Made by a program: the position numbers and the translations under genes
Shown here: piece after piece, positions 1-42,158 of the stretch
Layout: the number at the start of each line of letters is the position of its first letter
Position numbering within the stretch: position 1 is the stretch's first letter
Assembly: GCA_018819325.1 (NCBI GenBank)
Contig: JAHJQJ010000031.1
Coordinates: 1-42,158, forward strand
Length of the DNA stretch: 42,158 nt
Direction of reading: 5' to 3'
Source: Patescibacteria group bacterium
GTDB taxonomy: Bacteria; Patescibacteriota; Microgenomatia; UBA1400; MFAQ01
The notes under the pieces: model-generated
What the model was told of the DNA's origin: nothing
Database searches by the model: none
Seen by the model: the letters and a program-made list of their open reading frames with translations, nothing else

Positions 1-150
1 AATCGTTCATGGTTATGTTCATATATGACTACTGTAACGGTTCGCGTCTTGTTTGTGGAGAGTTCTTAGCTTAACTTAAGAATCATTTTTCGATTAGGTA
101 TCGATTCTGGTTCAGTATCATTTTGGATTAGGTGAGACTCACGTGGGAGG

Positions 151-1377
151 ATGGATGGTGGTTGTGTTAAAATGGTGAACACGAGATACCCGTTTTTAGC
201 GGGGTTTATGGAAAATAAATTTTTGGAGTTTTTTAACTACTGGATAACTGATTTTTGGAGGTTCGTTGGTAGTTTTTTTGTACATATTTTTAAGTGTTAT
301 GTATTGGTGTGTTTTTCTAAATTTGAACAGTTTAAATCTTTGGCGGTGGTGAAGATGTATCAGCAAAGGGGTAAGTATGCTCAGGCTTTTGTTCATGGTG
401 GTTTGGCTTTGGTGATGTCTTTGGGGGTAGCCTTGGGACCGTCGTTGGTGGTAGGGGAGGCTGAGGCACAAAGTATGATATCTAGCGGGGTTGGTGGAGC
501 TGTGATAATTGGTGGTGAGCAGGAAGAAGTTGAGGAGAGTAAGGTTTTGGGGACGATGACTGATTCTGTTTACTTGCAACCTTTGACAGAGGTTTCTGAT
601 AAGCCTAGGGCGGAGAAGATTGAGTATGAGGTGCAGTCGGGGGATACTTTGTCTGTGTTGGCTGAGAAGTTTGGGGTAAGTGTGGACACGATTAGATGGG
701 CTAACCCTGAGAAGATTAAGTCTGTAAAAACGGTTTTGAAGGCGGGTGATACGTTGGTAATTCCGCCAGTGACTGGGGTGGTTCATAAGGTTAAAAGTGG
801 AGAAACGGTTTATTCTATTGCCAAAAAATATGACATTTCGGCGCAAGGAATTGTGGATTTTCCGTTTAATGATTTTACCAATGATGAAACTTTTGCTTTG
901 GCGGTTGGTCAAGTTTTAGTTGTACCTGATGGAGTAATGCCAGATGTTCAGCCTTGGTCACCTACGTCTAGTCTGGCTAGGGTGTTGACGCCTGACGCTG
1001 GGTCGGTGTCGGCTACTGGGTCGTGGATTTGGCCTGCGTCTGGGAAAATTACTCAAAGATTTTTGGCGTGGCATAAAGGAATTGATATTGCTAATAAATC
1101 TGGTGGGGCTATTTTGGCGGCGGATAGTGGCAAGGTGGTAATGGCTGGTTGGTTGGACAATGCGGGTTATGGAAACAGGGTGATGGTGGATCATGGTAAT
1201 GGCTATCAGACTTTGTATGCTCATTTGTCTAAAATTAGCGTGAAAGTGGGGCAGAATGTGAAGCGTGGGGACGTATTGGGGGTGATGGGTTCGACGGGTA
1301 GGTCTACTGGAATTCATTTGCATTTTGAGATAAGGACGGCTGGGGGGAATGTTAATCCGCTGAATTACTTGAAGTGA
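151..1377 (+). CDS. LysM-domain M23 family metallopeptidase (cell-wall hydrolase)
   Basis: Two LysM-like repeats (YEVQSGDTLSVLAEKFGVSVDTIRWAN; HKVKSGETVYSIAKKYDISAQGI) precede M23 signatures (HKGIDIA, GYGNRVMVDHGNGYQTLYAHLS, GSTGRSTGIHLHFEIR). There is a hydrophobic N-terminal anchor. The exact start codon is uncertain. Confidence 0.9.
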   Translation: MDGGCVKMVNTRYPFLAGFMENKFLEFFNYWITDFWRFVGSFFVHIFKCYVLVCFSKFEQFKSLAVVKMYQQRGKYAQAFVHGGLALVMSLGVALGPSLVVGEAEAQSMISSGVGGAVIIGGEQEEVEESKVLGTMTDSVYLQPLTEVSDKPRAEKIEYEVQSGDTLSVLAEKFGVSVDTIRWANPEKIKSVKTVLKAGDTLVIPPVTGVVHKVKSGETVYSIAKKYDISAQGIVDFPFNDFTNDETFALAVGQVLVVPDGVMPDVQPWSPTSSLARVLTPDAGSVSATGSWIWPASGKITQRFLAWHKGIDIANKSGGAILAADSGKVVMAGWLDNAGYGNRVMVDHGNGYQTLYAHLSKISVKVGQNVKRGDVLGVMGSTGRSTGIHLHFEIRTAGGNVNPLNYLK

Positions 1378-2813
1378 GGAAACATAAAGGGAAACTGATT
1401 TTTTTGGCTGTTTTGGTGGTTTTTTCTTACTTTAATTGCTTAAACAATGAGTTTGTGAGTGATGATATTTTTGCGATTGTGAATAACCCTAATTTGGGAG
1501 ATTTTGGCCAGGTTTTGGCTAATCCGTTTTATTTTTTGCGACCGTTGGAGTACTTTATAGTTTTTAGTTTGTTTGGTAAAAGTGCTTTTTATTTTAGGTT
1601 GATTAGTGTGGTGTTTCATGTTATGACTGTGTGGGGAGTGTATGCGTTAGGAGGTCTATTGGTTAGTTCGTGGGTGGGGTTGACGGCGGCGGCGTTGTTT
1701 GCGGTGCATCCATTGGGGGTCGAAGCGGTGAGCTGGATCTCGGCTGGTGGATACGTGCAGATGACGGCTTTTGCTATTTGGAGTTTGGTGTTTTATTTGT
1801 TGGTTATTCTTAACAAAGGTGAGACCTTTGTTAAATATTATGTTTGGAGTGTGGTGTTGTTGCTTTTGGCGTTGTTTAGTATGGAACGGGCGGTGGTGAT
1901 AGTGGGATTGATGGGTTTATTAAGTTTTTGTTTAGGAAATTTAAAAAAATCGTGGAAGTATTTGTTGGTACCGGTGGTTTTGAGCTTGGTTTGGGTTATG
2001 GTGAGTGTTTTGGGTGTAGGAGTAAGGACGGAAAGTTTACAAGTAAATTATTATAATGATCCTGGTAAGATAAATTTTTTAATGCAGTTGCCGATAGCAA
2101 TTTCAGAGTACTTGAAACTGTTTGTATGGCCGGTGGGGTTGACTTTGTATCATTCGGATTTGGCTTTTGATGCTTGGCAGTTTGGTTTTAGGGTGGTAGT
2201 GTTGTTGGGGTTTTTGGGCAGTATTGTTTGGACTTTTATTAAAAATAAACAAGTATTTTTTTGGTTGGCTTGGTTTTTAGTTTGTTTGTCACCTACGTTA
2301 TTGCCTTTTGGACTGTCGTGGATTGTGGCAGAAAGGTATGTGTACATGGCGATGATTGGTTTGTGTGTGGTGGTGGCCATGGGGGTGGAATGGATCCTGA
2401 AACAAGTTCAGGATGACGGAGGAAGAGACATGGTAAATTTTGTGTTGGTTTTGTTGGTGGGAAGTTTGATGTTTAGAACGATTTTGAGAAACAACGACTG
2501 GCGGACAGCGGATAGTTTATGGTTTTCGGCAGAGAGATATTCAACTTTGAGCCCGCAGAACCATAATAATTTAGGGGATGCTTATGGTAAGCGGGGGATG
2601 TTGGAGTTGTCACGCGATCATTTTTTGCGGGCAATTGAGCTTAATCCTAGATATGCAGATGCGATGCATAATTTGGGGAGTGCGTATTTGCAGATGGGGG
2701 AGATTGAAAAAGCCAGAGAAAGTTTTTTAAGGGCACTGGAGAATAATCCTAATTTGTGGCAGTCGAAGAGAGCCTTGGAATCGATTGAGGAGTGGGAGAA
2801 ACAAAACCCTTGA
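1374..2813 (+). CDS. Multi-pass membrane protein (GT-C / PMT-like) with C-terminal TPR repeats
   Basis: GTGA start/stop overlap with the upstream gene. About 10 hydrophobic helices are followed by TPR-like repeats (NNLGDAYGKRG, AIELNPRYADAMHNLGSAYLQMGEIEKA, ALENNPN). It carries in-frame palindromic inserts at 1810-1834 and 2392-2419. Confidence 0.6.
   Translation: MRKHKGKLIFLAVLVVFSYFNCLNNEFVSDDIFAIVNNPNLGDFGQVLANPFYFLRPLEYFIVFSLFGKSAFYFRLISVVFHVMTVWGVYALGGLLVSSWVGLTAAALFAVHPLGVEAVSWISAGGYVQMTAFAIWSLVFYLLVILNKGETFVKYYVWSVVLLLLALFSMERAVVIVGLMGLLSFCLGNLKKSWKYLLVPVVLSLVWVMVSVLGVGVRTESLQVNYYNDPGKINFLMQLPIAISEYLKLFVWPVGLTLYHSDLAFDAWQFGFRVVVLLGFLGSIVWTFIKNKQVFFWLAWFLVCLSPTLLPFGLSWIVAERYVYMAMIGLCVVVAMGVEWILKQVQDDGGRDMVNFVLVLLVGSLMFRTILRNNDWRTADSLWFSAERYSTLSPQNHNNLGDAYGKRGMLELSRDHFLRAIELNPRYADAMHNLGSAYLQMGEIEKARESFLRALENNPNLWQSKRALESIEEWEKQNP
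1810..1834 (+). repeat. REP-B palindrome copy (TTAACAAAGGTGAGACCTTTGTTAA), in frame within a CDS
   Basis: Perfect 10-11 bp stem with a GAGA loop. The same element flanks RAYT-2. Here it is translated as LNKGETFVK. Confidence 0.85.
2392..2419 (+). repeat. Palindromic element PE-L (GGATCCTGAAACAAGTTCAGGATGACGG), in frame within a CDS
   Basis: CCTGAA/TTCAGG hairpin with a GGATGACG tail. A second copy lies at 21798-21836. Here it is translated as ILKQVQDDG. Confidence 0.75.
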
Positions 2814-3643
2814 GGAAGTAGAGGCCATAGGTGAGGTGAGTGAGGAGGATGGTAGGAACTAGGAGGAAAGAGTGGTGGTAAAGGCCAGTTAGGATGAGGA
2901 GGGGTAAGTAAATGGGCCAGACTATGGGGAGAGTGATGAGTAAAAATGAGGGGAGCGAAGTATCCTGGTTTAAGGGAGGTTTTGGGGAGGATGCGGGCGA
3001 AAAGTCCGCGGTGAAAGCCGAAACGGGAGATTTGTTTTAAGTGAGGAATGAAGATTGGTCGGCGGTGGTGGAAGACTTGGATGCTGGGGTGGTAGAGGAT
3101 TTTTTTGTGTAGTTTATAGACAAGGTCGTGGCAGAGTTTGGTGTCTTCACCCGGCCAGAATGAGGTGTTAAAGCCCTTTACTTTATTGAAGTCTGATTTC
3201 TTGACGATTAGATTGGATGATGGAAAATCGGTAACGAAGCGGGGGGGTGAGATTTTGTTGCGATAAGTACCGGCGCCACCTGCGCCAAGCCAGGATGACC
3301 AAACTAAACCTGAGGTTTTTTGGTAAAGATTGTCTTGGGGAGGGGTAAGATTGGGGCCGCAGACGGCACTAATGTGGGCGGGTTTTAGGTGTTTTGTGGC
3401 ATTTTTGAGCCAGTCTGAGTGAGGATAAGCGTCTGAATCGATAAAGGCTAGATATTTACCTTTTGCTTTTTTGGTGGCGTAGTTGCGTTTGTTGGCGGGG
3501 TCACCAGGGCAGATTTTGTCGGTGATGATGATGGTTTCAAAATTTTGGTGAGATTGATTTTTTATGGCAGGCAGAAGTTCTGGACAAAGATCTTTTTTAG
3601 TTTTGCAGGGGATGATGATGGAGAAAGGTGGTAAGGATTGCAT
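2618..3643 (-). CDS. Family 2 glycosyltransferase with an aberrant low-complexity C-terminal tail
   Basis: GT2 motifs FSIIIPCKTK, IIITD and AFIDSDAYP (DxD). The last ~105 codons are Pro/His/Ser-rich and run 196 nt into the convergent gene 1374-2813. Confidence 0.75.
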   Translation of the reverse strand: MQSLPPFSIIIPCKTKKDLCPELLPAIKNQSHQNFETIIITDKICPGDPANKRNYATKKAKGKYLAFIDSDAYPHSDWLKNATKHLKPAHISAVCGPNLTPPQDNLYQKTSGLVWSSWLGAGGAGTYRNKISPPRFVTDFPSSNLIVKKSDFNKVKGFNTSFWPGEDTKLCHDLVYKLHKKILYHPSIQVFHHRRPIFIPHLKQISRFGFHRGLFARILPKTSLKPGYFAPLIFTHHSPHSLAHLLTPPHPNWPLPPLFPPSSYHPPHSPHLWPLLPQGFCFSHSSIDSKALFDCHKLGLFSSALKKLSLAFSISPICKYALPKLCIASAYLGLSSIARKK

Positions 3644-3671
3644 AATGGTATTTTAACTTAATTTTGATGGT

Positions 3672-3690
3672 GTGCACCTCCAAGGTGCAC
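3672..3690 (+). repeat. REP-A palindrome copy 1 (GTGCACCTCCAAGGTGCAC)
   Basis: 8-bp stem GTGCACCT/AGGTGCAC with a 3-nt loop, 26 nt upstream of the RAYT-1 start. Confidence 0.9.
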
Positions 3691-3716
3691 GGCCTTTGTG
3701 GTAAGATGGTGATAAT

Positions 3717-4388
3717 ATGCCAGGAAGGAAAGAGCTGTTGGTAACGGGTGAGTATTATCATGTTTTTAATAAAGGTATAGACCAGAGGAGTACGTTTGAT
3801 GATAAAAGTGACTATAAAAGAATGGTTGAGACGCTTGGATTTTATCGGTTTATGGAGCCTGGCATTAGATTGTCGAGATATTTTGAATATGAGGAGAAAA
3901 TGAAGAATGAATATCTTGAGAATTTGGAATCTGAGGATTTATTGGTTGATGTACTGGTTTATGAACTGATGCCGAACCATTTTCATTTAATTATTAGACA
4001 ATTGGTGGATGGAGGATTATCTTTGTATATGAGTCGGGCAATAAATAGCTATACTCGTTATTTTAATGTTCGTCATGAGAGGAAGGGAGGACTGTTTACT
4101 GGAAATTTTAAGGCGGTAAGGATTGGGTCTGCTGAACAGATGAAGCATGTTTCAAGGTATGTGCATTTAAATTTGTATACAGCAAAAATTGTGAATAATT
4201 TTCGTGCGTTAGCTGGTTACGAATGGTCGTCATTGCCAGAGTACCTGGGTAAAAAAGATGGTTTGTGTAATAAAGAAATGATTTTGGGGTTGTTTGGTGA
4301 TAATGTTGAGAGATATTGGAAGTTTATAAAAGATGGGTCTGATTATCAGAGGAGGTTGAGTGAGATTAAAAAATTGATGTTGGAGTAA
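3717..4388 (+). CDS. IS200-like Y1 (HUH) transposase, REP-associated tyrosine transposase class (RAYT-1)
   Basis: YHVFNKG N-terminal motif, HUH motif LMPNHFHLIIRQ and catalytic-Tyr region VSRYVHLNL. Flanked on both sides by REP-A. Confidence 0.85.
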   Translation: MPGRKELLVTGEYYHVFNKGIDQRSTFDDKSDYKRMVETLGFYRFMEPGIRLSRYFEYEEKMKNEYLENLESEDLLVDVLVYELMPNHFHLIIRQLVDGGLSLYMSRAINSYTRYFNVRHERKGGLFTGNFKAVRIGSAEQMKHVSRYVHLNLYTAKIVNNFRALAGYEWSSLPEYLGKKDGLCNKEMILGLFGDNVERYWKFIKDGSDYQRRLSEIKKLMLE

Positions 4389-4390
4389 GT

Positions 4391-4409
4391 GTGCACCTCC
4401 AAGGTGCAC
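4391..4409 (+). repeat. REP-A palindrome copy 2
   Basis: Identical 19-mer, 2 nt after the RAYT-1 stop codon, in the same orientation as copy 1. Confidence 0.9.
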
Positions 4410-4411
4410 GT

Positions 4412-5155
4412 TTAAGAGTAGTAGTGGAGGATGCGGAGGCGGTAGAAGACGGCGGCGGTTTCCCAAAGCATTTGGTATATGGTTTTTAGGGTGGCGGCGG
4501 AGGTTAAGTTGCCTGATTGGAAGTTTAGTTTAATAGGGGCTTCATATATTCGTTTGAAACCTAAGTGATTGGCTACTGCTAAAAGTTCGATGTCGAAGGC
4601 GTAGTGTTTGACGACTAAACGGGGCAGGACCTTTTTTAGAACTTTGGCTCGGAAAAGTTTGATGCCTGCTTGGGTATCGGTAAGTTTGATGCCAAATAAG
4701 AGCTTGACTAAACGATGGTAGCCCCAGCTTAAGACTCGGCGATTAAAAGGATAGTTTATTTGGGAGGCCAAATGGCGTTTGGAGCCGACGATGATGTCTG
4801 CTTTGTACCATTCTAGATGTGCAAGAAGCATGGAAAGTCCGGCGGGGTCTATTTCTCTACCAGCGTCGATGAAGGCTATTAAGTCGCCTTTGGCCTTGGT
4901 GAAACCAAAACGGACGGCGTGGCCTTTGCCTTGGTTTTTTTTAAGTAGGTAGGTTTTGACGTTTGGCTTGTCCTGGGCGAAGGTTTTGGCTTTTTGATAG
5001 GTGGAATCAACGGCGCCGTCTACTATTATTATCATCTCGAATGGTTGGTTGGATTTGCCAAGAACTTGATAGATGTGTTTTAAGTCACCGGTGATGGTTC
5101 TTGCTTGTTTGTGGGCAGGAATGATGACTGATAAAAGTGTTGGTTTCATATACAA
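4412..5155 (-). CDS. Family 2 glycosyltransferase (polyprenyl-phosphate sugar synthase-like)
   Basis: LSVIIPAHKQ, IIIVDGAVDST, IAFIDAG. About 247 aa, soluble DPM1-like architecture. Confidence 0.8.
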   Translation of the reverse strand: MYMKPTLLSVIIPAHKQARTITGDLKHIYQVLGKSNQPFEMIIIVDGAVDSTYQKAKTFAQDKPNVKTYLLKKNQGKGHAVRFGFTKAKGDLIAFIDAGREIDPAGLSMLLAHLEWYKADIIVGSKRHLASQINYPFNRRVLSWGYHRLVKLLFGIKLTDTQAGIKLFRAKVLKKVLPRLVVKHYAFDIELLAVANHLGFKRIYEAPIKLNFQSGNLTSAATLKTIYQMLWETAAVFYRLRILHYYS

Positions 5156-5162
5156 TCTGACT

Positions 5163-6176
5163 ATGAAGTCTGTGAGTGTGATTATAGCGACATTTAATGC
5201 GGGAAGTGTGTTTGAAGAGTATCTGAAGAGTATTAAGAGTCAGGATTATGACCATAAAAAAATTGAGATTATTGTGGCGGATGGTGGATCGACGGATGGA
5301 ACTGTTGAGTTGGCCAAAAAATATGGTTGCAGGGTGATTATGGAAAAAACTGGTAGTCCGGAAGGAGCCAAGGCGGTAGCCTTGAAAAAGGCTAAAAACG
5401 AGTTAATATTGATAGGAGATAGTGATAATATCTGGCCTAGTAAGACTTGGCTTAAGAAAATGATAGAGAAAGATTCTGGACAAGCCAGAATGACGAAGGA
5501 GATACTGGCGGTTTATCCTTGGAGATATACGTATAGAAAAAAAGATAGTTTGATGAATCGGTATTTTGCTTTGTTGGGGGCCAATGACCCGGTGGTGTGG
5601 TTTTTGGGTAAAACAGATAGGCAGAGTTATTTATCTGATAAGTGGGGTCTGGGGGGCAAGCTAATTAAAGAAACAAAAAAATATTTTGTGGTGGAGTATA
5701 GCCAAGATAACTTGCCAACCGTGGGGGCTAATGGGTTTTTAATAAGGCGAAAAGATTTGTTAAAGGCCAAGGTGGGTGAGAAAGATTATTTTCATATAGA
5801 TGTAATTTTAGATTTAGTTAAGAAAAAACCTAGGAAATTTGTGGTTTTGAAGACTGACATTGTTCACAAGACCGGTGAGGACTTGGTAAGTTTTTTGAGG
5901 AAGCGTAGCAGGTACATGAGAGAGTTATATTTGCGGGATAGCTCTAGACGGAGGTATTTTATTTATAAACTTGGTAGGGATGAAGTTAAGACTTTGTGGT
6001 TCTCTCTATATGCTTTGAGTGTGGTGTTGCCATTGATAGACGCTATTAAAGGATATGTTAAAAAAAGAGATTTGGCCTGGTTTATGCACCCGGTGATGTG
6101 TTTTTGTATTTTTTGGGTGTATTTTTTAGTTGTGTTAAGGCACTTGTGGGAAGTTAAGATAAGAAATATATTATGA
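5163..6176 (+). CDS. Family 2 glycosyltransferase with C-terminal membrane segment
   Basis: The start is moved to ATG 5163 (MKSVSVIIATFNAG), because the upstream part of ORF 5073 overlaps the divergent gene. Motifs IIVADGGSTDGT and LIGDSDN. In-frame element at 5473-5495. Confidence 0.8.
   Translation: MKSVSVIIATFNAGSVFEEYLKSIKSQDYDHKKIEIIVADGGSTDGTVELAKKYGCRVIMEKTGSPEGAKAVALKKAKNELILIGDSDNIWPSKTWLKKMIEKDSGQARMTKEILAVYPWRYTYRKKDSLMNRYFALLGANDPVVWFLGKTDRQSYLSDKWGLGGKLIKETKKYFVVEYSQDNLPTVGANGFLIRRKDLLKAKVGEKDYFHIDVILDLVKKKPRKFVVLKTDIVHKTGEDLVSFLRKRSRYMRELYLRDSSRRRYFIYKLGRDEVKTLWFSLYALSVVLPLIDAIKGYVKKRDLAWFMHPVMCFCIFWVYFLVVLRHLWEVKIRNIL
5473..5495 (+). repeat. Short hairpin element (ATTCTGGACAAGCCAGAATGACG), in frame within a CDS
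   Basis: TTCTGG/CCAGAA stem. Identical to the right end of the 64-nt element at 29967-30030. Translated as DSGQARMT; the same peptide occurs in ORF 40491-41921. Confidence 0.8.
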
Positions 6177-6943
6177 AACCTAAATTATCGGTAGTTATCT
6201 GTACCAAGGGGAGAGATGAGACTTTAAAAGAAACCCTGGAGAGTTTAAAGAAACAGTCGTTTAAAAACTGGGAGTTGGTGGTGGTTAGGGAGACGCCTTT
6301 GTCTAAGGCTAGGGACTTGGGCTGGCGACGGAGTAAGGGAGAGATTGTGGCTTGGATTGATGATGATGTGGTTTTAGATAAAGACTGGGCTAAAAATTTA
6401 GTTAAGATTTTTGATGAGAATAAAGATGTGGGTGGGGTGAGTGGACCAACGATTGTGCCGGCTGACTTACTTAAAAACAGAATGGTGTTTTGGTGGTATG
6501 GAGCTAAGGGGTGGAAGAAGCCTTTGGCTTGGATTTGGAAACAGACAATGCTTAATGGTAAACCGTTTGCGGTTGGGAGAATTTGGAAGATTGGTTGGTG
6601 GTCGCCAGGGTCTAATTTTAAGGAGTGTTTGAAACTTAAGGGACTGCAAGAAGTTGACTATTTAGAGGCTTGCAACATGAGTTTAAGGAGGAGTTTGGTA
6701 AAAAAAGTGGGTGGGTTTGATTTAGGGTATGAAGGCACCAGTGAGTGGTGCGAGGTAGATTTAGCCATGAGAGTTGCTCGTTTAGGTCAAAATAAAGTGA
6801 ACGATCGTTCATGTAAGTTGGTGTGGAGCAGAGAGGTTAAATTAAAACACATGGTGAGTCGGGCGGGGGTGTATGTTGACAGACGACGATTGAAGGAGAG
6901 ATTTAAAAATTATTTTAGGTTTTATAGGAGGCATATTTTATGA
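6173..6943 (+). CDS. Family 2 glycosyltransferase
   Basis: LSVVICTKGR and VAWIDDDVV. 4-nt overlaps with both neighbouring genes. Confidence 0.8.
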   Translation: MKPKLSVVICTKGRDETLKETLESLKKQSFKNWELVVVRETPLSKARDLGWRRSKGEIVAWIDDDVVLDKDWAKNLVKIFDENKDVGGVSGPTIVPADLLKNRMVFWWYGAKGWKKPLAWIWKQTMLNGKPFAVGRIWKIGWWSPGSNFKECLKLKGLQEVDYLEACNMSLRRSLVKKVGGFDLGYEGTSEWCEVDLAMRVARLGQNKVNDRSCKLVWSREVKLKHMVSRAGVYVDRRRLKERFKNYFRFYRRHIL

Positions 6944-7917
6944 AAGTTTCAGTGGTGATTGCCAACAAGGATGGGGAAAGGTTTTTGAAGCGGTGTTTGG
7001 ATTCGATTTTGGTGGAGAAGGGGGATTATGAGGTGATTGTGGTGGATGACCCCGCACCACGTGGGGTGCAGGGCAAGCGGACCAATAGAGTAAGAAGAAT
7101 TGGGTTGCCGAGGAATGTGGGGGCGGCAGAGGCGAGGAATATTGGAGTTAAGAATTCAACAGGAGAGTATATTATGTTTTTGGATGTGGATACTAAGATT
7201 CAACCTGGTTGGTATAAGGAAGTTTTGAGTTTTTTTAAGAGAAATAAGAAAACCGGGGCGGCGCAGGTAAAGATTTTGAGGTTACGAACCTCAAACTTTG
7301 ACTCGGCTGGGGAGTTCATGGGGCCGTTTGGGTTTTTGATTGAACGGGCGAGGATGAGTGAGGATAAAGGCCAGTTTGACCAGGAAGATAAGATTTTTTC
7401 TGGTAAATCGGCGGGGATGATTATTAGGCGAGAGGTGTTTGAAAAATTAAACGGGTTTGATAGAGATTACTGGATTTTTTTAGAGGATACCGATTTATTT
7501 TGGAGAACTTGGTTGTTGGGTTGGGAAGTTAGATTTTGCCCAAAAATTGTGGTTGAACATGCGTACTTAACCAAAGAAAAACCAATGAAGTTTTATGTTG
7601 AGAATAAGGTGTTTTATAGAGGAGCAAGAAATACAATTATGAACTTGGTTAAAAATATAGAGGCTAAAAGATGGTGGGTGGTGTTAGTAAATGTGTTATG
7701 TTGGTTGGTGTTGGGGGTGGTGCTTTGTTTAAAGGGAGATTTTCAGCGTGGATGGGCAATGTTTGCTGGGGTGGGATGGAATATAATTAACTTGCCCAAG
7801 ACGTTAAAAAAAAGAATGGTGTGTGGTAATAAGTTGCCTGATGAAGTTATGGCAAAGCGGAGTTTAGGTTATTATTTAGGTAAGGCGAAAGCTTATGTTA
7901 CGGGAAAACCATTTTGA
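6940..7917 (+). CDS. Family 2 glycosyltransferase
   Basis: VSVVIANKDGE, VIVVDD, IMFLDVDT and a C-terminal TM helix. Element PE-D is inserted right after the VVDD motif. Confidence 0.8.
   Translation: MKVSVVIANKDGERFLKRCLDSILVEKGDYEVIVVDDPAPRGVQGKRTNRVRRIGLPRNVGAAEARNIGVKNSTGEYIMFLDVDTKIQPGWYKEVLSFFKRNKKTGAAQVKILRLRTSNFDSAGEFMGPFGFLIERARMSEDKGQFDQEDKIFSGKSAGMIIRREVFEKLNGFDRDYWIFLEDTDLFWRTWLLGWEVRFCPKIVVEHAYLTKEKPMKFYVENKVFYRGARNTIMNLVKNIEAKRWWVVLVNVLCWLVLGVVLCLKGDFQRGWAMFAGVGWNIINLPKTLKKRMVCGNKLPDEVMAKRSLGYYLGKAKAYVTGKPF
7050..7073 (+). repeat. Palindromic element PE-D variant (CCCCGCACCACGTGGGGTGCAGGG), in frame within a CDS
   Basis: GCACC/GGTGC stem. Translated as PAPRGVQG. Confidence 0.7.
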
Positions 7918-7932
7918 TAAGGCTACAATTTT

Positions 7933-8583
7933 TTGGAGAGATATAGAAGTAGGAGTGTTGAGAAAAAAGTTCCAGTTCCGAACTGGTTTTTTTTGGATTT
8001 AGGGTGTGGTGAAGGGGCGATAGCTAGAGCGGTTTTTGATAAGCCCCGCACCGGTCGGTGCAGGGTGATATGGGGGTTGGATAATGATAAAGAAATGGTA
8101 AAAAAGGCCAAGAAAAGCAGGATGTATAAAAAGGTGTTGTTGGCGGATGCGGGTAAGATTCCACTTGATGACGGAGTGGTGGATTTGGTGTTTAGCAACT
8201 CTGTTTTGGAGCATATAAAAGAGATAGATAAAGTTTTAAGTGAGATTAATAGGGTTTTGAAGCCTGGTGGGAGACTGGTTTTTACGGTGCCGAGTAACAA
8301 ATTAGGTGAGTATTTGGGTTGGGGTAGACTATATGCTTTTATTTTTAATAAAAAATATAATCATTATCATTTGTATGACCTGCCAAGATGGAAAAAGATC
8401 TTGGGCGGGCATGGTTTGAAGATAGTTAAGAGTAAAAGTTATTTAAGTAAGGAGGATGTTAGACATTGGCACAAGTTATTGTGGCAACAGAAATTAGGGT
8501 TGAAATCTAAGAATTTTACCGGTTACGAACCGGTAAGATTGGGGGCGGGGTTAGCGGTGGTAGCTAGAAAGAAAATAGTCTAG
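7933..8583 (+). CDS. Class I SAM-dependent methyltransferase (type 11)
   Basis: Motif I LDLGCGEGA and the post-I/II region VDLVFSNSVLEHI...LKPGGRLVF. Start uncertain. A PE-D insert follows motif I. Confidence 0.75.
   Translation: MERYRSRSVEKKVPVPNWFFLDLGCGEGAIARAVFDKPRTGRCRVIWGLDNDKEMVKKAKKSRMYKKVLLADAGKIPLDDGVVDLVFSNSVLEHIKEIDKVLSEINRVLKPGGRLVFTVPSNKLGEYLGWGRLYAFIFNKKYNHYHLYDLPRWKKILGGHGLKIVKSKSYLSKEDVRHWHKLLWQQKLGLKSKNFTGYEPVRLGAGLAVVARKKIV
8044..8068 (+). repeat. Palindromic element PE-D (CCCCGCACCGGTCGGTGCAGGGTGA), in frame within a CDS
   Basis: GCACC-N4-GGTGC hairpin. Translated as KPRTGRCRV. Confidence 0.8.
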
Positions 8584-9312
8584 ATCGGCGGGCGTGCCTA
8601 GTCGCCAGGCTTGTTTGGTAACGGCTATCTGGACTTTTTTGCCTTGATCTAGGAGTCGTTGATAGATTGGAGCTACGTAGAACTCTTGTTTGCCTTGTGG
8701 GCCTGAAACAAGGTTCTTTTTTATCATGTTTTCTACTTGGTCTACAAACGTTTTGGCTTTAGAAAAATAATAGGCGCCGATGTTTGAGTAGGCGCCTTGG
8801 GCGGCAAGAACTGGATCTTTTTCGGCTATTTTAATGGCATATTTATTATCTGGTGCTAGAGAGTAGCTGTGTTTTATTTCGTTGTCTATGGGAGTGTCTA
8901 CTGGAATTACTCCAACAGTATCGCTGTCTTTATTTTTAATGGTTTGGCAAAATATCTGGCCATTGAAGTAGTGATCCGAGTCGGAGATGATGATGTCTTC
9001 ATTTGGATCTACGGTTTTGGCGGCTATCAAGGCAGTTTCGGCCGCACCCCTAGTAGCCTTGGAAATAGAGATTACTTGGATTTTTGGACTGAACAGAGAT
9101 TTTAATTTTGGTTCTAGTTGGTGTTGTTTGAGAGTAACGAAAATAAAATCGTTTGGAGTGAGATTGAAGGAGGAAAGAGAGTCTATGGCCCAGTTAATCA
9201 TGGGTTTGCCTAAAACATTAATTAAAGGTTTGGGTTTTTTGAACTCTGGATTTAGATGGGCGGCAACGGAGAAACGAGAACCATGACCGGCCATGGGGAT
9301 GATAACTTTCAT
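8551..9312 (-). CDS. Sugar-phosphate nucleotidyltransferase
   Basis: N-terminal MKVIIPMAGHGSRF (GxGxR signature) with a Rossmann-like layout, 253 aa. Confidence 0.7.
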   Translation of the reverse strand: MKVIIPMAGHGSRFSVAAHLNPEFKKPKPLINVLGKPMINWAIDSLSSFNLTPNDFIFVTLKQHQLEPKLKSLFSPKIQVISISKATRGAAETALIAAKTVDPNEDIIISDSDHYFNGQIFCQTIKNKDSDTVGVIPVDTPIDNEIKHSYSLAPDNKYAIKIAEKDPVLAAQGAYSNIGAYYFSKAKTFVDQVENMIKKNLVSGPQGKQEFYVAPIYQRLLDQGKKVQIAVTKQAWRLGTPADLDYFLSSYHR

Positions 9313-9352
9313 GAGAGTTATTATAGCTGTAAATTGATGGTAGAATGCCCAT

Positions 9353-9781
9353 ATGATATTGATTGCTCACAGGGGAAACCTAAAAGGACGAAATATAAAG
9401 GAGGAGAATGAACCTGGATATGTGGGCAAGGCTTTGGAAAAAGGTTTTGATGTTGAGATTGATGTTTGGTTTAAAGATAATGGTTGGTGGTTGGGTCACG
9501 ATGAACCACAATATAAGACAAATTTAGAATTCTTAAAAACCAAGGGTTTGTGGTGTCATGCAAAAAACTTGTCTGCTTTAGAAAAAATGCTTGAGAACAA
9601 GGTTCATTGTTTTTGGCATGAGGAAGATGAAAGAGTGCTAACATCTAAAGGGTTTGTCTGGACATACCCCGGTAAAGCTTTGGGTAAAAATTCTATTGCG
9701 GTGATGCCGGAGCAAGTGAGCGGTTGGGATATTTCTAAGGCTTTGGGAGTTTGCAGTGATAATTTAATGAAATATAAATAA
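9353..9781 (+). CDS. Small glycerophosphodiester-phosphodiesterase-like (GDPD/PLC-like) protein
   Basis: LIAHRGN...EN...GFDVEIDVW...GHDEP resembles the N-terminal catalytic half of GDPD enzymes. Only 142 aa. Confidence 0.45.
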   Translation: MILIAHRGNLKGRNIKEENEPGYVGKALEKGFDVEIDVWFKDNGWWLGHDEPQYKTNLEFLKTKGLWCHAKNLSALEKMLENKVHCFWHEEDERVLTSKGFVWTYPGKALGKNSIAVMPEQVSGWDISKALGVCSDNLMKYK

Positions 9782-10104
9782 TGAAGATTAATAAATTAAA
9801 GAACATGAAGGGCGGGTGGTTTGTGGGTGATTTTGTGCCAAGTGTGTTTAGAACCAAGGATTTTGAGGTGGCGTATATGACTCACTATAAGGGTCAGGAA
9901 TGGCCGAAGCATTATCATAAAGTAGCGAGTGAGATTAATTATTTAATTAGAGGAAAGATGAAGATAAATAGAGAGATATTGGAGGAAGGGGATATTTTCG
10001 TGATTGAGCCTGGGGAGGTGGTAAAGCCTGAATTTATGAGTGACTGTGAGTTAATAGTGGTTAAAACGCCAAGTGTGGTAGGAGATAAATATGAGATTGA
10101 ATAG
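9781..10104 (+). CDS. Cupin-fold protein
   Basis: 107 aa with HYHK...E...GD...P.G pattern typical of small cupins. Its start overlaps the upstream stop codon. Confidence 0.45.
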   Translation: MKINKLKNMKGGWFVGDFVPSVFRTKDFEVAYMTHYKGQEWPKHYHKVASEINYLIRGKMKINREILEEGDIFVIEPGEVVKPEFMSDCELIVVKTPSVVGDKYEIE

Positions 10105-11269
10105 AAAGAAATACAACAAAAATAAGTATCTGGTGGTGGAGTATTTTTTGCAGTCTAAGACCAGTTTGCAAGAGGCGGCTTGGGCGATTGCGGTGGGACA
10201 AAGTATTGGTAATCCCAATGTGCGTAATGGTTGGGAGACAAAGGAGTTGGTTGAAAAACATGTGGCGTTGATATTGGCAGAAAAAGAAAAGTTAGAGAAG
10301 GAAAAACAGGGAAGAGTGAAAATTGCTTTTCCTTTGGCGAATATTAACCTGAAGGAAGATGGAGTGAGTCAGTTGTTGGTGCAGATAATGGGGGGGCAGT
10401 TGGATATAGGGATAATTAACAAGTGTTTTGTAGAGGATATTGAATTACCAAATGATTTTAGGTTTTTTAAGCCCAAATTTGGCGTTGAAGGGATTAGAAA
10501 GTTCACAGAAGTTTATAACAAGCCTTTGTTGGGAGGAATAATAAAACCCAAGGTGGGGTTGAGGCCAAAACAGTTGTTGGAAGTGGTTAAAGAAATGGTG
10601 GAAGGCGGGGTTAATTTTATTAAGGAAGACGAGATAATGGCTAACCCTGATTGTTGCCCATTGGAAGAACGAGTAAGTTTAGTGATGAAGTACTTGAAAG
10701 GTAAAAGGGTGATATATGCGGTGTGTGTGAACGGGGATTATCCGTATGTAATTGATAGGGTGAAAAAGGTTTATAAACTGGGTGGTAACGCGGTGCATGT
10801 GAACTGGTGGGCTGGTTTTGGGGTGTATAAGGCTATTAGAGAGTTGGATTTGCCTTTGTTTTTGTTTTTTCAGAAAAGTGGGGATAAGATAATTACTAAC
10901 GAGAAACACGCGTTTCATATTAAATGGAAGGTGATGTGTAAGTTGGCGGGCATGATGGGGGTGGACATGATTCATGCCGGTATGTGGGGAGGGTATTTAA
11001 GTGATGATCAAAAGAGTTTGAAAGAAATAATGGATGAGTTGTCTAGTCTGGGTGTGTTACCGTCTTTGAGTTGTGGGATGCACCCTGGTTTGGTGGGGGT
11101 TGTAAGCAAAAAATTTGGGGTGGATTACTTGGCTAACGTAGGTGGGGCGATTCATGGCCACCCGGGTGGTACCAAGGCTGGGGCGATGGCTATGAGACAG
11201 GCGATTGATGGGGTGGAAGGCAAAGAGTATGGTTTGGCGGTAAAAAAATGGGGGAAAGTTGCATTTTAA
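10091..11269 (+). CDS. RuBisCO large-subunit superfamily protein, probably a RuBisCO-like protein (form IV-like)
   Basis: GGIIKPKVGL (K175/K177 equivalents), GGVNFIKEDE (K201, D203, E204 equivalents) and GGAIHGHPGGTKAGAMAMRQA. By eye alignment, the E60/T65/W66 region reads AVGQSIGNP, the N123 region reads MGG, the H294-R295 region reads FFQKSG, and the K334 position is GG. Confidence 0.7.
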   Translation: MRLNRKKYNKNKYLVVEYFLQSKTSLQEAAWAIAVGQSIGNPNVRNGWETKELVEKHVALILAEKEKLEKEKQGRVKIAFPLANINLKEDGVSQLLVQIMGGQLDIGIINKCFVEDIELPNDFRFFKPKFGVEGIRKFTEVYNKPLLGGIIKPKVGLRPKQLLEVVKEMVEGGVNFIKEDEIMANPDCCPLEERVSLVMKYLKGKRVIYAVCVNGDYPYVIDRVKKVYKLGGNAVHVNWWAGFGVYKAIRELDLPLFLFFQKSGDKIITNEKHAFHIKWKVMCKLAGMMGVDMIHAGMWGGYLSDDQKSLKEIMDELSSLGVLPSLSCGMHPGLVGVVSKKFGVDYLANVGGAIHGHPGGTKAGAMAMRQAIDGVEGKEYGLAVKKWGKVAF

Positions 11270-12194
11270 TGGCTCTTAAAACAAACATTAATTGGATTTT
11301 TGCAAATTGGTAGTAATGATTTGGTTTAGTCCATAGTTGTGGAAAAACTTTTTTAGCTACTTGGTTGGCAGCAAAAACACGATTAAATTCTAGCTTGGCA
11401 AGATAAAGGTTGGTGCTGGCCAGACTCATGAAAATATTTTCTAGAATAAAGTCTTCATTGTTGGTGAAGTGTTTGATTAATTTGAAATATCGTTCTAGTT
11501 TTTCTGTTCGGTTGGCAACAGTTTTGACTGCTTTTTTAGTTTCAAAAGTTTGTTCTGGATGGGATCTGTGAAAGAAGAGAACCGATTTTTGATAATAAAG
11601 ACTTGATTTTTTGGCGATTTTTAGAAATATGTCTACGTCGGCCTCTGTTTTATATTTTTCTACGAAGGGACCAACTGATTTTAGGTTTTTAAGTTCAAAA
11701 ACGGTGGCGCCGGTAGGAGCAATAATGGGGCAGTGGTGTTTTACAAGTTGAGAAATGGTTTGAGAGGGGGGAAGATAGGTGTTTTTTGGAAAGGTGTGAT
11801 AAATAATTTTTGGTTTGTTATTGATGTCGATAATACAGATGGAGCAGTGGTAGAAGTCAGCTGGGTTGTTTTTGATGGTTTTGAGCCATACTTGATGCCA
11901 AGTGGGGGCGATGAGATCGTCACTATGTAGGAAGCTTATATGGGTGCCGGTGGCTAGTTTAATGCATTGGTTGTAGTTGCCGACCATGCCAAGATTTGTT
12001 TTGTTGCGATGGTATTTGATACCGTATTCCTTGTATTTTTTGACTACTTGGGGGGTGTCGTCGGTGGAGGCGTTGTCTATAACTATGACTTGGTGAGGGC
12101 GGGTGGTTTGAGCAATTACGCTTTGCAGAGTTTGGTCTAGTAGGTCGGCGCGGTTAAAGGTTGGAATAGTAAGGGAAATTTTGATTTTATTCAT
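11190..12194 (-). CDS. Family 2 glycosyltransferase
   Basis: ISLTIPTFNRA, VIVIDNASTDDT, ISFLHSDD. The 3' end overlaps the convergent RLP gene by 80 nt. Confidence 0.8.
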   Translation of the reverse strand: MNKIKISLTIPTFNRADLLDQTLQSVIAQTTRPHQVIVIDNASTDDTPQVVKKYKEYGIKYHRNKTNLGMVGNYNQCIKLATGTHISFLHSDDLIAPTWHQVWLKTIKNNPADFYHCSICIIDINNKPKIIYHTFPKNTYLPPSQTISQLVKHHCPIIAPTGATVFELKNLKSVGPFVEKYKTEADVDIFLKIAKKSSLYYQKSVLFFHRSHPEQTFETKKAVKTVANRTEKLERYFKLIKHFTNNEDFILENIFMSLASTNLYLAKLEFNRVFAANQVAKKVFPQLWTKPNHYYQFAKIQLMFVLRAIKMQLSPIFLPPNHTLCLPPHQSPVS

Positions 12195-13069
12195 TGAAGC
12201 AAGTATTGTTTTAGGAAGATTTTTTGGAGTTTGGGGTTAACAACCTGCCTTTTTTTAAGAGCAGGAAAGGGGTTAAGCCAACCGGAAAGGTAGCCAGAAA
12301 GACCGTAAAATAGAGCTTTAATTGAACGGCGGCGGAGGGGTAAAAGTAGGATCCAGATTAGGTCGCGGGCGATGAGAAGGGGGATGAATTTAGCGGAGAA
12401 ATGCTTGAGATTGAGCCAAACTTTGTTGCGGGCGCTTAGAATGATGAGATTTTTTCTTAAGGTGGCGGAGGGTTTTTCGAAGTGGTCGACAACTATGTCT
12501 TTTTGGAAGCTGATACTTAGGTTTTGGTTTAGGGTTCTTAGGCCAAAATCGTCTTCGTGGATCCAGCAGAAAAAGTCTTGGTCGTAGTAACCTATTTTTT
12601 TGAAAGCCTTTTTTCTAAAAACACAGGCGCCGGTGGAGAAATTAAGGATGTGGGCTTTTCTTTGGTTGGTTTGAGCTTCTGCATAAAAGCTGTTGGTTAA
12701 GGGATTGAAGCGGGTGAGAGATAAAACGGCTGTTTTGCTGGGTTGGTTTTGGAAGCAGGTAACTATTTTTTGCAAGGTGTGTTTTCTTATGCCAGAGTCG
12801 TCGTCTAGGCTTAGGATATATTTACCCTGGGCGTTTATATAGCCGATGTTAAAACCTAGCATGCCGGTGTTTTGGGGCATGATAATAAAGGTAATTTTGG
12901 GAAATCTGGTTTTGATTGTGGAGGCAAGGTGGGGGTTGAGGCTATTATCTACCACAATAATTTCGAAGTTTTTGTAAGTGGATTGGTAAACGGAGTTTAT
13001 TAGACGAATAAGAGAACGGGTGCGATGGGGGCTGGCGACGGTGACGATGGAGATTAAGGGACAAGTCAT
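12191..13069 (-). CDS. Family 2 glycosyltransferase
   Basis: ISIVTVASPH, IIVVDNS, ILSLDDDS. Start placed at ATG 13069 (MTCPLISIV), preceded by TATAAT-N6; the longest ORF start is 13108. Confidence 0.75.
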   Translation of the reverse strand: MTCPLISIVTVASPHRTRSLIRLINSVYQSTYKNFEIIVVDNSLNPHLASTIKTRFPKITFIIMPQNTGMLGFNIGYINAQGKYILSLDDDSGIRKHTLQKIVTCFQNQPSKTAVLSLTRFNPLTNSFYAEAQTNQRKAHILNFSTGACVFRKKAFKKIGYYDQDFFCWIHEDDFGLRTLNQNLSISFQKDIVVDHFEKPSATLRKNLIILSARNKVWLNLKHFSAKFIPLLIARDLIWILLLPLRRRSIKALFYGLSGYLSGWLNPFPALKKRQVVNPKLQKIFLKQYLLQ

Positions 13070-13075
13070 AGAGAT

Positions 13076-13081
13076 ATTATA
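13076..13081 (-). promoter_or_regulatory. -10 box TATAAT, 6 nt upstream of ATG 13069 (candidate leaderless promoter)
   Basis: The minus strand reads TATAAT-ATCTCT-ATG. No Shine-Dalgarno sequence is possible in that spacing. Confidence 0.4.
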
Positions 13082-13094
13082 GCGTGGTGGGTGA

Positions 13095-13100
13095 TATAAT
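13095..13100 (+). promoter_or_regulatory. Extended -10 box (TGaTATAAT), 6 nt upstream of ATG 13107 (candidate leaderless promoter)
   Basis: The plus strand reads TGATATAAT-TTGGCC-ATG, mirroring the divergent promoter. Confidence 0.4.
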
Positions 13101-13106
13101 TTGGCC

Positions 13107-13853
13107 ATGCGAGATGGACGATTAAAAAAAATGCGTAAAAAACCTAAGGTGGTAGTGGTTTTGCCGGCTTACAATGCCGAAAAGACCCTGGAAAAGACGG
13201 TGAGAGATATTCCTAAAAATGTGGTGGGTGAGATCATTTTGGTTGACGATAGTAGCGTGGACAAAACGGTGGCCTTGGCTAGAAAGCTGAAACTTAAGGT
13301 TACCAAGCACAAACAAAACAAGGGTTATGGAGGCAACCAGAAGACTTGTTACCGACTGGCTCTTAAGAGTGGGGCGGATATTGTGGTGATGATTCACCCT
13401 GATTATCAGTATGATCCGCGGCTGATTAAACACTTTGTGGAGTTTATTAGAGATGGATATTTTGACGTGATGTTGGGGTCGAGGATTCGTACCCGAAGAG
13501 AGGCACTGGAAGGTGGAATGCCGGTTTATAAATACTTGGGTAACAGGGTCTTGACCTTTTTGGAGAACTTAGTTAGTGGTCAGAGTTTGTCGGAGTGGCA
13601 CACAGGGATGAGGGCTTACAGGCGAGAGGTGCTGGAGGCGATTGATTTTAAGGGAAATTCTGATGATTTTGTGTTTGATAGCCAGGTGTTATTTCAGATT
13701 GTTGAAAAAGGTTTTCAAATTGGAGAAATTCCTGTGCCGGTGCGTTATTTTGCTGAGGCCTCTAGCATTGATTTTTGGCGTAGTGTTAAGTATGGTTTGG
13801 GGACGGTGGAGGTGGCGATGAATTATTGGTTTAGACAACGCAATAATGGCTAG
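13107..13853 (+). CDS. Family 2 glycosyltransferase (dolichyl/polyprenyl-phosphate sugar synthase-like)
   Basis: [35 protein letters not shown]. Alternative starts are TTG 13101 and ATG 13131. Confidence 0.8.
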
Positions 13854-15216
13854 GGTGTTGTTGGTTAGTTTACCTTCGAAGAAACTGGTGTATTTGGAAA
13901 CTAATGTGCGGGTGGGGGCTCCGAGTTACCCTTGTTTGACGTTGGCAACTTTGGCGGGGCACTTGGTTGGGAAACATAAAGTAAGAGTGGTTGACTTGGA
14001 CTTGGTGGTGGATGCCTGGACAGAACTTAAGCGGCAAGTTAGATATTTTAAACCAGAAGTGATGGTGGTATCGGCTAAGACACCAGTTTATCCGATAGCG
14101 GTGGAGCTTATAACGAGATTGAAAGAGGCTTATCCTAAAATTACTACCATAATTGGCGGGGTGCACGCTACCATTTGTCAGAAGGAAGTCTTGGCTGAGG
14201 GTTGTTTTGATATTGTGGTAGTAGGAGAGGCGGATTTTGCTTTAGAAACGATATTGAAAGAAAAGAATTTGGGGAAGTTTAAGGGAAAGATTTTTAAAGA
14301 TAAAAAAAGCCCGATTAAGAATTTGAATGATCTGCCTCTGCCAGCGTGGGGGTTATTTGATTTGGAGAAGTATAAAAACTCGAGGTTGTCTTGCCGGAAA
14401 AACCCGGCTGGTTTGATGGAGACGAGCAGGGGTTGTGCATATAGTTGTAATTTCTGCTGCAAGGATATCTTTGGAACGGCCTACCGGATGAAAAGTGTTA
14501 AGAGGGTGGTTGACGAGATGGAGTATATGCTTGAGTGTGGGTTTAAGGAGATTCATATAGCTGACGACAGTTTTACCCAAGATATTGATAGAGCTAAAAA
14601 GATTTGCCTGGAAATTATTAGGCGAGGGCTAAAATTCCCTTGGTCTTTGATAAACGGGATTAGGGTGAATTTTACCGATAGGGAATTTTTTAGGTTGGCC
14701 AAGAAGGCTGGTTGTTGGCAGACGGGGTTTGGGATCGAGTCGGGTGATCAAAAGGTGCTTGACGGGGTGGGTAAGGGGATAAAGTTAGCTCAGATTAGAA
14801 AGGCGGTGAGGCAGGCTGAAGAGGAAGGAATCGAGAGTTTTGGGTTTTTTATTTTAGGGCTTTTGGGGGAGACGGAAAAGTCGATGGAGAAAACGATTAA
14901 GTTTGCTAAAAGTTTGCCGTTGTCGACGGCTAAGTTTGATTTGTGTATTCCCTATCCGGGTACTGGTTATTACAAATTACTTAAGGCACAGGGGAGAATT
15001 TTGAGCTGGGATTGGCTGGAGTACAGGTTACATCAGATTAAAAAACCGCTGTTTAAGCACGAAAATCTGGATTGGGAAACGATAGGTAAGTATTATAAAA
15101 AGGCATTTAGACAGTTTTATCTTAGGCCTGCGTATATTTGGAGGCGGTTGAAAAGGGATTTGATTAAGGGGGATTTATGGTATGACTTTGGTTATTTATT
15201 GAGGTCGAGATGGTAG
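13846..15216 (+). CDS. B12-binding-domain radical SAM enzyme
   Basis: N-terminal Rossmann-like B12-binding region (RVLLVSLPS...VVVGEADF) followed by the radical SAM cluster motif [14 protein letters not shown] (CxxxCxxC). Confidence 0.75.
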
Positions 15217-16127
15217 TAAAAAGATGTCTACACCGAAGGGCAAGGGTTTATATCAATTTTGAGAAGGAGAGGTTGTTTAAGTGTGAGCTGTGTGGTTTGG
15301 TTTTTAATCGGGTCATGAAGACAAAACCTGAAAAACTTTATAAAAACTATTACCGAAATGAGATTGGTGGTCGATTTGGCTTGGGAATCGAATCTGTGAT
15401 TAAAATGTTTAGGTTTTTTAGAGCTTTTAAAGTGTGGTTGATTGTTGGACGGTTGGACAGATCTGTTTTGGATGTAGGTAGCGGGAGAGGGTTTATGCTT
15501 TATTATTTAAGAAAGTATTTTGGTTTTAAGAAAGTAGTTGGAACACAAATCTCTAAGCCGGCCCTGGAGTTTTCTAGGCGACGTTTGGGGTTGACAGTTT
15601 ATGACGGAGACTTAATAAAATTAAAATTACCCAGTGGAAGTTTTAACGTAATAACCATTTGGCACGTTTTGGAGCACGTAAAGGACCCCGAAGGTTATTT
15701 GGCCGAGATGCGTCGTTTGTTAAAAAGGGGAGGAAAATTAGTGGTAGAGGTGCCTAATTTTGCGTCTTGGACGAGGAAGTGGACGGGTTGTTATTGGTTA
15801 GGACTGGACTTGAAGTATCATTTGAGTTTTTTTGACTATGAAAGTTTGGAGGGGTTATTAGAAAAATATGGATTTATGGTTAAAAAACGGCATAATTTTT
15901 CTTTGGAGTACTCTAGTTTTATTTCTAGTCAGAGTATTATTAGCTGGTTGACTAAGTCCGATCAAGTTTTTTTTAATTGGTTGCAGAAGCCTGATTGGGA
16001 TTGGCGGATTTTGTTTTATGGAAGTTTGTTCTTGGTTTTGATGCCGTTGTGTTTTTTGGTTAATATTTTGTTATATTTCTCTAACAGGGGTGAGGTGTTG
16101 CTATTAGTGGCAGAAAAATTAAAATGA
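15210..16127 (+). CDS. Class I SAM-dependent methyltransferase with C-terminal membrane helices
   Basis: Motif I VLDVGSGRGF, plus FNVITIWHVLEHV and LKRGGKLVVEVP. Confidence 0.75.
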   Translation: MVVKRCLHRRARVYINFEKERLFKCELCGLVFNRVMKTKPEKLYKNYYRNEIGGRFGLGIESVIKMFRFFRAFKVWLIVGRLDRSVLDVGSGRGFMLYYLRKYFGFKKVVGTQISKPALEFSRRRLGLTVYDGDLIKLKLPSGSFNVITIWHVLEHVKDPEGYLAEMRRLLKRGGKLVVEVPNFASWTRKWTGCYWLGLDLKYHLSFFDYESLEGLLEKYGFMVKKRHNFSLEYSSFISSQSIISWLTKSDQVFFNWLQKPDWDWRILFYGSLFLVLMPLCFLVNILLYFSNRGEVLLLVAEKLK

Positions 16128-17674
16128 AAAAGAGATTAAAATTACTGGGGGTTTTGGGGTTGGCGCTATTTGGATTGATGTTGTTATTGGGAAATATTTC
16201 TTATCCTTTATTATGGAATGATGAGGCGGAAACAGCAGTTTATGCCCAGAGAATATTGCGTTTTGGATATCCAAAAGTTTTTGATGGTAAAAATATTTTA
16301 TATTTATTTGAACATCCAAATAAGGATTTGGCGGTCAAAGAAGGAATGGGGGCTTATATTGGTTCTGGGTGGACTCAGTATTACTTGGCGACGATAGGGG
16401 AGTTTTTTGCTGGTAAAATTAGCGATATTTATGTTAAAACGGCCTTGTTACGGCTACCCTTTGCTTTGATTGGTTTGTTGGGGGTGGTGATGATGGGTTT
16501 GGCAATAGATTGGTTGTTTAATGATAAATTACAGTTTTGGTTGGTGTTTTTGTTATTTACGGTTTCGTCGGTGCCTTTGATTTTGCATTTGCGGGAAGTG
16601 CGTTATTATTCTTTGCTTTTGTTTTTTATGGCGGGTGTTCTTTATTCTTATATTAGACATCATTTTGGTAATAAAATGAGTTACTTGAAGTATTGTTGGT
16701 GTTTGGCGGGGTGTTTGAGTTTGGTTTTTTATACTTTTTTTCCGGCATATATTATTTTGGCTGGGACGATAGTTTTGTATGAGTTGTTTGGAGAGAAAAA
16801 AATTAAAAGTTTGTTACCGATAATTATTTCTGGCCTGTTGGTGCTGCCGGGGATGATTTTTTTTGAGACATCGAGGATATCTATAGAGATATCTAGCTTT
16901 TTGGAGTTTGGCTGGTTTGATTATTTTTATCATATTTTTCAAATGATGAAATCTGCGTTAGTGTATGAGTTTTTGTTGGTGGTTTTGTTTATTAAAGTAA
17001 TTCTTTTTAAGAAAGGTTTGGATAGGGGAATAAAGGGAAGGGCGGCAGATTTTTTGGGTTTGCTGACGGTGATTTACGTTTTGTTGATTGCCAGAACTCC
17101 CTATATGTTTGAACGTTATTTTATTGTCTTACAACCGGTTTTGGTTTTGATATTGATTTTGGAAGGAGCTGGTTTGTTTGAATTGAAAAAAAAAGACTTA
17201 AAAAGAGCGTTGGTAATGGTGTTGTTACTAGGATTACCGGTTTTGGGAATAAAGGTTACCGCCTTAAGGAACAGGCTTTATGAGGTTGGAAATAGATATC
17301 TTGGTCCCCTAGATGTAGTAATTCCGTATATTAGAGCTAATTATGATAGGCCTGGTGATCTTTTGATTGCCACAAATTATGAGGAAGCGGTCTATATGTA
17401 TTATTTGGATAGTAGAATGATTGTAGGATATATTGAGAATGATTTAGAATCGGACTTGAGCCTACAGCCAGATGTGATTGTTCCGCGGCGGAAGTGGAAA
17501 AGAAATTTAGAGGCGCTTGATAAACTTAGGCAGAGAGGTGACTATAAACAAGTATTGTTTTCTGTGTTTGATAGTATTACCAATAGTATTCCAGAAACGT
17601 CGAGCCATTTATATAAAACCAGACTGACTAAAGATAAAGCCGAAATGAGCAGGATTTATATAAGACGGGATTGA
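16124..17674 (+). CDS. GT-C-type (ArnT/PMT-like) integral membrane glycosyltransferase candidate
   Basis: At least 10 hydrophobic helices, a first-loop WNDEAETAVYAQ (acidic DE motif) and a soluble C-terminal domain. Confidence 0.5.
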   Translation: MKKRLKLLGVLGLALFGLMLLLGNISYPLLWNDEAETAVYAQRILRFGYPKVFDGKNILYLFEHPNKDLAVKEGMGAYIGSGWTQYYLATIGEFFAGKISDIYVKTALLRLPFALIGLLGVVMMGLAIDWLFNDKLQFWLVFLLFTVSSVPLILHLREVRYYSLLLFFMAGVLYSYIRHHFGNKMSYLKYCWCLAGCLSLVFYTFFPAYIILAGTIVLYELFGEKKIKSLLPIIISGLLVLPGMIFFETSRISIEISSFLEFGWFDYFYHIFQMMKSALVYEFLLVVLFIKVILFKKGLDRGIKGRAADFLGLLTVIYVLLIARTPYMFERYFIVLQPVLVLILILEGAGLFELKKKDLKRALVMVLLLGLPVLGIKVTALRNRLYEVGNRYLGPLDVVIPYIRANYDRPGDLLIATNYEEAVYMYYLDSRMIVGYIENDLESDLSLQPDVIVPRRKWKRNLEALDKLRQRGDYKQVLFSVFDSITNSIPETSSHLYKTRLTKDKAEMSRIYIRRD

Positions 17675-17768
17675 TGATTATATATAATGACGGACGTGGA
17701 TGAGGGAAACAGGTGGATTATTAGGGGTGAGAAAAACTAGGCGATGCTTTGTGGTTTAAAATTGAGTA

Positions 17769-18557
17769 ATGAGGATGTATTGTGTTGTTTGTGGTGAGAA
17801 GTCAGATAAGAATAAGTTTATTTTTAGAAAGATATTGACTGATGGTTTGGTTTTGGATTGGGGTTTGACTGATAAACAAAGGCGGGGAAGAGACGAGAAA
17901 GAGTCTATGTTTTGCCCGGTGTGTAGCAGTTCAATGAGGTCTAGGGCTTTGGCTAGGGGAATAATGGAATCAAGATTTTTTAAGGGCGTAAATAACTTGA
18001 CTGAGTGGGTGGAAGTGGCTTCTAAAGTTGGGCTTAAGGTGGCGGAGATAAATTATTGTGGTGATTTGCACCCTATATTGAATAAACTACCTGGTTTGGT
18101 TCTGAGCCAGTATAGCGAGGTTAGTTTTAGGGCTAGGTTTTTTAATTGGTTGAAAGGAGTTAAAAAGGAGGATATTACAAACCTTTCATACGAAGATAAT
18201 AGTTTTGACTTGGTAGTTCATAGTGAAGTTTTAGAACATGTATATGATGTGGACAGGGCCTTAAGTGAGTGTGGGAGGATATTGAAACCTAATGGGGTTT
18301 GTGTGTTTACCATACCGGTAATAATGAGAAGAAAGACGATTAAAAGAGCAGAGGTTGATAGAGAAACTGGTGAGATTAAGTACTTGCTTAAACCTTCATA
18401 TCACGGATCTGGAGAAAAGAATAATTTAGTTTTTTGGGAATTTGGAGGTGATTTTATAAAGAATAGAGGGTTGAAAGTGTTGTTTGGGTCTTCCCAAAAC
18501 GGTGTGTATGTTTTTATTATTAACAAAGGTGAGACCTTGGTTAAGAATCGAGGATGA
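17769..18557 (+). CDS. Class I SAM-dependent methyltransferase with N-terminal Cys-pair zinc-ribbon-like motifs
   Basis: CVVCGE...CPVCSS, then NSFDLVVHSEVLEHV and LKPNGVCVFTIP. The last 9 codons are encoded by a REP-B copy. Confidence 0.7.
   Translation: MRMYCVVCGEKSDKNKFIFRKILTDGLVLDWGLTDKQRRGRDEKESMFCPVCSSSMRSRALARGIMESRFFKGVNNLTEWVEVASKVGLKVAEINYCGDLHPILNKLPGLVLSQYSEVSFRARFFNWLKGVKKEDITNLSYEDNSFDLVVHSEVLEHVYDVDRALSECGRILKPNGVCVFTIPVIMRRKTIKRAEVDRETGEIKYLLKPSYHGSGEKNNLVFWEFGGDFIKNRGLKVLFGSSQNGVYVFIINKGETLVKNRG
18520..18544 (+). repeat. REP-B palindrome copy (TTAACAAAGGTGAGACCTTGGTTAA)
   Basis: Contains the stop codon of RAYT-2 (minus strand) and the 3' end of the methyltransferase gene (plus strand). 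Confidence 0.85.
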
Positions 18558-19194
18558 GAGATTTGATGGTGGGTAGAAGCTGATCTTTTTTGCCGTCCTC
18601 GACAAAATTTTTGTATGCCAAAGGGGTTTTGAAGTGGTTGATGATGGTTTGAGTGTGAACCCAAGAGGTGTTTTTTAGTTTCATATAGTCTGAATAGCTT
18701 GAAGGTTGGCTGGTTAGTGGTTTTGGATGGGGATTGAGGTGTATGTAACGTGATAAATGAATAAATTGCTCCTCTGTGTTTACTAGAACTGCTTTGTAAG
18801 CGCTTTCGAAAAGTGTACCTGATCTTTGATGTTGTTTGTTGAAGTAGGTAGTGTAACGGGCTGTTAGTGATTTCATAAAATATTGAATATCACGATTTAA
18901 CTCTTGCTTGACAAGTAAGTGAAAATGGTTGGGCATAAGACAGTAAGCAATGAGGATGATATTTTGATTGTAGTTGCAACATTGATAACCTTTGATTTGA
19001 TAAGTTTTTTCGTTGATCGATATTTCCCTTTTTGGGTTTTTGGAAGGAATTGGGGAGAGATATTCTTTTAGGTAGCTTAGGAAAACGGCGTAGTCTTGTT
19101 TGTTTTGGTAAATTGTTCGTTTGTCTACGCCGCGGTTGTATAGATGGTAGTAACTATTTGGTTTGTAGGTTTTGACAATGTTTTTGGCAGGCAT
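18541..19194 (-). CDS. IS200-like Y1 (HUH) transposase, RAYT class (RAYT-2)
   Basis: YHLYNRG, HUH motif LMPNHFHLLVKQ, Tyr region LSRYIHLNP. Start set at MPAKNIV (ATG 19194) by analogy with RAYT-1 and RAYT-3 and because of a TACAAT-N6-ATG arrangement. Flanked by REP-B. Confidence 0.85.
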   Translation of the reverse strand: MPAKNIVKTYKPNSYYHLYNRGVDKRTIYQNKQDYAVFLSYLKEYLSPIPSKNPKREISINEKTYQIKGYQCCNYNQNIILIAYCLMPNHFHLLVKQELNRDIQYFMKSLTARYTTYFNKQHQRSGTLFESAYKAVLVNTEEQFIHLSRYIHLNPHPKPLTSQPSSYSDYMKLKNTSWVHTQTIINHFKTPLAYKNFVEDGKKDQLLPTIKSLILDS

Positions 19195-19217
19195 GATTTT
19201 ATTGTAGCAAATTAACT

Positions 19218-19242
19218 TTAACAAAGGTGAGACCTTGGTTAA
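19218..19242 (+). repeat. REP-B palindrome copy
   Basis: 23 nt upstream of the RAYT-2 start (minus strand). Same sequence as 18520-18544. Confidence 0.85.
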
Positions 19243-19259
19243 AGTGGGTGTTGTATATA

Positions 19260-19784
19260 ATGACGGGTATGGATGAGGGGAATAGGTGGATTATGTGGTT
19301 GATGTTTTTTGCGGTGGTGGGTTTGGCGTTTTTTTTGCCGTTGGTGGATAATGATTTTGGTTGGCATTATGTGTGTGGTAATCGGATATTGTCTGGTGCT
19401 CGTTGGTGTTTGGAGAATGACTTGACATATTTGTTACCTGGCTATAAGTGGGCTTACACGGCTTTTATTTACGACGCTTTGATTGCTTGGGGATATAACT
19501 TGGGTGGCTTTTTGATTTGGCAGTTACCAGAAATGAAGATGTTCGTGGATGGTCGGATGCCGGCCTGGATAGGGGAGGGAAGTAAAAGTCCTTACACTAC
19601 TTGGTTGGAGGTGATTCAGGCACAGCCGGGTTGGAATGAGTACTTGTTGGGTATGGGAACGGAGTACTTGTTGATCGCGCCGGGGACGTTTTTGGACTTG
19701 GAACTTGATGAGGGTGGGGCTCTGGAGTTGGGATGGGAGGAAGAATATAGGGATAAGGGGGCGGTGGTTTATGGACGGATGTAA
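19260..19784 (+). pseudogene. Internally deleted remnant of a GT-C-like membrane protein gene
   Basis: The N-terminal first TM plus DNDFGWHY motif is joined directly to a C-terminal soluble tail (MFVDGRMP...YLLIAPG...GWEEEYRD), without the expected multi-TM core. Its promoter and first ~13 codons are duplicated at 17676-17727. Confidence 0.45.
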
Positions 19785-19789
19785 CGGGT

Positions 19790-19814
19790 TTAACAAAGGT
19801 GAGACCTTGGTTAA
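19790..19814 (+). repeat. REP-B palindrome copy between convergent genes
   Basis: Same 25-mer. It overlaps the stop codon of gene 19811-20452. Confidence 0.85.
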
Positions 19815-20452
19815 TTTTTGAGTTGGCGGATGGTGTAGATGAGGGCAACTAGACCGAGGGTGATGGAGATGGCGGTGATGATTATTGGAGTGCTGATGAA
19901 TGGTCCGGTGGTAGGGGTTGGAGAAATTGTTGTGGTGGCAACTGGTGTGGGTGGTGTGTACATTTGACCACCTAGCTTTTGGATAGGTTGGCCAGTGGGT
20001 TGGGTGGAGATGGTTGTGGGTTTGGTATCTGTGGAGGGAGTGGTTTGTGAAGAGTTTTGTGTGCTGATTTCAGTGAATTGATTATCTTGGTTGATGGTAA
20101 TTGTGCCTGTTGCGGGTTGTGTAAAAATGAGCTTGGCAATTGTGGTGTTTTCTTGAAAGGCAACAGGTTTGGATGGATTGGATGTGATGGCGGCTAGTTC
20201 GATTTGGTAGCCGTTTAAGATGGGTTTGACGCGATTGGTAAGAAAGTTTAGATTTGGGTGGTTGATGATGTCTAGTTGAACACCATCTAGATTTGGGTTT
20301 TGATCGATTATTGAGAGTGAGGGATCGGCGGTGATTTGGAAAACAATCTGGAATCCGTTGGTGGTCTGGTTTTGGGTATTGAGAATGATATCAAGGGCAC
20401 TTTCTGCATTTGTTCTAAAGTACGAGAGGGAATAGGTTGGATTAAGATCCAT
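19811..20452 (-). CDS. C-terminally membrane-anchored surface protein with a beta-rich (cohesin-like?) domain
   Basis: Thr/Pro-rich linker and C-terminal TM helix IIITAISITLGLVALIY. The domain motif ELAAITSNPSKP is paralogous to TLSAITQNPQQP in the neighbouring protein. Confidence 0.45.
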   Translation of the reverse strand: MDLNPTYSLSYFRTNAESALDIILNTQNQTTNGFQIVFQITADPSLSIIDQNPNLDGVQLDIINHPNLNFLTNRVKPILNGYQIELAAITSNPSKPVAFQENTTIAKLIFTQPATGTITINQDNQFTEISTQNSSQTTPSTDTKPTTISTQPTGQPIQKLGGQMYTPPTPVATTTISPTPTTGPFISTPIIITAISITLGLVALIYTIRQLKN

Positions 20453-20457
20453 GGGTA

Positions 20458-21747
20458 TTATTTAGGGTATTTGGTTGGGATGGGGGTTACTGTGATGGGT
20501 TTGCCTATGGTTTTGGTTGGTTTGGTGACTGGTGGTGTTTTATTATTTGTTGAATTAAAAGTGTCACCTGGTTGACCTGGGGCAAAGTTTTTAACTAAGA
20601 GTTGATAGTCTTTTATATTGACATAGCCGTCATAATTGAAGTCGGCTTGGGCATTTGGTTGGTGAAGAGTGGGATTGAAAGTTGTGGTTAGGATGTGGTA
20701 GTCTTCGAGATCTATAAGGTTATCGTTGTTGGCGTCGCCAGTGAGGATGAGGGTTTCAGTACGATCAATGATATTTTCTCTATTGGGTATTAGGCTGGTT
20801 TGAAAAGCCTTACCTAAGTGTTTTGAGCTTTTGATGATGAAAGTGTAAAGGGGTTGGTTAATGGTATTTCTGGGGAGATTGTATGAGGCAATGAACTGGA
20901 CAGAGTTGGTTTGTTGATTCCAACCTAAACCTACTGGACCAACAGGTTTGATGATGTTACCTGCTTGGTTATAGAGGGTGGTGGTGAGATTAGGAAGACC
21001 GTTGGGGTGGGTACCTTCTAAGTTGAGGTAAAGTTTAGTTGTAGTTTCAGCTGGAATTATGGTAGGAGTGGGGAGGGAAGTGGGTGTGGCTGAGATGGTG
21101 GAAGTAGGGGTGGGGCTGATGGAAGGAGTGGGGGTTGGGGTGGGTTGAAAAGTAATTTTAAGTGTGGGGAGGTTACCTGCAAGGTTTTCGCCAGTTGAGT
21201 GGCTGATAACTTTGGTGATTGTGGAGTCAAACGAAAGTGTGGCAGTTGAGGTTTTTGTTATATTATCGAAGAAAAGATGAATGTTACCGATTTGGATTGG
21301 TTTGTTAAGAAGGTGGTCTGTAGGAAATGGTTGTTGTGGGTTTTGGGTTATAGCAGAGAGAGTGATTTTATAACGATTGTTGGCTGGTTCGTGTTCAATG
21401 GTGTTGGTGATGATGCTGAGACCAGGGGAACCAGGATTATTGATGGCGGTTTCTGGTAGATTGAAAACGAGGTTATCGGGAGATTGGTAATCAAGGTAGG
21501 CAACAAATTGAATACCGTCAACTGCTTGAGGAGTGTTTATAGAGAAAGTAATGTTTTTTATGGCGGGTCCGTTTTGAACATTGAGGGCAAGGACTGATGA
21601 TTCTGGGGTAGTTTCATAGGCTTTTTTGCGGATGTCTTGGGACTGGCGGACAGTGATGATGAGGGCGGGGATGAGAAGAATAGAAGTTAAAAAAAGGAAA
21701 AAACCAAGTTTGTCCTTTCTAGATCTAAAGAGTTTTAGTTTGGTCAT
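20458..21747 (-). CDS. Secreted/anchored protein with a C-terminal dockerin-type duplicated Ca-binding repeat
   Basis: N-terminal TM/signal helix, a PTPTPTPS linker and dockerin-like repeats GDANNDNLIDLEDYHILTTTF and ADFNYDGYVNIKDYQLLVKNF. Confidence 0.6.
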   Translation of the reverse strand: MTKLKLFRSRKDKLGFFLFLTSILLIPALIITVRQSQDIRKKAYETTPESSVLALNVQNGPAIKNITFSINTPQAVDGIQFVAYLDYQSPDNLVFNLPETAINNPGSPGLSIITNTIEHEPANNRYKITLSAITQNPQQPFPTDHLLNKPIQIGNIHLFFDNITKTSTATLSFDSTITKVISHSTGENLAGNLPTLKITFQPTPTPTPSISPTPTSTISATPTSLPTPTIIPAETTTKLYLNLEGTHPNGLPNLTTTLYNQAGNIIKPVGPVGLGWNQQTNSVQFIASYNLPRNTINQPLYTFIIKSSKHLGKAFQTSLIPNRENIIDRTETLILTGDANNDNLIDLEDYHILTTTFNPTLHQPNAQADFNYDGYVNIKDYQLLVKNFAPGQPGDTFNSTNNKTPPVTKPTKTIGKPITVTPIPTKYPK

Positions 21748-21797
21748 TGATTTTTAGTATGATGGTATGTAGATATCTTTGTCAATAGTGGGTTTCT

Positions 21798-21836
21798 GGA
21801 ATCCCCGTGGGGTCCTGAATCAAGTTCAGGATGACG
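21798..21836 (+). repeat. Palindromic element PE-L copy (GGAATCCCCGTGGGGTCCTGAATCAAGTTCAGGATGACG)
   Basis: Two adjacent hairpins (CCCCGTGGGG; CCTGAA/TTCAGG) just upstream of obg. Confidence 0.75.
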
Positions 21837-21842
21837 AGGTGA

Positions 21843-22883
<1,041 letters not shown>

Positions 22884-22905
22884 GTTTTTGATTGTACGTT
22901 AAGGT

Positions 22906-23087
22906 GTCACGTAATACTTTCTAAGAAAGAAAGTAAACGTGACTAACCACGTTTAAATTTTGAAAAAATTTATTACGTGGTGGACCTGGGCGGAATTGGA
23001 CCGCCAATTTACCCGTGCGAGGGGTACGGTATACCGTTTACCTACAGGCCCACGTAATAAATTTCTTATTAAGAAATTTAAACGTGG
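22906..23087 (+). other. Cluster of three long AT-rich hairpins with CCACGT/ACGTGG arm ends, plus a GC-richer structured core
   Basis: Hairpins at 22906-22943, 22947-22980 and 23050-23087. An alternative 12-bp pairing TTTATTACGTGG/CCACGTAATAAA encloses 22981-23049, which contains the GGCGG/CCGCC and CGGTATACCG palindromes. Confidence 0.5.
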
Positions 23088-23203
23088 CTGGGGCCACATA
23101 AGAACGTCTATCGCAGAGCAATATTACGTTCAACGTGGCTGGGGCCACATAAGAACGTCTATCGCAGAGCAATATTACGTTCAACGTGGCTGGTGCCACA
23201 TGA
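23081..23203 (+). repeat. 51-bp tandem direct repeat, about 2.4 copies
   Basis: The unit AACGTGGCTGGGGCCACATAAGAACGTCTATCGCAGAGCAATATTACGTTC occurs at 23081-23131 and, identically, at 23132-23182. A diverged partial third unit begins at 23183. Confidence 0.9.
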
Positions 23204-23337
23204 GGGTATTTTAGTATATTTGGTGATAAAATACCGATGAGTTACTAAACCAGATACGCGATCGCGTGAGTGGATTGGTGGAGGTGGGTAGGGTGATTGG
23301 GGTGATTATGGAGGGAGTTGTAGGTTGTCTTCTAGGG

Positions 23338-23748
23338 CTAGGTTAATAAGGATAACTTGGCTAATTTTTTGTCTATGGTGATTAGGGGTACTTGATTGAT
23401 TTGACTTAGGTGTAGATAGAGAGCGTCATAAAAGGAAAGATTGTGTTTGATGGTTAGGTTGAGTGTGGCTAGGTAATTTATTTGGTAGGTGTATCTGATA
23501 GGTAGGAGTAAGAATTGTTTGAGTATTTGTTTGGCTAGTTTGGGTTGTAGTCGTTTTTGAAGAATAGCTGTTTTTAGAGTGTTACCCACCTCTATTTTTA
23601 AGAGTTCTGGAGCAATAAGGTTTAGTTTGTTTTGTTGATAGAGCTGAAATGTGTGGGATATTTTCTTGGGTGGGGACTCGTCTGGCAGAAGGTATGACAG
23701 GATGGCAGATGAGTCTATGACCACGGACGGCTGTTTATTTGCGGCCAT
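23338..23748 (-). CDS. vapC: PIN-domain ribonuclease toxin (VapC-like)
   Basis: VVIDSSAILSYLLPDE (first acidic residue), SFYDALYL, LITIDKKL. It overlaps the upstream antitoxin gene by 14 nt. Confidence 0.75.
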   Translation of the reverse strand: MAANKQPSVVIDSSAILSYLLPDESPPKKISHTFQLYQQNKLNLIAPELLKIEVGNTLKTAILQKRLQPKLAKQILKQFLLLPIRYTYQINYLATLNLTIKHNLSFYDALYLHLSQINQVPLITIDKKLAKLSLLT

Positions 23749-23977
23749 GGGCGATAAGTTCTTTGTAGTTGATGCCCTTGGTGTTTATTTGTTGGCCAAG
23801 TTTTTGAAGATTAGAGAGTATTTTAGCGGTGGTATTGATCTGGGGTATGGTGTAGGTTTGTTTGACTGCTTGGCGGATAAGTTTACCCATACTGACGTTG
23901 TTTTGAGAGGCAAGCTGGGAGAGTAGGTGGTAGTCTGTTTCTTCTAATAGAAGATTGGTTCTATGGGTTAGTAGCAT
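23735..23977 (-). CDS. vapB: Ribbon-helix-helix antitoxin (VapB-like)
   Basis: 80 aa. RTNLLLEETDYHLLSQLASQNNVSMGKLIRQAV fits an RHH (beta strand-helix-helix) pattern. Located upstream of and overlapping the PIN gene. Confidence 0.55.
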   Translation of the reverse strand: MLLTHRTNLLLEETDYHLLSQLASQNNVSMGKLIRQAVKQTYTIPQINTTAKILSNLQKLGQQINTKGINYKELIAHGRK

Positions 23978-24025
23978 GACTTAATAGTAACATGTTACTT
24001 GATGGCTGTCAAGGGGGTGGTGGGG

Positions 24026-24052
24026 CCCCGCACCAGTCGGTGCAGGATGACG
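24026..24052 (+). repeat. Palindromic element PE-D (CCCCGCACCAGTCGGTGCAGGATGACG)
   Basis: GCACC-AGTC-GGTGC hairpin, 24 nt upstream of the tRNA. Confidence 0.8.
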
Positions 24053-24076
24053 ACGTGGTAAAATAGGGGGAATCTT

Positions 24077-24152
24077 GGGCCCGTAGCTCAGTTGGTAGAG
24101 CGCCTGCGTGGCACGTAGGAGGCAAGGGGTTCGATCCCCCTCGGGTCCACCA
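24077..24152 (+). tRNA. tRNA-Ala (anticodon GGC) with encoded CCA end
   Basis: Manual fold: acceptor stem GGGCCCG/CGGGTCC with the G3:U70 Ala identity pair, D arm GCTC-AGTTGGTA-GAGC, anticodon stem CCTGC/GTAGG with loop GTGGCAC, T arm GGGGG-TTCGATC-CCCCT, then ACCA. Confidence 0.9.
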
Positions 24153-24159
24153 CGCTGGT

Positions 24160-24178
24160 GTGCACCTCCAAGGTGCAC
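24160..24178 (+). repeat. REP-A palindrome copy 4
   Basis: Exact 19-mer, 7 nt after the tRNA 3' end. Confidence 0.9.
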
Positions 24179-24202
24179 GTTTATAATTTGTGTAGATGAT
24201 AT

Positions 24203-24802
24203 ATGGAGGAAGAAAAAGTAGGACCAGTGTTGGGGGTGGAGGATTATTTGAATATGTTGCCAGAGGATGGGCAAGAGATGATTAGTGCGGAGCTTGAGAG
24301 ATTGCGGAGACTGGTAAGGCTTGATCCAATGCTAGGAGAACACGGGATACTTAATAGGGAAGGATTTAAGCAAGAGGTGCAAAAAATTGCAGAGGTGATA
24401 AAAAGAGGAAAATTAAAACAAGTAGTGCTTTTGCTAGGGGACGTTAATAGATTTAAGCAAGTTAATGATACTTTTGGACATCCACACGGAGACGGGGTAT
24501 TACATAAAATTTCTGAGGTATTGAAGGATTATGACGTTGTGGTTAGATTGGGTGGAGATGAGTTTGGGGTGTTGTTGCTGGTGTATAGTGATAGAGATGG
24601 TTTTGTGGATGAGGAAGATGTAAAAAAGAGGCTTGAGAGAATTAAAGTGTTAGAGGGTAAGGAAGCTGGGACGGTTAGTTTTGGGGTTAAGTTGTTTACG
24701 GCGAAGGAGTTTTTGGAGATAGTGGATGAGGGAGGAGATGTGGTAGGTAAACTATTTAAAGATGCGGATGAGAGAATGTATGAGGAGAAAAGGGAGATTT
24801 AA
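24203..24802 (+). CDS. Stand-alone GGDEF-domain protein (putative diguanylate cyclase)
   Basis: LLLGDVNRFKQVNDTFGHPHGDGVL and RLGGDEFGVLL (intact GGDEF). Only a ~75-aa N-terminal extension. The I-site position reads KDYD rather than RxxD. Confidence 0.85.
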   Translation: MEEEKVGPVLGVEDYLNMLPEDGQEMISAELERLRRLVRLDPMLGEHGILNREGFKQEVQKIAEVIKRGKLKQVVLLLGDVNRFKQVNDTFGHPHGDGVLHKISEVLKDYDVVVRLGGDEFGVLLLVYSDRDGFVDEEDVKKRLERIKVLEGKEAGTVSFGVKLFTAKEFLEIVDEGGDVVGKLFKDADERMYEEKREI

Positions 24803-24812
24803 CCGTTAAGGC

Positions 24813-24871
24813 GTGTTCCACATCTGAACAGATCTCCGCCCGATGGCGGAGCCAGTTCCGATGAGAAACAC
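24813..24871 (+). repeat. Palindromic element PE-H (GTGTTCCACATCTGAACAG...TCCGATGAGAAACAC)
   Basis: Intergenic copy between convergent genes. Related copies at 27699-27750 and 31393-31447. Confidence 0.8.
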
Positions 24872-24876
24872 TGACC

Positions 24877-27057
24877 TTAGTTTGTGGATTGTTCTGTTGA
24901 TTCTGGTTCTTCTGTGGGGGTGGGGGAAGGGATTTCTGGGGCGGAGTCTTCTGGGAGGTTAATAGGTTCTGCTGGTGAGGGAAGCGGGGTGGGGGTGACT
25001 AGTTGGATGTCTTTTTCGGTTTCGGCCACCCCGGGGGAGTCAGGGCCCACCCCCGGGGAGACCTGCGCTGCGGGGACGAGTTTTTCTAGTGCTGTAAGTT
25101 CGTCTTGGGCTTTTTGGTAGTCGTCGGTGTTGGGGTCAAGAAGCTGAACAACAATTCTCATTTCTGCCAGAGCTTTGGGGTAGTTTTTGTTGTCTCTGTA
25201 GGCGGCTGAGAGGTTGTAGTGGGCGTTGGGCCAGTCGGATTTTCTGTCGACGGCTTGTTGGAATAGGCTGATGGCGCCGTCGTAGTCTTTTAGGGTCAAC
25301 AAAACTCCGCCTAGGTCTAGTCTTAGGGCTGGGTTGGTGGGGTCTAGGTTGATAGCTTGGGAGTAGGCGGCGATGGTCCAGTCTGCGGCGCCTTCTGCAA
25401 AGTTGATTATTTGGCGGTAGGTGCTGGCTAGATTTTCCCAAACGGTGACGTTTCTAGGGTCTAGCTGGGTGGCGTTTTTGGCTTCTCTGATGGCTTGTTC
25501 GACTAGTTGGGTTAGGTCTTGTTTATCTTGGTCGGATAAATTTTCATTTTGAGCTAGGGAGTTGGCTAAGGCTAGAGAGGTTTGAGAGAAGTTAATGCGG
25601 TAGGCTGGGTTGGTGGGGTCTAGGGTGTAGGCTTGAGATTGATAGTTGTAGGAGGTGATGGCCTCTGTATTTAAGGTGTCGATGGCTTTTTTAGTGACGG
25701 CGGCGGCGGCGTAGATGCGACCAGAGAAGAACCAGAAGAAACCAAGAAGAATTACTGTGAAAGTGGTGTAGGCCCAAGGAAGGATGGCGTTGGCTCCCCC
25801 AGTTGGGTAGTTCACTGTGTTGTCCCCAGTTGGGTAGTTCACTTCGCTCGCATCCAACGGGGTCTGCGCACCTGCGGCGCTTGATTTTGGGGTGGCGACT
25901 AGATTGATGATGACGTCCTTTACTTTGTTATGGTCTTGGAGCTTAAGATTTAAGGTAACTAGGGTTAGGGCTAAAAAGCTAAGGGTTAAAAGCACGGGGG
26001 TGGCGGGGACTAGGAAAAAGACGATGAAGGATGTGATGAGAATTATGCGGGAAAAGGTGTGGTGGGCCCCAGTTGGGTAGTTCACTTCGTTCACACCCAA
26101 CAAGGTCTTCGCGCCTGCGGCGCTTGATGTTCTGGTGAAGGAAAAGATAAAGGAGAGGAGGCCCAAGAGTCCGGTGGTGGTGAGAATGGTTAGTAATTCG
26201 TTGGAGGAGTTAGAGAAACGAATGTTCCAGAGAGGGGTAAAGTTTAGGCTGATGGGTCTTAGTCTGGTGAAGGCGGTAAGGAAAGTCCCCGGGCCGGTGC
26301 CAAGGAGGGCGGTGCGAGCGTTTTTAAAGATGTCGACGGCGATGGACCAGCCAGCTGATAAAGGTAGGAGGGTTAGGGAGGCTTCTGGAGTAGAGGGCAA
26401 GAGGAAGTTTATTTGAAAGATGCTGGCGACGGTGAAAACGGTGGCGACGGTGAAGATAAAAAGTTTGGCGAGCCATTGGTTGGTTTTAAGGCCTAAATAA
26501 ATTACGGCAGGGATTAAAGGTAGAGTTAGGCTTAAAAGGGGTAGTGGGCCACCAGCTGGGTTGAAGATTTTGGACTGGAGGTAGGCTGGACCGGCCATAT
26601 TTTCTGCTAATCCTAGGGCTTGGTAGATGGCAAAAAGACTGGTGATAAATACGGAGGCTAAAAGAGAGTAGATGGTGGTTTGGATGACGAACTGGTTTTT
26701 TTGGCTAGAGGTGGTGGTTAAGAAGATGACAACCAAGGCGGCAATGAGTGAGGTTTGGCCAAAAAGACTTTGGGTGGTGTTGGGGGCTTGGACAATGGAA
26801 GAAATGATATAAATGGCGACTAGGGCTAAAAGTGGGCCACTGGCAGGAGAGAGGGTGAGTTGGAGTTTGCGGCGGGTGAGGGTTCTGATGGAGAAGGCGA
26901 TTAAGCTAACAGAGGCGAGTATATATAGAAGGAAGCGTTTGTTGAAGGAGAAGAAGTCTGGGGTGAGGGTGAGGAAGAACAGGGGAACCAGAAAGGCCGT
27001 TAGAGGAAGGATGAATTTTAGGGTTTGGCTGGCGATTTTGTCTAGGGTCTGTCTCAT
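24877..27057 (-). CDS. O-antigen-ligase-like (Wzy_C type) polytopic membrane protein with C-terminal TPR repeats
   Basis: At least 10 TM helices, LLGTGPGTF motif, and C-terminal TPR repeats (AYSQAINLDPTNPALRLDLGGVLLTLKDYDGAISLFQQAV, NAHYNLSAAYRDNKNYPKA). Two in-frame PE-E inserts. Confidence 0.6.
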   Translation of the reverse strand: MRQTLDKIASQTLKFILPLTAFLVPLFFLTLTPDFFSFNKRFLLYILASVSLIAFSIRTLTRRKLQLTLSPASGPLLALVAIYIISSIVQAPNTTQSLFGQTSLIAALVVIFLTTTSSQKNQFVIQTTIYSLLASVFITSLFAIYQALGLAENMAGPAYLQSKIFNPAGGPLPLLSLTLPLIPAVIYLGLKTNQWLAKLFIFTVATVFTVASIFQINFLLPSTPEASLTLLPLSAGWSIAVDIFKNARTALLGTGPGTFLTAFTRLRPISLNFTPLWNIRFSNSSNELLTILTTTGLLGLLSFIFSFTRTSSAAGAKTLLGVNEVNYPTGAHHTFSRIILITSFIVFFLVPATPVLLTLSFLALTLVTLNLKLQDHNKVKDVIINLVATPKSSAAGAQTPLDASEVNYPTGDNTVNYPTGGANAILPWAYTTFTVILLGFFWFFSGRIYAAAAVTKKAIDTLNTEAITSYNYQSQAYTLDPTNPAYRINFSQTSLALANSLAQNENLSDQDKQDLTQLVEQAIREAKNATQLDPRNVTVWENLASTYRQIINFAEGAADWTIAAYSQAINLDPTNPALRLDLGGVLLTLKDYDGAISLFQQAVDRKSDWPNAHYNLSAAYRDNKNYPKALAEMRIVVQLLDPNTDDYQKAQDELTALEKLVPAAQVSPGVGPDSPGVAETEKDIQLVTPTPLPSPAEPINLPEDSAPEIPSPTPTEEPESTEQSTN
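25797..25884 (+). repeat. Palindromic element PE-E, 1.3 copies (CCCCAGTTGGGTAGTTCAC...CCAACGGGGTCTGCGCACCTGCGGCGCTTGA), in frame within a CDS
   Basis: GTTGGGT/(A/G)TCCAAC-type hairpin. Translated on the minus strand as SSAAGAQTPLDASEVNYPTGDNTVNYPTGG. Confidence 0.8.
26067..26127 (+). repeat. Palindromic element PE-E copy, in frame within a CDS
   Basis: Translated on the minus strand as SSAAGAKTLLGVNEVNYPTG. Confidence 0.8.
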
Positions 27058-27947
27058 TAGGGATTTATTATATAGTAGTTTATAGAAATGTCTATATCTG
27101 ATATGGTAGATGTTGCTAGGGTGAATTGGCCAGTGCCTTTGGATTTGACAAATATGCTGGCGTTGGTTTTGGTTTCTGGAATTAGGTAGATGTAAGAGGT
27201 GGGGGTGATTCTGTTATCGTTGATTAGGAGTTCTGTTTGGCCAGCAGGAATTATGGCCTTGGTGGTGAAGGAGTTTGATGCCGCGTCTAACTTTTGCTCT
27301 GGCAAAACTTGGCCGGGTAAAGGTGCGGCCAGGATAAGGTCGGAGCTAGCAAGGGCTTGTTGGTCTGGTAATAAATTTAGAGGATTGATGGTTTCTGGCA
27401 AGGTGATTGGTTGACCTTGGCTTAAGTTTTGAGCGGTTTCTAGGTCTTTTTGGGCTTGGGCTAGGGCGTTGGGGTTGGTGTTACTGACGGCGGTTAGAAT
27501 ATGGGCTCTTAAAACGTAGCCGTTGGGATTTCTGGGGTCTTGGCTGATGGCTTGGGTGGTAAGGCTTAGACTTTGATCTAGGTTTTCTAGGATCTTGGCT
27601 TTTTGTTCTGGGGTTTGTTTTGGTGGCGTTTTGGCTAGGGCAAAGGCTTTGTCTAGGTAGTTTTGGGCTAGGTTGATGAGTTCGGGGGTGGACTTGACGG
27701 GTTCCACATCTGAAGAGTCGCTAGGAGCGCCACTGTCCGATGAGGAACCCTGGGCGAGTTCGCCTTTGGGGAGTGGAGAGAGGTATGAGCCGGTGGGGGA
27801 TTTGCTACTTGAGCCAATAACGGTGATGGTGGTAATGACGGCAAAGGCAATGAGGGCAGTGTAGCCAATGACGGTGATGGTTTTTTGGAAGACGCGTTTG
27901 CCGAGATTGGTGTTGGCTGGATTGGTGGTGCAGGATTCGATGATCAT
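27057..27947 (-). CDS. N-terminally anchored secreted protein with helical-repeat middle and a C-terminal domain shared with the giant fibre protein
   Basis: TM helix TVIGYTALIAFAVITTITVIG. The C-terminus YIYLIPETKTNASIFVKSKGTGQFTLATSTISDIDISINYYIINP matches the last ~60 aa of ORF 35274-39980. ATGA-type overlap with the downstream gene. Confidence 0.5.
   Translation of the reverse strand: MIIESCTTNPANTNLGKRVFQKTITVIGYTALIAFAVITTITVIGSSSKSPTGSYLSPLPKGELAQGSSSDSGAPSDSSDVEPVKSTPELINLAQNYLDKAFALAKTPPKQTPEQKAKILENLDQSLSLTTQAISQDPRNPNGYVLRAHILTAVSNTNPNALAQAQKDLETAQNLSQGQPITLPETINPLNLLPDQQALASSDLILAAPLPGQVLPEQKLDAASNSFTTKAIIPAGQTELLINDNRITPTSYIYLIPETKTNASIFVKSKGTGQFTLATSTISDIDISINYYIINP
27699..27750 (+). 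repeat. Palindromic element PE-H copy, in frame within a CDS
   Basis: GGGTTCCACATCTGAAGAG...TCCGATGAGGAACCC, translated on the minus strand as GSSSDSGAPSDSSDVEP. Confidence 0.8.
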
Positions 27948-27980
27948 GATATTAAGTATACAATAAAACTTTATTTAGTT

Positions 27981-28697
27981 TTAGAGATAGTAGGGAGTGC
28001 AGACGTTGACGGGGTCGGAGCATTTGCCGGAGCAGTCGGTGTCATCCCAGTCGAAGTAAGGATAGCAAATTTTACCAGTAGGGAGTGGAGAGCAAGTATC
28101 GATACTGGAGCAGTAGCGGTAGCTACCAGTAGGGGTGGGAGATGGAGTTGGAGATGGAGTTGGTGTGCCAGTGCCAGAGGGAGTGGGAGATGGAGTTGGT
28201 GTGCCAGTGCCAGAGGGGGTAGGCGAGGGAGTTTCTGTGGGCGTGAAAGAGTCGAAGTATGTGTTGCAGTCGTGGCTGGGATCGGTGGTGGAGTTGGGGG
28301 AGTTGACGGAGAAGCAGTTGAAGCTGTCTGCGTTTTGGTCTTGGTCATATTTTAACTGGGTATAGGCGATGAAATTTTGAGGGCAGGTGGGGGGGTTGGC
28401 GATTAGTTCGTAGGGGGCGGTGCTAACGGGGTCGCAAGGGATTTCTTTGATGTATGGATCTAGTTCGTTTGAGTTGCAGTTTGAGATTTGTTCTTGGGTG
28501 GGGTAGCAGGAGTAGTCTGTGTAGTAGTTTTCGAAAGCTATTCTTAAACTTTCTAGGTCTTTTTTGCGGTGGGCGTCGTAGGCTTTGTTGATGCTGGTTT
28601 TTGGGTTTAGAGTTAGGAGGGCAAGGAGTGTGAGAATAAGAATGACGCCGACTACTATGACCATTTCCATGAGGGTGAAGGCTTGTTTGCGGTTCAT
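27981..28697 (-). CDS. Type IV pilin-like protein (prepilin-type N-terminal cleavage/methylation domain)
   Basis: MNRKQAFTLMEMVIVVGVILILTLLAL is a class III signal peptide with the conserved Glu at the +5 position of the predicted mature pilin. Cys-rich C-terminal globular part. TP/SP-rich tandem repeat. Confidence 0.75.
   Translation of the reverse strand: MNRKQAFTLMEMVIVVGVILILTLLALLTLNPKTSINKAYDAHRKKDLESLRIAFENYYTDYSCYPTQEQISNCNSNELDPYIKEIPCDPVSTAPYELIANPPTCPQNFIAYTQLKYDQDQNADSFNCFSVNSPNSTTDPSHDCNTYFDSFTPTETPSPTPSGTGTPTPSPTPSGTGTPTPSPTPSPTPTGSYRYCSSIDTCSPLPTGKICYPYFDWDDTDCSGKCSDPVNVCTPYYL
28135..28222 (-). repeat. 36-bp tandem repeat (about 2.4 copies) encoding TPSPTPSGTGTP in the pilin
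   Basis: The units at 28151-28186 and 28187-28222 are nearly identical, with a partial unit upstream. Confidence 0.85.
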
Positions 28698-28966
28698 TGA
28701 AAAGAGATATTTATAGTAGAGTCAAAGGCCTTGGCAATTTTGGTGAGAAAGGTTAGGCTGGGATTGTATCGACCAGATTCTAGGCGTGAAATAGCGGATT
28801 GTTGGGTTCCGGCTTTTTTGGCAAGTTGGGATTGGCTTAACCCCCGCTGAATGCGTTTTTTGATTACTGCTTGAACAAGTTGGTATTCGGGTGTAAGTTT
28901 GTCGTATTCTACTTTGATTTTAGGGTCTTTGAGAAGTTGGTTTTTGAACTGTTTAAAGGATTTCAT
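28694..28966 (-). CDS. XRE-family helix-turn-helix protein (paralogue 1)
   Basis: RGLSQSQLAKKAGTQQSAISRLESGRYNPSLTFLTKIAKAF. ATGA overlap with the pilin gene start. Paralogue of 34923-35210. Confidence 0.8.
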   Translation of the reverse strand: MKSFKQFKNQLLKDPKIKVEYDKLTPEYQLVQAVIKKRIQRGLSQSQLAKKAGTQQSAISRLESGRYNPSLTFLTKIAKAFDSTINISFQ

Positions 28967-28988
28967 ATTTTAAGCAATATGTTTTGTT

Positions 28989-29023
28989 GTCATTCCGACC
29001 GAGTCTTTGAGTGGAGGAATCCC
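28989..29023 (+). repeat. Palindromic element PE-J type (GTCATTCCGACC...GGAGGAATCCC)
   Basis: CATTCC/GGAATC terminal inverted repeats, in reverse orientation relative to the other GAATGAC-tailed copies. Confidence 0.65.
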
Positions 29024-29049
29024 TGTGGCTGGTAGTGTTACTGTTGAAA

Positions 29050-29077
29050 GGGATCCCTCGACTTTGCTCGGGATGAC
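29050..29077 (+). repeat. Palindromic element PE-J type (GGGATCCCTCGACTTTGCTCGGGATGAC)
   Basis: Imperfect hairpin with a GGATGAC tail. Related to 40904-40932. Confidence 0.65.
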
Positions 29078-29114
29078 AGAGCTATTATAAATATATAGTA
29101 TATAGTAGGAAGTG

Positions 29115-29810
29115 ATGAAGTGGCTAGTGGATTGGTTTGTTGATTTTGTTTATCCAAAGGACTGTGTGGGTTGTGGTTGTTTGGGGACATGGTTGTGTGA
29201 TAAATGTAAGCGAAGTTTTGAGGAGGTGGAGCAGATTTGCCCGATGTGCGGGAAGGAAAACTTGGGTGGAAGTGTACACAAAATGTGTTCAGAAAGGCTG
29301 GGAATGGATGGGTTGACGGCGGTTTATAATCATGGGGAAAGGACAATGAGTGGGTTGATTTTTAGAGTGAAGTTTGAGTATTGTGAGGAGTTGTTGGAGG
29401 AGTTTGTGAAGTTGCTGGATTTTGAGGTGGGTAAGAAGTTTGATGTGGTGGTGCCGGTGCCGTTACATATATATAGAAGGAACTGGCGGGGGTTTAATCA
29501 GGCAAGAGTGATTGCGGATGAGGTGGGTAGGCAGTTGGGGTTGCCGGTGGTGGAGGGGTTGAGGCGGGTGAAGCGAGGTAAACAGCAGTCGAAGATAAAG
29601 GATAGGGAGGGGAGGCGGGAGAATGTGAAGGGGGTGTTTAAGATTGGTATGGATTCCCGCCTGCGCGGGAATGACGGTTTAAAAGATAAAGCAGTTTTGC
29701 TGGTGGATGATGTGTTTACCAGTGGGGCGACGATGCGGGAGGCGTGTAAAGTATTAAAGCAGGCGGGGGCTAAGTTTGTGTGGGGGTTGGTATTGGCGAG
29801 GAGGGTTTGA
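29115..29810 (+). CDS. comFC: ComF family protein (ComFC-like phosphoribosyltransferase-fold competence protein)
   Basis: N-terminal double zinc ribbon (CVGCGC...CDKC...CPMCG) and the PRTase motif VLLVDDVFTSGATMREA. GTG 29112 is an alternative start. In-frame PE-J insert. Confidence 0.8.
   Translation: MKWLVDWFVDFVYPKDCVGCGCLGTWLCDKCKRSFEEVEQICPMCGKENLGGSVHKMCSERLGMDGLTAVYNHGERTMSGLIFRVKFEYCEELLEEFVKLLDFEVGKKFDVVVPVPLHIYRRNWRGFNQARVIADEVGRQLGLPVVEGLRRVKRGKQQSKIKDREGRRENVKGVFKIGMDSRLRGNDGLKDKAVLLVDDVFTSGATMREACKVLKQAGAKFVWGLVLARRV
29651..29676 (+). repeat. Palindromic element PE-J (GGATTCCCGCCTGCGCGGGAATGACG), in frame within a CDS
   Basis: TCCCGC/GCGGGA stem. Translated as DSRLRGND. An identical copy lies at 30925-30950. 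Confidence 0.85.
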
Positions 29811-29833
29811 GGGTTTTCCCTTTGTCATTCTGG

Positions 29834-29913
29834 GGACGAATTCTGATGAGGACTCCGGAATCAGATTCTGGATGCGTTCGAAGACTCACTTACCAGAATG
29901 ACGGAAAAGAAAA
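29834..29913 (+). mobile_element. MITE-like element PE-G, long form (80 nt; GTCATTCTGG...CCAGAATGAC termini)
   Basis: 10-bp terminal inverted repeats. The first ~50 nt are identical to 29967-30016. Confidence 0.75.
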
Positions 29914-29966
29914 TGCTGACGCTAGATTCTTCGTTTCATTCTTCATACTACACCCTACTTCTTCAT

Positions 29967-30030
29967 GTCATTCTGGGGACGAATTCTGATGAGGACTCCG
30001 GAATCAGATTCTGGACAAGCCAGAATGACG
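29967..30030 (+). mobile_element. MITE-like element PE-G, 64-nt form
   Basis: GTCATTCTGGGGACGAATTCTGATGAGGACTCCGGAATCAGATTCTGGACAAGCCAGAATGACG. An inverted copy lies at 40831-40892. Confidence 0.8.
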
Positions 30031-30046
30031 ATGAGAGAATGATTGT

Positions 30047-30889
30047 ATGGAGACGAAGGAGATGAAGGTAATGGGGGTAAAGGTGTATTGCAAGGGGGAT
30101 TTGGGGCTGTTGGATGAGGGGAAGGTGAGGTTGGCGATTGTGGGGAGTCGGAAGATGACGGATTATGGCAGGCGGGTGATTGAGAAACAAGTGCCTGTAC
30201 TGGTGCAGGCGGGGGTGGTGATTGTTTCTGGCTTTATGTATGGGGTGGATCAGGCGGCGCACGAGGTTTGCTTAGATTGCGGAGGTGAGACGATTGCGGT
30301 GTTGGGCTGGGGGATTGATAGGGGGTTGTCGATTGAGGATGAAAAATTGTATGAGAAGTTTATTAAGGGAAAAAGTTTGATGATGAGTGAGTATTACGGC
30401 GAGGCGATGGCGGAGCAGTGGATGTTTGTGCAAAGGAACAGGATTGTGGTGGGTTTGAGTGCGGCGGTGTTGGTGGTGGAGGCGGCGGTGAAGTCGGGGA
30501 CGATGACCAGTGTGAGGTGGGCTAAGAAAATGAACAAACCCGTTTTGTGCGTGCCAGGGTTGATTACGAGTAAGGTGAGTGAGGGGGCGAATGGGTTAAT
30601 TAAGTCTGGAGAGGCGAAGATGGTGACCGGGGTGGAGGATATTTTGGAGGTGTTGGGTCTTAAGCCTGGACAAATGAAACTTGGTGGGGTCCCGCACCAG
30701 TCGGTGCAGGATGACGGGGATTTAACAAAGGTGAGACCTTTGTTAAGATGGCTAGAGAATGAGGGGATGGAGGTGGACAGGTTGGCTAAATTGATGAAAC
30801 GGTCGGCGAGTCAGGTGATGGTGGAGTTGACGCGGTTGGAGATTTTGGGGCAGGTGGAACAGAGGGGTGGGAAGTTTTATATTGTTTAA
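30047..30889 (+). CDS. dprA: DNA processing protein DprA (Smf)
   Basis: LAIVGSRKMTDYGRRV, SGFMYGVDQAAHEVCL, AVLGWGID, and VVEAAVKSGTMTSV followed by a C-terminal winged-helix-like tail. Two in-frame palindromic inserts lie in the linker. Confidence 0.85.
   Translation: METKEMKVMGVKVYCKGDLGLLDEGKVRLAIVGSRKMTDYGRRVIEKQVPVLVQAGVVIVSGFMYGVDQAAHEVCLDCGGETIAVLGWGIDRGLSIEDEKLYEKFIKGKSLMMSEYYGEAMAEQWMFVQRNRIVVGLSAAVLVVEAAVKSGTMTSVRWAKKMNKPVLCVPGLITSKVSEGANGLIKSGEAKMVTGVEDILEVLGLKPGQMKLGGVPHQSVQDDGDLTKVRPLLRWLENEGMEVDRLAKLMKRSASQVMVELTRLEILGQVEQRGGKFYIV
30690..30716 (+). repeat. Palindromic element PE-D copy, in frame within dprA
   Basis: TCCCGCACCAGTCGGTGCAGGATGACG, translated as PHQSVQDDG. Confidence 0.8.
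30722..30746 (+). repeat. REP-B palindrome copy, in frame within dprA
   Basis: TTAACAAAGGTGAGACCTTTGTTAA, translated as LTKVRPLLR. This is a different reading frame from the copy at 1810. Confidence 0.85.
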
Positions 30890-30895
30890 TAATGT

Positions 30896-30920
30896 TTAAC
30901 AAAGGTGAGACCTTTGTTAA
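30896..30920 (+). repeat. REP-B palindrome copy (intergenic, dprA-comM)
   Basis: Perfect copy, 7 nt after the dprA stop codon. Confidence 0.85.
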
Positions 30921-30924
30921 GAAT

Positions 30925-30950
30925 GGATTCCCGCCTGCGCGGGAATGACG
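30925..30950 (+). repeat. Palindromic element PE-J copy (intergenic)
   Basis: Identical to 29651-29676 and adjacent to a REP-B copy. Confidence 0.85.
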
Positions 30951-30994
30951 TGGGGAAAATGATTCGGCCTGACCTTTTATGTATACTCTAAGAT

Positions 30995-32572
30995 ATGTTG
31001 GTACGAGTGAGGAGTGTGGCACATGTGGGTCTGACGACAATTCCGGTAGAGGTGGAGGTGGACGTGGCTAGCAAGGGTTTTCCTGGGTTTAATATTGTAG
31101 GGTTGGCGAATAAAGCGGTGGACGAGGCTAAGGAGCGGGTGAAGACGGCGATTGTGAATTCGGGGATGGCATTTCCGGACAAGCGGATTACGGTGAATTT
31201 GGCGCCGGCGGATATTCCTAAGGAGGGGTCGGCTTATGATTTACCCATGGCGGTGGGGATTTTGGTGGCATCGAAGGAGGTGGAGTGGAGTGATGAGGAT
31301 GCACGGGCGGTTTATTATGGTGAACTGGGGTTGGATGGGAAGTTGCGGCATACTAAGGGTGGGTTGTTGGTGGGGTTGTGGGTGAAAAAGTCAGGTTCCA
31401 CATCTGAACAGATTGCTAGGAAGCAATCAGTGTCCGATGAGAAACCTTGCGTCTTTGTGCCTGTTGAATCGGCTAACGGGGTGGCGGTGGTGAGTGGAAT
31501 TGAGGTGAAGCCGGTGAGGGATTTGGTGCAGTTGGTGGAACATTTTAAGGGAGATAAGAAGATTAAAAGTTTGAATAATATTAAGTCAACTGATTTAATT
31601 GAGGCGGCGGCGGTGGATTTTGATATGGCGGAGGTGATTGGGCAGGAGCAGGCCAAACGGGCCTTGGAGATTGCGGCGGCGGGGGGGCATAACGTGTTGA
31701 TGGTGGGTCCACCGGGGTCGGGCAAGACCATGTTGGCCAAGGCGTTGCCGGGGATTTTGCCGTTTTTGAGCGAGGAGGAAAGTATGGAAGTGAGTCGAAT
31801 TTATTCTGTAATGGGTTTGTTGGGACCAGGGGAGGCGTTGGTGCGGAGGCGGTCGTTTAGGTCGCCGCATCACAGTACTAGCATGGCGGGTTTGATTGGT
31901 GGGGGGAGTAATCCGAGACCTGGAGAGGTGAGCATGGCTCATTTGGGGGTGCTGTTTTTGGATGAGATGGCGGAGTTTCCTAGAACCGTAATGGAGGCGT
32001 TGAGGCAACCGATGGAGGATGGTTGGGTGGTGATTAGTCGGGCGATGGGGCGGATGAAGTATCCGGCTGATTTTATGCTGGTGGGTTCGGTTAATCCGTG
32101 TCCGTGTGGATACTTGGGTCACCCTAAACACGAGTGTAATTGTAGTTTTAGGCAGGTGGCTAGATACAAGCAGAGAATCTCTGGTCCGATTTTGGACAGA
32201 ATCGATTTGCATGTGTCGGTGCCGGCGGTGGAGATTGACAAATTGACTGTTTCGAGTAACGAAAGTGCTCAAAAATCTAGTCAAATTAGGGATAAGGTAA
32301 TGGGGACAAGAGAGCGACAGACCAAGCGATTTTCAGGTGATGGGATTTATACAAATGCGCAGATGAAGAATAAACAGGTGAAGAAATATTGTCAATTGGG
32401 TGGTGATGCGGAAAGGATGATGCGGATAGCGGCGGAGAAGTTTGCTGTTTCGGCTAGGGGGTATTTTAGGTTGTTGAAGGTTAGTCGGACGATTGCGGAT
32501 TTGGATGAGAGTGAGGATATTGCGGAGAGGCATGTGGCGGAGGCGTTGCAGTATAGAATTAAGGTTTTTTGA
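30995..32572 (+). CDS. comM: Mg-chelatase-like AAA+ ATPase ComM/YifB
   Basis: N-terminal Lon-protease-like domain (GLPGFNIVGL, NLAPADIPKEGSAYDLPMAVGIL), Walker A GPPGSGKT, Walker B VLFLDEM, a CxxC...C zinc motif and the C-terminal Mg-chelatase domain. In-frame PE-H insert. Confidence 0.9.
   Translation: MLVRVRSVAHVGLTTIPVEVEVDVASKGFPGFNIVGLANKAVDEAKERVKTAIVNSGMAFPDKRITVNLAPADIPKEGSAYDLPMAVGILVASKEVEWSDEDARAVYYGELGLDGKLRHTKGGLLVGLWVKKSGSTSEQIARKQSVSDEKPCVFVPVESANGVAVVSGIEVKPVRDLVQLVEHFKGDKKIKSLNNIKSTDLIEAAAVDFDMAEVIGQEQAKRALEIAAAGGHNVLMVGPPGSGKTMLAKALPGILPFLSEEESMEVSRIYSVMGLLGPGEALVRRRSFRSPHHSTSMAGLIGGGSNPRPGEVSMAHLGVLFLDEMAEFPRTVMEALRQPMEDGWVVISRAMGRMKYPADFMLVGSVNPCPCGYLGHPKHECNCSFRQVARYKQRISGPILDRIDLHVSVPAVEIDKLTVSSNESAQKSSQIRDKVMGTRERQTKRFSGDGIYTNAQMKNKQVKKYCQLGGDAERMMRIAAEKFAVSARGYFRLLKVSRTIADLDESEDIAERHVAEALQYRIKVF
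31393..31447 (+). repeat. Palindromic element PE-H copy, in frame within comM
   Basis: AGGTTCCACATCTGAACAGATTGCTAGGAAGCAATCAGTGTCCGATGAGAAACCT, translated as GSTSEQIARKQSVSDEKP, between the N-terminal and AAA+ domains. Confidence 0.85.
32534..32570 (+). repeat. Left copy of a 37-38 bp direct repeat (comM 3' end)
   Basis: GTGGCGGAGGCGTTGCAGTATAGAATTAAGGTTTTTT, repeated at 33551-33588 with 2 differences. Confidence 0.9.
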
Positions 32573-32593
32573 TGAAGAGACGAGAAAAGACGA

Positions 32594-32645
32594 GGGATTG
32601 GGCTCTGCAGGCCAGAAGGCCAGTCCAAAATTGGCAGCGGGACGG
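32594..32645 (+). repeat. Palindromic element PE-F copy (GGGATTGGGCTCTGCAGGCC...GGCAGCGGGACGG)
   Basis: Family with 5 copies. This one is followed by the conserved module GATTTTGTTGACATGTT.TG.TATATT.TTAAT, also found at 41905-41945. Confidence 0.8.
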
Positions 32646-32685
32646 TTGGTTGATTTTGTTGACATGTTATGGTATATTGTTAATA

Positions 32686-33357
32686 TTAACTCGTTTTGGA
32701 TGGGCGTTTACGCTGGTTCGAACGAGTTTTTGTTTGCCAGAATTTTCTGGCTATTTTTTTCCAACTAATTGTTTTTTCGACGATTATTTTTTCTTTAATT
32801 AACTGATAAAATTTGTCGTTTTTGTTTGTTGTTGCCCAGAGAACACTGCCAGCAATCATGTCTGCTGAATTTACGGCGGGTACTTTTTGGCTGTCAACGT
32901 GGCTGATAGCGAATTTTTTCTTTAGAAGTTTTGTTAAGATTAGGTCGAATTCTTCTTGATCTATTAAACGGTGAAAGTGGCGGTCAAATATGATTTTTTT
33001 TAAGTTGTTTTGGTAAAGTAGCTTGCATTCTTCTATTAATTGCCAACAGAGGATGGCAAAGTTTTCGGGTGAGTCTTTGATTGATTTTCCTTGTTTTTCG
33101 ACGATTAAAACAAAGATGTCGATGTTTTTGTTGGCAAGAGTTTTTAGGAACTTTGTTTTGGTTTTATCTCCTGCCCTGTAAAATTTTATTTCAGATAACT
33201 TTTTAGCGTCACGGGTTTTTCTGATGGTTTTTGTTACAGAAGTTAGTTGAGAAATTATATTGGTGCCAACTGCGGCAACTATTACTACTTTGTCTTTTGG
33301 ATCAGGTAGGGTGCCGGATTCGTCGATGAAGATGGTGATGTTTAGTTTATTTAGCAT
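32686..33357 (-). CDS. DUF3800-like protein
   Basis: N-terminal ITIFIDESGTL motif typical of DUF3800, 223 aa. Lies inside the insertion at the comM 3' end. Confidence 0.5.
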   Translation of the reverse strand: MLNKLNITIFIDESGTLPDPKDKVVIVAAVGTNIISQLTSVTKTIRKTRDAKKLSEIKFYRAGDKTKTKFLKTLANKNIDIFVLIVEKQGKSIKDSPENFAILCWQLIEECKLLYQNNLKKIIFDRHFHRLIDQEEFDLILTKLLKKKFAISHVDSQKVPAVNSADMIAGSVLWATTNKNDKFYQLIKEKIIVEKTISWKKIARKFWQTKTRSNQRKRPSKTS

Positions 33358-33387
33358 GGTGGCTGTAGTTGGTTAATAATGTGATAA

Positions 33388-33446
33388 GGGACAGGGGGGA
33401 CTGGGGACCGATGCCAAAGGCCGGTGCAATATCGGCACTGGGACGG
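33388..33446 (+). repeat. Palindromic element PE-F-like, diverged copy
   Basis: GGGACAGGGGGGACTGGGGACCGATGCCAAAGGCCGGTGCAATATCGGCACTGGGACGG. Confidence 0.6.
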
Positions 33447-33481
33447 CTTAGGTCGCGGTGTCTCATGAGGTGGACGCAGGC

Positions 33482-33560
33482 TAGGTTACAGTTAAGCATA
33501 GCTTGCTCTAGTTTGGCAATAGCCAGATCTTGGTCGGCGAATCTGATGGAGTGGGCGGAG
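33482..33560 (-). pseudogene. Fragment of a four-helix-bundle (23S IVS/Avd family) gene
   Basis: About 84 percent nucleotide identity (by eye) to 40210-40288 of the intact gene 39977-40489. It lacks both gene ends and is fused to the right copy of the comM 3' repeat through the microhomology GTGG(G)CGG. Confidence 0.7.
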
Positions 33561-33588
33561 GCGTTGCAGTATAGGATTAAGGTTTTTT
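33551..33588 (+). repeat. Right copy of the 37-38 bp direct repeat (duplicate of the comM 3' end)
   Basis: GTGGGCGGAGGCGTTGCAGTATAGGATTAAGGTTTTTT. It would encode the same AEALQYRIKVF-stop tail. Confidence 0.9.
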
Positions 33589-33597
33589 AGTAGCCGT

Positions 33598-33743
33598 AAA
33601 ATACCCCTGCCAAAGTCAGAACCGTAGTCGTTCATTCCGGCGAATGAACGCTACATATTGGCTCGGCTTGAAAATTCTGATTAAGAAATCAGAATACCAT
33701 GCTTTCACGCCTGCGCATATTTCTTTTTTGGCAAGGGTATTTT
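33598..33743. mobile_element. 146-nt element with 17-bp terminal inverted repeats and two internal hairpins (MITE-like or structured RNA)
   Basis: Arms AAAATACCCCTGCCAAA / TTTGGCAAGGGTATTTT (1 mismatch). Internal stems CGTTCATTC-CGGC-GAATGAACG and ATTCTGAT-TAAGAA-ATCAGAAT. Confidence 0.6.
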
Positions 33744-33759
33744 GTGGCATAATTTATTT

Positions 33760-34152
33760 GTGAAAAGATTTAATAAGCAGACTGGGGGTAGGGGAGAACG
33801 GGAGGCGGAGAGGTTGTTGCGGGAAAAGGGGTATAAAATTTTGGAGATGAACTGGGGGAATAAATGGGGTGAGGTGGATTTGATTTGTGTGGACCCGCCT
33901 ACGCGTAAAGCTACGGCGAGGCGAAGTGAAACGGTGGTTTTTGTGGAGGTGAAGGCGAAAATTGGTTATGAATATGGCGCGCCGTGGCAGATGGTGAATA
34001 GGCGGAAATTAGCGCAGGTAAGGCGGATGGGGGGGTTATTTTTGACTGAGAAGGGTTGGCAGGATAAGGCTTGTAGGATTGATGTGGTGGGGGTGGTGTT
34101 TGATAGGGGTGGGAAGGTGGTTGAGGTTGATCATTACGAAAATGTGTATTAA
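33760..34152 (+). CDS. yraN: YraN family (UPF0102) endonuclease-fold protein
   Basis: GEREAERLLREKGYKILEMNW..GEVDLIC...VVFVEVKAK. Start set at GTG 33760, preceded by TGgCATAAT-N6; the ORF could start at TTG 33742. There is an extra ~10 aa (PPTRKATARR) encoded by an imperfect palindrome around 33895-33930. Confidence 0.75.
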   Translation: MKRFNKQTGGRGEREAERLLREKGYKILEMNWGNKWGEVDLICVDPPTRKATARRSETVVFVEVKAKIGYEYGAPWQMVNRRKLAQVRRMGGLFLTEKGWQDKACRIDVVGVVFDRGGKVVEVDHYENVY

Positions 34153-34157
34153 TAAAG

Positions 34158-34201
34158 GATCAACCTTCGGGAGGGTGCGACCCTCTTGAGGGTCGCACCC
34201 T
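34158..34201 (+). repeat. REP-C palindrome, variant copy (GGATCAACCTTCGGG-AGGGTGCGACCCTC-TT-GAGGGTCGCACCCT)
   Basis: 14-bp perfect stem with a 2-nt loop, 16 nt upstream of the RAYT-3 start. Confidence 0.9.
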
Positions 34202-34217
34202 ATGGTACAATTAGGTA

Positions 34218-34868
34218 ATGCCTGCCAAACATACTTATAGGGAATTTATTGAAAATCATCCTCAACACATTTTTAATCGTGGTGTAGAAAAACGTGTCAT
34301 ATTTACAAATCAACAAGATTACCGAACGTTTTTGTACTATTTGACAATTTACCTGGCTAAACCAAAAACACTTGAAACTAGATTTCCCACCTTACCAGGA
34401 AACCTGAAAATCAACAACGTTAGTGAACAAATTAAATTACTTACTTATTGCTTTATGCCCAACCATTTTCATTTACATCTTGCTCCTACAAATATAGAAA
34501 CCAGCCAGGAAATTATACCTAAATTTATGCGTCAACTTAGTAATGCATATACTGGTTATTTTAATAAAAAATATGACAGAGTTGGCCCATTGTTTCAGGG
34601 ACGTTATAAATCCGTCTTGGTTAGCTCAGATGAACAAAATGTCCACCTGCATAGGTATATCCAGACTAATCCGTTGACTGCAAAGTTAGTTAAAAATTTG
34701 CAAGATTGGCCGTGGTCAAGTTATCATGAATACGTTGGTGGGCAAAAATTGGACGATATTTGTCAAATAGAGGATATCTTTTCGCGATTTAAGAATCTTG
34801 ATTCTTATAAGAATTTCTTGCTTGAGCAAGTGGATACTGAATCAATTGAATCCATTCTGCTGGATTAA
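34218..34868 (+). CDS. IS200-like Y1 (HUH) transposase, RAYT class (RAYT-3)
   Basis: HIFNRG, HUH motif FMPNHFHLHLAP, Tyr region LHRYIQTNP. TACAAT-N6-ATG start context. Flanked by REP-C. Confidence 0.85.
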   Translation: MPAKHTYREFIENHPQHIFNRGVEKRVIFTNQQDYRTFLYYLTIYLAKPKTLETRFPTLPGNLKINNVSEQIKLLTYCFMPNHFHLHLAPTNIETSQEIIPKFMRQLSNAYTGYFNKKYDRVGPLFQGRYKSVLVSSDEQNVHLHRYIQTNPLTAKLVKNLQDWPWSSYHEYVGGQKLDDICQIEDIFSRFKNLDSYKNFLLEQVDTESIESILLD

Positions 34869-34870
34869 AA

Positions 34871-34916
34871 GGGATCAACCTTCGCTAGGGTCCGACCCTC
34901 TTGAGGGTCGGACCCT
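34871..34916 (+). repeat. REP-C palindrome copy (GGGATCAACCTTCGCT-AGGGTCCGACCCTC-TT-GAGGGTCGGACCCT)
   Basis: 2 nt after the RAYT-3 stop codon. 14-bp stem. Confidence 0.9.
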
Positions 34917-34922
34917 AATTCC

Positions 34923-35210
34923 TTATTGAAATTGAATGGATAGTTGGCTGTCAAAAGCTTGAGCGATTTTTTTTAGGAATGACAGAGATGGATTAGCTTG
35001 CATGGTTTCAATCCTTGAAATCGCTGCCTGAGAAGTATTAAGTTTTTTGGCCAGAGTTCTTTGAGACATTTTGTTCTTTAGTCGTTTGTCAATAATTTTT
35101 TTGGCTAGCAAGTATTCGGTTTCTGATTCTTGCCAGGCTTTTTTAAAGCCAGGATCTTTTAAACTTTCTTTGAGATCGTCTTCGAAGGTGTAAATTAGTT
35201 TGTTTTTCAT
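34923..35210 (-). CDS. XRE-family helix-turn-helix protein (paralogue 2)
   Basis: KMSQRTLAKKLNTSQAAISRIETMQANPSLSFLKKIAQAF. Start set at MKNKLIYTF (ATG 35210), outside the REP-C copy. Bracketed by two identical REP-C copies. Confidence 0.8.
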   Translation of the reverse strand: MKNKLIYTFEDDLKESLKDPGFKKAWQESETEYLLAKKIIDKRLKNKMSQRTLAKKLNTSQAAISRIETMQANPSLSFLKKIAQAFDSQLSIQFQ

Positions 35211-35226
35211 AATATATTTATGCATA

Positions 35227-35272
35227 GGGATCAACCTTCGCTAGGGTCCGACCCTCTTGAGGGTCGGACCCT
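35227..35272 (+). repeat. REP-C palindrome copy
   Basis: Identical to 34871-34916. It sits between the giant fibre gene stop codon and the XRE start. Confidence 0.9.
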
Positions 35273-35273
35273 G

Positions 35274-38200
35274 TTACATGGTTTGGATGAGCCAGTAGTT
35301 GAATTGGATGTTCGAATTGATAGCTTCTGGGATGGCGATGGTGAATTGCCCCCCAGTTGGATAGCTCGCTTCGCTCCCATCCAACGGGGTCTGCAGACCT
35401 GCGGTCTTTGATTTTACAAACAGGGTTTGGTTTGAAGTGCTGGATGTAGGGGTTAAATATATGTAGGTGTCTTGGGTAACATTTGTGTTCGAAATGGTGA
35501 TTTCGGTTTCGCCTGCTGGGAGGGTGGCGGCCCCAGTTGGGTAGTTCACTTCGTTCACACCCAACAAGGTCTGCGCCCCTGGTTGGATAGCTGATGCATC
35601 CAACGGGGTCTTCGAACTTGCAGTGCTTGATGGCGGTTCGGCTTGTACGGTAAGACTGGTTATAGTCAGTGAAGAAATGGTGGCGGTTTGGGCGGTGAGG
35701 TTTTCTAGGTTGGATTCTAGGGCCTCTATTTTGCTGGCTAGGACTTTGCCCGTAACGGCTAGGTCGCCGTTTATTATAACTTGGCCGTTTGGGGTTAAGG
35801 TCATGAGGCCGGCCAAAAGGTTTATGGGGGCGTTGGCTAGGGGTTGGAGGAAGAGGGTGTCTTGATCTTTGGAGTTGAGGATGTTGGCGATGAGGGAGTT
35901 GTTGACTTGGAGGTCGGTGAGGATGAGAGAATCGAGAGGGACAGGGCTCTGCAGGTCAGAGACCGGTTCAATTTCGGCAGCGGGACGCTGAAGATCTGCT
36001 AGGATGGCGGAGGCTGTGGAGTATTTGGTGGCTAGGTCGAGGAGGTCTTTTTCTATCTGGCTGATTTGGGGGGCGGTGATGGTCTCGGCAACTAGGTTCT
36101 TGACCTCTAGATCTTCTATGTAGGCAACAGGTGAGATGAGTTTTTGTTTGACGGTGAGGGTGTTTACGGTTAGGTCTTGGATGACGGCGATGCCTGCTTG
36201 GAAGTTGGCGATAACGGCTTCTGAGAAAGCACCGATACGGGTGATGAGGGTGTCGGTGGTAGTGTTTTTGAGAGTGTAACTGCTTTCTTGACCTTGAATT
36301 TGCAGTTCGCCAGTGGAGGTTAAGTAGACGTCGGGGTCGTACCAGGAAACATTGACAAAAACTATGATTTTGCCGACCACATTTGGATCAGAATTATTGT
36401 AAGATTCTAAAGCTTTTCCTACAATCGGCCCTGCTTTGGTTGCTTTCATTCCCACTCCTGGAATTTTACTTGAAGTGATAAGGTCTCCGCTTTTAATTGG
36501 GCCATTAATAGTTGAGACTTTGGTGGTTACCCGGCCGGCTAAGGCAATTGGAGCCTTTTGATTATCCGGGATGTTTTCAGTAATTTTTCCCTCGATTACT
36601 TGTGAGGGGGTGGTGGAATAAATACCTATAATGCTAGAGTCGCTTGCTTTATTACTTTTTTTAACATAAGTGGGTTTTTGCGGATCATTGACAACAATAT
36701 CTCCTTCTTCAACGGGGGGAGTAATGGGAAAGATTTCTGCTAAGTCCGGGTGACTTCCCGTAATTCTGACATTGCCCTGAAAATAACCGGCCCATTCAGT
36801 ATTGGCGGCTCCCAAATCTGCTCTGGCATATAAAGCAATAGATGTGGTTTCTGCACCGCCTATTTGTCCTTCAGCCTGTCTAGTATCGATATAAACACCG
36901 TAGGTGGTGTGGCCTCCAATTGTTAGATTTCCTAGAGTAGTATTATTTGTGTAAAATTTGGCCATTGTATAATCAGCATCAGCAGATGGGGAAAGTGGGC
37001 CACTGGCATAAGTGTGAAATTTTGTTTCCGGCTCCGTCGTCCCGATGCCGACGTTGCCGTTGTTTTGTATAAACATACTGTTTCCAGCATCACCTGATCC
37101 AGTGGCGAGATACATATGTCCACCATAAAACCTTATATAAGATTGTCCAAGGTTTAAGTTCCTTCGTCCATAGTAAGGACTTCCATTGACATTATTTCCA
37201 ATACCTGATCCATCGTATGTCCATCCGGGTTCTGATGCCCACATATCCAAAGAGGCATCTAAAGTTGCGCCATTACCTGTTGAGTATAATCTTGCTTTAG
37301 TATCTCCATGACCTCCATATACTTCTAATTTCACTCCCGGACTTATCGTCCCGATGCCGACGTTGCCGTTTATTGCTAATTTCGCCGTCCCGGGGTTTAC
37401 ATAACCAATACCAATGTTGCCAGAGCTAGCAATATATAGATTATTAACCAAAGGAGTAATTTGTAACTGTTGTTCTTTAATTCCAGCAATAGCATAAGGG
37501 ATCATATTAGAAGAATTTAAATAAAGCAGGCCGTCTGTTTCAGTAACGCTATTTGGAAATACTTGCTGATATTCTTGAGCAATAAAGTTGTAGTAATCTG
37601 TGTTAACAACACTAGGATGAGCAGATAAAAATTCAGAAGTATAGTGAAACTTAACAGGGCGAACTTGGCTTATAATCTCCAAAGCATTGTTAATACTCTC
37701 AACACTAGTTTTAATTCTAGCATCTGACCCTGTTGCCCATGTGGTAGTAGTCAGTTTTCGAGCAGAATCTGTAGATAAATCTAATTGTGCTCCCGGATTC
37801 ATCGTCCCGATGCCGACGTAGCCGTTTCCTGTTATCCTCATCCTTTCAGTTGGAAGAACGGCCGCATCGTTACTGCCCAACCCGAACGCCATATATTCAG
37901 TTTCCCATACATCAGTAGCAAATCCCGCCTGGATATTTGCAACGCGCCTAACACCTGTATCAGCAGGATAATTATAAAATGTTCCCCAGAAATCATAATT
38001 TGAAACGAGATTATTGGTTCCACTTAAAGGCTTAATTCTAATTGTAGGACTTCCCGAATCTGACACTTCCAACTTCGCCCCCGGACTCGCCGTCCCGATG
38101 CCGACGTTGCCGGATTCCGTGAGACGCATCAATTCGCTACCGGCCCCGAAGCCAGCACCATTTTTTCTCCATGAAAAGTAGCGAGTATCCGCATCATTGT

Positions 38201-39980
38201 TGTCATAGTCAATGTTGAAGCTTATGCTTTGCTTCCCCTCAAAGAAAGTGTCGCCTCCATTGTCGTCTCTAATACCGTTTCTCAAATAAGCGGTATTTAG
38301 CGCATAAAGAGTACCACCTAATACATACAGACCACCCGGCATAATAATATACGAGGTTGCCTTTATGTACGGATTAGCTGCAGAAAAAAGTATATTACCG
38401 CCTGCGTCTTGAACATCAGTAATAGTCAATCTGTCATTAGTCTCTAAAGTTCCCTGAACTTCAAGTTTCGCCCCCGGTCCCGCCGTCCCGATGCCGACGT
38501 TGCCAGTATTCATAACAAACAAATTTTCTCTGATCCGTACACTTCCTGTTGCGCCATCGCCAGTGTAATTAAGATATAAATCTCCACCACTTGTAGTACC
38601 ACCACCATTTATTACCAAATGAGAAGTAGTGCCACGGATGTAAGGTCTGTCAGTAACAGCAGCATTATTGGCAGAAATATTTAGATATGAAGTTCGAATC
38701 GCGTTATTCGGATTTCCACCAATATCTAATGAGGCCCCCGGACTCGCCGTCCCGATGCCGACGTTGCCTGAACTGTTGACATAAAATTTATCATTAAGTG
38801 CAAAATAACCATTTAATTTGGTTTGTGATCTGACTGTGCCTGAACCTGCAGATAGAGTTCCACTATAAAGTGTTCCTGCATCGTGCCCTCCAATATATTG
38901 AAGGCCAAGATAAACAGAAATGGCTTGAGTGAAATATACCTCTAGGAATGAGTTTGTACCATCATCAGTAACCCGAACATCAGTCCAGTAGCTAGCTGGA
39001 TACTCTGAGATTACGCTTATTCCCGCAGTTGATCCCCAATCATGCCACCAGCGTATAGTTGTGCTTTGAGGAGCGTAGGATCCTCCCGCTGTATAGACAG
39101 TTACTTGCTGTTGACCCCTGCCGGCGCTACCGTCTATATGAGCTACTTTGTACCAACCAGCGGCCGCAACACTTCCAGTAGTTTTATATTCATTTTGTGC
39201 GTAAAACCCGCCAGTTCCTAGGTATACGTAACCTCCATTAACAGTAACATTATCAGCAAAGGTGGCCATGGACGAGGCGAGAGTTAATTTTGCAACATCA
39301 GCTCTTCTAAGAGAAAGATCTTCATCATAACTACTGATAATGCCGGTATCAACAGTAATTCCTGGATTAAAATAAAATCTGACTCGATCGGACTGGAAAT
39401 GAGCCCAGCTGGCGTTCTGCGGGCCTACATCAACGTAGCCGTAGCCAGTATCAATTCGAAGAGCTCCACTTATATTACCTCTTACTGAGCCAGCAACTTC
39501 TAATTTCGCCCCCGGTCCCGCCGTCCCGATGCCGATGCCAGTGGCGTTGGCGGAGATGGTTTGGCCGCCGATTCTGATATGGCCAGTGGTGCCGTCGCCG
39601 AGGGTGAGGCCTGGATTGGTGGCGTCGGTGGCGATTAGATCTAAAAACTTGGCGTTGCCTGAAGCGTCGACGTAGTAGGCGGTGCCGTTGGCGAAGTAAC
39701 TGGCGCCGGTAACTAAGGTGTTGTGGGCCAAAATTCCATTGGCGACGAAGTTATGGGTGCCGTCTACTTCTATATCGTAGACTTGCTGCCGGCCGAGGGG
39801 TTTGATGGAGGTGATTTCTTCGAAGAGGAGGTCTGAAGGGACAGGGCTCTGCAGGCCAGAGGCCGGTGCAACATCGGCAGCGGGACGCACGGCAATTTTG
39901 TCACCTACCTTGAGATGGCGGGTTTCTGTCCAGATGGCGGTTTTACCCCGAAGAGATAACTTCCGTTGGTCGTATCTCAT
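35274..39980 (-). CDS. Giant (1568 aa) fibre/adhesin-like protein: N-terminal partial Hint (intein) domain, repeated GNVGIGTxxPGAKLEV modules, internal peptidase-S74-like chaperone domain, second fibre region, coiled/beta C-terminal region
   Basis: Uninterrupted ORF. N-terminus ends ...VYDIEVDGTHNFVANGILAHN|T. Seven or more GNVGIGT modules. The SDARIKTSVESINNALEIISQVRPVKFHY...FIAQEYQQVFP segment is typical of tail-fibre intramolecular chaperone domains. Four in-frame palindromic inserts. Confidence 0.8.
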   Translation of the reverse strand: MRYDQRKLSLRGKTAIWTETRHLKVGDKIAVRPAADVAPASGLQSPVPSDLLFEEITSIKPLGRQQVYDIEVDGTHNFVANGILAHNTLVTGASYFANGTAYYVDASGNAKFLDLIATDATNPGLTLGDGTTGHIRIGGQTISANATGIGIGTAGPGAKLEVAGSVRGNISGALRIDTGYGYVDVGPQNASWAHFQSDRVRFYFNPGITVDTGIISSYDEDLSLRRADVAKLTLASSMATFADNVTVNGGYVYLGTGGFYAQNEYKTTGSVAAAGWYKVAHIDGSAGRGQQQVTVYTAGGSYAPQSTTIRWWHDWGSTAGISVISEYPASYWTDVRVTDDGTNSFLEVYFTQAISVYLGLQYIGGHDAGTLYSGTLSAGSGTVRSQTKLNGYFALNDKFYVNSSGNVGIGTASPGASLDIGGNPNNAIRTSYLNISANNAAVTDRPYIRGTTSHLVINGGGTTSGGDLYLNYTGDGATGSVRIRENLFVMNTGNVGIGTAGPGAKLEVQGTLETNDRLTITDVQDAGGNILFSAANPYIKATSYIIMPGGLYVLGGTLYALNTAYLRNGIRDDNGGDTFFEGKQSISFNIDYDNNDADTRYFSWRKNGAGFGAGSELMRLTESGNVGIGTASPGAKLEVSDSGSPTIRIKPLSGTNNLVSNYDFWGTFYNYPADTGVRRVANIQAGFATDVWETEYMAFGLGSNDAAVLPTERMRITGNGYVGIGTMNPGAQLDLSTDSARKLTTTTWATGSDARIKTSVESINNALEIISQVRPVKFHYTSEFLSAHPSVVNTDYYNFIAQEYQQVFPNSVTETDGLLYLNSSNMIPYAIAGIKEQQLQITPLVNNLYIASSGNIGIGYVNPGTAKLAINGNVGIGTISPGVKLEVYGGHGDTKARLYSTGNGATLDASLDMWASEPGWTYDGSGIGNNVNGSPYYGRRNLNLGQSYIRFYGGHMYLATGSGDAGNSMFIQNNGNVGIGTTEPETKFHTYASGPLSPSADADYTMAKFYTNNTTLGNLTIGGHTTYGVYIDTRQAEGQIGGAETTSIALYARADLGAANTEWAGYFQGNVRITGSHPDLAEIFPITPPVEEGDIVVNDPQKPTYVKKSNKASDSSIIGIYSTTPSQVIEGKITENIPDNQKAPIALAGRVTTKVSTINGPIKSGDLITSSKIPGVGMKATKAGPIVGKALESYNNSDPNVVGKIIVFVNVSWYDPDVYLTSTGELQIQGQESSYTLKNTTTDTLITRIGAFSEAVIANFQAGIAVIQDLTVNTLTVKQKLISPVAYIEDLEVKNLVAETITAPQISQIEKDLLDLATKYSTASAILADLQRPAAEIEPVSDLQSPVPLDSLILTDLQVNNSLIANILNSKDQDTLFLQPLANAPINLLAGLMTLTPNGQVIINGDLAVTGKVLASKIEALESNLENLTAQTATISSLTITSLTVQAEPPSSTASSKTPLDASAIQPGAQTLLGVNEVNYPTGAATLPAGETEITISNTNVTQDTYIYLTPTSSTSNQTLFVKSKTAGLQTPLDGSEASYPTGGQFTIAIPEAINSNIQFNYWLIQTM
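35351..35411 (+). repeat. Palindromic element PE-E copy, in frame within the fibre gene
   Basis: Translated on the minus strand as LQTPLDGSEASYPTGG. It interrupts the conserved C-terminal domain between KSKTAG and QFTIAI. Confidence 0.8.
35531..35630 (+). repeat. Palindromic element PE-E, 1.5 tandem copies, in frame within the fibre gene
   Basis: Translated on the minus strand as KTPLDASAIQPGAQTLLGVNEVNYPTGA. Confidence 0.8.
35938..35987 (+). repeat. Palindromic element PE-F copy, in frame within the fibre gene
   Basis: Translated on the minus strand as RPAAEIEPVSDLQSPVP. Confidence 0.8.
37446..37730 (-). other. Peptidase S74-like intramolecular chaperone auto-processing domain (internal, aa ~751-845)
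   Basis: GSDARIKTSVESI..ALEIISQVRPVKFHY...YNFIAQEYQQVFPNSV...LLYLNSSNMIPYAIAGIKEQ matches the SD.R.K...L.PV.F.Y...GFIAQE...P pattern of endosialidase/tail-fibre chaperone domains. Confidence 0.7.
39720..39980 (-). other. Partial Hint/intein domain (degenerate block B, blocks F and G, terminal HN followed by Thr +1)
   Basis: GKTAIWTETRH-LKVGDKIAV...LLFEEITSIKPLGRQQVYDIEVDGTHNFVANGILAHN|T. Compare the DnaB mini-intein GRTIKATANH...VFDLTVPGPHNFVANDIIVHN (from memory). Block A with Cys/Ser1 is absent. An in-frame stop lies 6 codons upstream of the ATG. Confidence 0.75.
39838..39887 (+). repeat. Palindromic element PE-F copy, in frame within the Hint fragment
   Basis: Translated on the minus strand as RPAADVAPASGLQSPVP, at the position where inteins carry linker or endonuclease insertions. 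Confidence 0.8.
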
Positions 39981-40489
39981 GGGGTCTGCGATTTGTTAAT
40001 TTTCATAAACTTTTGCCAGGAGCGTTGGAGGTTTAGGATTTTGCGGCGGACGGTGAGGTAGTCTTTTTGTAGTTGGTCGGTGTCAAGTTCATTAAGGACA
40101 GACCCTCCCTCGGCCCGATGGCCGAGAGGGCCCGCGGCTGTAGCCGCTCCTGTTAGGGTCTGACCTTTTTCCGTTTTCAAGTCTCTGTATTGATCTAAGT
40201 AAACTACCATTAGGTTACAGTTAAGCATGGCTTGCTCTAGGTTGGCAATAGCACGATCTGGGTCAGCAAACCTAACGGAGTGGGCGGTGGCGATGAGTTT
40301 GGGAATGGAGAGGGCAGTTTTGTAAAGGACTGTCCTTCCCTCGGCTTCATAGCCGAGAGGGCCCGCGGCTGTAGCCGCTCCTTTTAAGGACAGACCTTTA
40401 CAAACCTTAATGGCTAGGTTGTGGGTTTGTTGGTAGACGTCTAGATCTTGGAAGGATTTTACTGGGCGTCTGGGTTGATACTTGTACAT
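39977..40489 (-). CDS. Four-helix-bundle protein (23S rRNA intervening-sequence protein / DGR Avd family)
   Basis: KSFQDLDVYQQTHNLAIKV...ALSIPKLIATAHS...AIANLEQAMLNCNLMVVYL is characteristic of the family. Its stop codon overlaps the fibre gene start (ATGA). Two in-frame 74-78 nt double-hairpin inserts. Confidence 0.75.
   Translation of the reverse strand: MYKYQPRRPVKSFQDLDVYQQTHNLAIKVCKGLSLKGAATAAGPLGYEAEGRTVLYKTALSIPKLIATAHSVRFADPDRAIANLEQAMLNCNLMVVYLDQYRDLKTEKGQTLTGAATAAGPLGHRAEGGSVLNELDTDQLQKDYLTVRRKILNLQRSWQKFMKINKSQTP
40094..40167 (+). repeat. Double-hairpin element PE-I copy 1, in frame within the 4HB gene
   Basis: Outer stem AAGGACAGACCCT/AGGGTCTGACCTT enclosing the hairpins CTCGGC-CCGATG-GCCGAG and GCGGCT-GT-AGCCGC. 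Translated as TGAATAAGPLGHRAEGGSVL. Confidence 0.85.
40323..40400 (+). repeat. Double-hairpin element PE-I copy 2, in frame within the 4HB gene
   Basis: Same architecture as copy 1. Translated as KGAATAAGPLGYEAEGRTVL. Confidence 0.85.
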
Positions 40490-40490
40490 A

Positions 40491-42158: not shown

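Follow-up and report, generated by a model that had tools for sequence, protein, structure and literature searches.

The window analysed here, a 42,158-nt stretch of a metagenome contig from a Microgenomates-type Patescibacteria genome, contains a REP/RAYT-type system, a kind already known, here in Patescibacteria. It encodes three Y1 transposases, probably old and diverged class-2 (RAYT / TnpA-REP-like) paralogues, each of which would form a REPtron-like unit with a cognate hairpin that it may mobilise. Copies of two of the hairpins, P1 and P2, also lie beyond their own loci, at gene 3' ends, after a tRNA gene and in frame within protein loops or linkers. This reading is supported by intact catalytic motifs and fold, a flanking geometry that is tight family-wide, the co-variation of hairpin class with protein clade, the identity of the copies, one site occupied differently in two related assemblies, and a species-restricted spread. 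Genomes with more than one RAYT/REP pair have been described before, as have intragenic REPs, and no prior description of a REP/RAYT-type system in Patescibacteria was found in the literature.

Y1 transposase genes and their products

Three uninterrupted reading frames encode the transposases:

3717..4388, + strand, RAYT-1: 223 aa, Y1 HUH protein; NHFHL; RYVHLNL; Pfam Y1_Tnp 28.7 bits
18541..19194, - strand, RAYT-2: 217 aa, Y1 HUH protein; NHFHL; RYIHLNP; Pfam 41.2 bits
34218..34868, + strand, RAYT-3: 216 aa, Y1 HUH protein; NHFHL; RYIQTNP; Pfam 28 bits, NCBIfam 52.8 bits

The first-pass annotation had given the coordinates and sequences of these genes and of their palindromes correctly, leaving the minus strand of RAYT-2 unstated. 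All three proteins carry MPNHFHL and an RY(I/V)..N tyrosine motif; the HUH motif had rightly been assigned to each, but the fuller RY(I/V)(H/Q)xNP pattern does not hold for RAYT-1, which has RYVHLNL. Scores of 28-41 bits lie above the Pfam Y1_Tnp cut-off (23 bits), and those against the NCBIfam REP_Tyr_transpos equivalog (31-53 bits) lie below its cut-off of 80. The proteins belong to one very large Patescibacterial family, with H90, H92 and Y150 invariant in 60 homologues. The three are 31-38% identical to each other, and identities among the paralogues span 31-47%, with no near-identical duplicates. The top PDB match of the AlphaFold model of RAYT-2 (pLDDT 86) is 4ER8 (E 4e-5), a complex of the E. 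coli RAYT with a REP hairpin; ISDra2 and IS608 TnpA rank below it.

No tnpB neighbour was found at the three genes. RAYT-1 occupies the same locus in 4 other assemblies, RAYT-2 does so in 5 assemblies and RAYT-3 in 4, and a syntenic RAYT-3 orthologue (84% identical) adjoins UPF0102. The GC skew is fully equilibrated in RAYT-1 (+0.53, equal to resident genes) and RAYT-2, while at the third codon position RAYT-3 has a skew of 0.06 versus 0.7-0.9 in resident + strand genes. A related MAG, the species representative, with aligned segments 92-99.6% identical to the window, contains a fourth Y1 gene/hairpin pair; its protein is 45% identical to RAYT-2, and its hairpin has the same apical AAGGT-GAG-ACCTT as P2 on a different base.

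The proteins have the sequence signature of class 2 (RAYT/TnpA-REP-like) and are closest to subclass 2.1, that is Bertels Group 1 or TIRYT-like (PMC6006769). They are not canonical REP/RAYT, as they miss the equivalog cut-off, their hairpins lack the GT[AG]G foot and are low in copy number, and the flanking copies are direct. Of the three REP/RAYT pairs proposed earlier, the possession of an own flanking palindrome by each gene stands, but the canonical label (31-53 bits against 80, no GT[AG]G) does not.

Flanking and dispersed hairpins

Each Y1 gene has an exact palindrome of its own on both sides, at a distance of 0-26 nt: P1 (GTGCACCTCCAAGGTGCAC, four exact copies), P2 (TTAACAAAGGTGAGACCTT[G/T]GTTAA, six copies) and P3 (AGGGTSCGACCCTCTTGAGGGTCGSACCCT, three copies starting at 34172, 34887 and 35243). 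Shuffled sequences gave an expectation of 0 for each (100 shuffles for P1), so that the earlier counts of 4, 6 and 3 were confirmed against none by chance. P3 sits within a 47-nt unit including GGATCAACCTTCG (repeat family D7). The copies are located as follows:

3672..3690, + strand, P1, RAYT-1 upstream flank, ending 26 nt 5' of the ATG
4391..4409, + strand, P1, RAYT-1 downstream flank, starting 2 nt past the stop codon
22164..22182, + strand, solo P1 in frame in obg (ORF 21843-22883, Pfam GTP1_OBG), encoding VHLQGAH
24160..24178, + strand, solo P1, 8 nt past tRNA-Ala(ggc) (24077-24152)
1810..1834, + strand, solo P2, T variant (perfect stem), in frame in a PMT_2/TPR membrane protein (ORF 1374-2813), encoding LNKGETFVK
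18520..18544, + strand, P2, G variant, overlapping the RAYT-2 stop codon
19218..19242, + strand, P2, G variant, 23 nt upstream of the RAYT-2 ATG
19790..19814, + strand, P2, G variant, third local copy, bracketing ORF 19227-19784 with the 19218 copy
30722..30746, + strand, solo P2, T variant, in frame in dprA (ORF 30047-30889), at the linker / winged-helix domain start
30896..30920, + strand, solo P2, T variant, intergenic, 6 nt past the dprA stop codon
34155..34201, + strand, P3 unit (GGATCAACCTTCG plus 30-nt palindrome, G/C variant), ending 16 nt before the RAYT-3 ATG
34870..34916, + strand, P3 unit, beginning 1 nt past the RAYT-3 stop codon
35226..35272, + strand, P3 unit, third copy, bracketing the HTH_3 gene 34923-35234 (- strand) with the 34870 unit

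All elements are predicted to fold as stable hairpins in single-stranded DNA (-6.7 to -17.2 kcal/mol, z -3.8 to -6.4). Although the mutational skew is extreme, every copy is exact, and no degenerate copies of P1, P2 or P3 at 1-2 mismatches were found in the window. The gene-flanking copies are direct, not inverted, at all three loci, and all 13 copies share one orientation, on the G/T-rich strand, which is expected to be the lagging-strand template; selection or mutation pressure could be an alternative source of this bias. RAYT-2 lies on the minus strand, yet both of its flanking P2 copies have the + orientation like the others; this gene is therefore antisense to the hairpin orientation shared by RAYT-1 and RAYT-3, which counts against the preferred explanation. 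The canonical 5' GT[AG]G foot is absent from P1, P2 and P3, only a loose 5' GT being seen in P1 (4/4) and P2 (7/13). The hairpins had been described as unrelated, which is right for P1, a separate class of the CACC-loop-GGTG type, but P2 (AAGGT-GAG-ACCTT) and the P3 half-site (AGGGT-CCG-ACCCT) share an apical RGGT-NNN-ACCY that is common in the family. Of the three, P3 alone resembles two 13-nt hairpins joined as an inverted dimer; where its upstream copy has a G-C pair, the stem of the 34870 copy has C-G, a compensatory change.

Dispersal, claimed earlier for each hairpin, was found for P1 and P2 but not for P3, all copies of which are confined to 1.1 kb around RAYT-3 and the adjoining HTH_3 gene. 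Three of the seven non-flanking copies are in frame inside obg, dprA and the PMT-like gene, and essential genes are among the hosts. The P1-coded VHLQGAH lies in an Obg surface loop whose length varies among close relatives; in alignments with E. coli and B. subtilis Obg the same stretch shows no gap, a finding that simple insertion does not account for and that counts against mobilisation. At the 3' site of tRNA-Ala, P1 in the window is replaced by P2 and another repeat in the related MAG; here the entire intergenic stretch differs, beyond the hairpin, which again counts against mobilisation.

The P2 copy at 1810 adjoins a 5-aa length difference from a Beckwithbacteria homologue. In dprA, a second repeat (30682-30715) directly precedes the 30722 copy, and a 70-nt block (30703-30772) recurs upstream of tpiA in the MAG with 94% identity. 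The arm of the 19218 copy forms a -35-like TTGTTA, 17 nt from a TAAAAT ending just before the RAYT-2 ATG (a consensus match only); the ORF between this copy and the next encodes an unknown protein of 185 aa. Among 185,579 species genomes P2 occurs in one, the fragmented MAG, with 10 copies on 8 contigs, six of them in regions without a match to the window, and so its presence beyond the RAYT-2 locus, for which a genome-wide count had been suggested, is borne out. By strand, 13 distinct P2 sites divide into 10 G-rich, 2 neutral and 1 C-rich. Copy number is low, far under that of classical REP populations, both for P2 (10 in the fragmented MAG) and for P3 (local copies only), and no clean empty site was recovered.

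Conservation of the gene-hairpin pairing

The 200-nt flanks of 71 metagenome loci of the Y1 family were compared with those of 104 control ORFs. A repeat common to both flanks was present at 45 of the 71 Y1 genes (63%) versus 3 of the controls (3%; Fisher p ~1e-19). Perfect hairpins made up 39 of the 50 shared repeats with a score of at least 13, and the flank repeats are inverted in 18 of 50 relatives. Median spacings in the family are 21 nt from the end of the upstream repeat to the ATG and 5 nt from the stop codon to the start of the downstream repeat; the corresponding spacings for RAYT-1, -2 and -3 are 26, 23 and 16 nt, and 2, -4 and 1 nt. Relatives of RAYT-2 with 86% and 56% identity carry TTAACAAAGGTCTCTCCTTTGTTAA and TT(A/T)ACAAAGG-ACGGA-CCTTTGTAAA, the 84%-identical RAYT-3 orthologue has a P3 unit of identical type, and CACC-loop-GGTG hairpins are limited to proteins at least 41% identical to RAYT-1. 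Since hairpin class follows protein clade, the pairing is cognate, as the first-pass annotation had proposed and the relatives now support, and this tight match implies direct protein-DNA recognition.

Possible mechanism and alternative explanations

If they act like E. coli TnpA-REP and the TnpA of IS608 and ISDra2, each enzyme, having a cognate hairpin about 16-26 nt upstream of its start codon and one at its stop codon in a REPtron-like unit, would bind the hairpin in its folded form on single-stranded DNA, for which the lagging-strand template is the likeliest candidate, and cut beside the hairpin foot via a 5'-phosphotyrosine link, after which the DNA would be rejoined. The short hairpin element might thereby be moved or copied, while the enzyme gene would stay at its fixed chromosomal site.

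An autonomous IS200-like element, moving whole as hairpin-tnpA-hairpin and leaving solo hairpins as remnants or MITE-like derivatives, is very unlikely here. The direct flanks on one strand do resemble IS200/IS605 ends (LE/RE of IS608), the Pfam family is named 'Transposase IS200 like', PDB sequence-profile matches are slightly better for ISDra2 TnpA than for 4ER8, the non-equilibrated GC skew of RAYT-3 suggests later arrival or inversion, and the 86%-identical RAYT-2 relative has other neighbours. However, no two copies are alike, each gene has one fixed locus in all assemblies, with RAYT-3 syntenic even at 84% identity, and in the one case of differing context that was examined, an IS30-like element has inserted in a hairpin arm, the Y1 gene being unmoved. 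The flanks are inverted in 18 of 50 relatives, and Y...N(P) instead of Y...Q, 216-223 aa instead of ~150, a C-terminal tail with SS and the lack of tnpB are class-2 features (PMC6006769 Table 1). Together with their divergence and the fold match to 4ER8, this sets the genes apart from IS200 copies, the outcome that the first-pass annotation had favoured.

It is also unlikely that the hairpins are host regulatory or structural elements under selection (3'-end mRNA stabilisers, promoter parts or protein-binding sites), spread by recombination or gene conversion, with the Y1 protein domesticated for another, non-mobilising ssDNA task. Several copies lie directly past stop codons or a tRNA, the distances from start and stop codons are constant family-wide, on both strands the P2 arms hold -35-like TTAACA/TTGTTA correctly spaced from -10-like boxes, in-frame copies have little or no effect on protein length, and RAYTs in general have been argued to be domesticated (PMC5581495). 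Against this, none of the hairpins is an intrinsic terminator, since T-runs are lacking, the coding-loop copies in obg, dprA and the PMT-like gene are hard to call regulatory, and the clade-hairpin match points to recognition by the Y1 protein itself. The species restriction of P2, the identity of the copies and the two hairpin types at one tRNA site point to recent movement. Chance palindromes or an assembly artefact, for which nothing speaks except the metagenomic source of the contig, have a negligible probability and are refuted by the shuffles and by identical sequence in at least 5 independent assemblies from different samples.

Comparison with known systems

Cognate class-2 units with hairpins that may be mobile, the preferred reading, resemble the E. 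coli TnpA-REP (RAYT, YafM) REP/BIME REPtron (4ER8; subclass 2.2 of Quentin et al. 2018, PMC6006769) in having a single-copy Y1 HUH gene with a Y...NP motif, bracketed by its own palindromes, which are also dispersed. They differ in sequence (~11% identity), in hairpins without the 5' GTAG foot, in direct flanks instead of inverted pairs, in tens of copies versus hundreds, and in a length of 216-223 aa with an extra C-terminal tail versus 165 aa. With IS200/IS605 elements (IS608, ISDra2; subclass 1.1) they share the fold, the catalytic motifs, hairpins at both ends on one strand and the strand bias expected for lagging-strand-template transposition, whereas Y...Q, a length of ~150 aa, many near-identical copies and the frequent tnpB are missing.

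The statement that REP/RAYT systems are established mainly from Proteobacteria is outdated, RAYT subclasses in Cyanobacteria and Bacteroidetes having been described (PMC6006769 section 12, PMC5581495). So is the view of three co-resident systems as notable, since the same papers describe genomes that hold several RAYT genes, each paired with a separate REP family (PMC6006769 section 12, PMC5581495). Pseudomonas fluorescens and Stenotrophomonas likewise have more than one co-resident RAYT/repeat pair with separate specificities (PMC3116915, PMC3686654), but these are of subclass 2.2/2.5, with GTAG REPs in hundreds and REPIN dimers. Intragenic REPs and Rickettsia palindromic elements (RPE) are also in-frame palindromes in loops or linkers, often of DNA-metabolism genes (PMC3733652); at 19-25 nt (7-9 codons) the window elements are far shorter, and the net length of obg is unchanged.

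Subclass 2.1 / Group 1 / TIRYT proteins are similar in their NH[YF]H, FQ, Y[IV]HLNP and SS tail, which match the family consensus, and in low copy number and diverged paralogues. The 16-mers flanking Group 1 RAYTs are modestly repeated, ~12 per replicon (compare the 10 copies of P2), and some TIRYT TIRs constitute small families of self-complementary repeats (PMC6006769, PMC5581495, PMC3733652). Unlike subclass 2.1, the three window proteins are shorter than the 238-aa median, and have no detected C-terminal HTH (Bac_DnaA_C/HTH_23/28); a GGGGWSAS TIR motif is also absent. The main text of the survey by Quentin et al. does not mention Patescibacteria (PMC6006769), and its authors saw no REP-like hairpins beside subclass 2.1 genes, whereas here hairpins flank 63% of the family genes.

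Y1 transposases and their relatives

Three genes of the window, RAYT-1, RAYT-2 and RAYT-3, encode HUH transposases of the Y1 type, and a fourth paralogue, RAYT-4, was identified in a related species-representative assembly (JAHITH01, hereafter the MAG). L-numbers denote fetched metagenome or MAG loci with their own coordinates.

3717-4388, plus strand: RAYT-1; clean translation, MPNHFHL, YVHLNL (N kept, P lost)
18541-19194, minus strand: RAYT-2; clean translation, MPNHFHL, YIHLNP
34218-34868, plus strand: RAYT-3; clean translation, MPNHFHL, YIQTNP
L018 4467-5185, MAG contig JAHITH010000102.1: RAYT-4; 45% identical to RAYT-2
L018 4663-4700: hairpin inside the RAYT-4 gene; encodes SPPLQGLTLKV

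The first-pass annotation was correct as to the coordinates of the three intact ORFs and their MPNHFHL motif; it gave no strand for RAYT-2, which lies on the minus strand. All three proteins carry the HUH motif NHFHL and the RY(I/V)..N tyrosine region, with the HUH and tyrosine residues invariant in an alignment of 60 sequences, while the full RY(I/V)..NP that had been ascribed to all of them is limited to RAYT-2 and RAYT-3. These two match the class-2 tyrosine motif Y---NP (PMC6006769, Table 1), and RAYT-1 has Y---NL. The proteins are 216-223 aa long and 31-38% identical to each other (31-47% among the four paralogues, including RAYT-4). The Pfam family Y1_Tnp (PF01797) was detected in RAYT-1 to RAYT-3 with 28-41 bits against a cut-off of 23 and was the only Pfam match at E <= 0.01, with no C-terminal HTH domain (Bac_DnaA_C, HTH_23, HTH_28); scores with the NCBIfam equivalog REP_Tyr_transpos (NF047646) were 30.6, 49.1 and 52.8 bits, all under its cut-off of 80. 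For an AlphaFold model of RAYT-2 (pLDDT 86) the top Foldseek match in the PDB was the RAYT-REP complex of E. coli, 4ER8 (E 4e-5, TM 0.50/0.64), with ISDra2 and IS608 TnpA ranking close behind, so Foldseek discriminates weakly. With RAYT-2 as a single query sequence the PDB yielded no match, and PDB profile searches gave weak matches that do not separate RAYT from IS200 TnpA.

A word-indexed search for relatives gave at least 8,000 matches; the relatives among the matches listed are 205-235 aa long, are named only 'transposase' and belong to Patescibacteria, Daviesbacteria, Beckwithbacteria and a few Chloroflexota. An exhaustive profile search yielded 3,625 clusters at 50% identity (E <= 1e-30). 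The family consensus, LMPNHFHLL ... GxLFQG ... SRYIHLNP ... WSSY, fits the signature of subclass 2.1 of Quentin et al. 2018 (NH[YF]H, FQ, Y[IV]HLNP and SS in the proximal tail; PMC6006769, Table 1), a 2.1-like placement made by motif comparison only and not with the authors' HMMs.

Hairpins flanking the Y1 genes

The palindromes that bracket RAYT-1, RAYT-2 and RAYT-3 (P1, P2 and P3, respectively) are exactly as first described and far beyond chance: P1 (GTGCACCTCCAAGGTGCAC) is present in the window in 4 exact copies, P2 (TTAACAAAGGTGAGACCTT[G/T]GTTAA) in 6 copies and the P3 30-mer in 3, with 0 expected for each in dinucleotide-preserving shuffles. No additional, decayed copies were found in the window at 1-2 mismatches. 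The dispersal that had been claimed for every palindrome applies to P1 and P2; the third copy of P3 follows the second after 326 nt and brackets an HTH_3 gene. P3 makes up the 3' portion of a 47-nt unit opening with GGATCAACCTTCG and consists of a 13-nt hairpin (AGGGT-SSG-ACCCT) repeated as an inverted dimer; a compensatory exchange of G-C to C-G distinguishes its two sequence variants. Folding of the elements as ssDNA gives hairpins with energies between -6.7 and -17.2 kcal/mol (z between -3.8 and -6.4).

All 13 window copies of P1-P3 have a single orientation, and the flanking copies are direct for all three genes, a call that for near-perfect palindromes hangs on few loop bases. The P2 copies beside RAYT-2 are of the G variant, which contains a mismatch, and the distant ones are mostly of the T variant with a perfect stem. 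On the 5' side P1 reads GT-GTGCACC, P2 mostly T or GT-TTAACA and P3 CTTCG(CT/GG)-AGGGT; the canonical REP foot GTAG/GTGG (5' GT[AG]G) is absent from all three palindromes. The flanks, which are hairpins, also lack the terminal inverted repeat motif GGGGWSAS, and an Rfam scan of the window returned two tRNAs only, the hairpins matching no curated RNA family. RAYT-4 has a hairpin of its own, CCTACAAGGTCTCACCTTGAAGGT, which occurs in both flanks and, as a third copy, in frame within the RAYT-4 gene itself. On the G-rich strand it has the apex AAGGT-GAG-ACCTT in common with P2, while the base differs.

Association of hairpin class and protein clade

Relatives were fetched from 80 metagenome loci, 71 of which had usable flanks. 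A repeat common to the 200-nt stretches on the two sides of the gene (score >= 15) was found for 45 of the 71 genes (63%), versus 3 of 104 control ORFs of the same loci (Fisher p about 1e-19). When repeats with a score >= 13 were considered (n=50), 39 had a perfect hairpin, 32 were direct and 18 inverted, and at least one further copy was present in 26 of the 50 loci. In the median case the upstream repeat ends 21 nt ahead of the ATG and the downstream repeat starts 5 nt past the stop codon; the spacing at RAYT-1, RAYT-2 and RAYT-3 (26, 23 and 16 nt before the ATG and 2, -4 and 1 nt after the stop, respectively) is typical of the family.

The pairing is cognate, the class of hairpin going with the clade of the protein. 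P1-like CACC-loop-GGTG hairpins occur in both flanks only with proteins at least 41% identical to RAYT-1, relatives of RAYT-2 at 86% and 56% identity have near-P2 hairpins in which mainly the loop differs, and the RAYT-3 orthologue has the P3 unit with just two central bases altered (TT in the window, AA in L113).

Two RAYT-1-like genes are located 7 kb apart on a 330-kb Patescibacteria contig (L023 10001-10672 and 17278-17922), each with its own set of inverted, hairpin-containing flanks. In both L023 and L024 (10001-10669) the RAYT-1-like genes are neighbours of uvrA/uvrB/uvrC genes, with TTGACACCT(AGGGA), a -35-like motif, in the upstream repeat.

Solo copies and other repeats

Seven window copies do not flank a Y1 gene. 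Three of these are intragenic and in frame, in obg (P1), dprA (P2) and a PMT_2/TPR membrane protein gene (P2). The obg copy encodes VHLQGAH and is aligned there without gaps to Obg of E. coli and B. subtilis; the loop holding it differs in length among close relatives, and 29 close Obg homologues yielded neither a clean empty site nor a simple insertion boundary. The dprA copy is in the linker ahead of the winged-helix domain, adjoining another repeat, and the copy in the PMT_2/TPR protein is at a 5-residue length difference from the Beckwithbacteria homologue. The other four copies lie just after stop codons or a tRNA (P2 at 19790 and 30896, P3 at 35243, P1 at 24160), and a T-run is absent from all of them. 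Plain terminators were rejected, as a terminator scan at the P2 cluster gave 0 intrinsic terminators.

The window also contains more families of hairpin repeats, each without a Y1 gene there and all ending with (G/A)GAATGAC or GGATGAC:

29653-29678, 30925-30950, 40935-40953: Y1-less repeats
29824-29905, 29967-30030, 40831-40892, 5472-5497: Y1-less repeats
8036, 24018, 30682: Y1-less repeats

Their sequences are GGATTCCCGCCTGCGCGGGAATGACG, a long GTCATTCTGG...CCAGAATGAC element and CCCGCACCAGTCGGTGCAGGATGAC. One is located in frame in a ComF-like PRTase ORF (29112-29810), and another in the dprA linker beside P2.

Stability of the loci and host strand asymmetry

The DNA of the window, a metagenome contig of 42 kb, recurs in at least five other assemblies, two of them NCBI MAGs. 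The species representative sharing P2 (GTDB) is titled 'Patescibacteria group bacterium', and the closest named relatives of Obg are from Collierbacteria/Microgenomates. Each Y1 gene occupies the same locus in every assembly carrying it (4-5 assemblies), the UPF0102 neighbour is kept beside the RAYT-3 orthologue (84% identity), and no near-identical duplicates of Y1 genes were found in the window or the MAG loci. The 86% relative of RAYT-2 has a different upstream neighbour; a moved Y1 gene was ruled out in this case, the cause being an IS30-like insertion in a hairpin arm. The IS30-like gene (HTH_38 + rve) lies upstream of the RAYT-2 relative in one groundwater assembly (L109 2213-2260 versus L110 1010-1065), and the homology breakpoint is inside the left arm of a P2-like hairpin, which, from the comparison of the two loci, seems to have been the IS target.

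The hairpin sites do change. P2 is present in one of 185,579 species-representative genomes, the MAG, with 10 exact copies on 8 contigs, 6 of them in regions without counterpart in the window; since the MAG is fragmented, 10 copies are a lower bound, and the genome-wide count refers to P2 only, P1 and P3 having been counted in the window. Aligned MAG segments are 92-99.6% identical to the window. The site 3' of tRNA-Ala(ggc) carries P1 in the window and a different repeat together with P2 in the MAG; the whole spacer differs, with no precise element boundary there. A 70-nt block (30703-30772) recurs upstream of tpiA in the MAG (L017 1236-1305) with 94% identity and comprises a GGATGAC repeat end, P2 and 26 nt encoding WLENEGMEV, the start of the DprA winged helix; the mobile unit may sometimes carry adjoining sequence of this kind. 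A 51-nt tandem duplication (98% identical; 23078-23179) adjoins tRNA-Ala(cgc), and related sequence sits 3' of tRNA-Ala(ggc) in the MAG, where the window has P1.

The GC skew of the plus strand is +0.40 to +0.55 over positions 1-34000, whichever the gene direction, and the third-codon-position skew is up to 0.89. Such strand disparity is known for UBA1400 Microgenomates, with largely unidirectional replication proposed as the cause (PMC7143001). Judged by third-position skew (+0.83 for RAYT-1; -0.69 on the coding strand for RAYT-2), these two genes are long-term residents. The values for RAYT-3 (0.06; 34218-34868) and its 84% orthologue (-0.14; L113 1634-2293), compared with 0.5-0.9 for neighbouring plus strand genes, show a skew that is not equilibrated; possible explanations are later acquisition or inversion between the flanking palindromes.

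GC skew falls to about 0 over 34200-40000, which contains RAYT-3, the HTH_3 gene and a 1568-aa ORF (35274-39980, minus strand) that has 7 internal repeats of 60 nt besides its Intein_splicing and Peptidase_S74 domains; it has the look of a phage protein of the tail-fibre type, within DNA of recent acquisition. That RAYT-3 is part of a foreign-looking 35-40 kb region was ruled out, as the 84% orthologue retains the UPF0102-RAYT-3 synteny. Elsewhere in the window, a RuBisCO large-subunit-like ORF (PF00016; 10091-11269) is found amid a glycosyltransferase-rich region.

Possible mode of action

The best reading of these data is that of REPtron-like pairs, each of which joins a short hairpin to a class-2 Y1 enzyme that is diverged and fixed in the chromosome. 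Each enzyme would recognise its own hairpin and probably mobilise it on ssDNA, and by analogy with IS608/ISDra2 and E. coli TnpA-REP it might act on the lagging-strand template. All 13 hairpin copies of the window are on the G/T-rich strand, and 13 distinct P2 sites divide into 10 on the G-rich strand, 2 neutral and 1 opposite, a bias that agrees with such action.

The hairpin-gene units resemble IS200/IS605 elements (subclass 1.1) in that each of the three genes has a subterminal hairpin at either end, both on one strand, but this is a resemblance only. IS200/IS605 have a core-only TnpA of about 150 aa with Y---Q, multiple near-identical copies and, frequently, tnpB, whereas the proteins described here have 216-223 aa and Y---N(P), their genes have no similar copies in the window or the MAG loci and keep a fixed position, and Pfam scans revealed no TnpB-like neighbour; identification as IS200-like insertion sequences fails on these points. 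A purely regulatory role of the hairpins would fit the -35-like hexamers that the P2 arms provide at proper spacing (a consensus match only), but it leaves the copies in coding loops, the species restriction and the correspondence between clade and hairpin unexplained, and is less probable.

Within the reading as REPtron-like pairs, a more far-reaching and rather improbable idea is that the pairs act almost only on a permanently exposed lagging-strand template, writing hairpin 'patches' of 7-9 codons into loops of essential proteins (Obg, DprA, PMT-like) by replacing sequence and not by simple insertion. The obg copy involves no length change versus E. coli or B. subtilis Obg. If true, such patch replacement or template switching would be a mode undescribed for RAYTs. 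The Patescibacteria-wide correspondence of clade and hairpin could be read as a recognition code.

REPtron-like Y1/hairpin pairs are common in Patescibacteria (about 3,600 clusters at 50% identity and E <= 1e-30, with 63% of the surveyed genes hairpin-flanked), whose genomes generally count as minimal and as having few mobile elements. The many diverged pairs of enzyme and hairpin make a ready comparative set for hairpin recognition by Y1 enzymes, in which RAYT-2 and RAYT-4 are a close pair with a common hairpin apex and a different base, and the host, with a strand asymmetry that is extreme and possibly unidirectional, offers a clean test of action on the lagging-strand template only.

Comparison with known systems

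As in REP/RAYT systems, P1 (2 solo copies, away from a Y1 gene) and P2 (4 further window copies and 6 more MAG sites) flank a gene and recur elsewhere; the likeness is weaker for P3, with one third copy that is local. Other common features are few genes, no near-identical duplicates and stable position (in the window and the MAG loci), as well as the predicted structure of RAYT-2, which resembles TnpA-REP (4ER8). However, canonical REPs have about 100 or more copies per genome, compared with at least 10 for P2, and their flanks are inverted (REPIN/BIME-like), whereas those in the window are all direct. The hairpin within RAYT-4 is similar to the REP-in-tnpA insertions reported for subclass 2.4.

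Subclass 2.1, which corresponds to Group 1 of Bertels and largely to the TIRYTs of Di Nocera et al. (PMC6006769), has the same motif signature, but the proteins studied here lack a C-terminal HTH and are shorter (216-223 aa versus a median of 238). This group as a whole has GGGGWSAS terminal inverted repeats without REP-like hairpins, while the opposite is the case here.

Genomes with more than one RAYT, each paired with a separate repeat family, RAYT subclasses beyond Proteobacteria, atypical hairpins without GT[AG]G and low-copy flanking repeats at Group 1 RAYTs are all known (PMC6006769, PMC5581495, PMC3733652), and intragenic REPs have been described (PMC3733652). The REP/RAYT concept is left unchanged by our findings. 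A search of a paper library for RAYT/REP in CPR/Patescibacteria found nothing relevant, and the main text of the 2018 survey does not mention these phyla (PMC6006769). The new elements are the host group of these RAYT/REP-type pairs, Patescibacteria/CPR; the clear link between hairpins and a clade resembling subclass 2.1, for which REP-like sequences had been reported as lacking, and this ties hairpins to a protein subclass (2.1-like/Group 1) where a major survey found none; and the correspondence of clade and hairpin throughout the family.

What the first reader, a model, noticed from the sequence alone, without database searches (positions are those of the whole stretch)
8551..11269. RuBisCO-like protein in an operon with a cupin and a GDPD-like protein inside a glycosylation island
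ORF 10091-11269 clearly belongs to the RuBisCO large-subunit superfamily. It retains the KPK, the carbamylation/metal triad K-x-D-E and the C-terminal GHPGG...RQA. By eye alignment it has lost the equivalents of E60, T65/W66, N123, H294/R295 and K334. That points to a form IV RLP rather than a carboxylase of the CPR form II/III or III-like AMP-salvage type. It overlaps, and is probably co-translated with, a small cupin and a 142-aa GDPD-like protein, next to a sugar nucleotidyltransferase and between GT2 genes. No AMP phosphorylase, R15P isomerase or methionine-salvage genes are nearby. Characterised RLPs catalyse enolisation-type chemistry on sugar phosphates or keto-acid sugars, so this could be a sugar-modifying step for a glycan precursor.
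Basis: partly seen in the sequence, partly recalled or inferred. Interest (0 to 1): 0.6.

Follow-up and report, generated by a model that had tools for sequence, protein, structure and literature searches.

The report
RuBisCO-like enzyme in sugar-activation cassette
A tiny groundwater bacterium carries a RuBisCO relative that cannot fix CO2. The gene sits in a mobile cassette with a nucleotide-attaching enzyme, a small metal-binding cupin and a miniature phosphodiesterase, and the same cassette recurs in hundreds of viruses and many microbes, so this branch of the family probably builds an activated sugar-like unit for surface glycans.

Summary
ORF 10091-11269 is an intact 392-aa RuBisCO large-subunit homologue (PF00016 7e-35; AF2 pLDDT 94; TM 0.89 to Pyrococcus form III). 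It keeps K175/K177/K201/D203/E204/H327/S379/G381/G403/G404. It has lost E60, T65/W66, N123, H294, H298 and K334 (an invariant Tyr in the clade).

It belongs to the "form IV-like" clade of Jaffe et al. 2019 (Beckwithbacteria plus phage scaffolds; function unknown). That clade is monophyletic and separate from MtnW, OiaX-type RLPs and form III.

The RLP overlaps a cupin by 14 nt. The cupin overlaps a 142-aa mini-GDPD by 1 nt. A nucleotidyltransferase is transcribed divergently.

This gene set recurs in 48 cellular loci: CPR, SAR11, DPANN, Legionella, Nonomuraea and others. At least 386 IMG/VR contigs encode an RLP of the clade, and the set recurs in the 80 viral loci examined. Fusions link the parts: NTase-RLP, RLP-NTase, RLP-NTase-cupin, cupin-NTase and NTase-GDPD.

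New details:
- The window's NTase is the GDPD-linked paralogue, not the RLP-fused one.
- Legionella pairs RLP-NTase with LicD.
- RLP-less CPR cassettes put a xylulokinase-like kinase or a HAD/IMPase pair in the RLP's place.

The likeliest role is an enolising step that supplies a keto-sugar phosphate for nucleotide activation. The chemistry is untested. This scan has met the cassette many times before on other DNA.

The parts
10091..11269 (+). RuBisCO-like protein (P0001, 392 aa), 'form IV-like' clade. Enolisation core kept, carboxylation residues lost.
   Evidence: Pfam and NCBIfam. PDB search. AF2 model and Foldseek. Tree. Residue alignment. A 64%-identical homologue shares a 90% cluster with a sequence named 'Form IV-like'.
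9781..10104 (+). Small cupin (P0002, 107 aa) with the metal motif G-x5-H-x-H-x4-E-x6-G. It overlaps the RLP start by 14 nt.
   Evidence: Cupin_2 25.4 bits, just under the cut-off. H44 and E51 are invariant and H46 nearly so. The family profile matches cupin structures, including a small mannose-6-P isomerase at 7.6e-5. Found next to the RLP in 64/80 viral and 19/51 cellular loci. Fused to the NTase, and to RLP-NTase.
9353..9781 (+). Miniature GDPD-like phosphodiesterase (P0003, 142 aa), about 60% of a GDPD barrel with the catalytic motifs intact.
   Evidence: No Pfam hit alone. H6, R7, E35, D37, H49, H69, K71 and D92 are invariant in the family. The profile matches GDPD 7e0v at 1.6e-4. ESM Atlas model pLDDT 0.95, TM 0.78 to a GDPD cluster. 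Full-length homologues in other loci pass the Pfam GDPD cut-off.
8551..9312 (-). Sugar-phosphate nucleotidyltransferase (P0004, 253 aa), beta (GDPD-associated) paralogue of the cassette NTase family. Transcribed divergently.
   Evidence: PF12804 27.3 bits. The family profile matches PDB 4evw at 2.9e-35, then GMP/RmlA/GalU-type enzymes. 30% identical (1e-33) to the NTase domain of an NTase-RLP fusion. Tree placement. It is the only NTase of this family in the genome.
9313..9352 (.). 40-nt divergent intergenic region between the NTase and the three-gene operon.
   Evidence: Sequence. The consensus promoter scan found nothing above chance.
4412..18557 (.). Surrounding glycan island: seven GT2 genes, four methyltransferases, a B12-radical SAM enzyme and a 516-aa unknown, bracketed by two IS200-like Y1 transposase genes (3717-4388 +, 18541-19224 -).
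   Evidence: Pfam scans. No SDR dehydratase and no second NTase were seen among the island ORFs scanned.

Best explanation
The RLP is a catalytically competent, non-carboxylating member of the 'form IV-like' RuBisCO clade. It works in a four-part cassette with a nucleotidyltransferase, a small metal cupin and a mini-GDPD. The cassette makes an unusual nucleotide-activated sugar or sugar-like phosphate, which the neighbouring glycosyltransferases and methyltransferases put onto a surface glycan.

Proposed mechanism (inferred):
1. The RLP uses its retained carbamylated-Lys/Mg2+ site (K178, D180, E181) and K152/K154 to enolise a phosphorylated keto-sugar. The phosphate is held in the conserved P1 pocket (S327, G329, G351, G352). 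A pentulose phosphate is the leading guess for the substrate. The RLP isomerises or epimerises it.
2. The cupin performs a second metal-dependent isomerisation.
3. The NTase couples the resulting phosphate ester to an NMP.
4. The mini-GDPD handles a phosphodiester step that is still unassigned.

Shown here: fold, residue pattern, clade, conserved linkage, fusions, accessory (mobile) distribution.
Inferred: the order of steps, the substrate class and the product.
For: (1) The catalytic core is under selection. K152-P-K154, K178-E-D180-E181, Q261, H295, Y302, S327, G329 and G351/352 are invariant or nearly so across 26 members down to 33% identity.

(2) Linkage.
- An NTase of one family lies beside the RLP in about 46 of 51 cellular loci and 78 of 80 viral loci.
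- The mini-GDPD is present in 73/80 viral loci and the cupin in 64/80.
- The dominant order is NTase-cupin-RLP-GDPD, in 32/80 viral loci.

(3) Rosetta-stone fusions:
- NTase-RLP (P0056, P0096, P0099).
- RLP-NTase (P0124).
- RLP-NTase-cupin (P0393, P0394).
- About 20 cupin-NTase fusions.
- NTase-GDPD (L016).

(4) The context is always glycan or nucleotide-sugar genes: GT2, WavE, SDR epimerase/dehydratase (41/80 viral loci), DegT, TylF/CmcI-type and FkbM methyltransferases, NeuB, sulfotransferases.

(5) In four Legionellaceae the minimal set is RLP-NTase diverging from a LicD-family transferase. By established knowledge, LicD enzymes take the phospho-group of an NDP-activated donor.

(6) RLP-less CPR cassettes built on the same NTase pair, GDPD and cupin carry other feeders where the RLP would be. 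One has a xylulokinase-like FGGY kinase (XylB best, 245 bits, below cut-off). Another has a beta-phosphoglucomutase-like HAD plus an IMPase-like phosphatase. This fits an RLP that feeds a sugar phosphate to the NTase.

(7) In this island P0004 is the only NTase, and no other sugar-forming enzymes were found.

(8) Weak: contigs from a groundwater RNA library match 10133-11332 and other parts of the locus with no mismatch. DNA carry-over is not excluded.
Against: - No enzyme of this clade has been assayed. Substrate, product and step order are inference.
- The NTase family looks more like glycosyl-1-phosphate NTases (GMP, RmlA, GalU: 1e-11 to 1e-7) than like polyol- or ketose-phosphate cytidylyltransferases (IspD 1e-4, LicC 5e-4). 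An acyclic keto-sugar phosphate is therefore not the obvious substrate.
- The window's NTase is the beta paralogue, not the alpha one that is fused to RLPs. The coupling in this genome is thus one step less direct.
- The cassette lacks a recognisable mutase or kinase, and the role of the mini-GDPD is unexplained.
- A basic residue at the R295 position (K/R in 26/26) and H327 are kept. The substrate may therefore carry a second anionic group, which the pentulose-5-P guess does not explain.
Confidence: 0.6

Rival explanations
1. The RLP acts after the NTase, on a nucleotide-linked keto-sugar such as an NDP-4-keto-6-deoxyhexose made by a co-located SDR. There it would work as a 3,4-ketoisomerase or epimerase through an enediolate, with the diphosphate held in the P1 pocket.
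For: - Fusions exist in both orders, so step order is open.
- SDR epimerase/dehydratases, DegT aminotransferases and sugar O-methyltransferases are frequent neighbours in viral loci.
- The NTase resembles glycosyl-1-phosphate NTases.
- Loss of the loop-6 Lys and of the N-domain residues that close over P1 could open room for a nucleotide (inference).
Against: - The window's island, the Legionella loci and many others have no SDR dehydratase near the cassette. No keto group would then be available on an NDP-aldose.
- RLP-less cassettes replace the RLP with kinase or phosphatase-type feeders that act before an NTase.
Confidence: 0.2
2. The product is not a glycosyl donor but an NDP-activated phospho-head-group, a ketose or polyol phosphate by analogy with CDP-ribitol, CDP-xylulose/arabinitol and CDP-choline. 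It would be transferred as a phosphodiester substituent, and the GDPD-like enzyme would trim or remodel that phosphodiester. This is a sub-variant of the best explanation that differs in product type.
For: - A LicD-family transferase sits next to RLP-NTase in four Legionellaceae.
- GDPD-type phosphodiesterases are near-constant partners and are fused to the beta NTase.
- A xylulokinase-like kinase occurs in an RLP-less cassette.
- P0004 has weak IspD and NTP_transf_3 hits.
Against: - LicD is absent from this genome and from most loci. Here GT2s are the transferases.
- The NTase profile prefers sugar-1-P enzymes over IspD or LicC.
Confidence: 0.3
3. The RLP serves salvage or catabolism (methylthioadenosine/5-deoxyribose salvage of the MtnW or R. 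rubrum type, or apiose-type acid-sugar breakdown) and merely happens to sit in the glycan island.
For: - All characterised RLPs are salvage or catabolic enzymes (Jaffe 2019 introduction).
- An RLP-cupin pairing is also known from the R. rubrum/R. palustris MTA-isoprenoid shunt (papers listed).
- A radical SAM enzyme, which would produce 5'-deoxyadenosine, lies 2.6 kb away.
Against: - Scores fall far below the MtnW and OiaX cut-offs: 165/409, 134/514 and 143/700 bits.
- The clade is separate in the tree.
- The Lys that serves as general base in MtnW (at the N123 position) is Gly here.
- The genome has no MtnA/IF-2B.
- Linkage and fusion to the NTase hold across more than 120 loci from unrelated hosts and viruses.
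Confidence: 0.05
4. It is a bona fide form III/III-like carboxylase of the nucleotide (AMP) salvage pathway.
For: - The best single PDB and NCBIfam hits are form III enzymes.
- The KPK and KxDE motifs are kept.
Against: - E60, T65, N123, H294, H298 and K334 are all replaced.
- It scores 171 bits against the 497-bit cut-off.
- The 86%-complete genome has no AMP phosphorylase or R15P isomerase.
- The clade is split from form III with 99% SH-aLRT support.
Confidence: 0.01

Closest known systems
'Form IV-like' RuBisCO-related clade (Jaffe, Castelle, Dupont & Banfield 2019, Mol Biol Evol 36:435; PMC6389311)
   Same: Same clade. P0001 is 64% identical to P0010 (KKS79553.1, Candidatus Beckwithbacteria). 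P0010 shares a 90% cluster with VDD89117.1, which is named 'RuBisCO long chain, Form IV-like'. As in the paper, the clade joins Beckwithbacteria with many phage scaffolds and branches outside the other RLPs.
   Different: The paper left the function open and discussed lateral transfer. It did not report the NTase/cupin/GDPD linkage, the fusions, or the spread to SAR11, DPANN, Legionella and giant-virus contigs seen here.
MtnW/YkrW 2,3-diketo-5-methylthiopentyl-1-phosphate enolase (form IV-YkrW)
   Same: Same fold. Both keep the carbamylated-Lys/Mg2+ site and the P1 phosphate pocket. Similar HMM scores (2oej 2e-37). Enolisation without carboxylation is the likely shared chemistry.
   Different: Below both MtnW cut-offs and in a separate clade. 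MtnW has lost K177 and H327 and uses a Lys at the N123 position. This clade keeps KPK and H327 and has Gly there. No methionine-salvage genes are present.
R. rubrum/R. palustris DeepYkr RLP (5-methylthioribulose-1-P 1,3-isomerase) with its cupin partner in the MTA-isoprenoid shunt (PMC4958253, PMC5893883; found, read only as title and abstract)
   Same: An RLP working in series with a small cupin on a pentulose phosphate. The product there (DXP) later reaches an IspD-type cytidylyltransferase (own knowledge).
   Different: That pathway is salvage, not glycan synthesis. No fusion to an NTase is known for it. The cupin there is a methylsulfurylase, and nothing here points to thio-sugars.
CDP-ribitol (TarI/TarJ), CDP-xylulose/CDP-arabinitol (AbpA/AbpB) and CDP-choline (LicC/LicD) head-group pathways (own knowledge; LicD seen)
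   Same: The logic is a phosphorylated small unit, then an NTase, then an NDP-activated donor, then a transferase. Pentulose 5-phosphates can be NTase substrates. LicD neighbours the RLP-NTase pair in Legionella.
   Different: Those pathways use a reductase or a kinase as the feeder, never an RLP. Their NTases are IspD/LicC-type, whereas this NTase family is closest to PDB 4evw and to sugar-1-P NTases.
Type II phosphomannose isomerase/GDP-mannose pyrophosphorylase (NTase + cupin bifunctional enzymes; own knowledge)
   Same: NTase-cupin fusions occur in about 20 of 80 viral cassettes. The cupin profile weakly matches a small mannose-6-P isomerase structure (7zvm, 7.6e-5).
   Different: The fused ORFs carry both a cupin and an NTase part; the order of the two parts was not determined here. 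The cupin is much smaller and lacks the second-motif His. The match to PMI is no better than the match to quercetinase cupins.

Membership tests
RuBisCO large-subunit superfamily | N-terminal alpha/beta domain plus C-terminal TIM barrel (PF02788 + PF00016) | tested here: met
   Both Pfam domains are above their cut-offs. AF2 pLDDT 93.8 and TMq 0.89 to 2d69.
RuBisCO large-subunit superfamily | Activator Lys and metal ligands (K201, D203, E204) and K175 | tested here: met
   K178, D180, E181 and K152 are invariant in 26/26 clade members.
Bona fide RuBisCO (forms I-III, II/III, III-like) | Full set of carboxylation and RuBP-binding residues: E60, T65, N123, H294, R295, H298, K334 | tested here: not met
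   The positions read G36, N41, G102, Q261, K262, D265 and Y302 in the alignment with a form III enzyme that passes its cut-off.
Bona fide RuBisCO (form III) | NCBIfam TIGR03326 equivalog cut-off (497 bits) | tested here: not met
   171 bits.
Bona fide RuBisCO (form III AMP pathway) | Partner genes AMP phosphorylase and R15P isomerase in the genome | tested here: not met
   No TIGR03327 or PF01008 match in the 86%-complete genome. Absence is not proven in an incomplete genome.
MtnW/YkrW enolase | NCBIfam equivalog cut-offs (NF007095 409 bits, TIGR03332 514 bits), and a Lys general base at the N123 position | tested here: not met
   165 and 134 bits. Gly at that position. Separate clade.
OiaX-type RLP (3-oxo-isoapionate-4-P decarboxylase) | NF042437 cut-off of 700 bits | tested here: not met
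   143 bits. The OiaX-like clade is separate in the tree.
'Form IV-like' clade (Jaffe et al. 2019) | Groups with the Beckwithbacteria and phage sequences, outside the other RLP clades | tested here: met
   A 31-row clade with 99% SH-aLRT support, split from the 90 other rows. 64% identity to P0010, whose 90% cluster holds a sequence named 'Form IV-like'. 386 viral contigs encode relatives.
'Form IV-like' clade (Jaffe et al. 2019) | Biochemical activity | not testable with these tools
   No activity is assigned in the papers searched.
GDPD (glycerophosphodiester phosphodiesterase, PF03009), for P0003 | Catalytic H-R-G, E-x-D and H-D motifs | tested here: met
   H6, R7, E35, D37 and H49 are invariant in 29 family members. 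They align to the same motifs of 7e0v.
GDPD (PF03009), for P0003 | Complete (beta/alpha)8 barrel of about 240 aa, and the Pfam gathering score | tested here: not met
   142 aa and no Pfam hit. Only profile positions 2-52 match GDPD structures. The Atlas model aligns 140 residues to a 225-aa GDPD, with TM 0.78 by query and 0.52 by target.
Cupin superfamily, for P0002 | Motif 1, G-x5-H-x-H-x3,4-E-x6-G, and the beta-barrel | tested here: met
   The motif is readable in the sequence. H44 and E51 are invariant and H46 nearly so. Cupin_2 scores 25.4 against a 27.2 cut-off. The profile matches cupin structures at 1e-5. The second-motif His is absent.
Sugar-phosphate nucleotidyltransferase (PF00483/PF12804), for P0004 | N-terminal G-x-G-x-R-f motif and the Rossmann-like NTase fold | tested here: met
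   PMAGHGSRF at the N-terminus. PF12804 27.3 against a 27.0 cut-off. The family profile matches 4evw at 2.9e-35 and many RmlA/GMP/GalU structures.
Sugar-phosphate nucleotidyltransferase, for P0004 | Substrate and nucleotide specificity | not testable with these tools
   The closest structure, 4evw, has no paper describing its function in the library searched.

The most novel reading that the evidence does not exclude
This clade gives the RuBisCO superfamily its first anabolic role that is not CO2 fixation. It would be the committed enolisation or rearrangement step of a previously undescribed nucleotide-activated sugar (or ketose/polyol-phosphate) pathway. That pathway would be carried on a mobile cassette that tailed phages, giant viruses, SAR11, CPR bacteria, DPANN archaea and Legionella use to decorate their surfaces. 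The kinase-fed and HAD/IMPase-fed cassettes of other CPR bacteria would be non-orthologous routes to the same or a similar donor.
Probability: 0.5. Interest if true: 0.8.

Novelty: new variant of a known kind. Interest (0 to 1): 0.65.

Why it matters
Every RuBisCO-like protein with a known function works in salvage or catabolism. A large, mostly viral clade wired to nucleotide-sugar machinery would add a biosynthetic function to one of the most studied enzyme families. It would also point to an unknown sugar or phospho-substituent on the surfaces of very abundant organisms: SAR11, marine and freshwater phages, CPR bacteria and DPANN archaea.

The cassette also sits in cultured bacteria, so the hypothesis can be tested with ordinary genetics, LC-MS and enzymology. 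These are Legionella nautarum, L. drozanskii, L. maceachernii, Nonomuraea rosea and Azospirillum oleiclasticum. For RuBisCO evolution, the clade shows which parts of the active site persist when carboxylation is lost (Lys carbamate, metal ligands, K175/K177, H327, the P1 pocket) and which parts are replaced by new invariant residues (Q at position 294, Y at position 334).

Tried and rejected
- **Complex prediction, RLP (A1) with NTase (A4):** score 0.02, no verdict. It counts neither for nor against binding.
- **AF2 of the mini-GDPD from a single sequence:** pLDDT 41.6, unusable. I relied on the ESM Atlas model figures instead.
- **phmmer of P0003 alone against PDB:** only chance-level chitotriosidase hits. 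The family profile was needed.
- **tblastn of the RLP against GenBank phage records (INPHARED):** no match, in contrast to IMG/VR. No isolated phage with the gene was found.
- **Consensus promoter/terminator scan of 8400-11500:** nothing above the shuffled expectation.
- **Literature searches:** RLP + nucleotidyltransferase/cupin, form IV-like + phage + polysaccharide, IV-GOS, RLP + nucleotide sugar, and 4EVW. Only Jaffe et al. was relevant.
- **Read laying:** parts of the locus without cover in the RNA-library contigs (7000-7867, 12208-12641) and the near-empty runs X12 and X3 are not interpreted.
- **MTA-isoprenoid-shunt analogy (RLP + cupin, then DXP, then IspD):** considered and dropped. 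The genome has no MtnA/IF-2B, and the NTase is closer to sugar-1-P enzymes than to IspD.
- **Glycerol-3-P supply (GDPD or kinase, then an NDP-glycerol-type donor):** considered as the constant theme, but it gives the RLP no role. The FGGY kinase scores better as xylulokinase than as glycerol kinase.

Full report
**What is in the sequence.**
Window 8551-11269 holds four intact genes:
- a 253-aa nucleotidyltransferase on the minus strand (8551-9312, P0004);
- after a 40-nt divergent spacer, a 142-aa protein (9353-9781, P0003);
- a 107-aa cupin (9781-10104, P0002);
- a 392-aa RuBisCO-like protein (10091-11269, P0001).

The stop of P0003 and the start of the cupin share one base (TAATG). The cupin and the RLP overlap by 14 nt, and an AGGAG lies 6 nt before the RLP start.

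Around them lie seven GT2 glycosyltransferases, four methyltransferases and a B12-binding radical SAM enzyme. The whole island is bracketed by two IS200-like transposase genes.

**The RLP is real and is not a carboxylase.**
- P0001 hits both RuBisCO large-chain Pfam domains above their cut-offs.
- Its best solved relatives are Pyrococcus form III RuBisCO (6e-39) and Geobacillus MtnW (2e-37).
- An AF2 model built on 26 clade members has pLDDT 93.8 and superposes on 2d69 with TM 0.89.
- It falls far below every NCBIfam equivalog cut-off: form III 171/497 bits, MtnW 165/409 and 134/514, OiaX 143/700.

I aligned it with a form III enzyme that passes its cut-off, with MtnW and with an OiaX-like RLP.
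- Retained positions: K175, K177, K201, D203, E204, H327, S379, G381, G403/G404.
- Replaced positions: E60 to G36, T65/W66 to N41/P42, N123 to G102, H294 to Q261, H298 to D265, K334 to Y302.
- R295 is conservatively K262.

Across 26 members down to 33% identity, the retained residues and the new Q261 and Y302 are invariant. Position 262 is always K or R. This pattern indicates an active enzyme that keeps the enolisation core and the P1 phosphate pocket but has lost the carboxylation residues.

**Which clade.**
A maximum-likelihood tree used 121 full-length superfamily members. These were representatives found by an exhaustive HMMER search plus clade members. The tree puts P0001 in a 31-row clade with 99% SH-aLRT support. 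That clade is split from all 90 other rows, which include clades labelled by NCBIfam as MtnW, OiaX-like and form III.

P0001 is 64% identical to P0010 (KKS79553.1, Candidatus Beckwithbacteria). P0010's 90% cluster also holds VDD89117.1, which its depositors named "RuBisCO long chain, Form IV-like". This is the clade that Jaffe et al. 2019 described from Beckwithbacteria and about 80 putative phage scaffolds. They placed it as an outgroup to other RLPs and called its function unclear. I found no later paper that assigns a function.

**Distribution.**
- The clade is very large: more than 2,800 database proteins below 1e-10.
- Among one-genome-per-species contigs it appears in Beckwithbacteria, many SAR11/Pelagibacter, Planctomycetota, Verrucomicrobiota, Saccharibacteria, Bacteroidota and Elusimicrobia.
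- It also appears in DPANN archaea (Woese-, Pace-, Nano-, Micrarchaeota) and in a Turneriella.
- Cultured carriers are Nonomuraea rosea, Azospirillum oleiclasticum, Legionella nautarum, L. drozanskii and L. maceachernii.
- IMG/VR holds at least 386 viral contigs with it, including 190-520-kb phage contigs and giant-virus MAGs.
- None of 40 relatives of the window's own genome has it: 2 of the same genus, 22 of the same family and 16 of the same order.
- The Nonomuraea copy sits between integrase and transposase genes.

It is an accessory, laterally moving gene. The organism is a groundwater CPR bacterium (873 kb assembly, 86% complete). It is probably a Beckwithbacterium, judging from the best named hits.

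**The cassette.**
I called ORFs in 51 cellular and 80 viral loci and searched them with iterated profiles of the four window proteins.
- An NTase of the P0004 family lies beside the RLP in about 46/51 cellular and 78/80 viral loci.
- The mini-GDPD is in about 35/51 cellular loci (short or full-length form) and 73/80 viral loci.
- The cupin is in 19/51 cellular and 64/80 viral loci.
- The commonest order, NTase-cupin-RLP-GDPD on one strand, accounts for 32 of 80 viral loci.

Gene fusions tie all four together:
- NTase-RLP (P0056, P0096, P0099). The N-terminal part of P0056 is 30% identical to P0004, 1e-33.
- RLP-NTase (P0124).
- RLP-NTase-cupin in one 813-817-aa chain (P0393, P0394).
- About twenty cupin-NTase fusions.
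- NTase-GDPD (L016).

Other neighbours vary, but they are always glycan or nucleotide-sugar genes: GT2, WavE, SDR epimerase/dehydratases, DegT aminotransferases, TylF/CmcI-type and FkbM methyltransferases, NeuB and sulfotransferases. This level of linkage across unrelated hosts and viruses is far beyond chance.

**The partners.**
- *NTase.* The family profile matches PDB 4evw, an uncharacterised "NDP-sugar pyrophosphorylase", at 2.9e-35. It then matches mannose-1-P, glucose-1-P and GlcNAc-1-P NTases (1e-11 to 1e-7). IspD and LicC score only around 1e-4.
- *Cupin.* The family keeps a His-x-His...Glu metal motif but no second-motif His. It matches generic cupins, among them a small mannose-6-P isomerase.
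- *Mini-GDPD.* The family keeps all the GDPD catalytic motifs in a chain about 60% of normal length. The ESM Atlas holds a confident model of it, with TM 0.78 to a GDPD cluster. Full-length homologues in other loci pass the Pfam GDPD cut-off.
- In the Atlas, both small-protein families are mostly viral.

**Points that go beyond the general picture.**
1. The NTases fall into two paralogous groups.
   - An alpha group lies next to, or fused with, the RLP or cupin. It covers viruses, the downstream NTase of SAR11, DPANN, Legionella and both fusion types.
   - A beta group lies next to, or fused with, a GDPD.
   - The window's P0004, like those of two other Beckwithbacteria-type loci (L001, L005), is a beta NTase. 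The genome has no alpha copy. This lineage therefore carries a rearranged cassette.
2. In four Legionellaceae the minimal module is RLP-NTase diverging from a LicD-family transferase, outside any glycan island. By established knowledge, LicD enzymes transfer the phospho-group of an NDP-activated donor.
3. CPR genomes that lack the RLP have cassettes built on the same alpha-beta NTase pair, a GDPD and even the same cupin family (6e-39), but with a different feeder.
   - One has a beta-phosphoglucomutase-like HAD, a HIT protein and an IMPase-like phosphatase.
   - Another has an FGGY kinase that scores best as xylulokinase (245 bits, below cut-off) and a histidine phosphatase.
   - If these are alternative feeders, the RLP's job is to deliver a sugar phosphate to the NTase, and a pentulose phosphate is a reasonable guess.

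**How it most likely works.**
*Shown:* an intact enolisation-type active site, obligatory association with an NTase, and a glycan context.

*Inferred:* the RLP binds a phosphorylated keto-sugar through the P1 pocket. It forms an enediolate on the Lys-carbamate/Mg2+ site and releases an isomer or epimer. The cupin adds a second metal-dependent isomerisation. The NTase then makes the NDP-linked donor, which GT2s use here and LicD uses in Legionella.

The mini-GDPD step is unassigned. The basic residue kept at the R295 position hints at a second anionic group on the substrate.

Alternative readings are listed as rivals. The RLP may act on an NDP-4-keto sugar after the NTase. The product may be a phosphodiester head-group rather than a glycosyl donor. 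A salvage role and true carboxylation are both poorly supported.

**Expression.**
A groundwater metatranscriptome library yields contigs identical to the locus. One 1.2-kb contig covers 10133-11332 of the RLP. Contigs cannot exclude DNA carry-over, so this is only a hint.

**Relation to earlier notes of this scan.**
The scan has met this cassette many times on other DNA, including phages, giant-virus contigs, SAR11 and CPR bacteria. Those follow-ups reached the same general reading. I re-derived the linkage, fusions and clade assignment independently before reading them. The additions here are the alpha/beta NTase split, the RLP-less feeder cassettes, the triple fusion and the LicD family scores.

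One earlier first-reader note placed a His at position 294. In my alignment, the His that most clade members carry aligns with H292, and position 294 is an invariant Gln.

**Verdict.**
The gene is a new member of a clade that has been named but not characterised. The cassette it belongs to points to an undescribed biosynthetic use of the RuBisCO fold. The chemistry remains to be shown.

Noticed in passing
window 1-34000 (and L001, L005): Extreme strand-wide GC skew. (G-C)/(G+C) is 0.40-0.55 on the + strand whatever the gene orientation; minus-strand genes 19811-21747 give 0.55-0.58. Related Beckwithbacteria-type loci show 0.39 and 0.28, whereas other carriers of the cassette are near 0-0.15. 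This is far above usual bacterial replication skew. The cause is unknown.
   Followed up: partly
window 35274-39980 (-): The 1568-aa ORF has almost no GC skew (0.06), in contrast to the rest of the window. It may be recently acquired DNA.
   Followed up: no
window 3717-4388 (+) and 18541-19224 (-): Two IS200-like Y1 transposase genes in opposite orientation bracket the glycan island. This fits the RLP being absent from all 40 relatives searched.
   Followed up: partly
window 11190-11269: The RLP and the convergent GT2 gene (11190-12194, -) overlap by 80 nt at their 3' ends. In the 78%-identical relative L001 the overlap is 4 nt.
   Followed up: no
P0192 (583 aa): A TIR domain fused to a complete RuBisCO-family protein (TIR_2 3e-13 + RuBisCO_large 1e-45). 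It lies outside the clade studied here and groups with other uncharacterised RLP-like rows. It could be a defence-type fusion.
   Followed up: no
P0158, P0182 (726 and 742 aa): IF-2B (R15P isomerase/MtnA-type) domain fused to a form III-like RuBisCO. This is a Rosetta stone for the pentose-bisphosphate pathway and is unrelated to the cassette.
   Followed up: no
L137, L138, L139 (CPR contigs): Tandem, 4-nt-overlapping alpha and beta NTase genes in RLP-less cassettes. They might form a hetero-oligomeric NTase. Not tested.
   Followed up: no
L040 (Nonomuraea rosea JCM 17326), 7492-12938: A compact island holding mini-GDPD, RLP, cupin, NTase, GT2, an AdoHcyase_NAD-like dehydrogenase and a weak dNK-like kinase, flanked by two integrases and a transposase. 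This is a self-contained version of the cassette in a cultured actinomycete.
   Followed up: partly
window 13846-15216: A B12-binding radical SAM enzyme lies next to the cassette here and in the close relative L001. It may C-methylate the glycan or its precursor. It is not conserved in other lineages.
   Followed up: no

Follow-up and report, generated by a model that had tools for sequence, protein, structure and literature searches.

A giant fibre gene of a CPR bacterium (Patescibacteria) as the probable downstream half of a fractured, intein-joined gene

The window, i.e. the whole stretch of DNA analysed here, comprises 42,158 nucleotides of a CPR bacterium (Patescibacteria). With a probability of roughly 0.75, a 'fractured' giant fibre gene joined by an intein is represented here by its downstream half. 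Because the front half of this intein ends another fibre gene 3 kb upstream, behind nuclease genes, the fibre is probably assembled from two separately made proteins.

The intein half at the start of the fibre ORF

The fibre ORF has the following parts:

35274..39980, minus strand: giant fibre ORF, 1568 aa
39720..39980, minus strand: IntC, the C-terminal half of the putative split intein, spanning codons 1-87 of this ORF with His86-Asn87 at its end
39888..39938, minus strand: N4 block AIWTETRHLKVGDKIAV (aa 15-31), placed by family alignments and the Npu DnaB mini-intein 4o1r
39720..39782, minus strand: blocks F and G, VYDIEVDGTHNFVANGILAHN (aa 67-87), Pfam profile positions 115-155
39717..39719, minus strand: Thr88, the +1 residue and predicted C-extein nucleophile, read directly from the sequence
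35274..39719, minus strand: C-extein of 1,481 fibre residues that include GNVGIGT..P..KLEV repeats, Peptidase_S74 (aa 752-812) and an end resembling K1-lyase_C

The original prediction, made from the sequence alone, held that the fibre ORF begins with the C-terminal lobe of a Hint domain with an intact HN|T junction, and intein profile searches bore this out. Residues 48-87 matched positions 115-155 of the 155 positions of Pfam Intein_splicing (PF14890) with an E-value of 5e-10 and 39.7 bits, the cut-off being 35.8 bits, and TIGR01443 (intein_Cterm) matched with an E-value of 4e-11. IntC matched 43 solved inteins, first of all the Spl DnaX mini-intein (E 2e-8), and a family HMM built in this analysis scored it at E 3e-30. 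The Hint homology of codons 1-87 is far above chance. Relatives of IntC were recovered by exhaustive HMMER search; a word-indexed search with residues 1-140 gave none. The order within IntC is N4, linker, blocks F and G and HN|T. Its end reads ...NGILAHN|T, and VYDIEVDGTHNF...ILAHN|T contains blocks F and G, the penultimate His, the terminal Asn and a +1 Thr, which is also the usual +1 residue across the family. As predicted, a TAA stands in frame six codons 5' of the fibre ATG with no other start between; the ATG itself overlaps the stop of the upstream 170-aa ORF (ATGA).

The segment GKTAIWTETRH had been read as a degenerate block B with some 13 residues deleted after its His. A pairwise alignment with Spl DnaX in favour of block B was overruled by the family alignments and by an in-silico fusion of IntN and IntC aligned to the Npu DnaB mini-intein, both of which placed GKTAIWTETRHLKVGDKIAV on the N4 block (INGWKRLDELTPKEHLAL). 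N4 of IntC aligns with 'W.KV..L..GD.IAV' in 37 split and 44 contiguous family members, and also with GWKRLDELTPKEHLAL of Npu DnaB mini-intein 4o1r. Nothing is deleted; the true block B (VTAGHPLL) is carried by the partner protein.

The partner half and the genes in between

A motif scan and the family HMM, run in all six frames, detected no intein N-half in the 42-kb window, and its other genes had zero precomputed intein Pfam matches. IntN was observed on a sister contig (L122) from another sample, the window's own contig stopping 237 nt upstream of the nuclease gene. The sister contig is 99.7% identical to window positions 39517-42158 over 2,642 nt and extends 1.3 kb past the window end. There a fibre ORF with GNVGIGT repeats, on the same strand and located 3,016 nt upstream of the IntC ATG, terminates in IntN (...KLHVVGN|CLTGD...VTAGHPLLTLAKQ*), just as IntC opens a fibre ORF. 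IntN consists of the block A Cys1 (...HVVGN|CLTGDALL...), a poly-Arg/Lys stretch and the block B TxxH, here TAGH (...KVTAGHPLL), with the stop seven residues past the His. Thus a long IntC of a split intein, as originally suggested, has its complementary IntN with Cys1 and TxxH. The expected length of about 60 aa was off, IntN having 147 aa in L122 and about 98 aa in a close relative (L123) that lacks the repeat inserts. The ORF ending in IntN spans at least 2,700 aa in this close relative.

Joined in silico, IntN and IntC scored 68.6 bits against Pfam Intein_splicing and covered profile positions 26-155 in a single stretch; separately, IntN reached 28.7 bits and IntC the 39.7 bits given above. 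With the repeat inserts trimmed, the fused halves aligned to residues 32-142 of the 142 residues of Npu DnaB mini-intein 4o1r with an E-value of 1e-14. The intein site is a repeated fibre motif, ...GNVGIGT..P..KLHV.G(N/Q)|C...HN|T....

Between block B and N4 the intein is broken by a run of genes, and the order on the sister contig is IntN, GIY-YIG gene, 141-aa ORF, Zn-ribbon/PD-(D/E)XK nuclease gene, four-helix-like (4HB-like) gene, IntC. The window holds the following part of this cassette:

39977..40489, minus strand: 170-aa four-helix-like protein, last cassette gene, stop overlapping the IntC start (ATGA)
40491..41921, minus strand: 476-aa protein with Zn-ribbon and helical domain (IS1 InsA-like) and C-terminal RecB-type PD-(D/E)XK nuclease domain
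42012..42158, minus strand: last 48 codons and stop of the 141-aa ORF, truncated at the end of the window

Cassette genes and IntC ORF follow one another closely, 1 nt apart or overlapping by 4 nt, and a promoter and terminator scan gave counts within the shuffle range. The GIY-YIG gene matched PF01541 (E 1e-14), and the 141-aa ORF is complete at 1063-1488 of L122 and at 750-1175 of a second close relative, L124. The 476-aa protein matched Pfam PDDEXK_1 with 22.4 bits and the NCBIfam IS1/IS1595 Zn domain. H376, D378, D391, K393, Q404 and Y408 are invariant in 43 sequences, and its 1,872 relatives are named 'PD-(D/E)XK nuclease family protein [Patescibacteria]'. Its model had a pLDDT of 57, and the top Foldseek matches were nuclease domains of AddA, RecB and Cas4, none significant. 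The database gene call of this ORF uses a later start (470 aa).

The 170-aa gene had been taken as unrelated to the intein. Yet its homologues lie between the nuclease gene and IntC in three Saccharibacteria genomes (L009-L011) and in 75/75 metagenome loci, which makes it a conserved member of the intein-splitting cassette. Its AlphaFold model consists of four long helices (mean pLDDT 62). The family label '4HB' found no support in Pfam, NCBIfam or PDB: the protein, its insert-trimmed version and two homologues had zero Pfam or NCBIfam matches, a PDB search with a 30-member profile of the family returned nothing, and Foldseek on the model gave zero matches at E 0.001. Membership in the four-helix-bundle '23S rRNA intervening sequence protein' family was not borne out, as neither a profile nor a solved-structure relative was found.

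From this arrangement we infer trans-splicing of the two fibre parts. The whole region would be transcribed as one unit, and the two proteins would associate via their intein halves, completing one Hint fold. Cys1 would form the thioester, Thr88 would attack and Asn87 would then cyclise. Joining of the fibre parts would give a single chain longer than 4,000 residues, its junction reading ...KLHVVGN-TLVTGASY...; the predicted spliced junction peptide is LHVVGN-TLVTGASYFANGTAYYVDASGNAK, and the predicted junction tryptic peptide is LHVVGNTLVTGASYFANGTAYYVDASGNAK. The intervening nuclease genes may be the selfish and mobile component which disrupted the intein and sustains the spread of this arrangement.

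Split and contiguous relatives

The same split layout was found in the Saccharibacteria genomes L009, L010 and L011 and in the close relative L123, where the N-part has 2,700 aa; in L124, IntN and the cassette are followed by a DUF3800 gene in place of IntC. Among the 41 metagenome loci with both flanks, IntN and IntC occurred together in 14, neither in 26, IntC only in one and IntN only in none, so that the halves co-occur in 14/15 informative loci. HN|T was retained in 24/26 full-length family IntC matches.

These data bear on a quite unlikely alternative, in which IntC acts as a non-covalent adaptor or undergoes C-terminal cleavage by Asn cyclisation, leaving two separate chains. His86-Asn87 would suffice for such cleavage, which is known as a side reaction of solved split inteins (PMC10189870). 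However, Cys1 and TxxH of IntN and the +1 Thr are conserved along with HN although neither docking nor cleavage needs them, and the pairing of both halves in all but one of the informative loci likewise speaks against this alternative.

About 30 of the best 150 representative clusters among the relatives start as IntC does, and dozens of loci spread over CPR lineages share start and stop positions at 45-85% identity. In 32 terminal IntN the stop lay 0-32 aa beyond the IntN model match, itself reaching about 3 aa past HPYL, and the IntC ORFs open with Met, mostly 5-24 aa ahead of W.KV; the positions of these stops and Met starts are conserved in more than 30 loci. All split loci examined had their break between block B and N4; a placement in the homing-endonuclease insertion region (N4 to block F) was rejected. 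The median dN/dS ratio was 0.32 in IntC and 0.23 in IntN and the highest value 0.49, figures that are rough because dS was high and near saturation. Read as such, they show both intein halves to be under purifying selection.

Several repeat elements have inserted into the locus:

39832..39888, minus strand: 57-nt dispersed repeat, in frame in the N4-to-F linker (aa 31-50), one of four copies
39937..39990, minus strand: repeat of about 54 nt, supplying the ATG and the first ~12 codons (MRYDQRKLSLRG), 92.6% identity to L122 525-578
40094..40168, minus strand: 75-nt palindromic element copy 1, an in-frame insert within a loop of the 170-aa gene; z-score of the DNA fold -5.1
40325..40399, minus strand: 75-nt palindromic element copy 2, an in-frame insert within a loop of the 170-aa gene; z-score of the DNA fold -6.6

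The other copies of the 57-nt repeat are located at 35932-35988, 41830-41886 and 32600-32644, and L123 lacks the repeat at the IntC linker. An 18-aa PE-F element had been noted in this linker before block F; the insert is real, but its identity is that of a copy of the dispersed repeat. Positions 525-578 of L122 are the start of the GIY-YIG gene just past IntN, and the IntC ORFs of relatives open with MLDKLK or MLLDKLK in place of the ~54-nt repeat sequence. The outer stem of palindromic copy 2 co-varies with copy 1. In all, IntN of this strain carries two repeat insertions and IntC two more, of which one sits in the linker and the other takes the place of the leader; these insertions could impair folding.

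Such an invasion of both halves, together with a start codon that is itself repeat-derived, might suggest a dead remnant: a fibre gene with an intein would have been inactivated when the nuclease cassette inserted, and its downstream part would be decaying behind an ATG present by chance. We consider this very unlikely. The ORF is open over 1,568 codons, its start and stop positions recur in the dozens of CPR loci described above, dN/dS is below 0.5 in both halves and the catalytic residues are retained. A contiguous intein turned into two ORFs by chimeric joins or gene calling is hardly credible, even though short metagenome contigs and fibre genes rich in repeats misassemble easily and the window contig stops inside the cassette, since the gene order is shared by independent assemblies that differ in sample and pipeline (ENA, JGI and NCBI MAGs, as well as a 657-kb Saccharibacteria contig), with stops and starts at conserved positions.

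A comparison with orthologous fibre genes had been proposed as a check. The closest relatives start at the same place and do not single this locus out as a truncation, in keeping with a split intein; contiguous full-intein versions occur in other lineages, next to many conserved split ones. In these contiguous relatives, from Omnitrophota and others, the intein occupies the fibre motif given above within undivided giant fibre ORFs, which points to a common origin with the split forms. The B-to-N4 loop carries a nested insert of 106-260 aa in 26/44 of them, with an NYN nuclease domain in several; judged by sequence, this loop is a second site for nested domains in the family. The family as a whole ranges from contiguous inteins through nested domains at either of two sites and an IntN-nuclease fusion to fully split inteins with 2-4 free-standing genes. 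Because this graded series lies within one family, the proposed route from intein to split intein becomes testable.

The nuclease and 4HB-like pair was also found outside inteins, directly after complete fibre genes, in 26/41 loci, and the ORFs flanking these copies are fibre genes. Because of these copies a role of the pair as 'the homing endonuclease of the intein' is not established. The pair is tied to fibre genes, being located inside the split intein or directly past a complete fibre gene, and it may mobilise DNA downstream of itself. In an unlikely extension of the trans-splicing model, split intein and nuclease/four-helix pair would form a fibre-diversification module that joins swapped C-terminal parts. 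If so, the intein halves would be a universal protein-level adaptor, by which a newly acquired IntC-tip joins a resident IntN-ended shaft without in-frame DNA recombination; protein splicing would then do what the switching of tips or cassettes does in polymorphic toxins and phage fibres.

Comparison with known systems

Natural split inteins are few and reside mostly in replication enzymes of phages and cyanobacteria. Like cyanobacterial DnaE and gp41-1, the pair described here is a two-piece Hint with Cys1, TxxH, block F, HN and a +1 nucleophile, and it matches solved structures. In typical natural split inteins, IntN measures about 100 aa and IntC 35-40 aa (PMC10189870). Without inserts the present IntN has a similar ~98 aa but stops before N4, and IntC has about 69 aa because N4 is included. 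A longer IntC and a non-canonical break point are shared with atypically split inteins such as PolB16 OarG, which is broken near the N-terminus and has an IntN of 15 aa (PMC10189870). Assignment to that type, with a short IntN devoid of block B, was rejected: IntN retains blocks A and B at ~98 aa (L123) or 147 aa (L122).

The closest likeness is with fractured genes, in which split inteins are accompanied by a free-standing gene for an endonuclease (Dassa et al. 2009, PMC2677866). In both, a host gene is broken by a split intein with same-strand nuclease genes between and overlapping frames. GIY-YIG is one of the endonuclease types of Dassa et al. and was found, together with PD-(D/E)XK, between IntN and IntC of this strain. 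On the other hand, their hosts are DNA synthesis and repair enzymes, mostly of phages, whereas here it is a giant repetitive surface fibre of CPR bacteria. All but one of their inteins are broken at the homing-endonuclease insertion region, those described here one block earlier (B to N4). Finally, the present cassette has 2-4 genes, and its constant members are the Zn-ribbon/RecB-type PD-(D/E)XK and four-helix-like proteins rather than GIY-YIG or Vsr-like ones. No matching description came up when the literature was searched for inteins in giant proteins of CPR or Omnitrophota, in tail fibres or in NYN domains, and a search of phage records returned ordinary inteins in terminases and helicases only, with none in fibres. 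The CPR giant-fibre host, the B-to-N4 break point and the intervening cassette are the new aspects.

Given some 30 of the best 150 clusters, and loci numbering in the dozens, CPR giant surface fibres would hold a large and diverse set of split inteins, and a natural B-to-N4 break point is directly useful to protein engineers seeking orthogonal pairs. Reading the two ORFs as separate proteins would misjudge the lengths of fibres and the number of genes in these genomes.

Bacterial intein-like (BIL) and pre-toxin Hint domains occur in variable secreted proteins. The present Hint domain resembles them in belonging to a hypervariable surface or secreted protein and not to a conserved enzyme, but differs in that all splicing motifs and the +1 nucleophile are retained. 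Moreover, the contiguous relatives are flanked by two like fibre modules, as would be expected of true splicing and not of cleavage.

The intein half at the start of the fibre ORF

The protein that carries the C-terminal intein half (IntC) is encoded as follows:

35274..39980, minus strand, fibre ORF of 1,568 residues

Its N-terminus reads MRYDQRKLSLRGKTAIWTETRHLKVGDKIAVRPAADVAPASGLQSPVPSDLLFEEITSIKPLGRQQVYDIEVDGTHNFVANGILAHN/TLVTGASY..., where the slash marks the junction. The original prediction had placed the intein piece in codons 1-87, i.e. window 39720-39980, with an in-frame stop 6 codons 5' of the ATG, and both statements were confirmed. The minus strand reads ...TAA CAA ATC GCA GAC CCC ATG with zero alternative start codons between TAA and ATG, and therefore no earlier start is available. 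The 170-aa ORF upstream (39977..40489) ends in a TGA that shares bases with this ATG.

The proposed Hint homology held in profile searches. With a 97-residue fragment as query, residues 48-87 matched the final 41 positions of the 155-position Pfam profile Intein_splicing (E 5e-10, 39.7 bits, above the curated cut-off), and NCBIfam intein_Cterm matched residues 67-88 (E 4e-11). In addition, 43 solved intein chains matched at E < 1. On these matches the C-terminal Hint lobe with its HN/T junction is judged to be real and a chance match excluded. An exhaustive HMMER search with residues 1-140 against 1.84 billion representative proteins yielded 2,387 matches; about 30 of the best 150 start with the same intein piece within their first few tens of residues, among them:

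P0001, 83% identical, starts MLDKLKTAIWTETRHLKVGDRIAV...
P0003, starts MLNRLKKAIWTETRHLKVGDKIAV...
P0049, starts MLNKLKNTIWTKVSKLKVGDKIAV...
Saccharibacteria relatives, start M..LKKMRGDKKGWYKVSDLVAGLEIAV...

In contiguous relatives the motif W.KV..L..GD.IAV comes after block B (...IRTTGNHPYL, 4-260 aa, W.KV..L..GD.IAV...). Therefore, by family alignment, AIWTETRHLKVGDKIAV of the window is block N4. The original prediction had taken His22 for the block B histidine and supposed a deletion of about 13 residues behind it; the segment aligns with the family N4 motif instead, and nothing is deleted. In a pairwise alignment with the Spl DnaX mini-intein His22 did fall on block B, but this was overruled by the alignments of the family and of the fused halves. 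The predicted 18-aa PE-F element (residues 31-50) does sit in the linker from N4 to block F, which measures 18 to 300 residues among contiguous family members, yet it is a copy of a 57-nt dispersed repeat. The close relative L123 is without this element in the linker. The copies in the window are:

39832-39888, residues 31-50 of IntC
35932-35988
41830-41886
32600-32644

Partner half and recurrence of the split arrangement

Neither a motif search nor the family HMM found an N-terminal half (IntN) within the 42 kb of the window, which is almost the entire contig and whose end lies 237 nt 5' of the 476-aa ORF. An exact look-up of the 170-aa product found L122 (ERZ928008 k127_336051, 3,983 nt), a contig from another sample with 99.7% identity to window 39517-42158 over 2,642 nt, which extends 1,341 nt farther upstream. 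The complementary IntN with Cys1, suggested as a check, is present there upstream of IntC. The first ORF of L122 reads AGNVGIGTASPSQKLHVVGN/CLTGDALLPIRRRKKKK...YQEVYQVTTKSGKTIKVTAGHPLLTLAKQ and stop, in the order fibre repeat motif, Cys1 with block A, block B (T-A-G-H), and a stop 7 residues past the block B His. IntN comprises 147 aa from Cys1 to stop. The IntC ATG lies 3,016 nt downstream of the IntN stop, and the genes between are all on the same strand and tightly packed with the intein halves:

GIY-YIG gene, 186 aa (PF01541, E 1e-14), start overlapping the IntN stop
141-aa ORF, last 48 codons equal to window 42012-42158
476-aa ORF
170-aa ORF, followed by the IntC ATG

Joined in silico, IntN and IntC scored 68.6 bits with Pfam Intein_splicing in a single stretch over profile positions 26-155; IntN alone scored 28.7 bits (26-73) and IntC alone 39.7 bits (115-155). 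After trimming of repeat inserts the joined halves aligned with the Npu DnaB mini-intein (4o1r, residues 32-142 of 142; E 1e-14), with 'vtaGHplltlakgkta.iwtetrhlkvgdkiav' over 'atGNHkfltingwkrldeltpkehlalp'. The fibre split intein has a two-ORF architecture, and by sequence its halves are complementary in motif content and conserved.

The same gene order was found in the Saccharibacteria contigs L009 (657 kb), L010 and L011. A giant fibre ORF of 2,421-2,447 aa has IntN at its end (...TTANHPFLARR... and stop, or ...TTGNHPYLVKMN and stop), the homologues of the 476-aa and 170-aa ORFs are 51-52% and 38-50% identical, and the series ends in an IntC-first fibre ORF. A free-standing NYN gene follows IntN in L009 only. 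In L123, whose nuclease is 74% identical to that of the window, the N-part of the fibre spans at least 2,700 aa, contains 30 GxVGIG motifs and ends ...KLHVVGN/CLTGD...VTAGHPLLALINKNKI and stop; it is followed by a 139-aa ORF, the nuclease and four-helix-like genes and an IntC reading MLLDKLKTAIWTETRHLKVGMKIAVRPDDSNELEFDEIISIKPLGRQQVYDIEVQGTHNFVANGILAHN/TLVSGASY. Metagenomes were scanned with the 476-aa family, and the loci were scored with our own HMMs for IntN, IntC and both cassette proteins.

Gene content at metagenome loci (best 80, out of at least 490)
Nuclease gene followed by the four-helix-like gene: 75 of the 75 loci with sufficient sequence
IntN and IntC both: 14 of 41 fully flanked loci
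Neither IntN nor IntC: 26 of 41
IntC only: 1 of 41
IntN only: 0 of 41

Every terminal IntN (32/32) has its stop 0-32 residues beyond the model match, whose own end lies about 3 residues past HPYL. The start Met of the IntC ORFs mostly lies 5-24 residues ahead of W.KV, and HN/T was retained in 24 of the 26 full IntC matches. Pairwise dN/dS, taken for pairs with dS of 0.15-1.6, had medians of 0.32 (IntC) and 0.23 (IntN) with a maximum of at most 0.49, values that are rough because dS is near saturation. Judged from these sequences, the split arrangement is recurrent and conserved.

We favor a splicing mechanism, in which fibre parts and cassette would be co-transcribed and IntN and IntC would associate into a single Hint fold. 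Class-1 chemistry (Cys1 thioester, attack by Thr88, cyclisation of Asn87) would then ligate the two parts into a fibre exceeding 4,000 residues, and the cassette may be mobile via its own nucleases. As a rival, the halves could dock or cleave C-terminally without ligation. The conservation across lineages and independent assemblies speaks against both a dead remnant and an assembly artefact.

Cassette proteins, contiguous relatives and the break point

The 476-aa protein combines an IS1/IS1595-type zinc ribbon with a C-terminal PDDEXK_1 match. H376, D378, D391, K393, Q404 and Y408 do not vary across 43 sequences. The family comprises at least 1,872 clusters from Patescibacteria, which carry the names 'PD-(D/E)XK nuclease family protein' or 'transposase-like'. 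Overall the AlphaFold model is of low quality (pLDDT 57), and its best Foldseek matches, nuclease domains of AddA, RecB and Cas4, were not significant. For the 170-aa protein zero matches were obtained in Pfam, NCBIfam and PDB, including a 30-member profile search. A single-sequence model shows four long helices, its two low-confidence loops being the insertion sites of 75-nt elements, and Foldseek gave no significant match; 'four-helix-like' is the most that this model permits as a label.

Outside split inteins the pair of 476-aa and 170-aa genes lies just 3' of a fibre-like gene in the same orientation in 6/6 loci inspected, and just after such a gene in at least 14 of 26 non-intein loci by a crude motif count. 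Therefore, on gene order, the pair is tied to fibre genes, inteins not being its sole context. Such loci include L047, L081, L084, L093, L099, L117 and about 20 more; between fibre-like gene and pair there is often a variable small gene, by reading MazF-like or Bro-N-like, or an NYN-like ORF. The window holds a fragment of a second four-helix-like gene next to a DUF3800 gene, a pairing seen also on L124, where DUF3800 follows the cassette and replaces IntC:

33446-33562, minus strand, four-helix-like gene fragment
32686-33357, minus strand, DUF3800 gene

We compared 44 contiguous inteins of the family from Omnitrophota, Planctomycetia, Gammaproteobacteria and CPR giant proteins, some of which hold 2-4 inteins each.

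Spacer lengths in 44 contiguous inteins (B-to-N4 short, 4-35 aa; long, 106-260 aa)
B-to-N4 short, N4-to-F short: 0
B-to-N4 short, N4-to-F long: 18
B-to-N4 long, N4-to-F short: 24
B-to-N4 long, N4-to-F long: 2

These counts therefore indicate two alternative sites for nested domains, and NYN nuclease domains were found at either. The split forms are broken at B-to-N4 and have short N4-to-F linkers. In contrast, Dassa et al. report a break at the endonuclease-insertion region for all natural split inteins but one (PMC2677866). Typical halves have about 100 and 35-40 aa, and known atypical split inteins have a very short IntN (PMC10189870). L083 56-1663 joins IntN and the Zn-ribbon/PD-(D/E)XK protein in one stop-free frame, possibly an intermediate from nested to free-standing nuclease.

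In L016, L009 7559-8092, L099 4207-4755 and proteins P0010, P0013, P0020 and P0025, NYN (PIN-like nuclease) domains are nested in frame in inteins of this family or stand free beside the cassette; the literature searched made no mention of inteins together with NYN. In the Omnitrophota fibre inteins L015 300-1565 and L019 4209-4944 toxin-antitoxin genes that look intact (by reading, DUF433 with a PIN-like gene, and HicA/HicB) run antisense to the long N4-to-F region, which is itself open in the sense frame. The ORF of P0083 (L054 1720-3195) opens with a split-type IntC, which is followed by an extein of only 22 residues (TYISGNLGIGTTNPLQKLHVEGQ) and directly by another intein; thus inteins are packed at successive fibre-motif repeats.

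Fractured genes with split inteins have been a known concept since 2009 (PMC2677866). New here are the host, which in these CPR bacteria is a giant repetitive surface fibre as opposed to a replication or repair enzyme, the break point between block B and N4, the constant two-gene cassette and the series of intermediate forms inside one intein family; all four are undescribed in the literature searched, with most subscription journals outside its scope.

Short repeats and other features of the window

At least three kinds of short in-frame repeats (57 nt, 75 nt, about 54 nt) occur in the fibre, IntC and both cassette genes, and on L122 also in IntN and GIY-YIG:

40094-40168 and 40325-40399, 75-nt element, in the 170-aa gene
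39937-39990, repeat of about 54 nt

The two copies of the 75-nt element fold strongly (DNA z-scores -5.1 and -6.6) and show covariation in the outer stem. The related fibre P0003 shows the same repeat peptide signatures. The pattern of insertions is similar to that of the palindromic elements found in frame in Rickettsia. Candidate mobilisers of the repeats are three IS200/IS605-type, REP-associated-transposase-like Y1_Tnp genes within 42 kb:

3717-4388, plus strand
18541-19224, minus strand
34218-34868, plus strand

Peptidase_S74, a self-cleaving intramolecular chaperone, lies at fibre residues 752-812 (35274-39980, minus), i.e. mid-protein with about 750 residues beyond it and not C-terminal. 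Immediately 3' of the fibre stop stands a perfect inverted repeat of 14 nt, interrupted by a gap of 2 nt (35243-35272). Finally, a RuBisCO large-subunit-like gene (10091-11269, plus strand) is located amid glycosyltransferase and methyltransferase genes.
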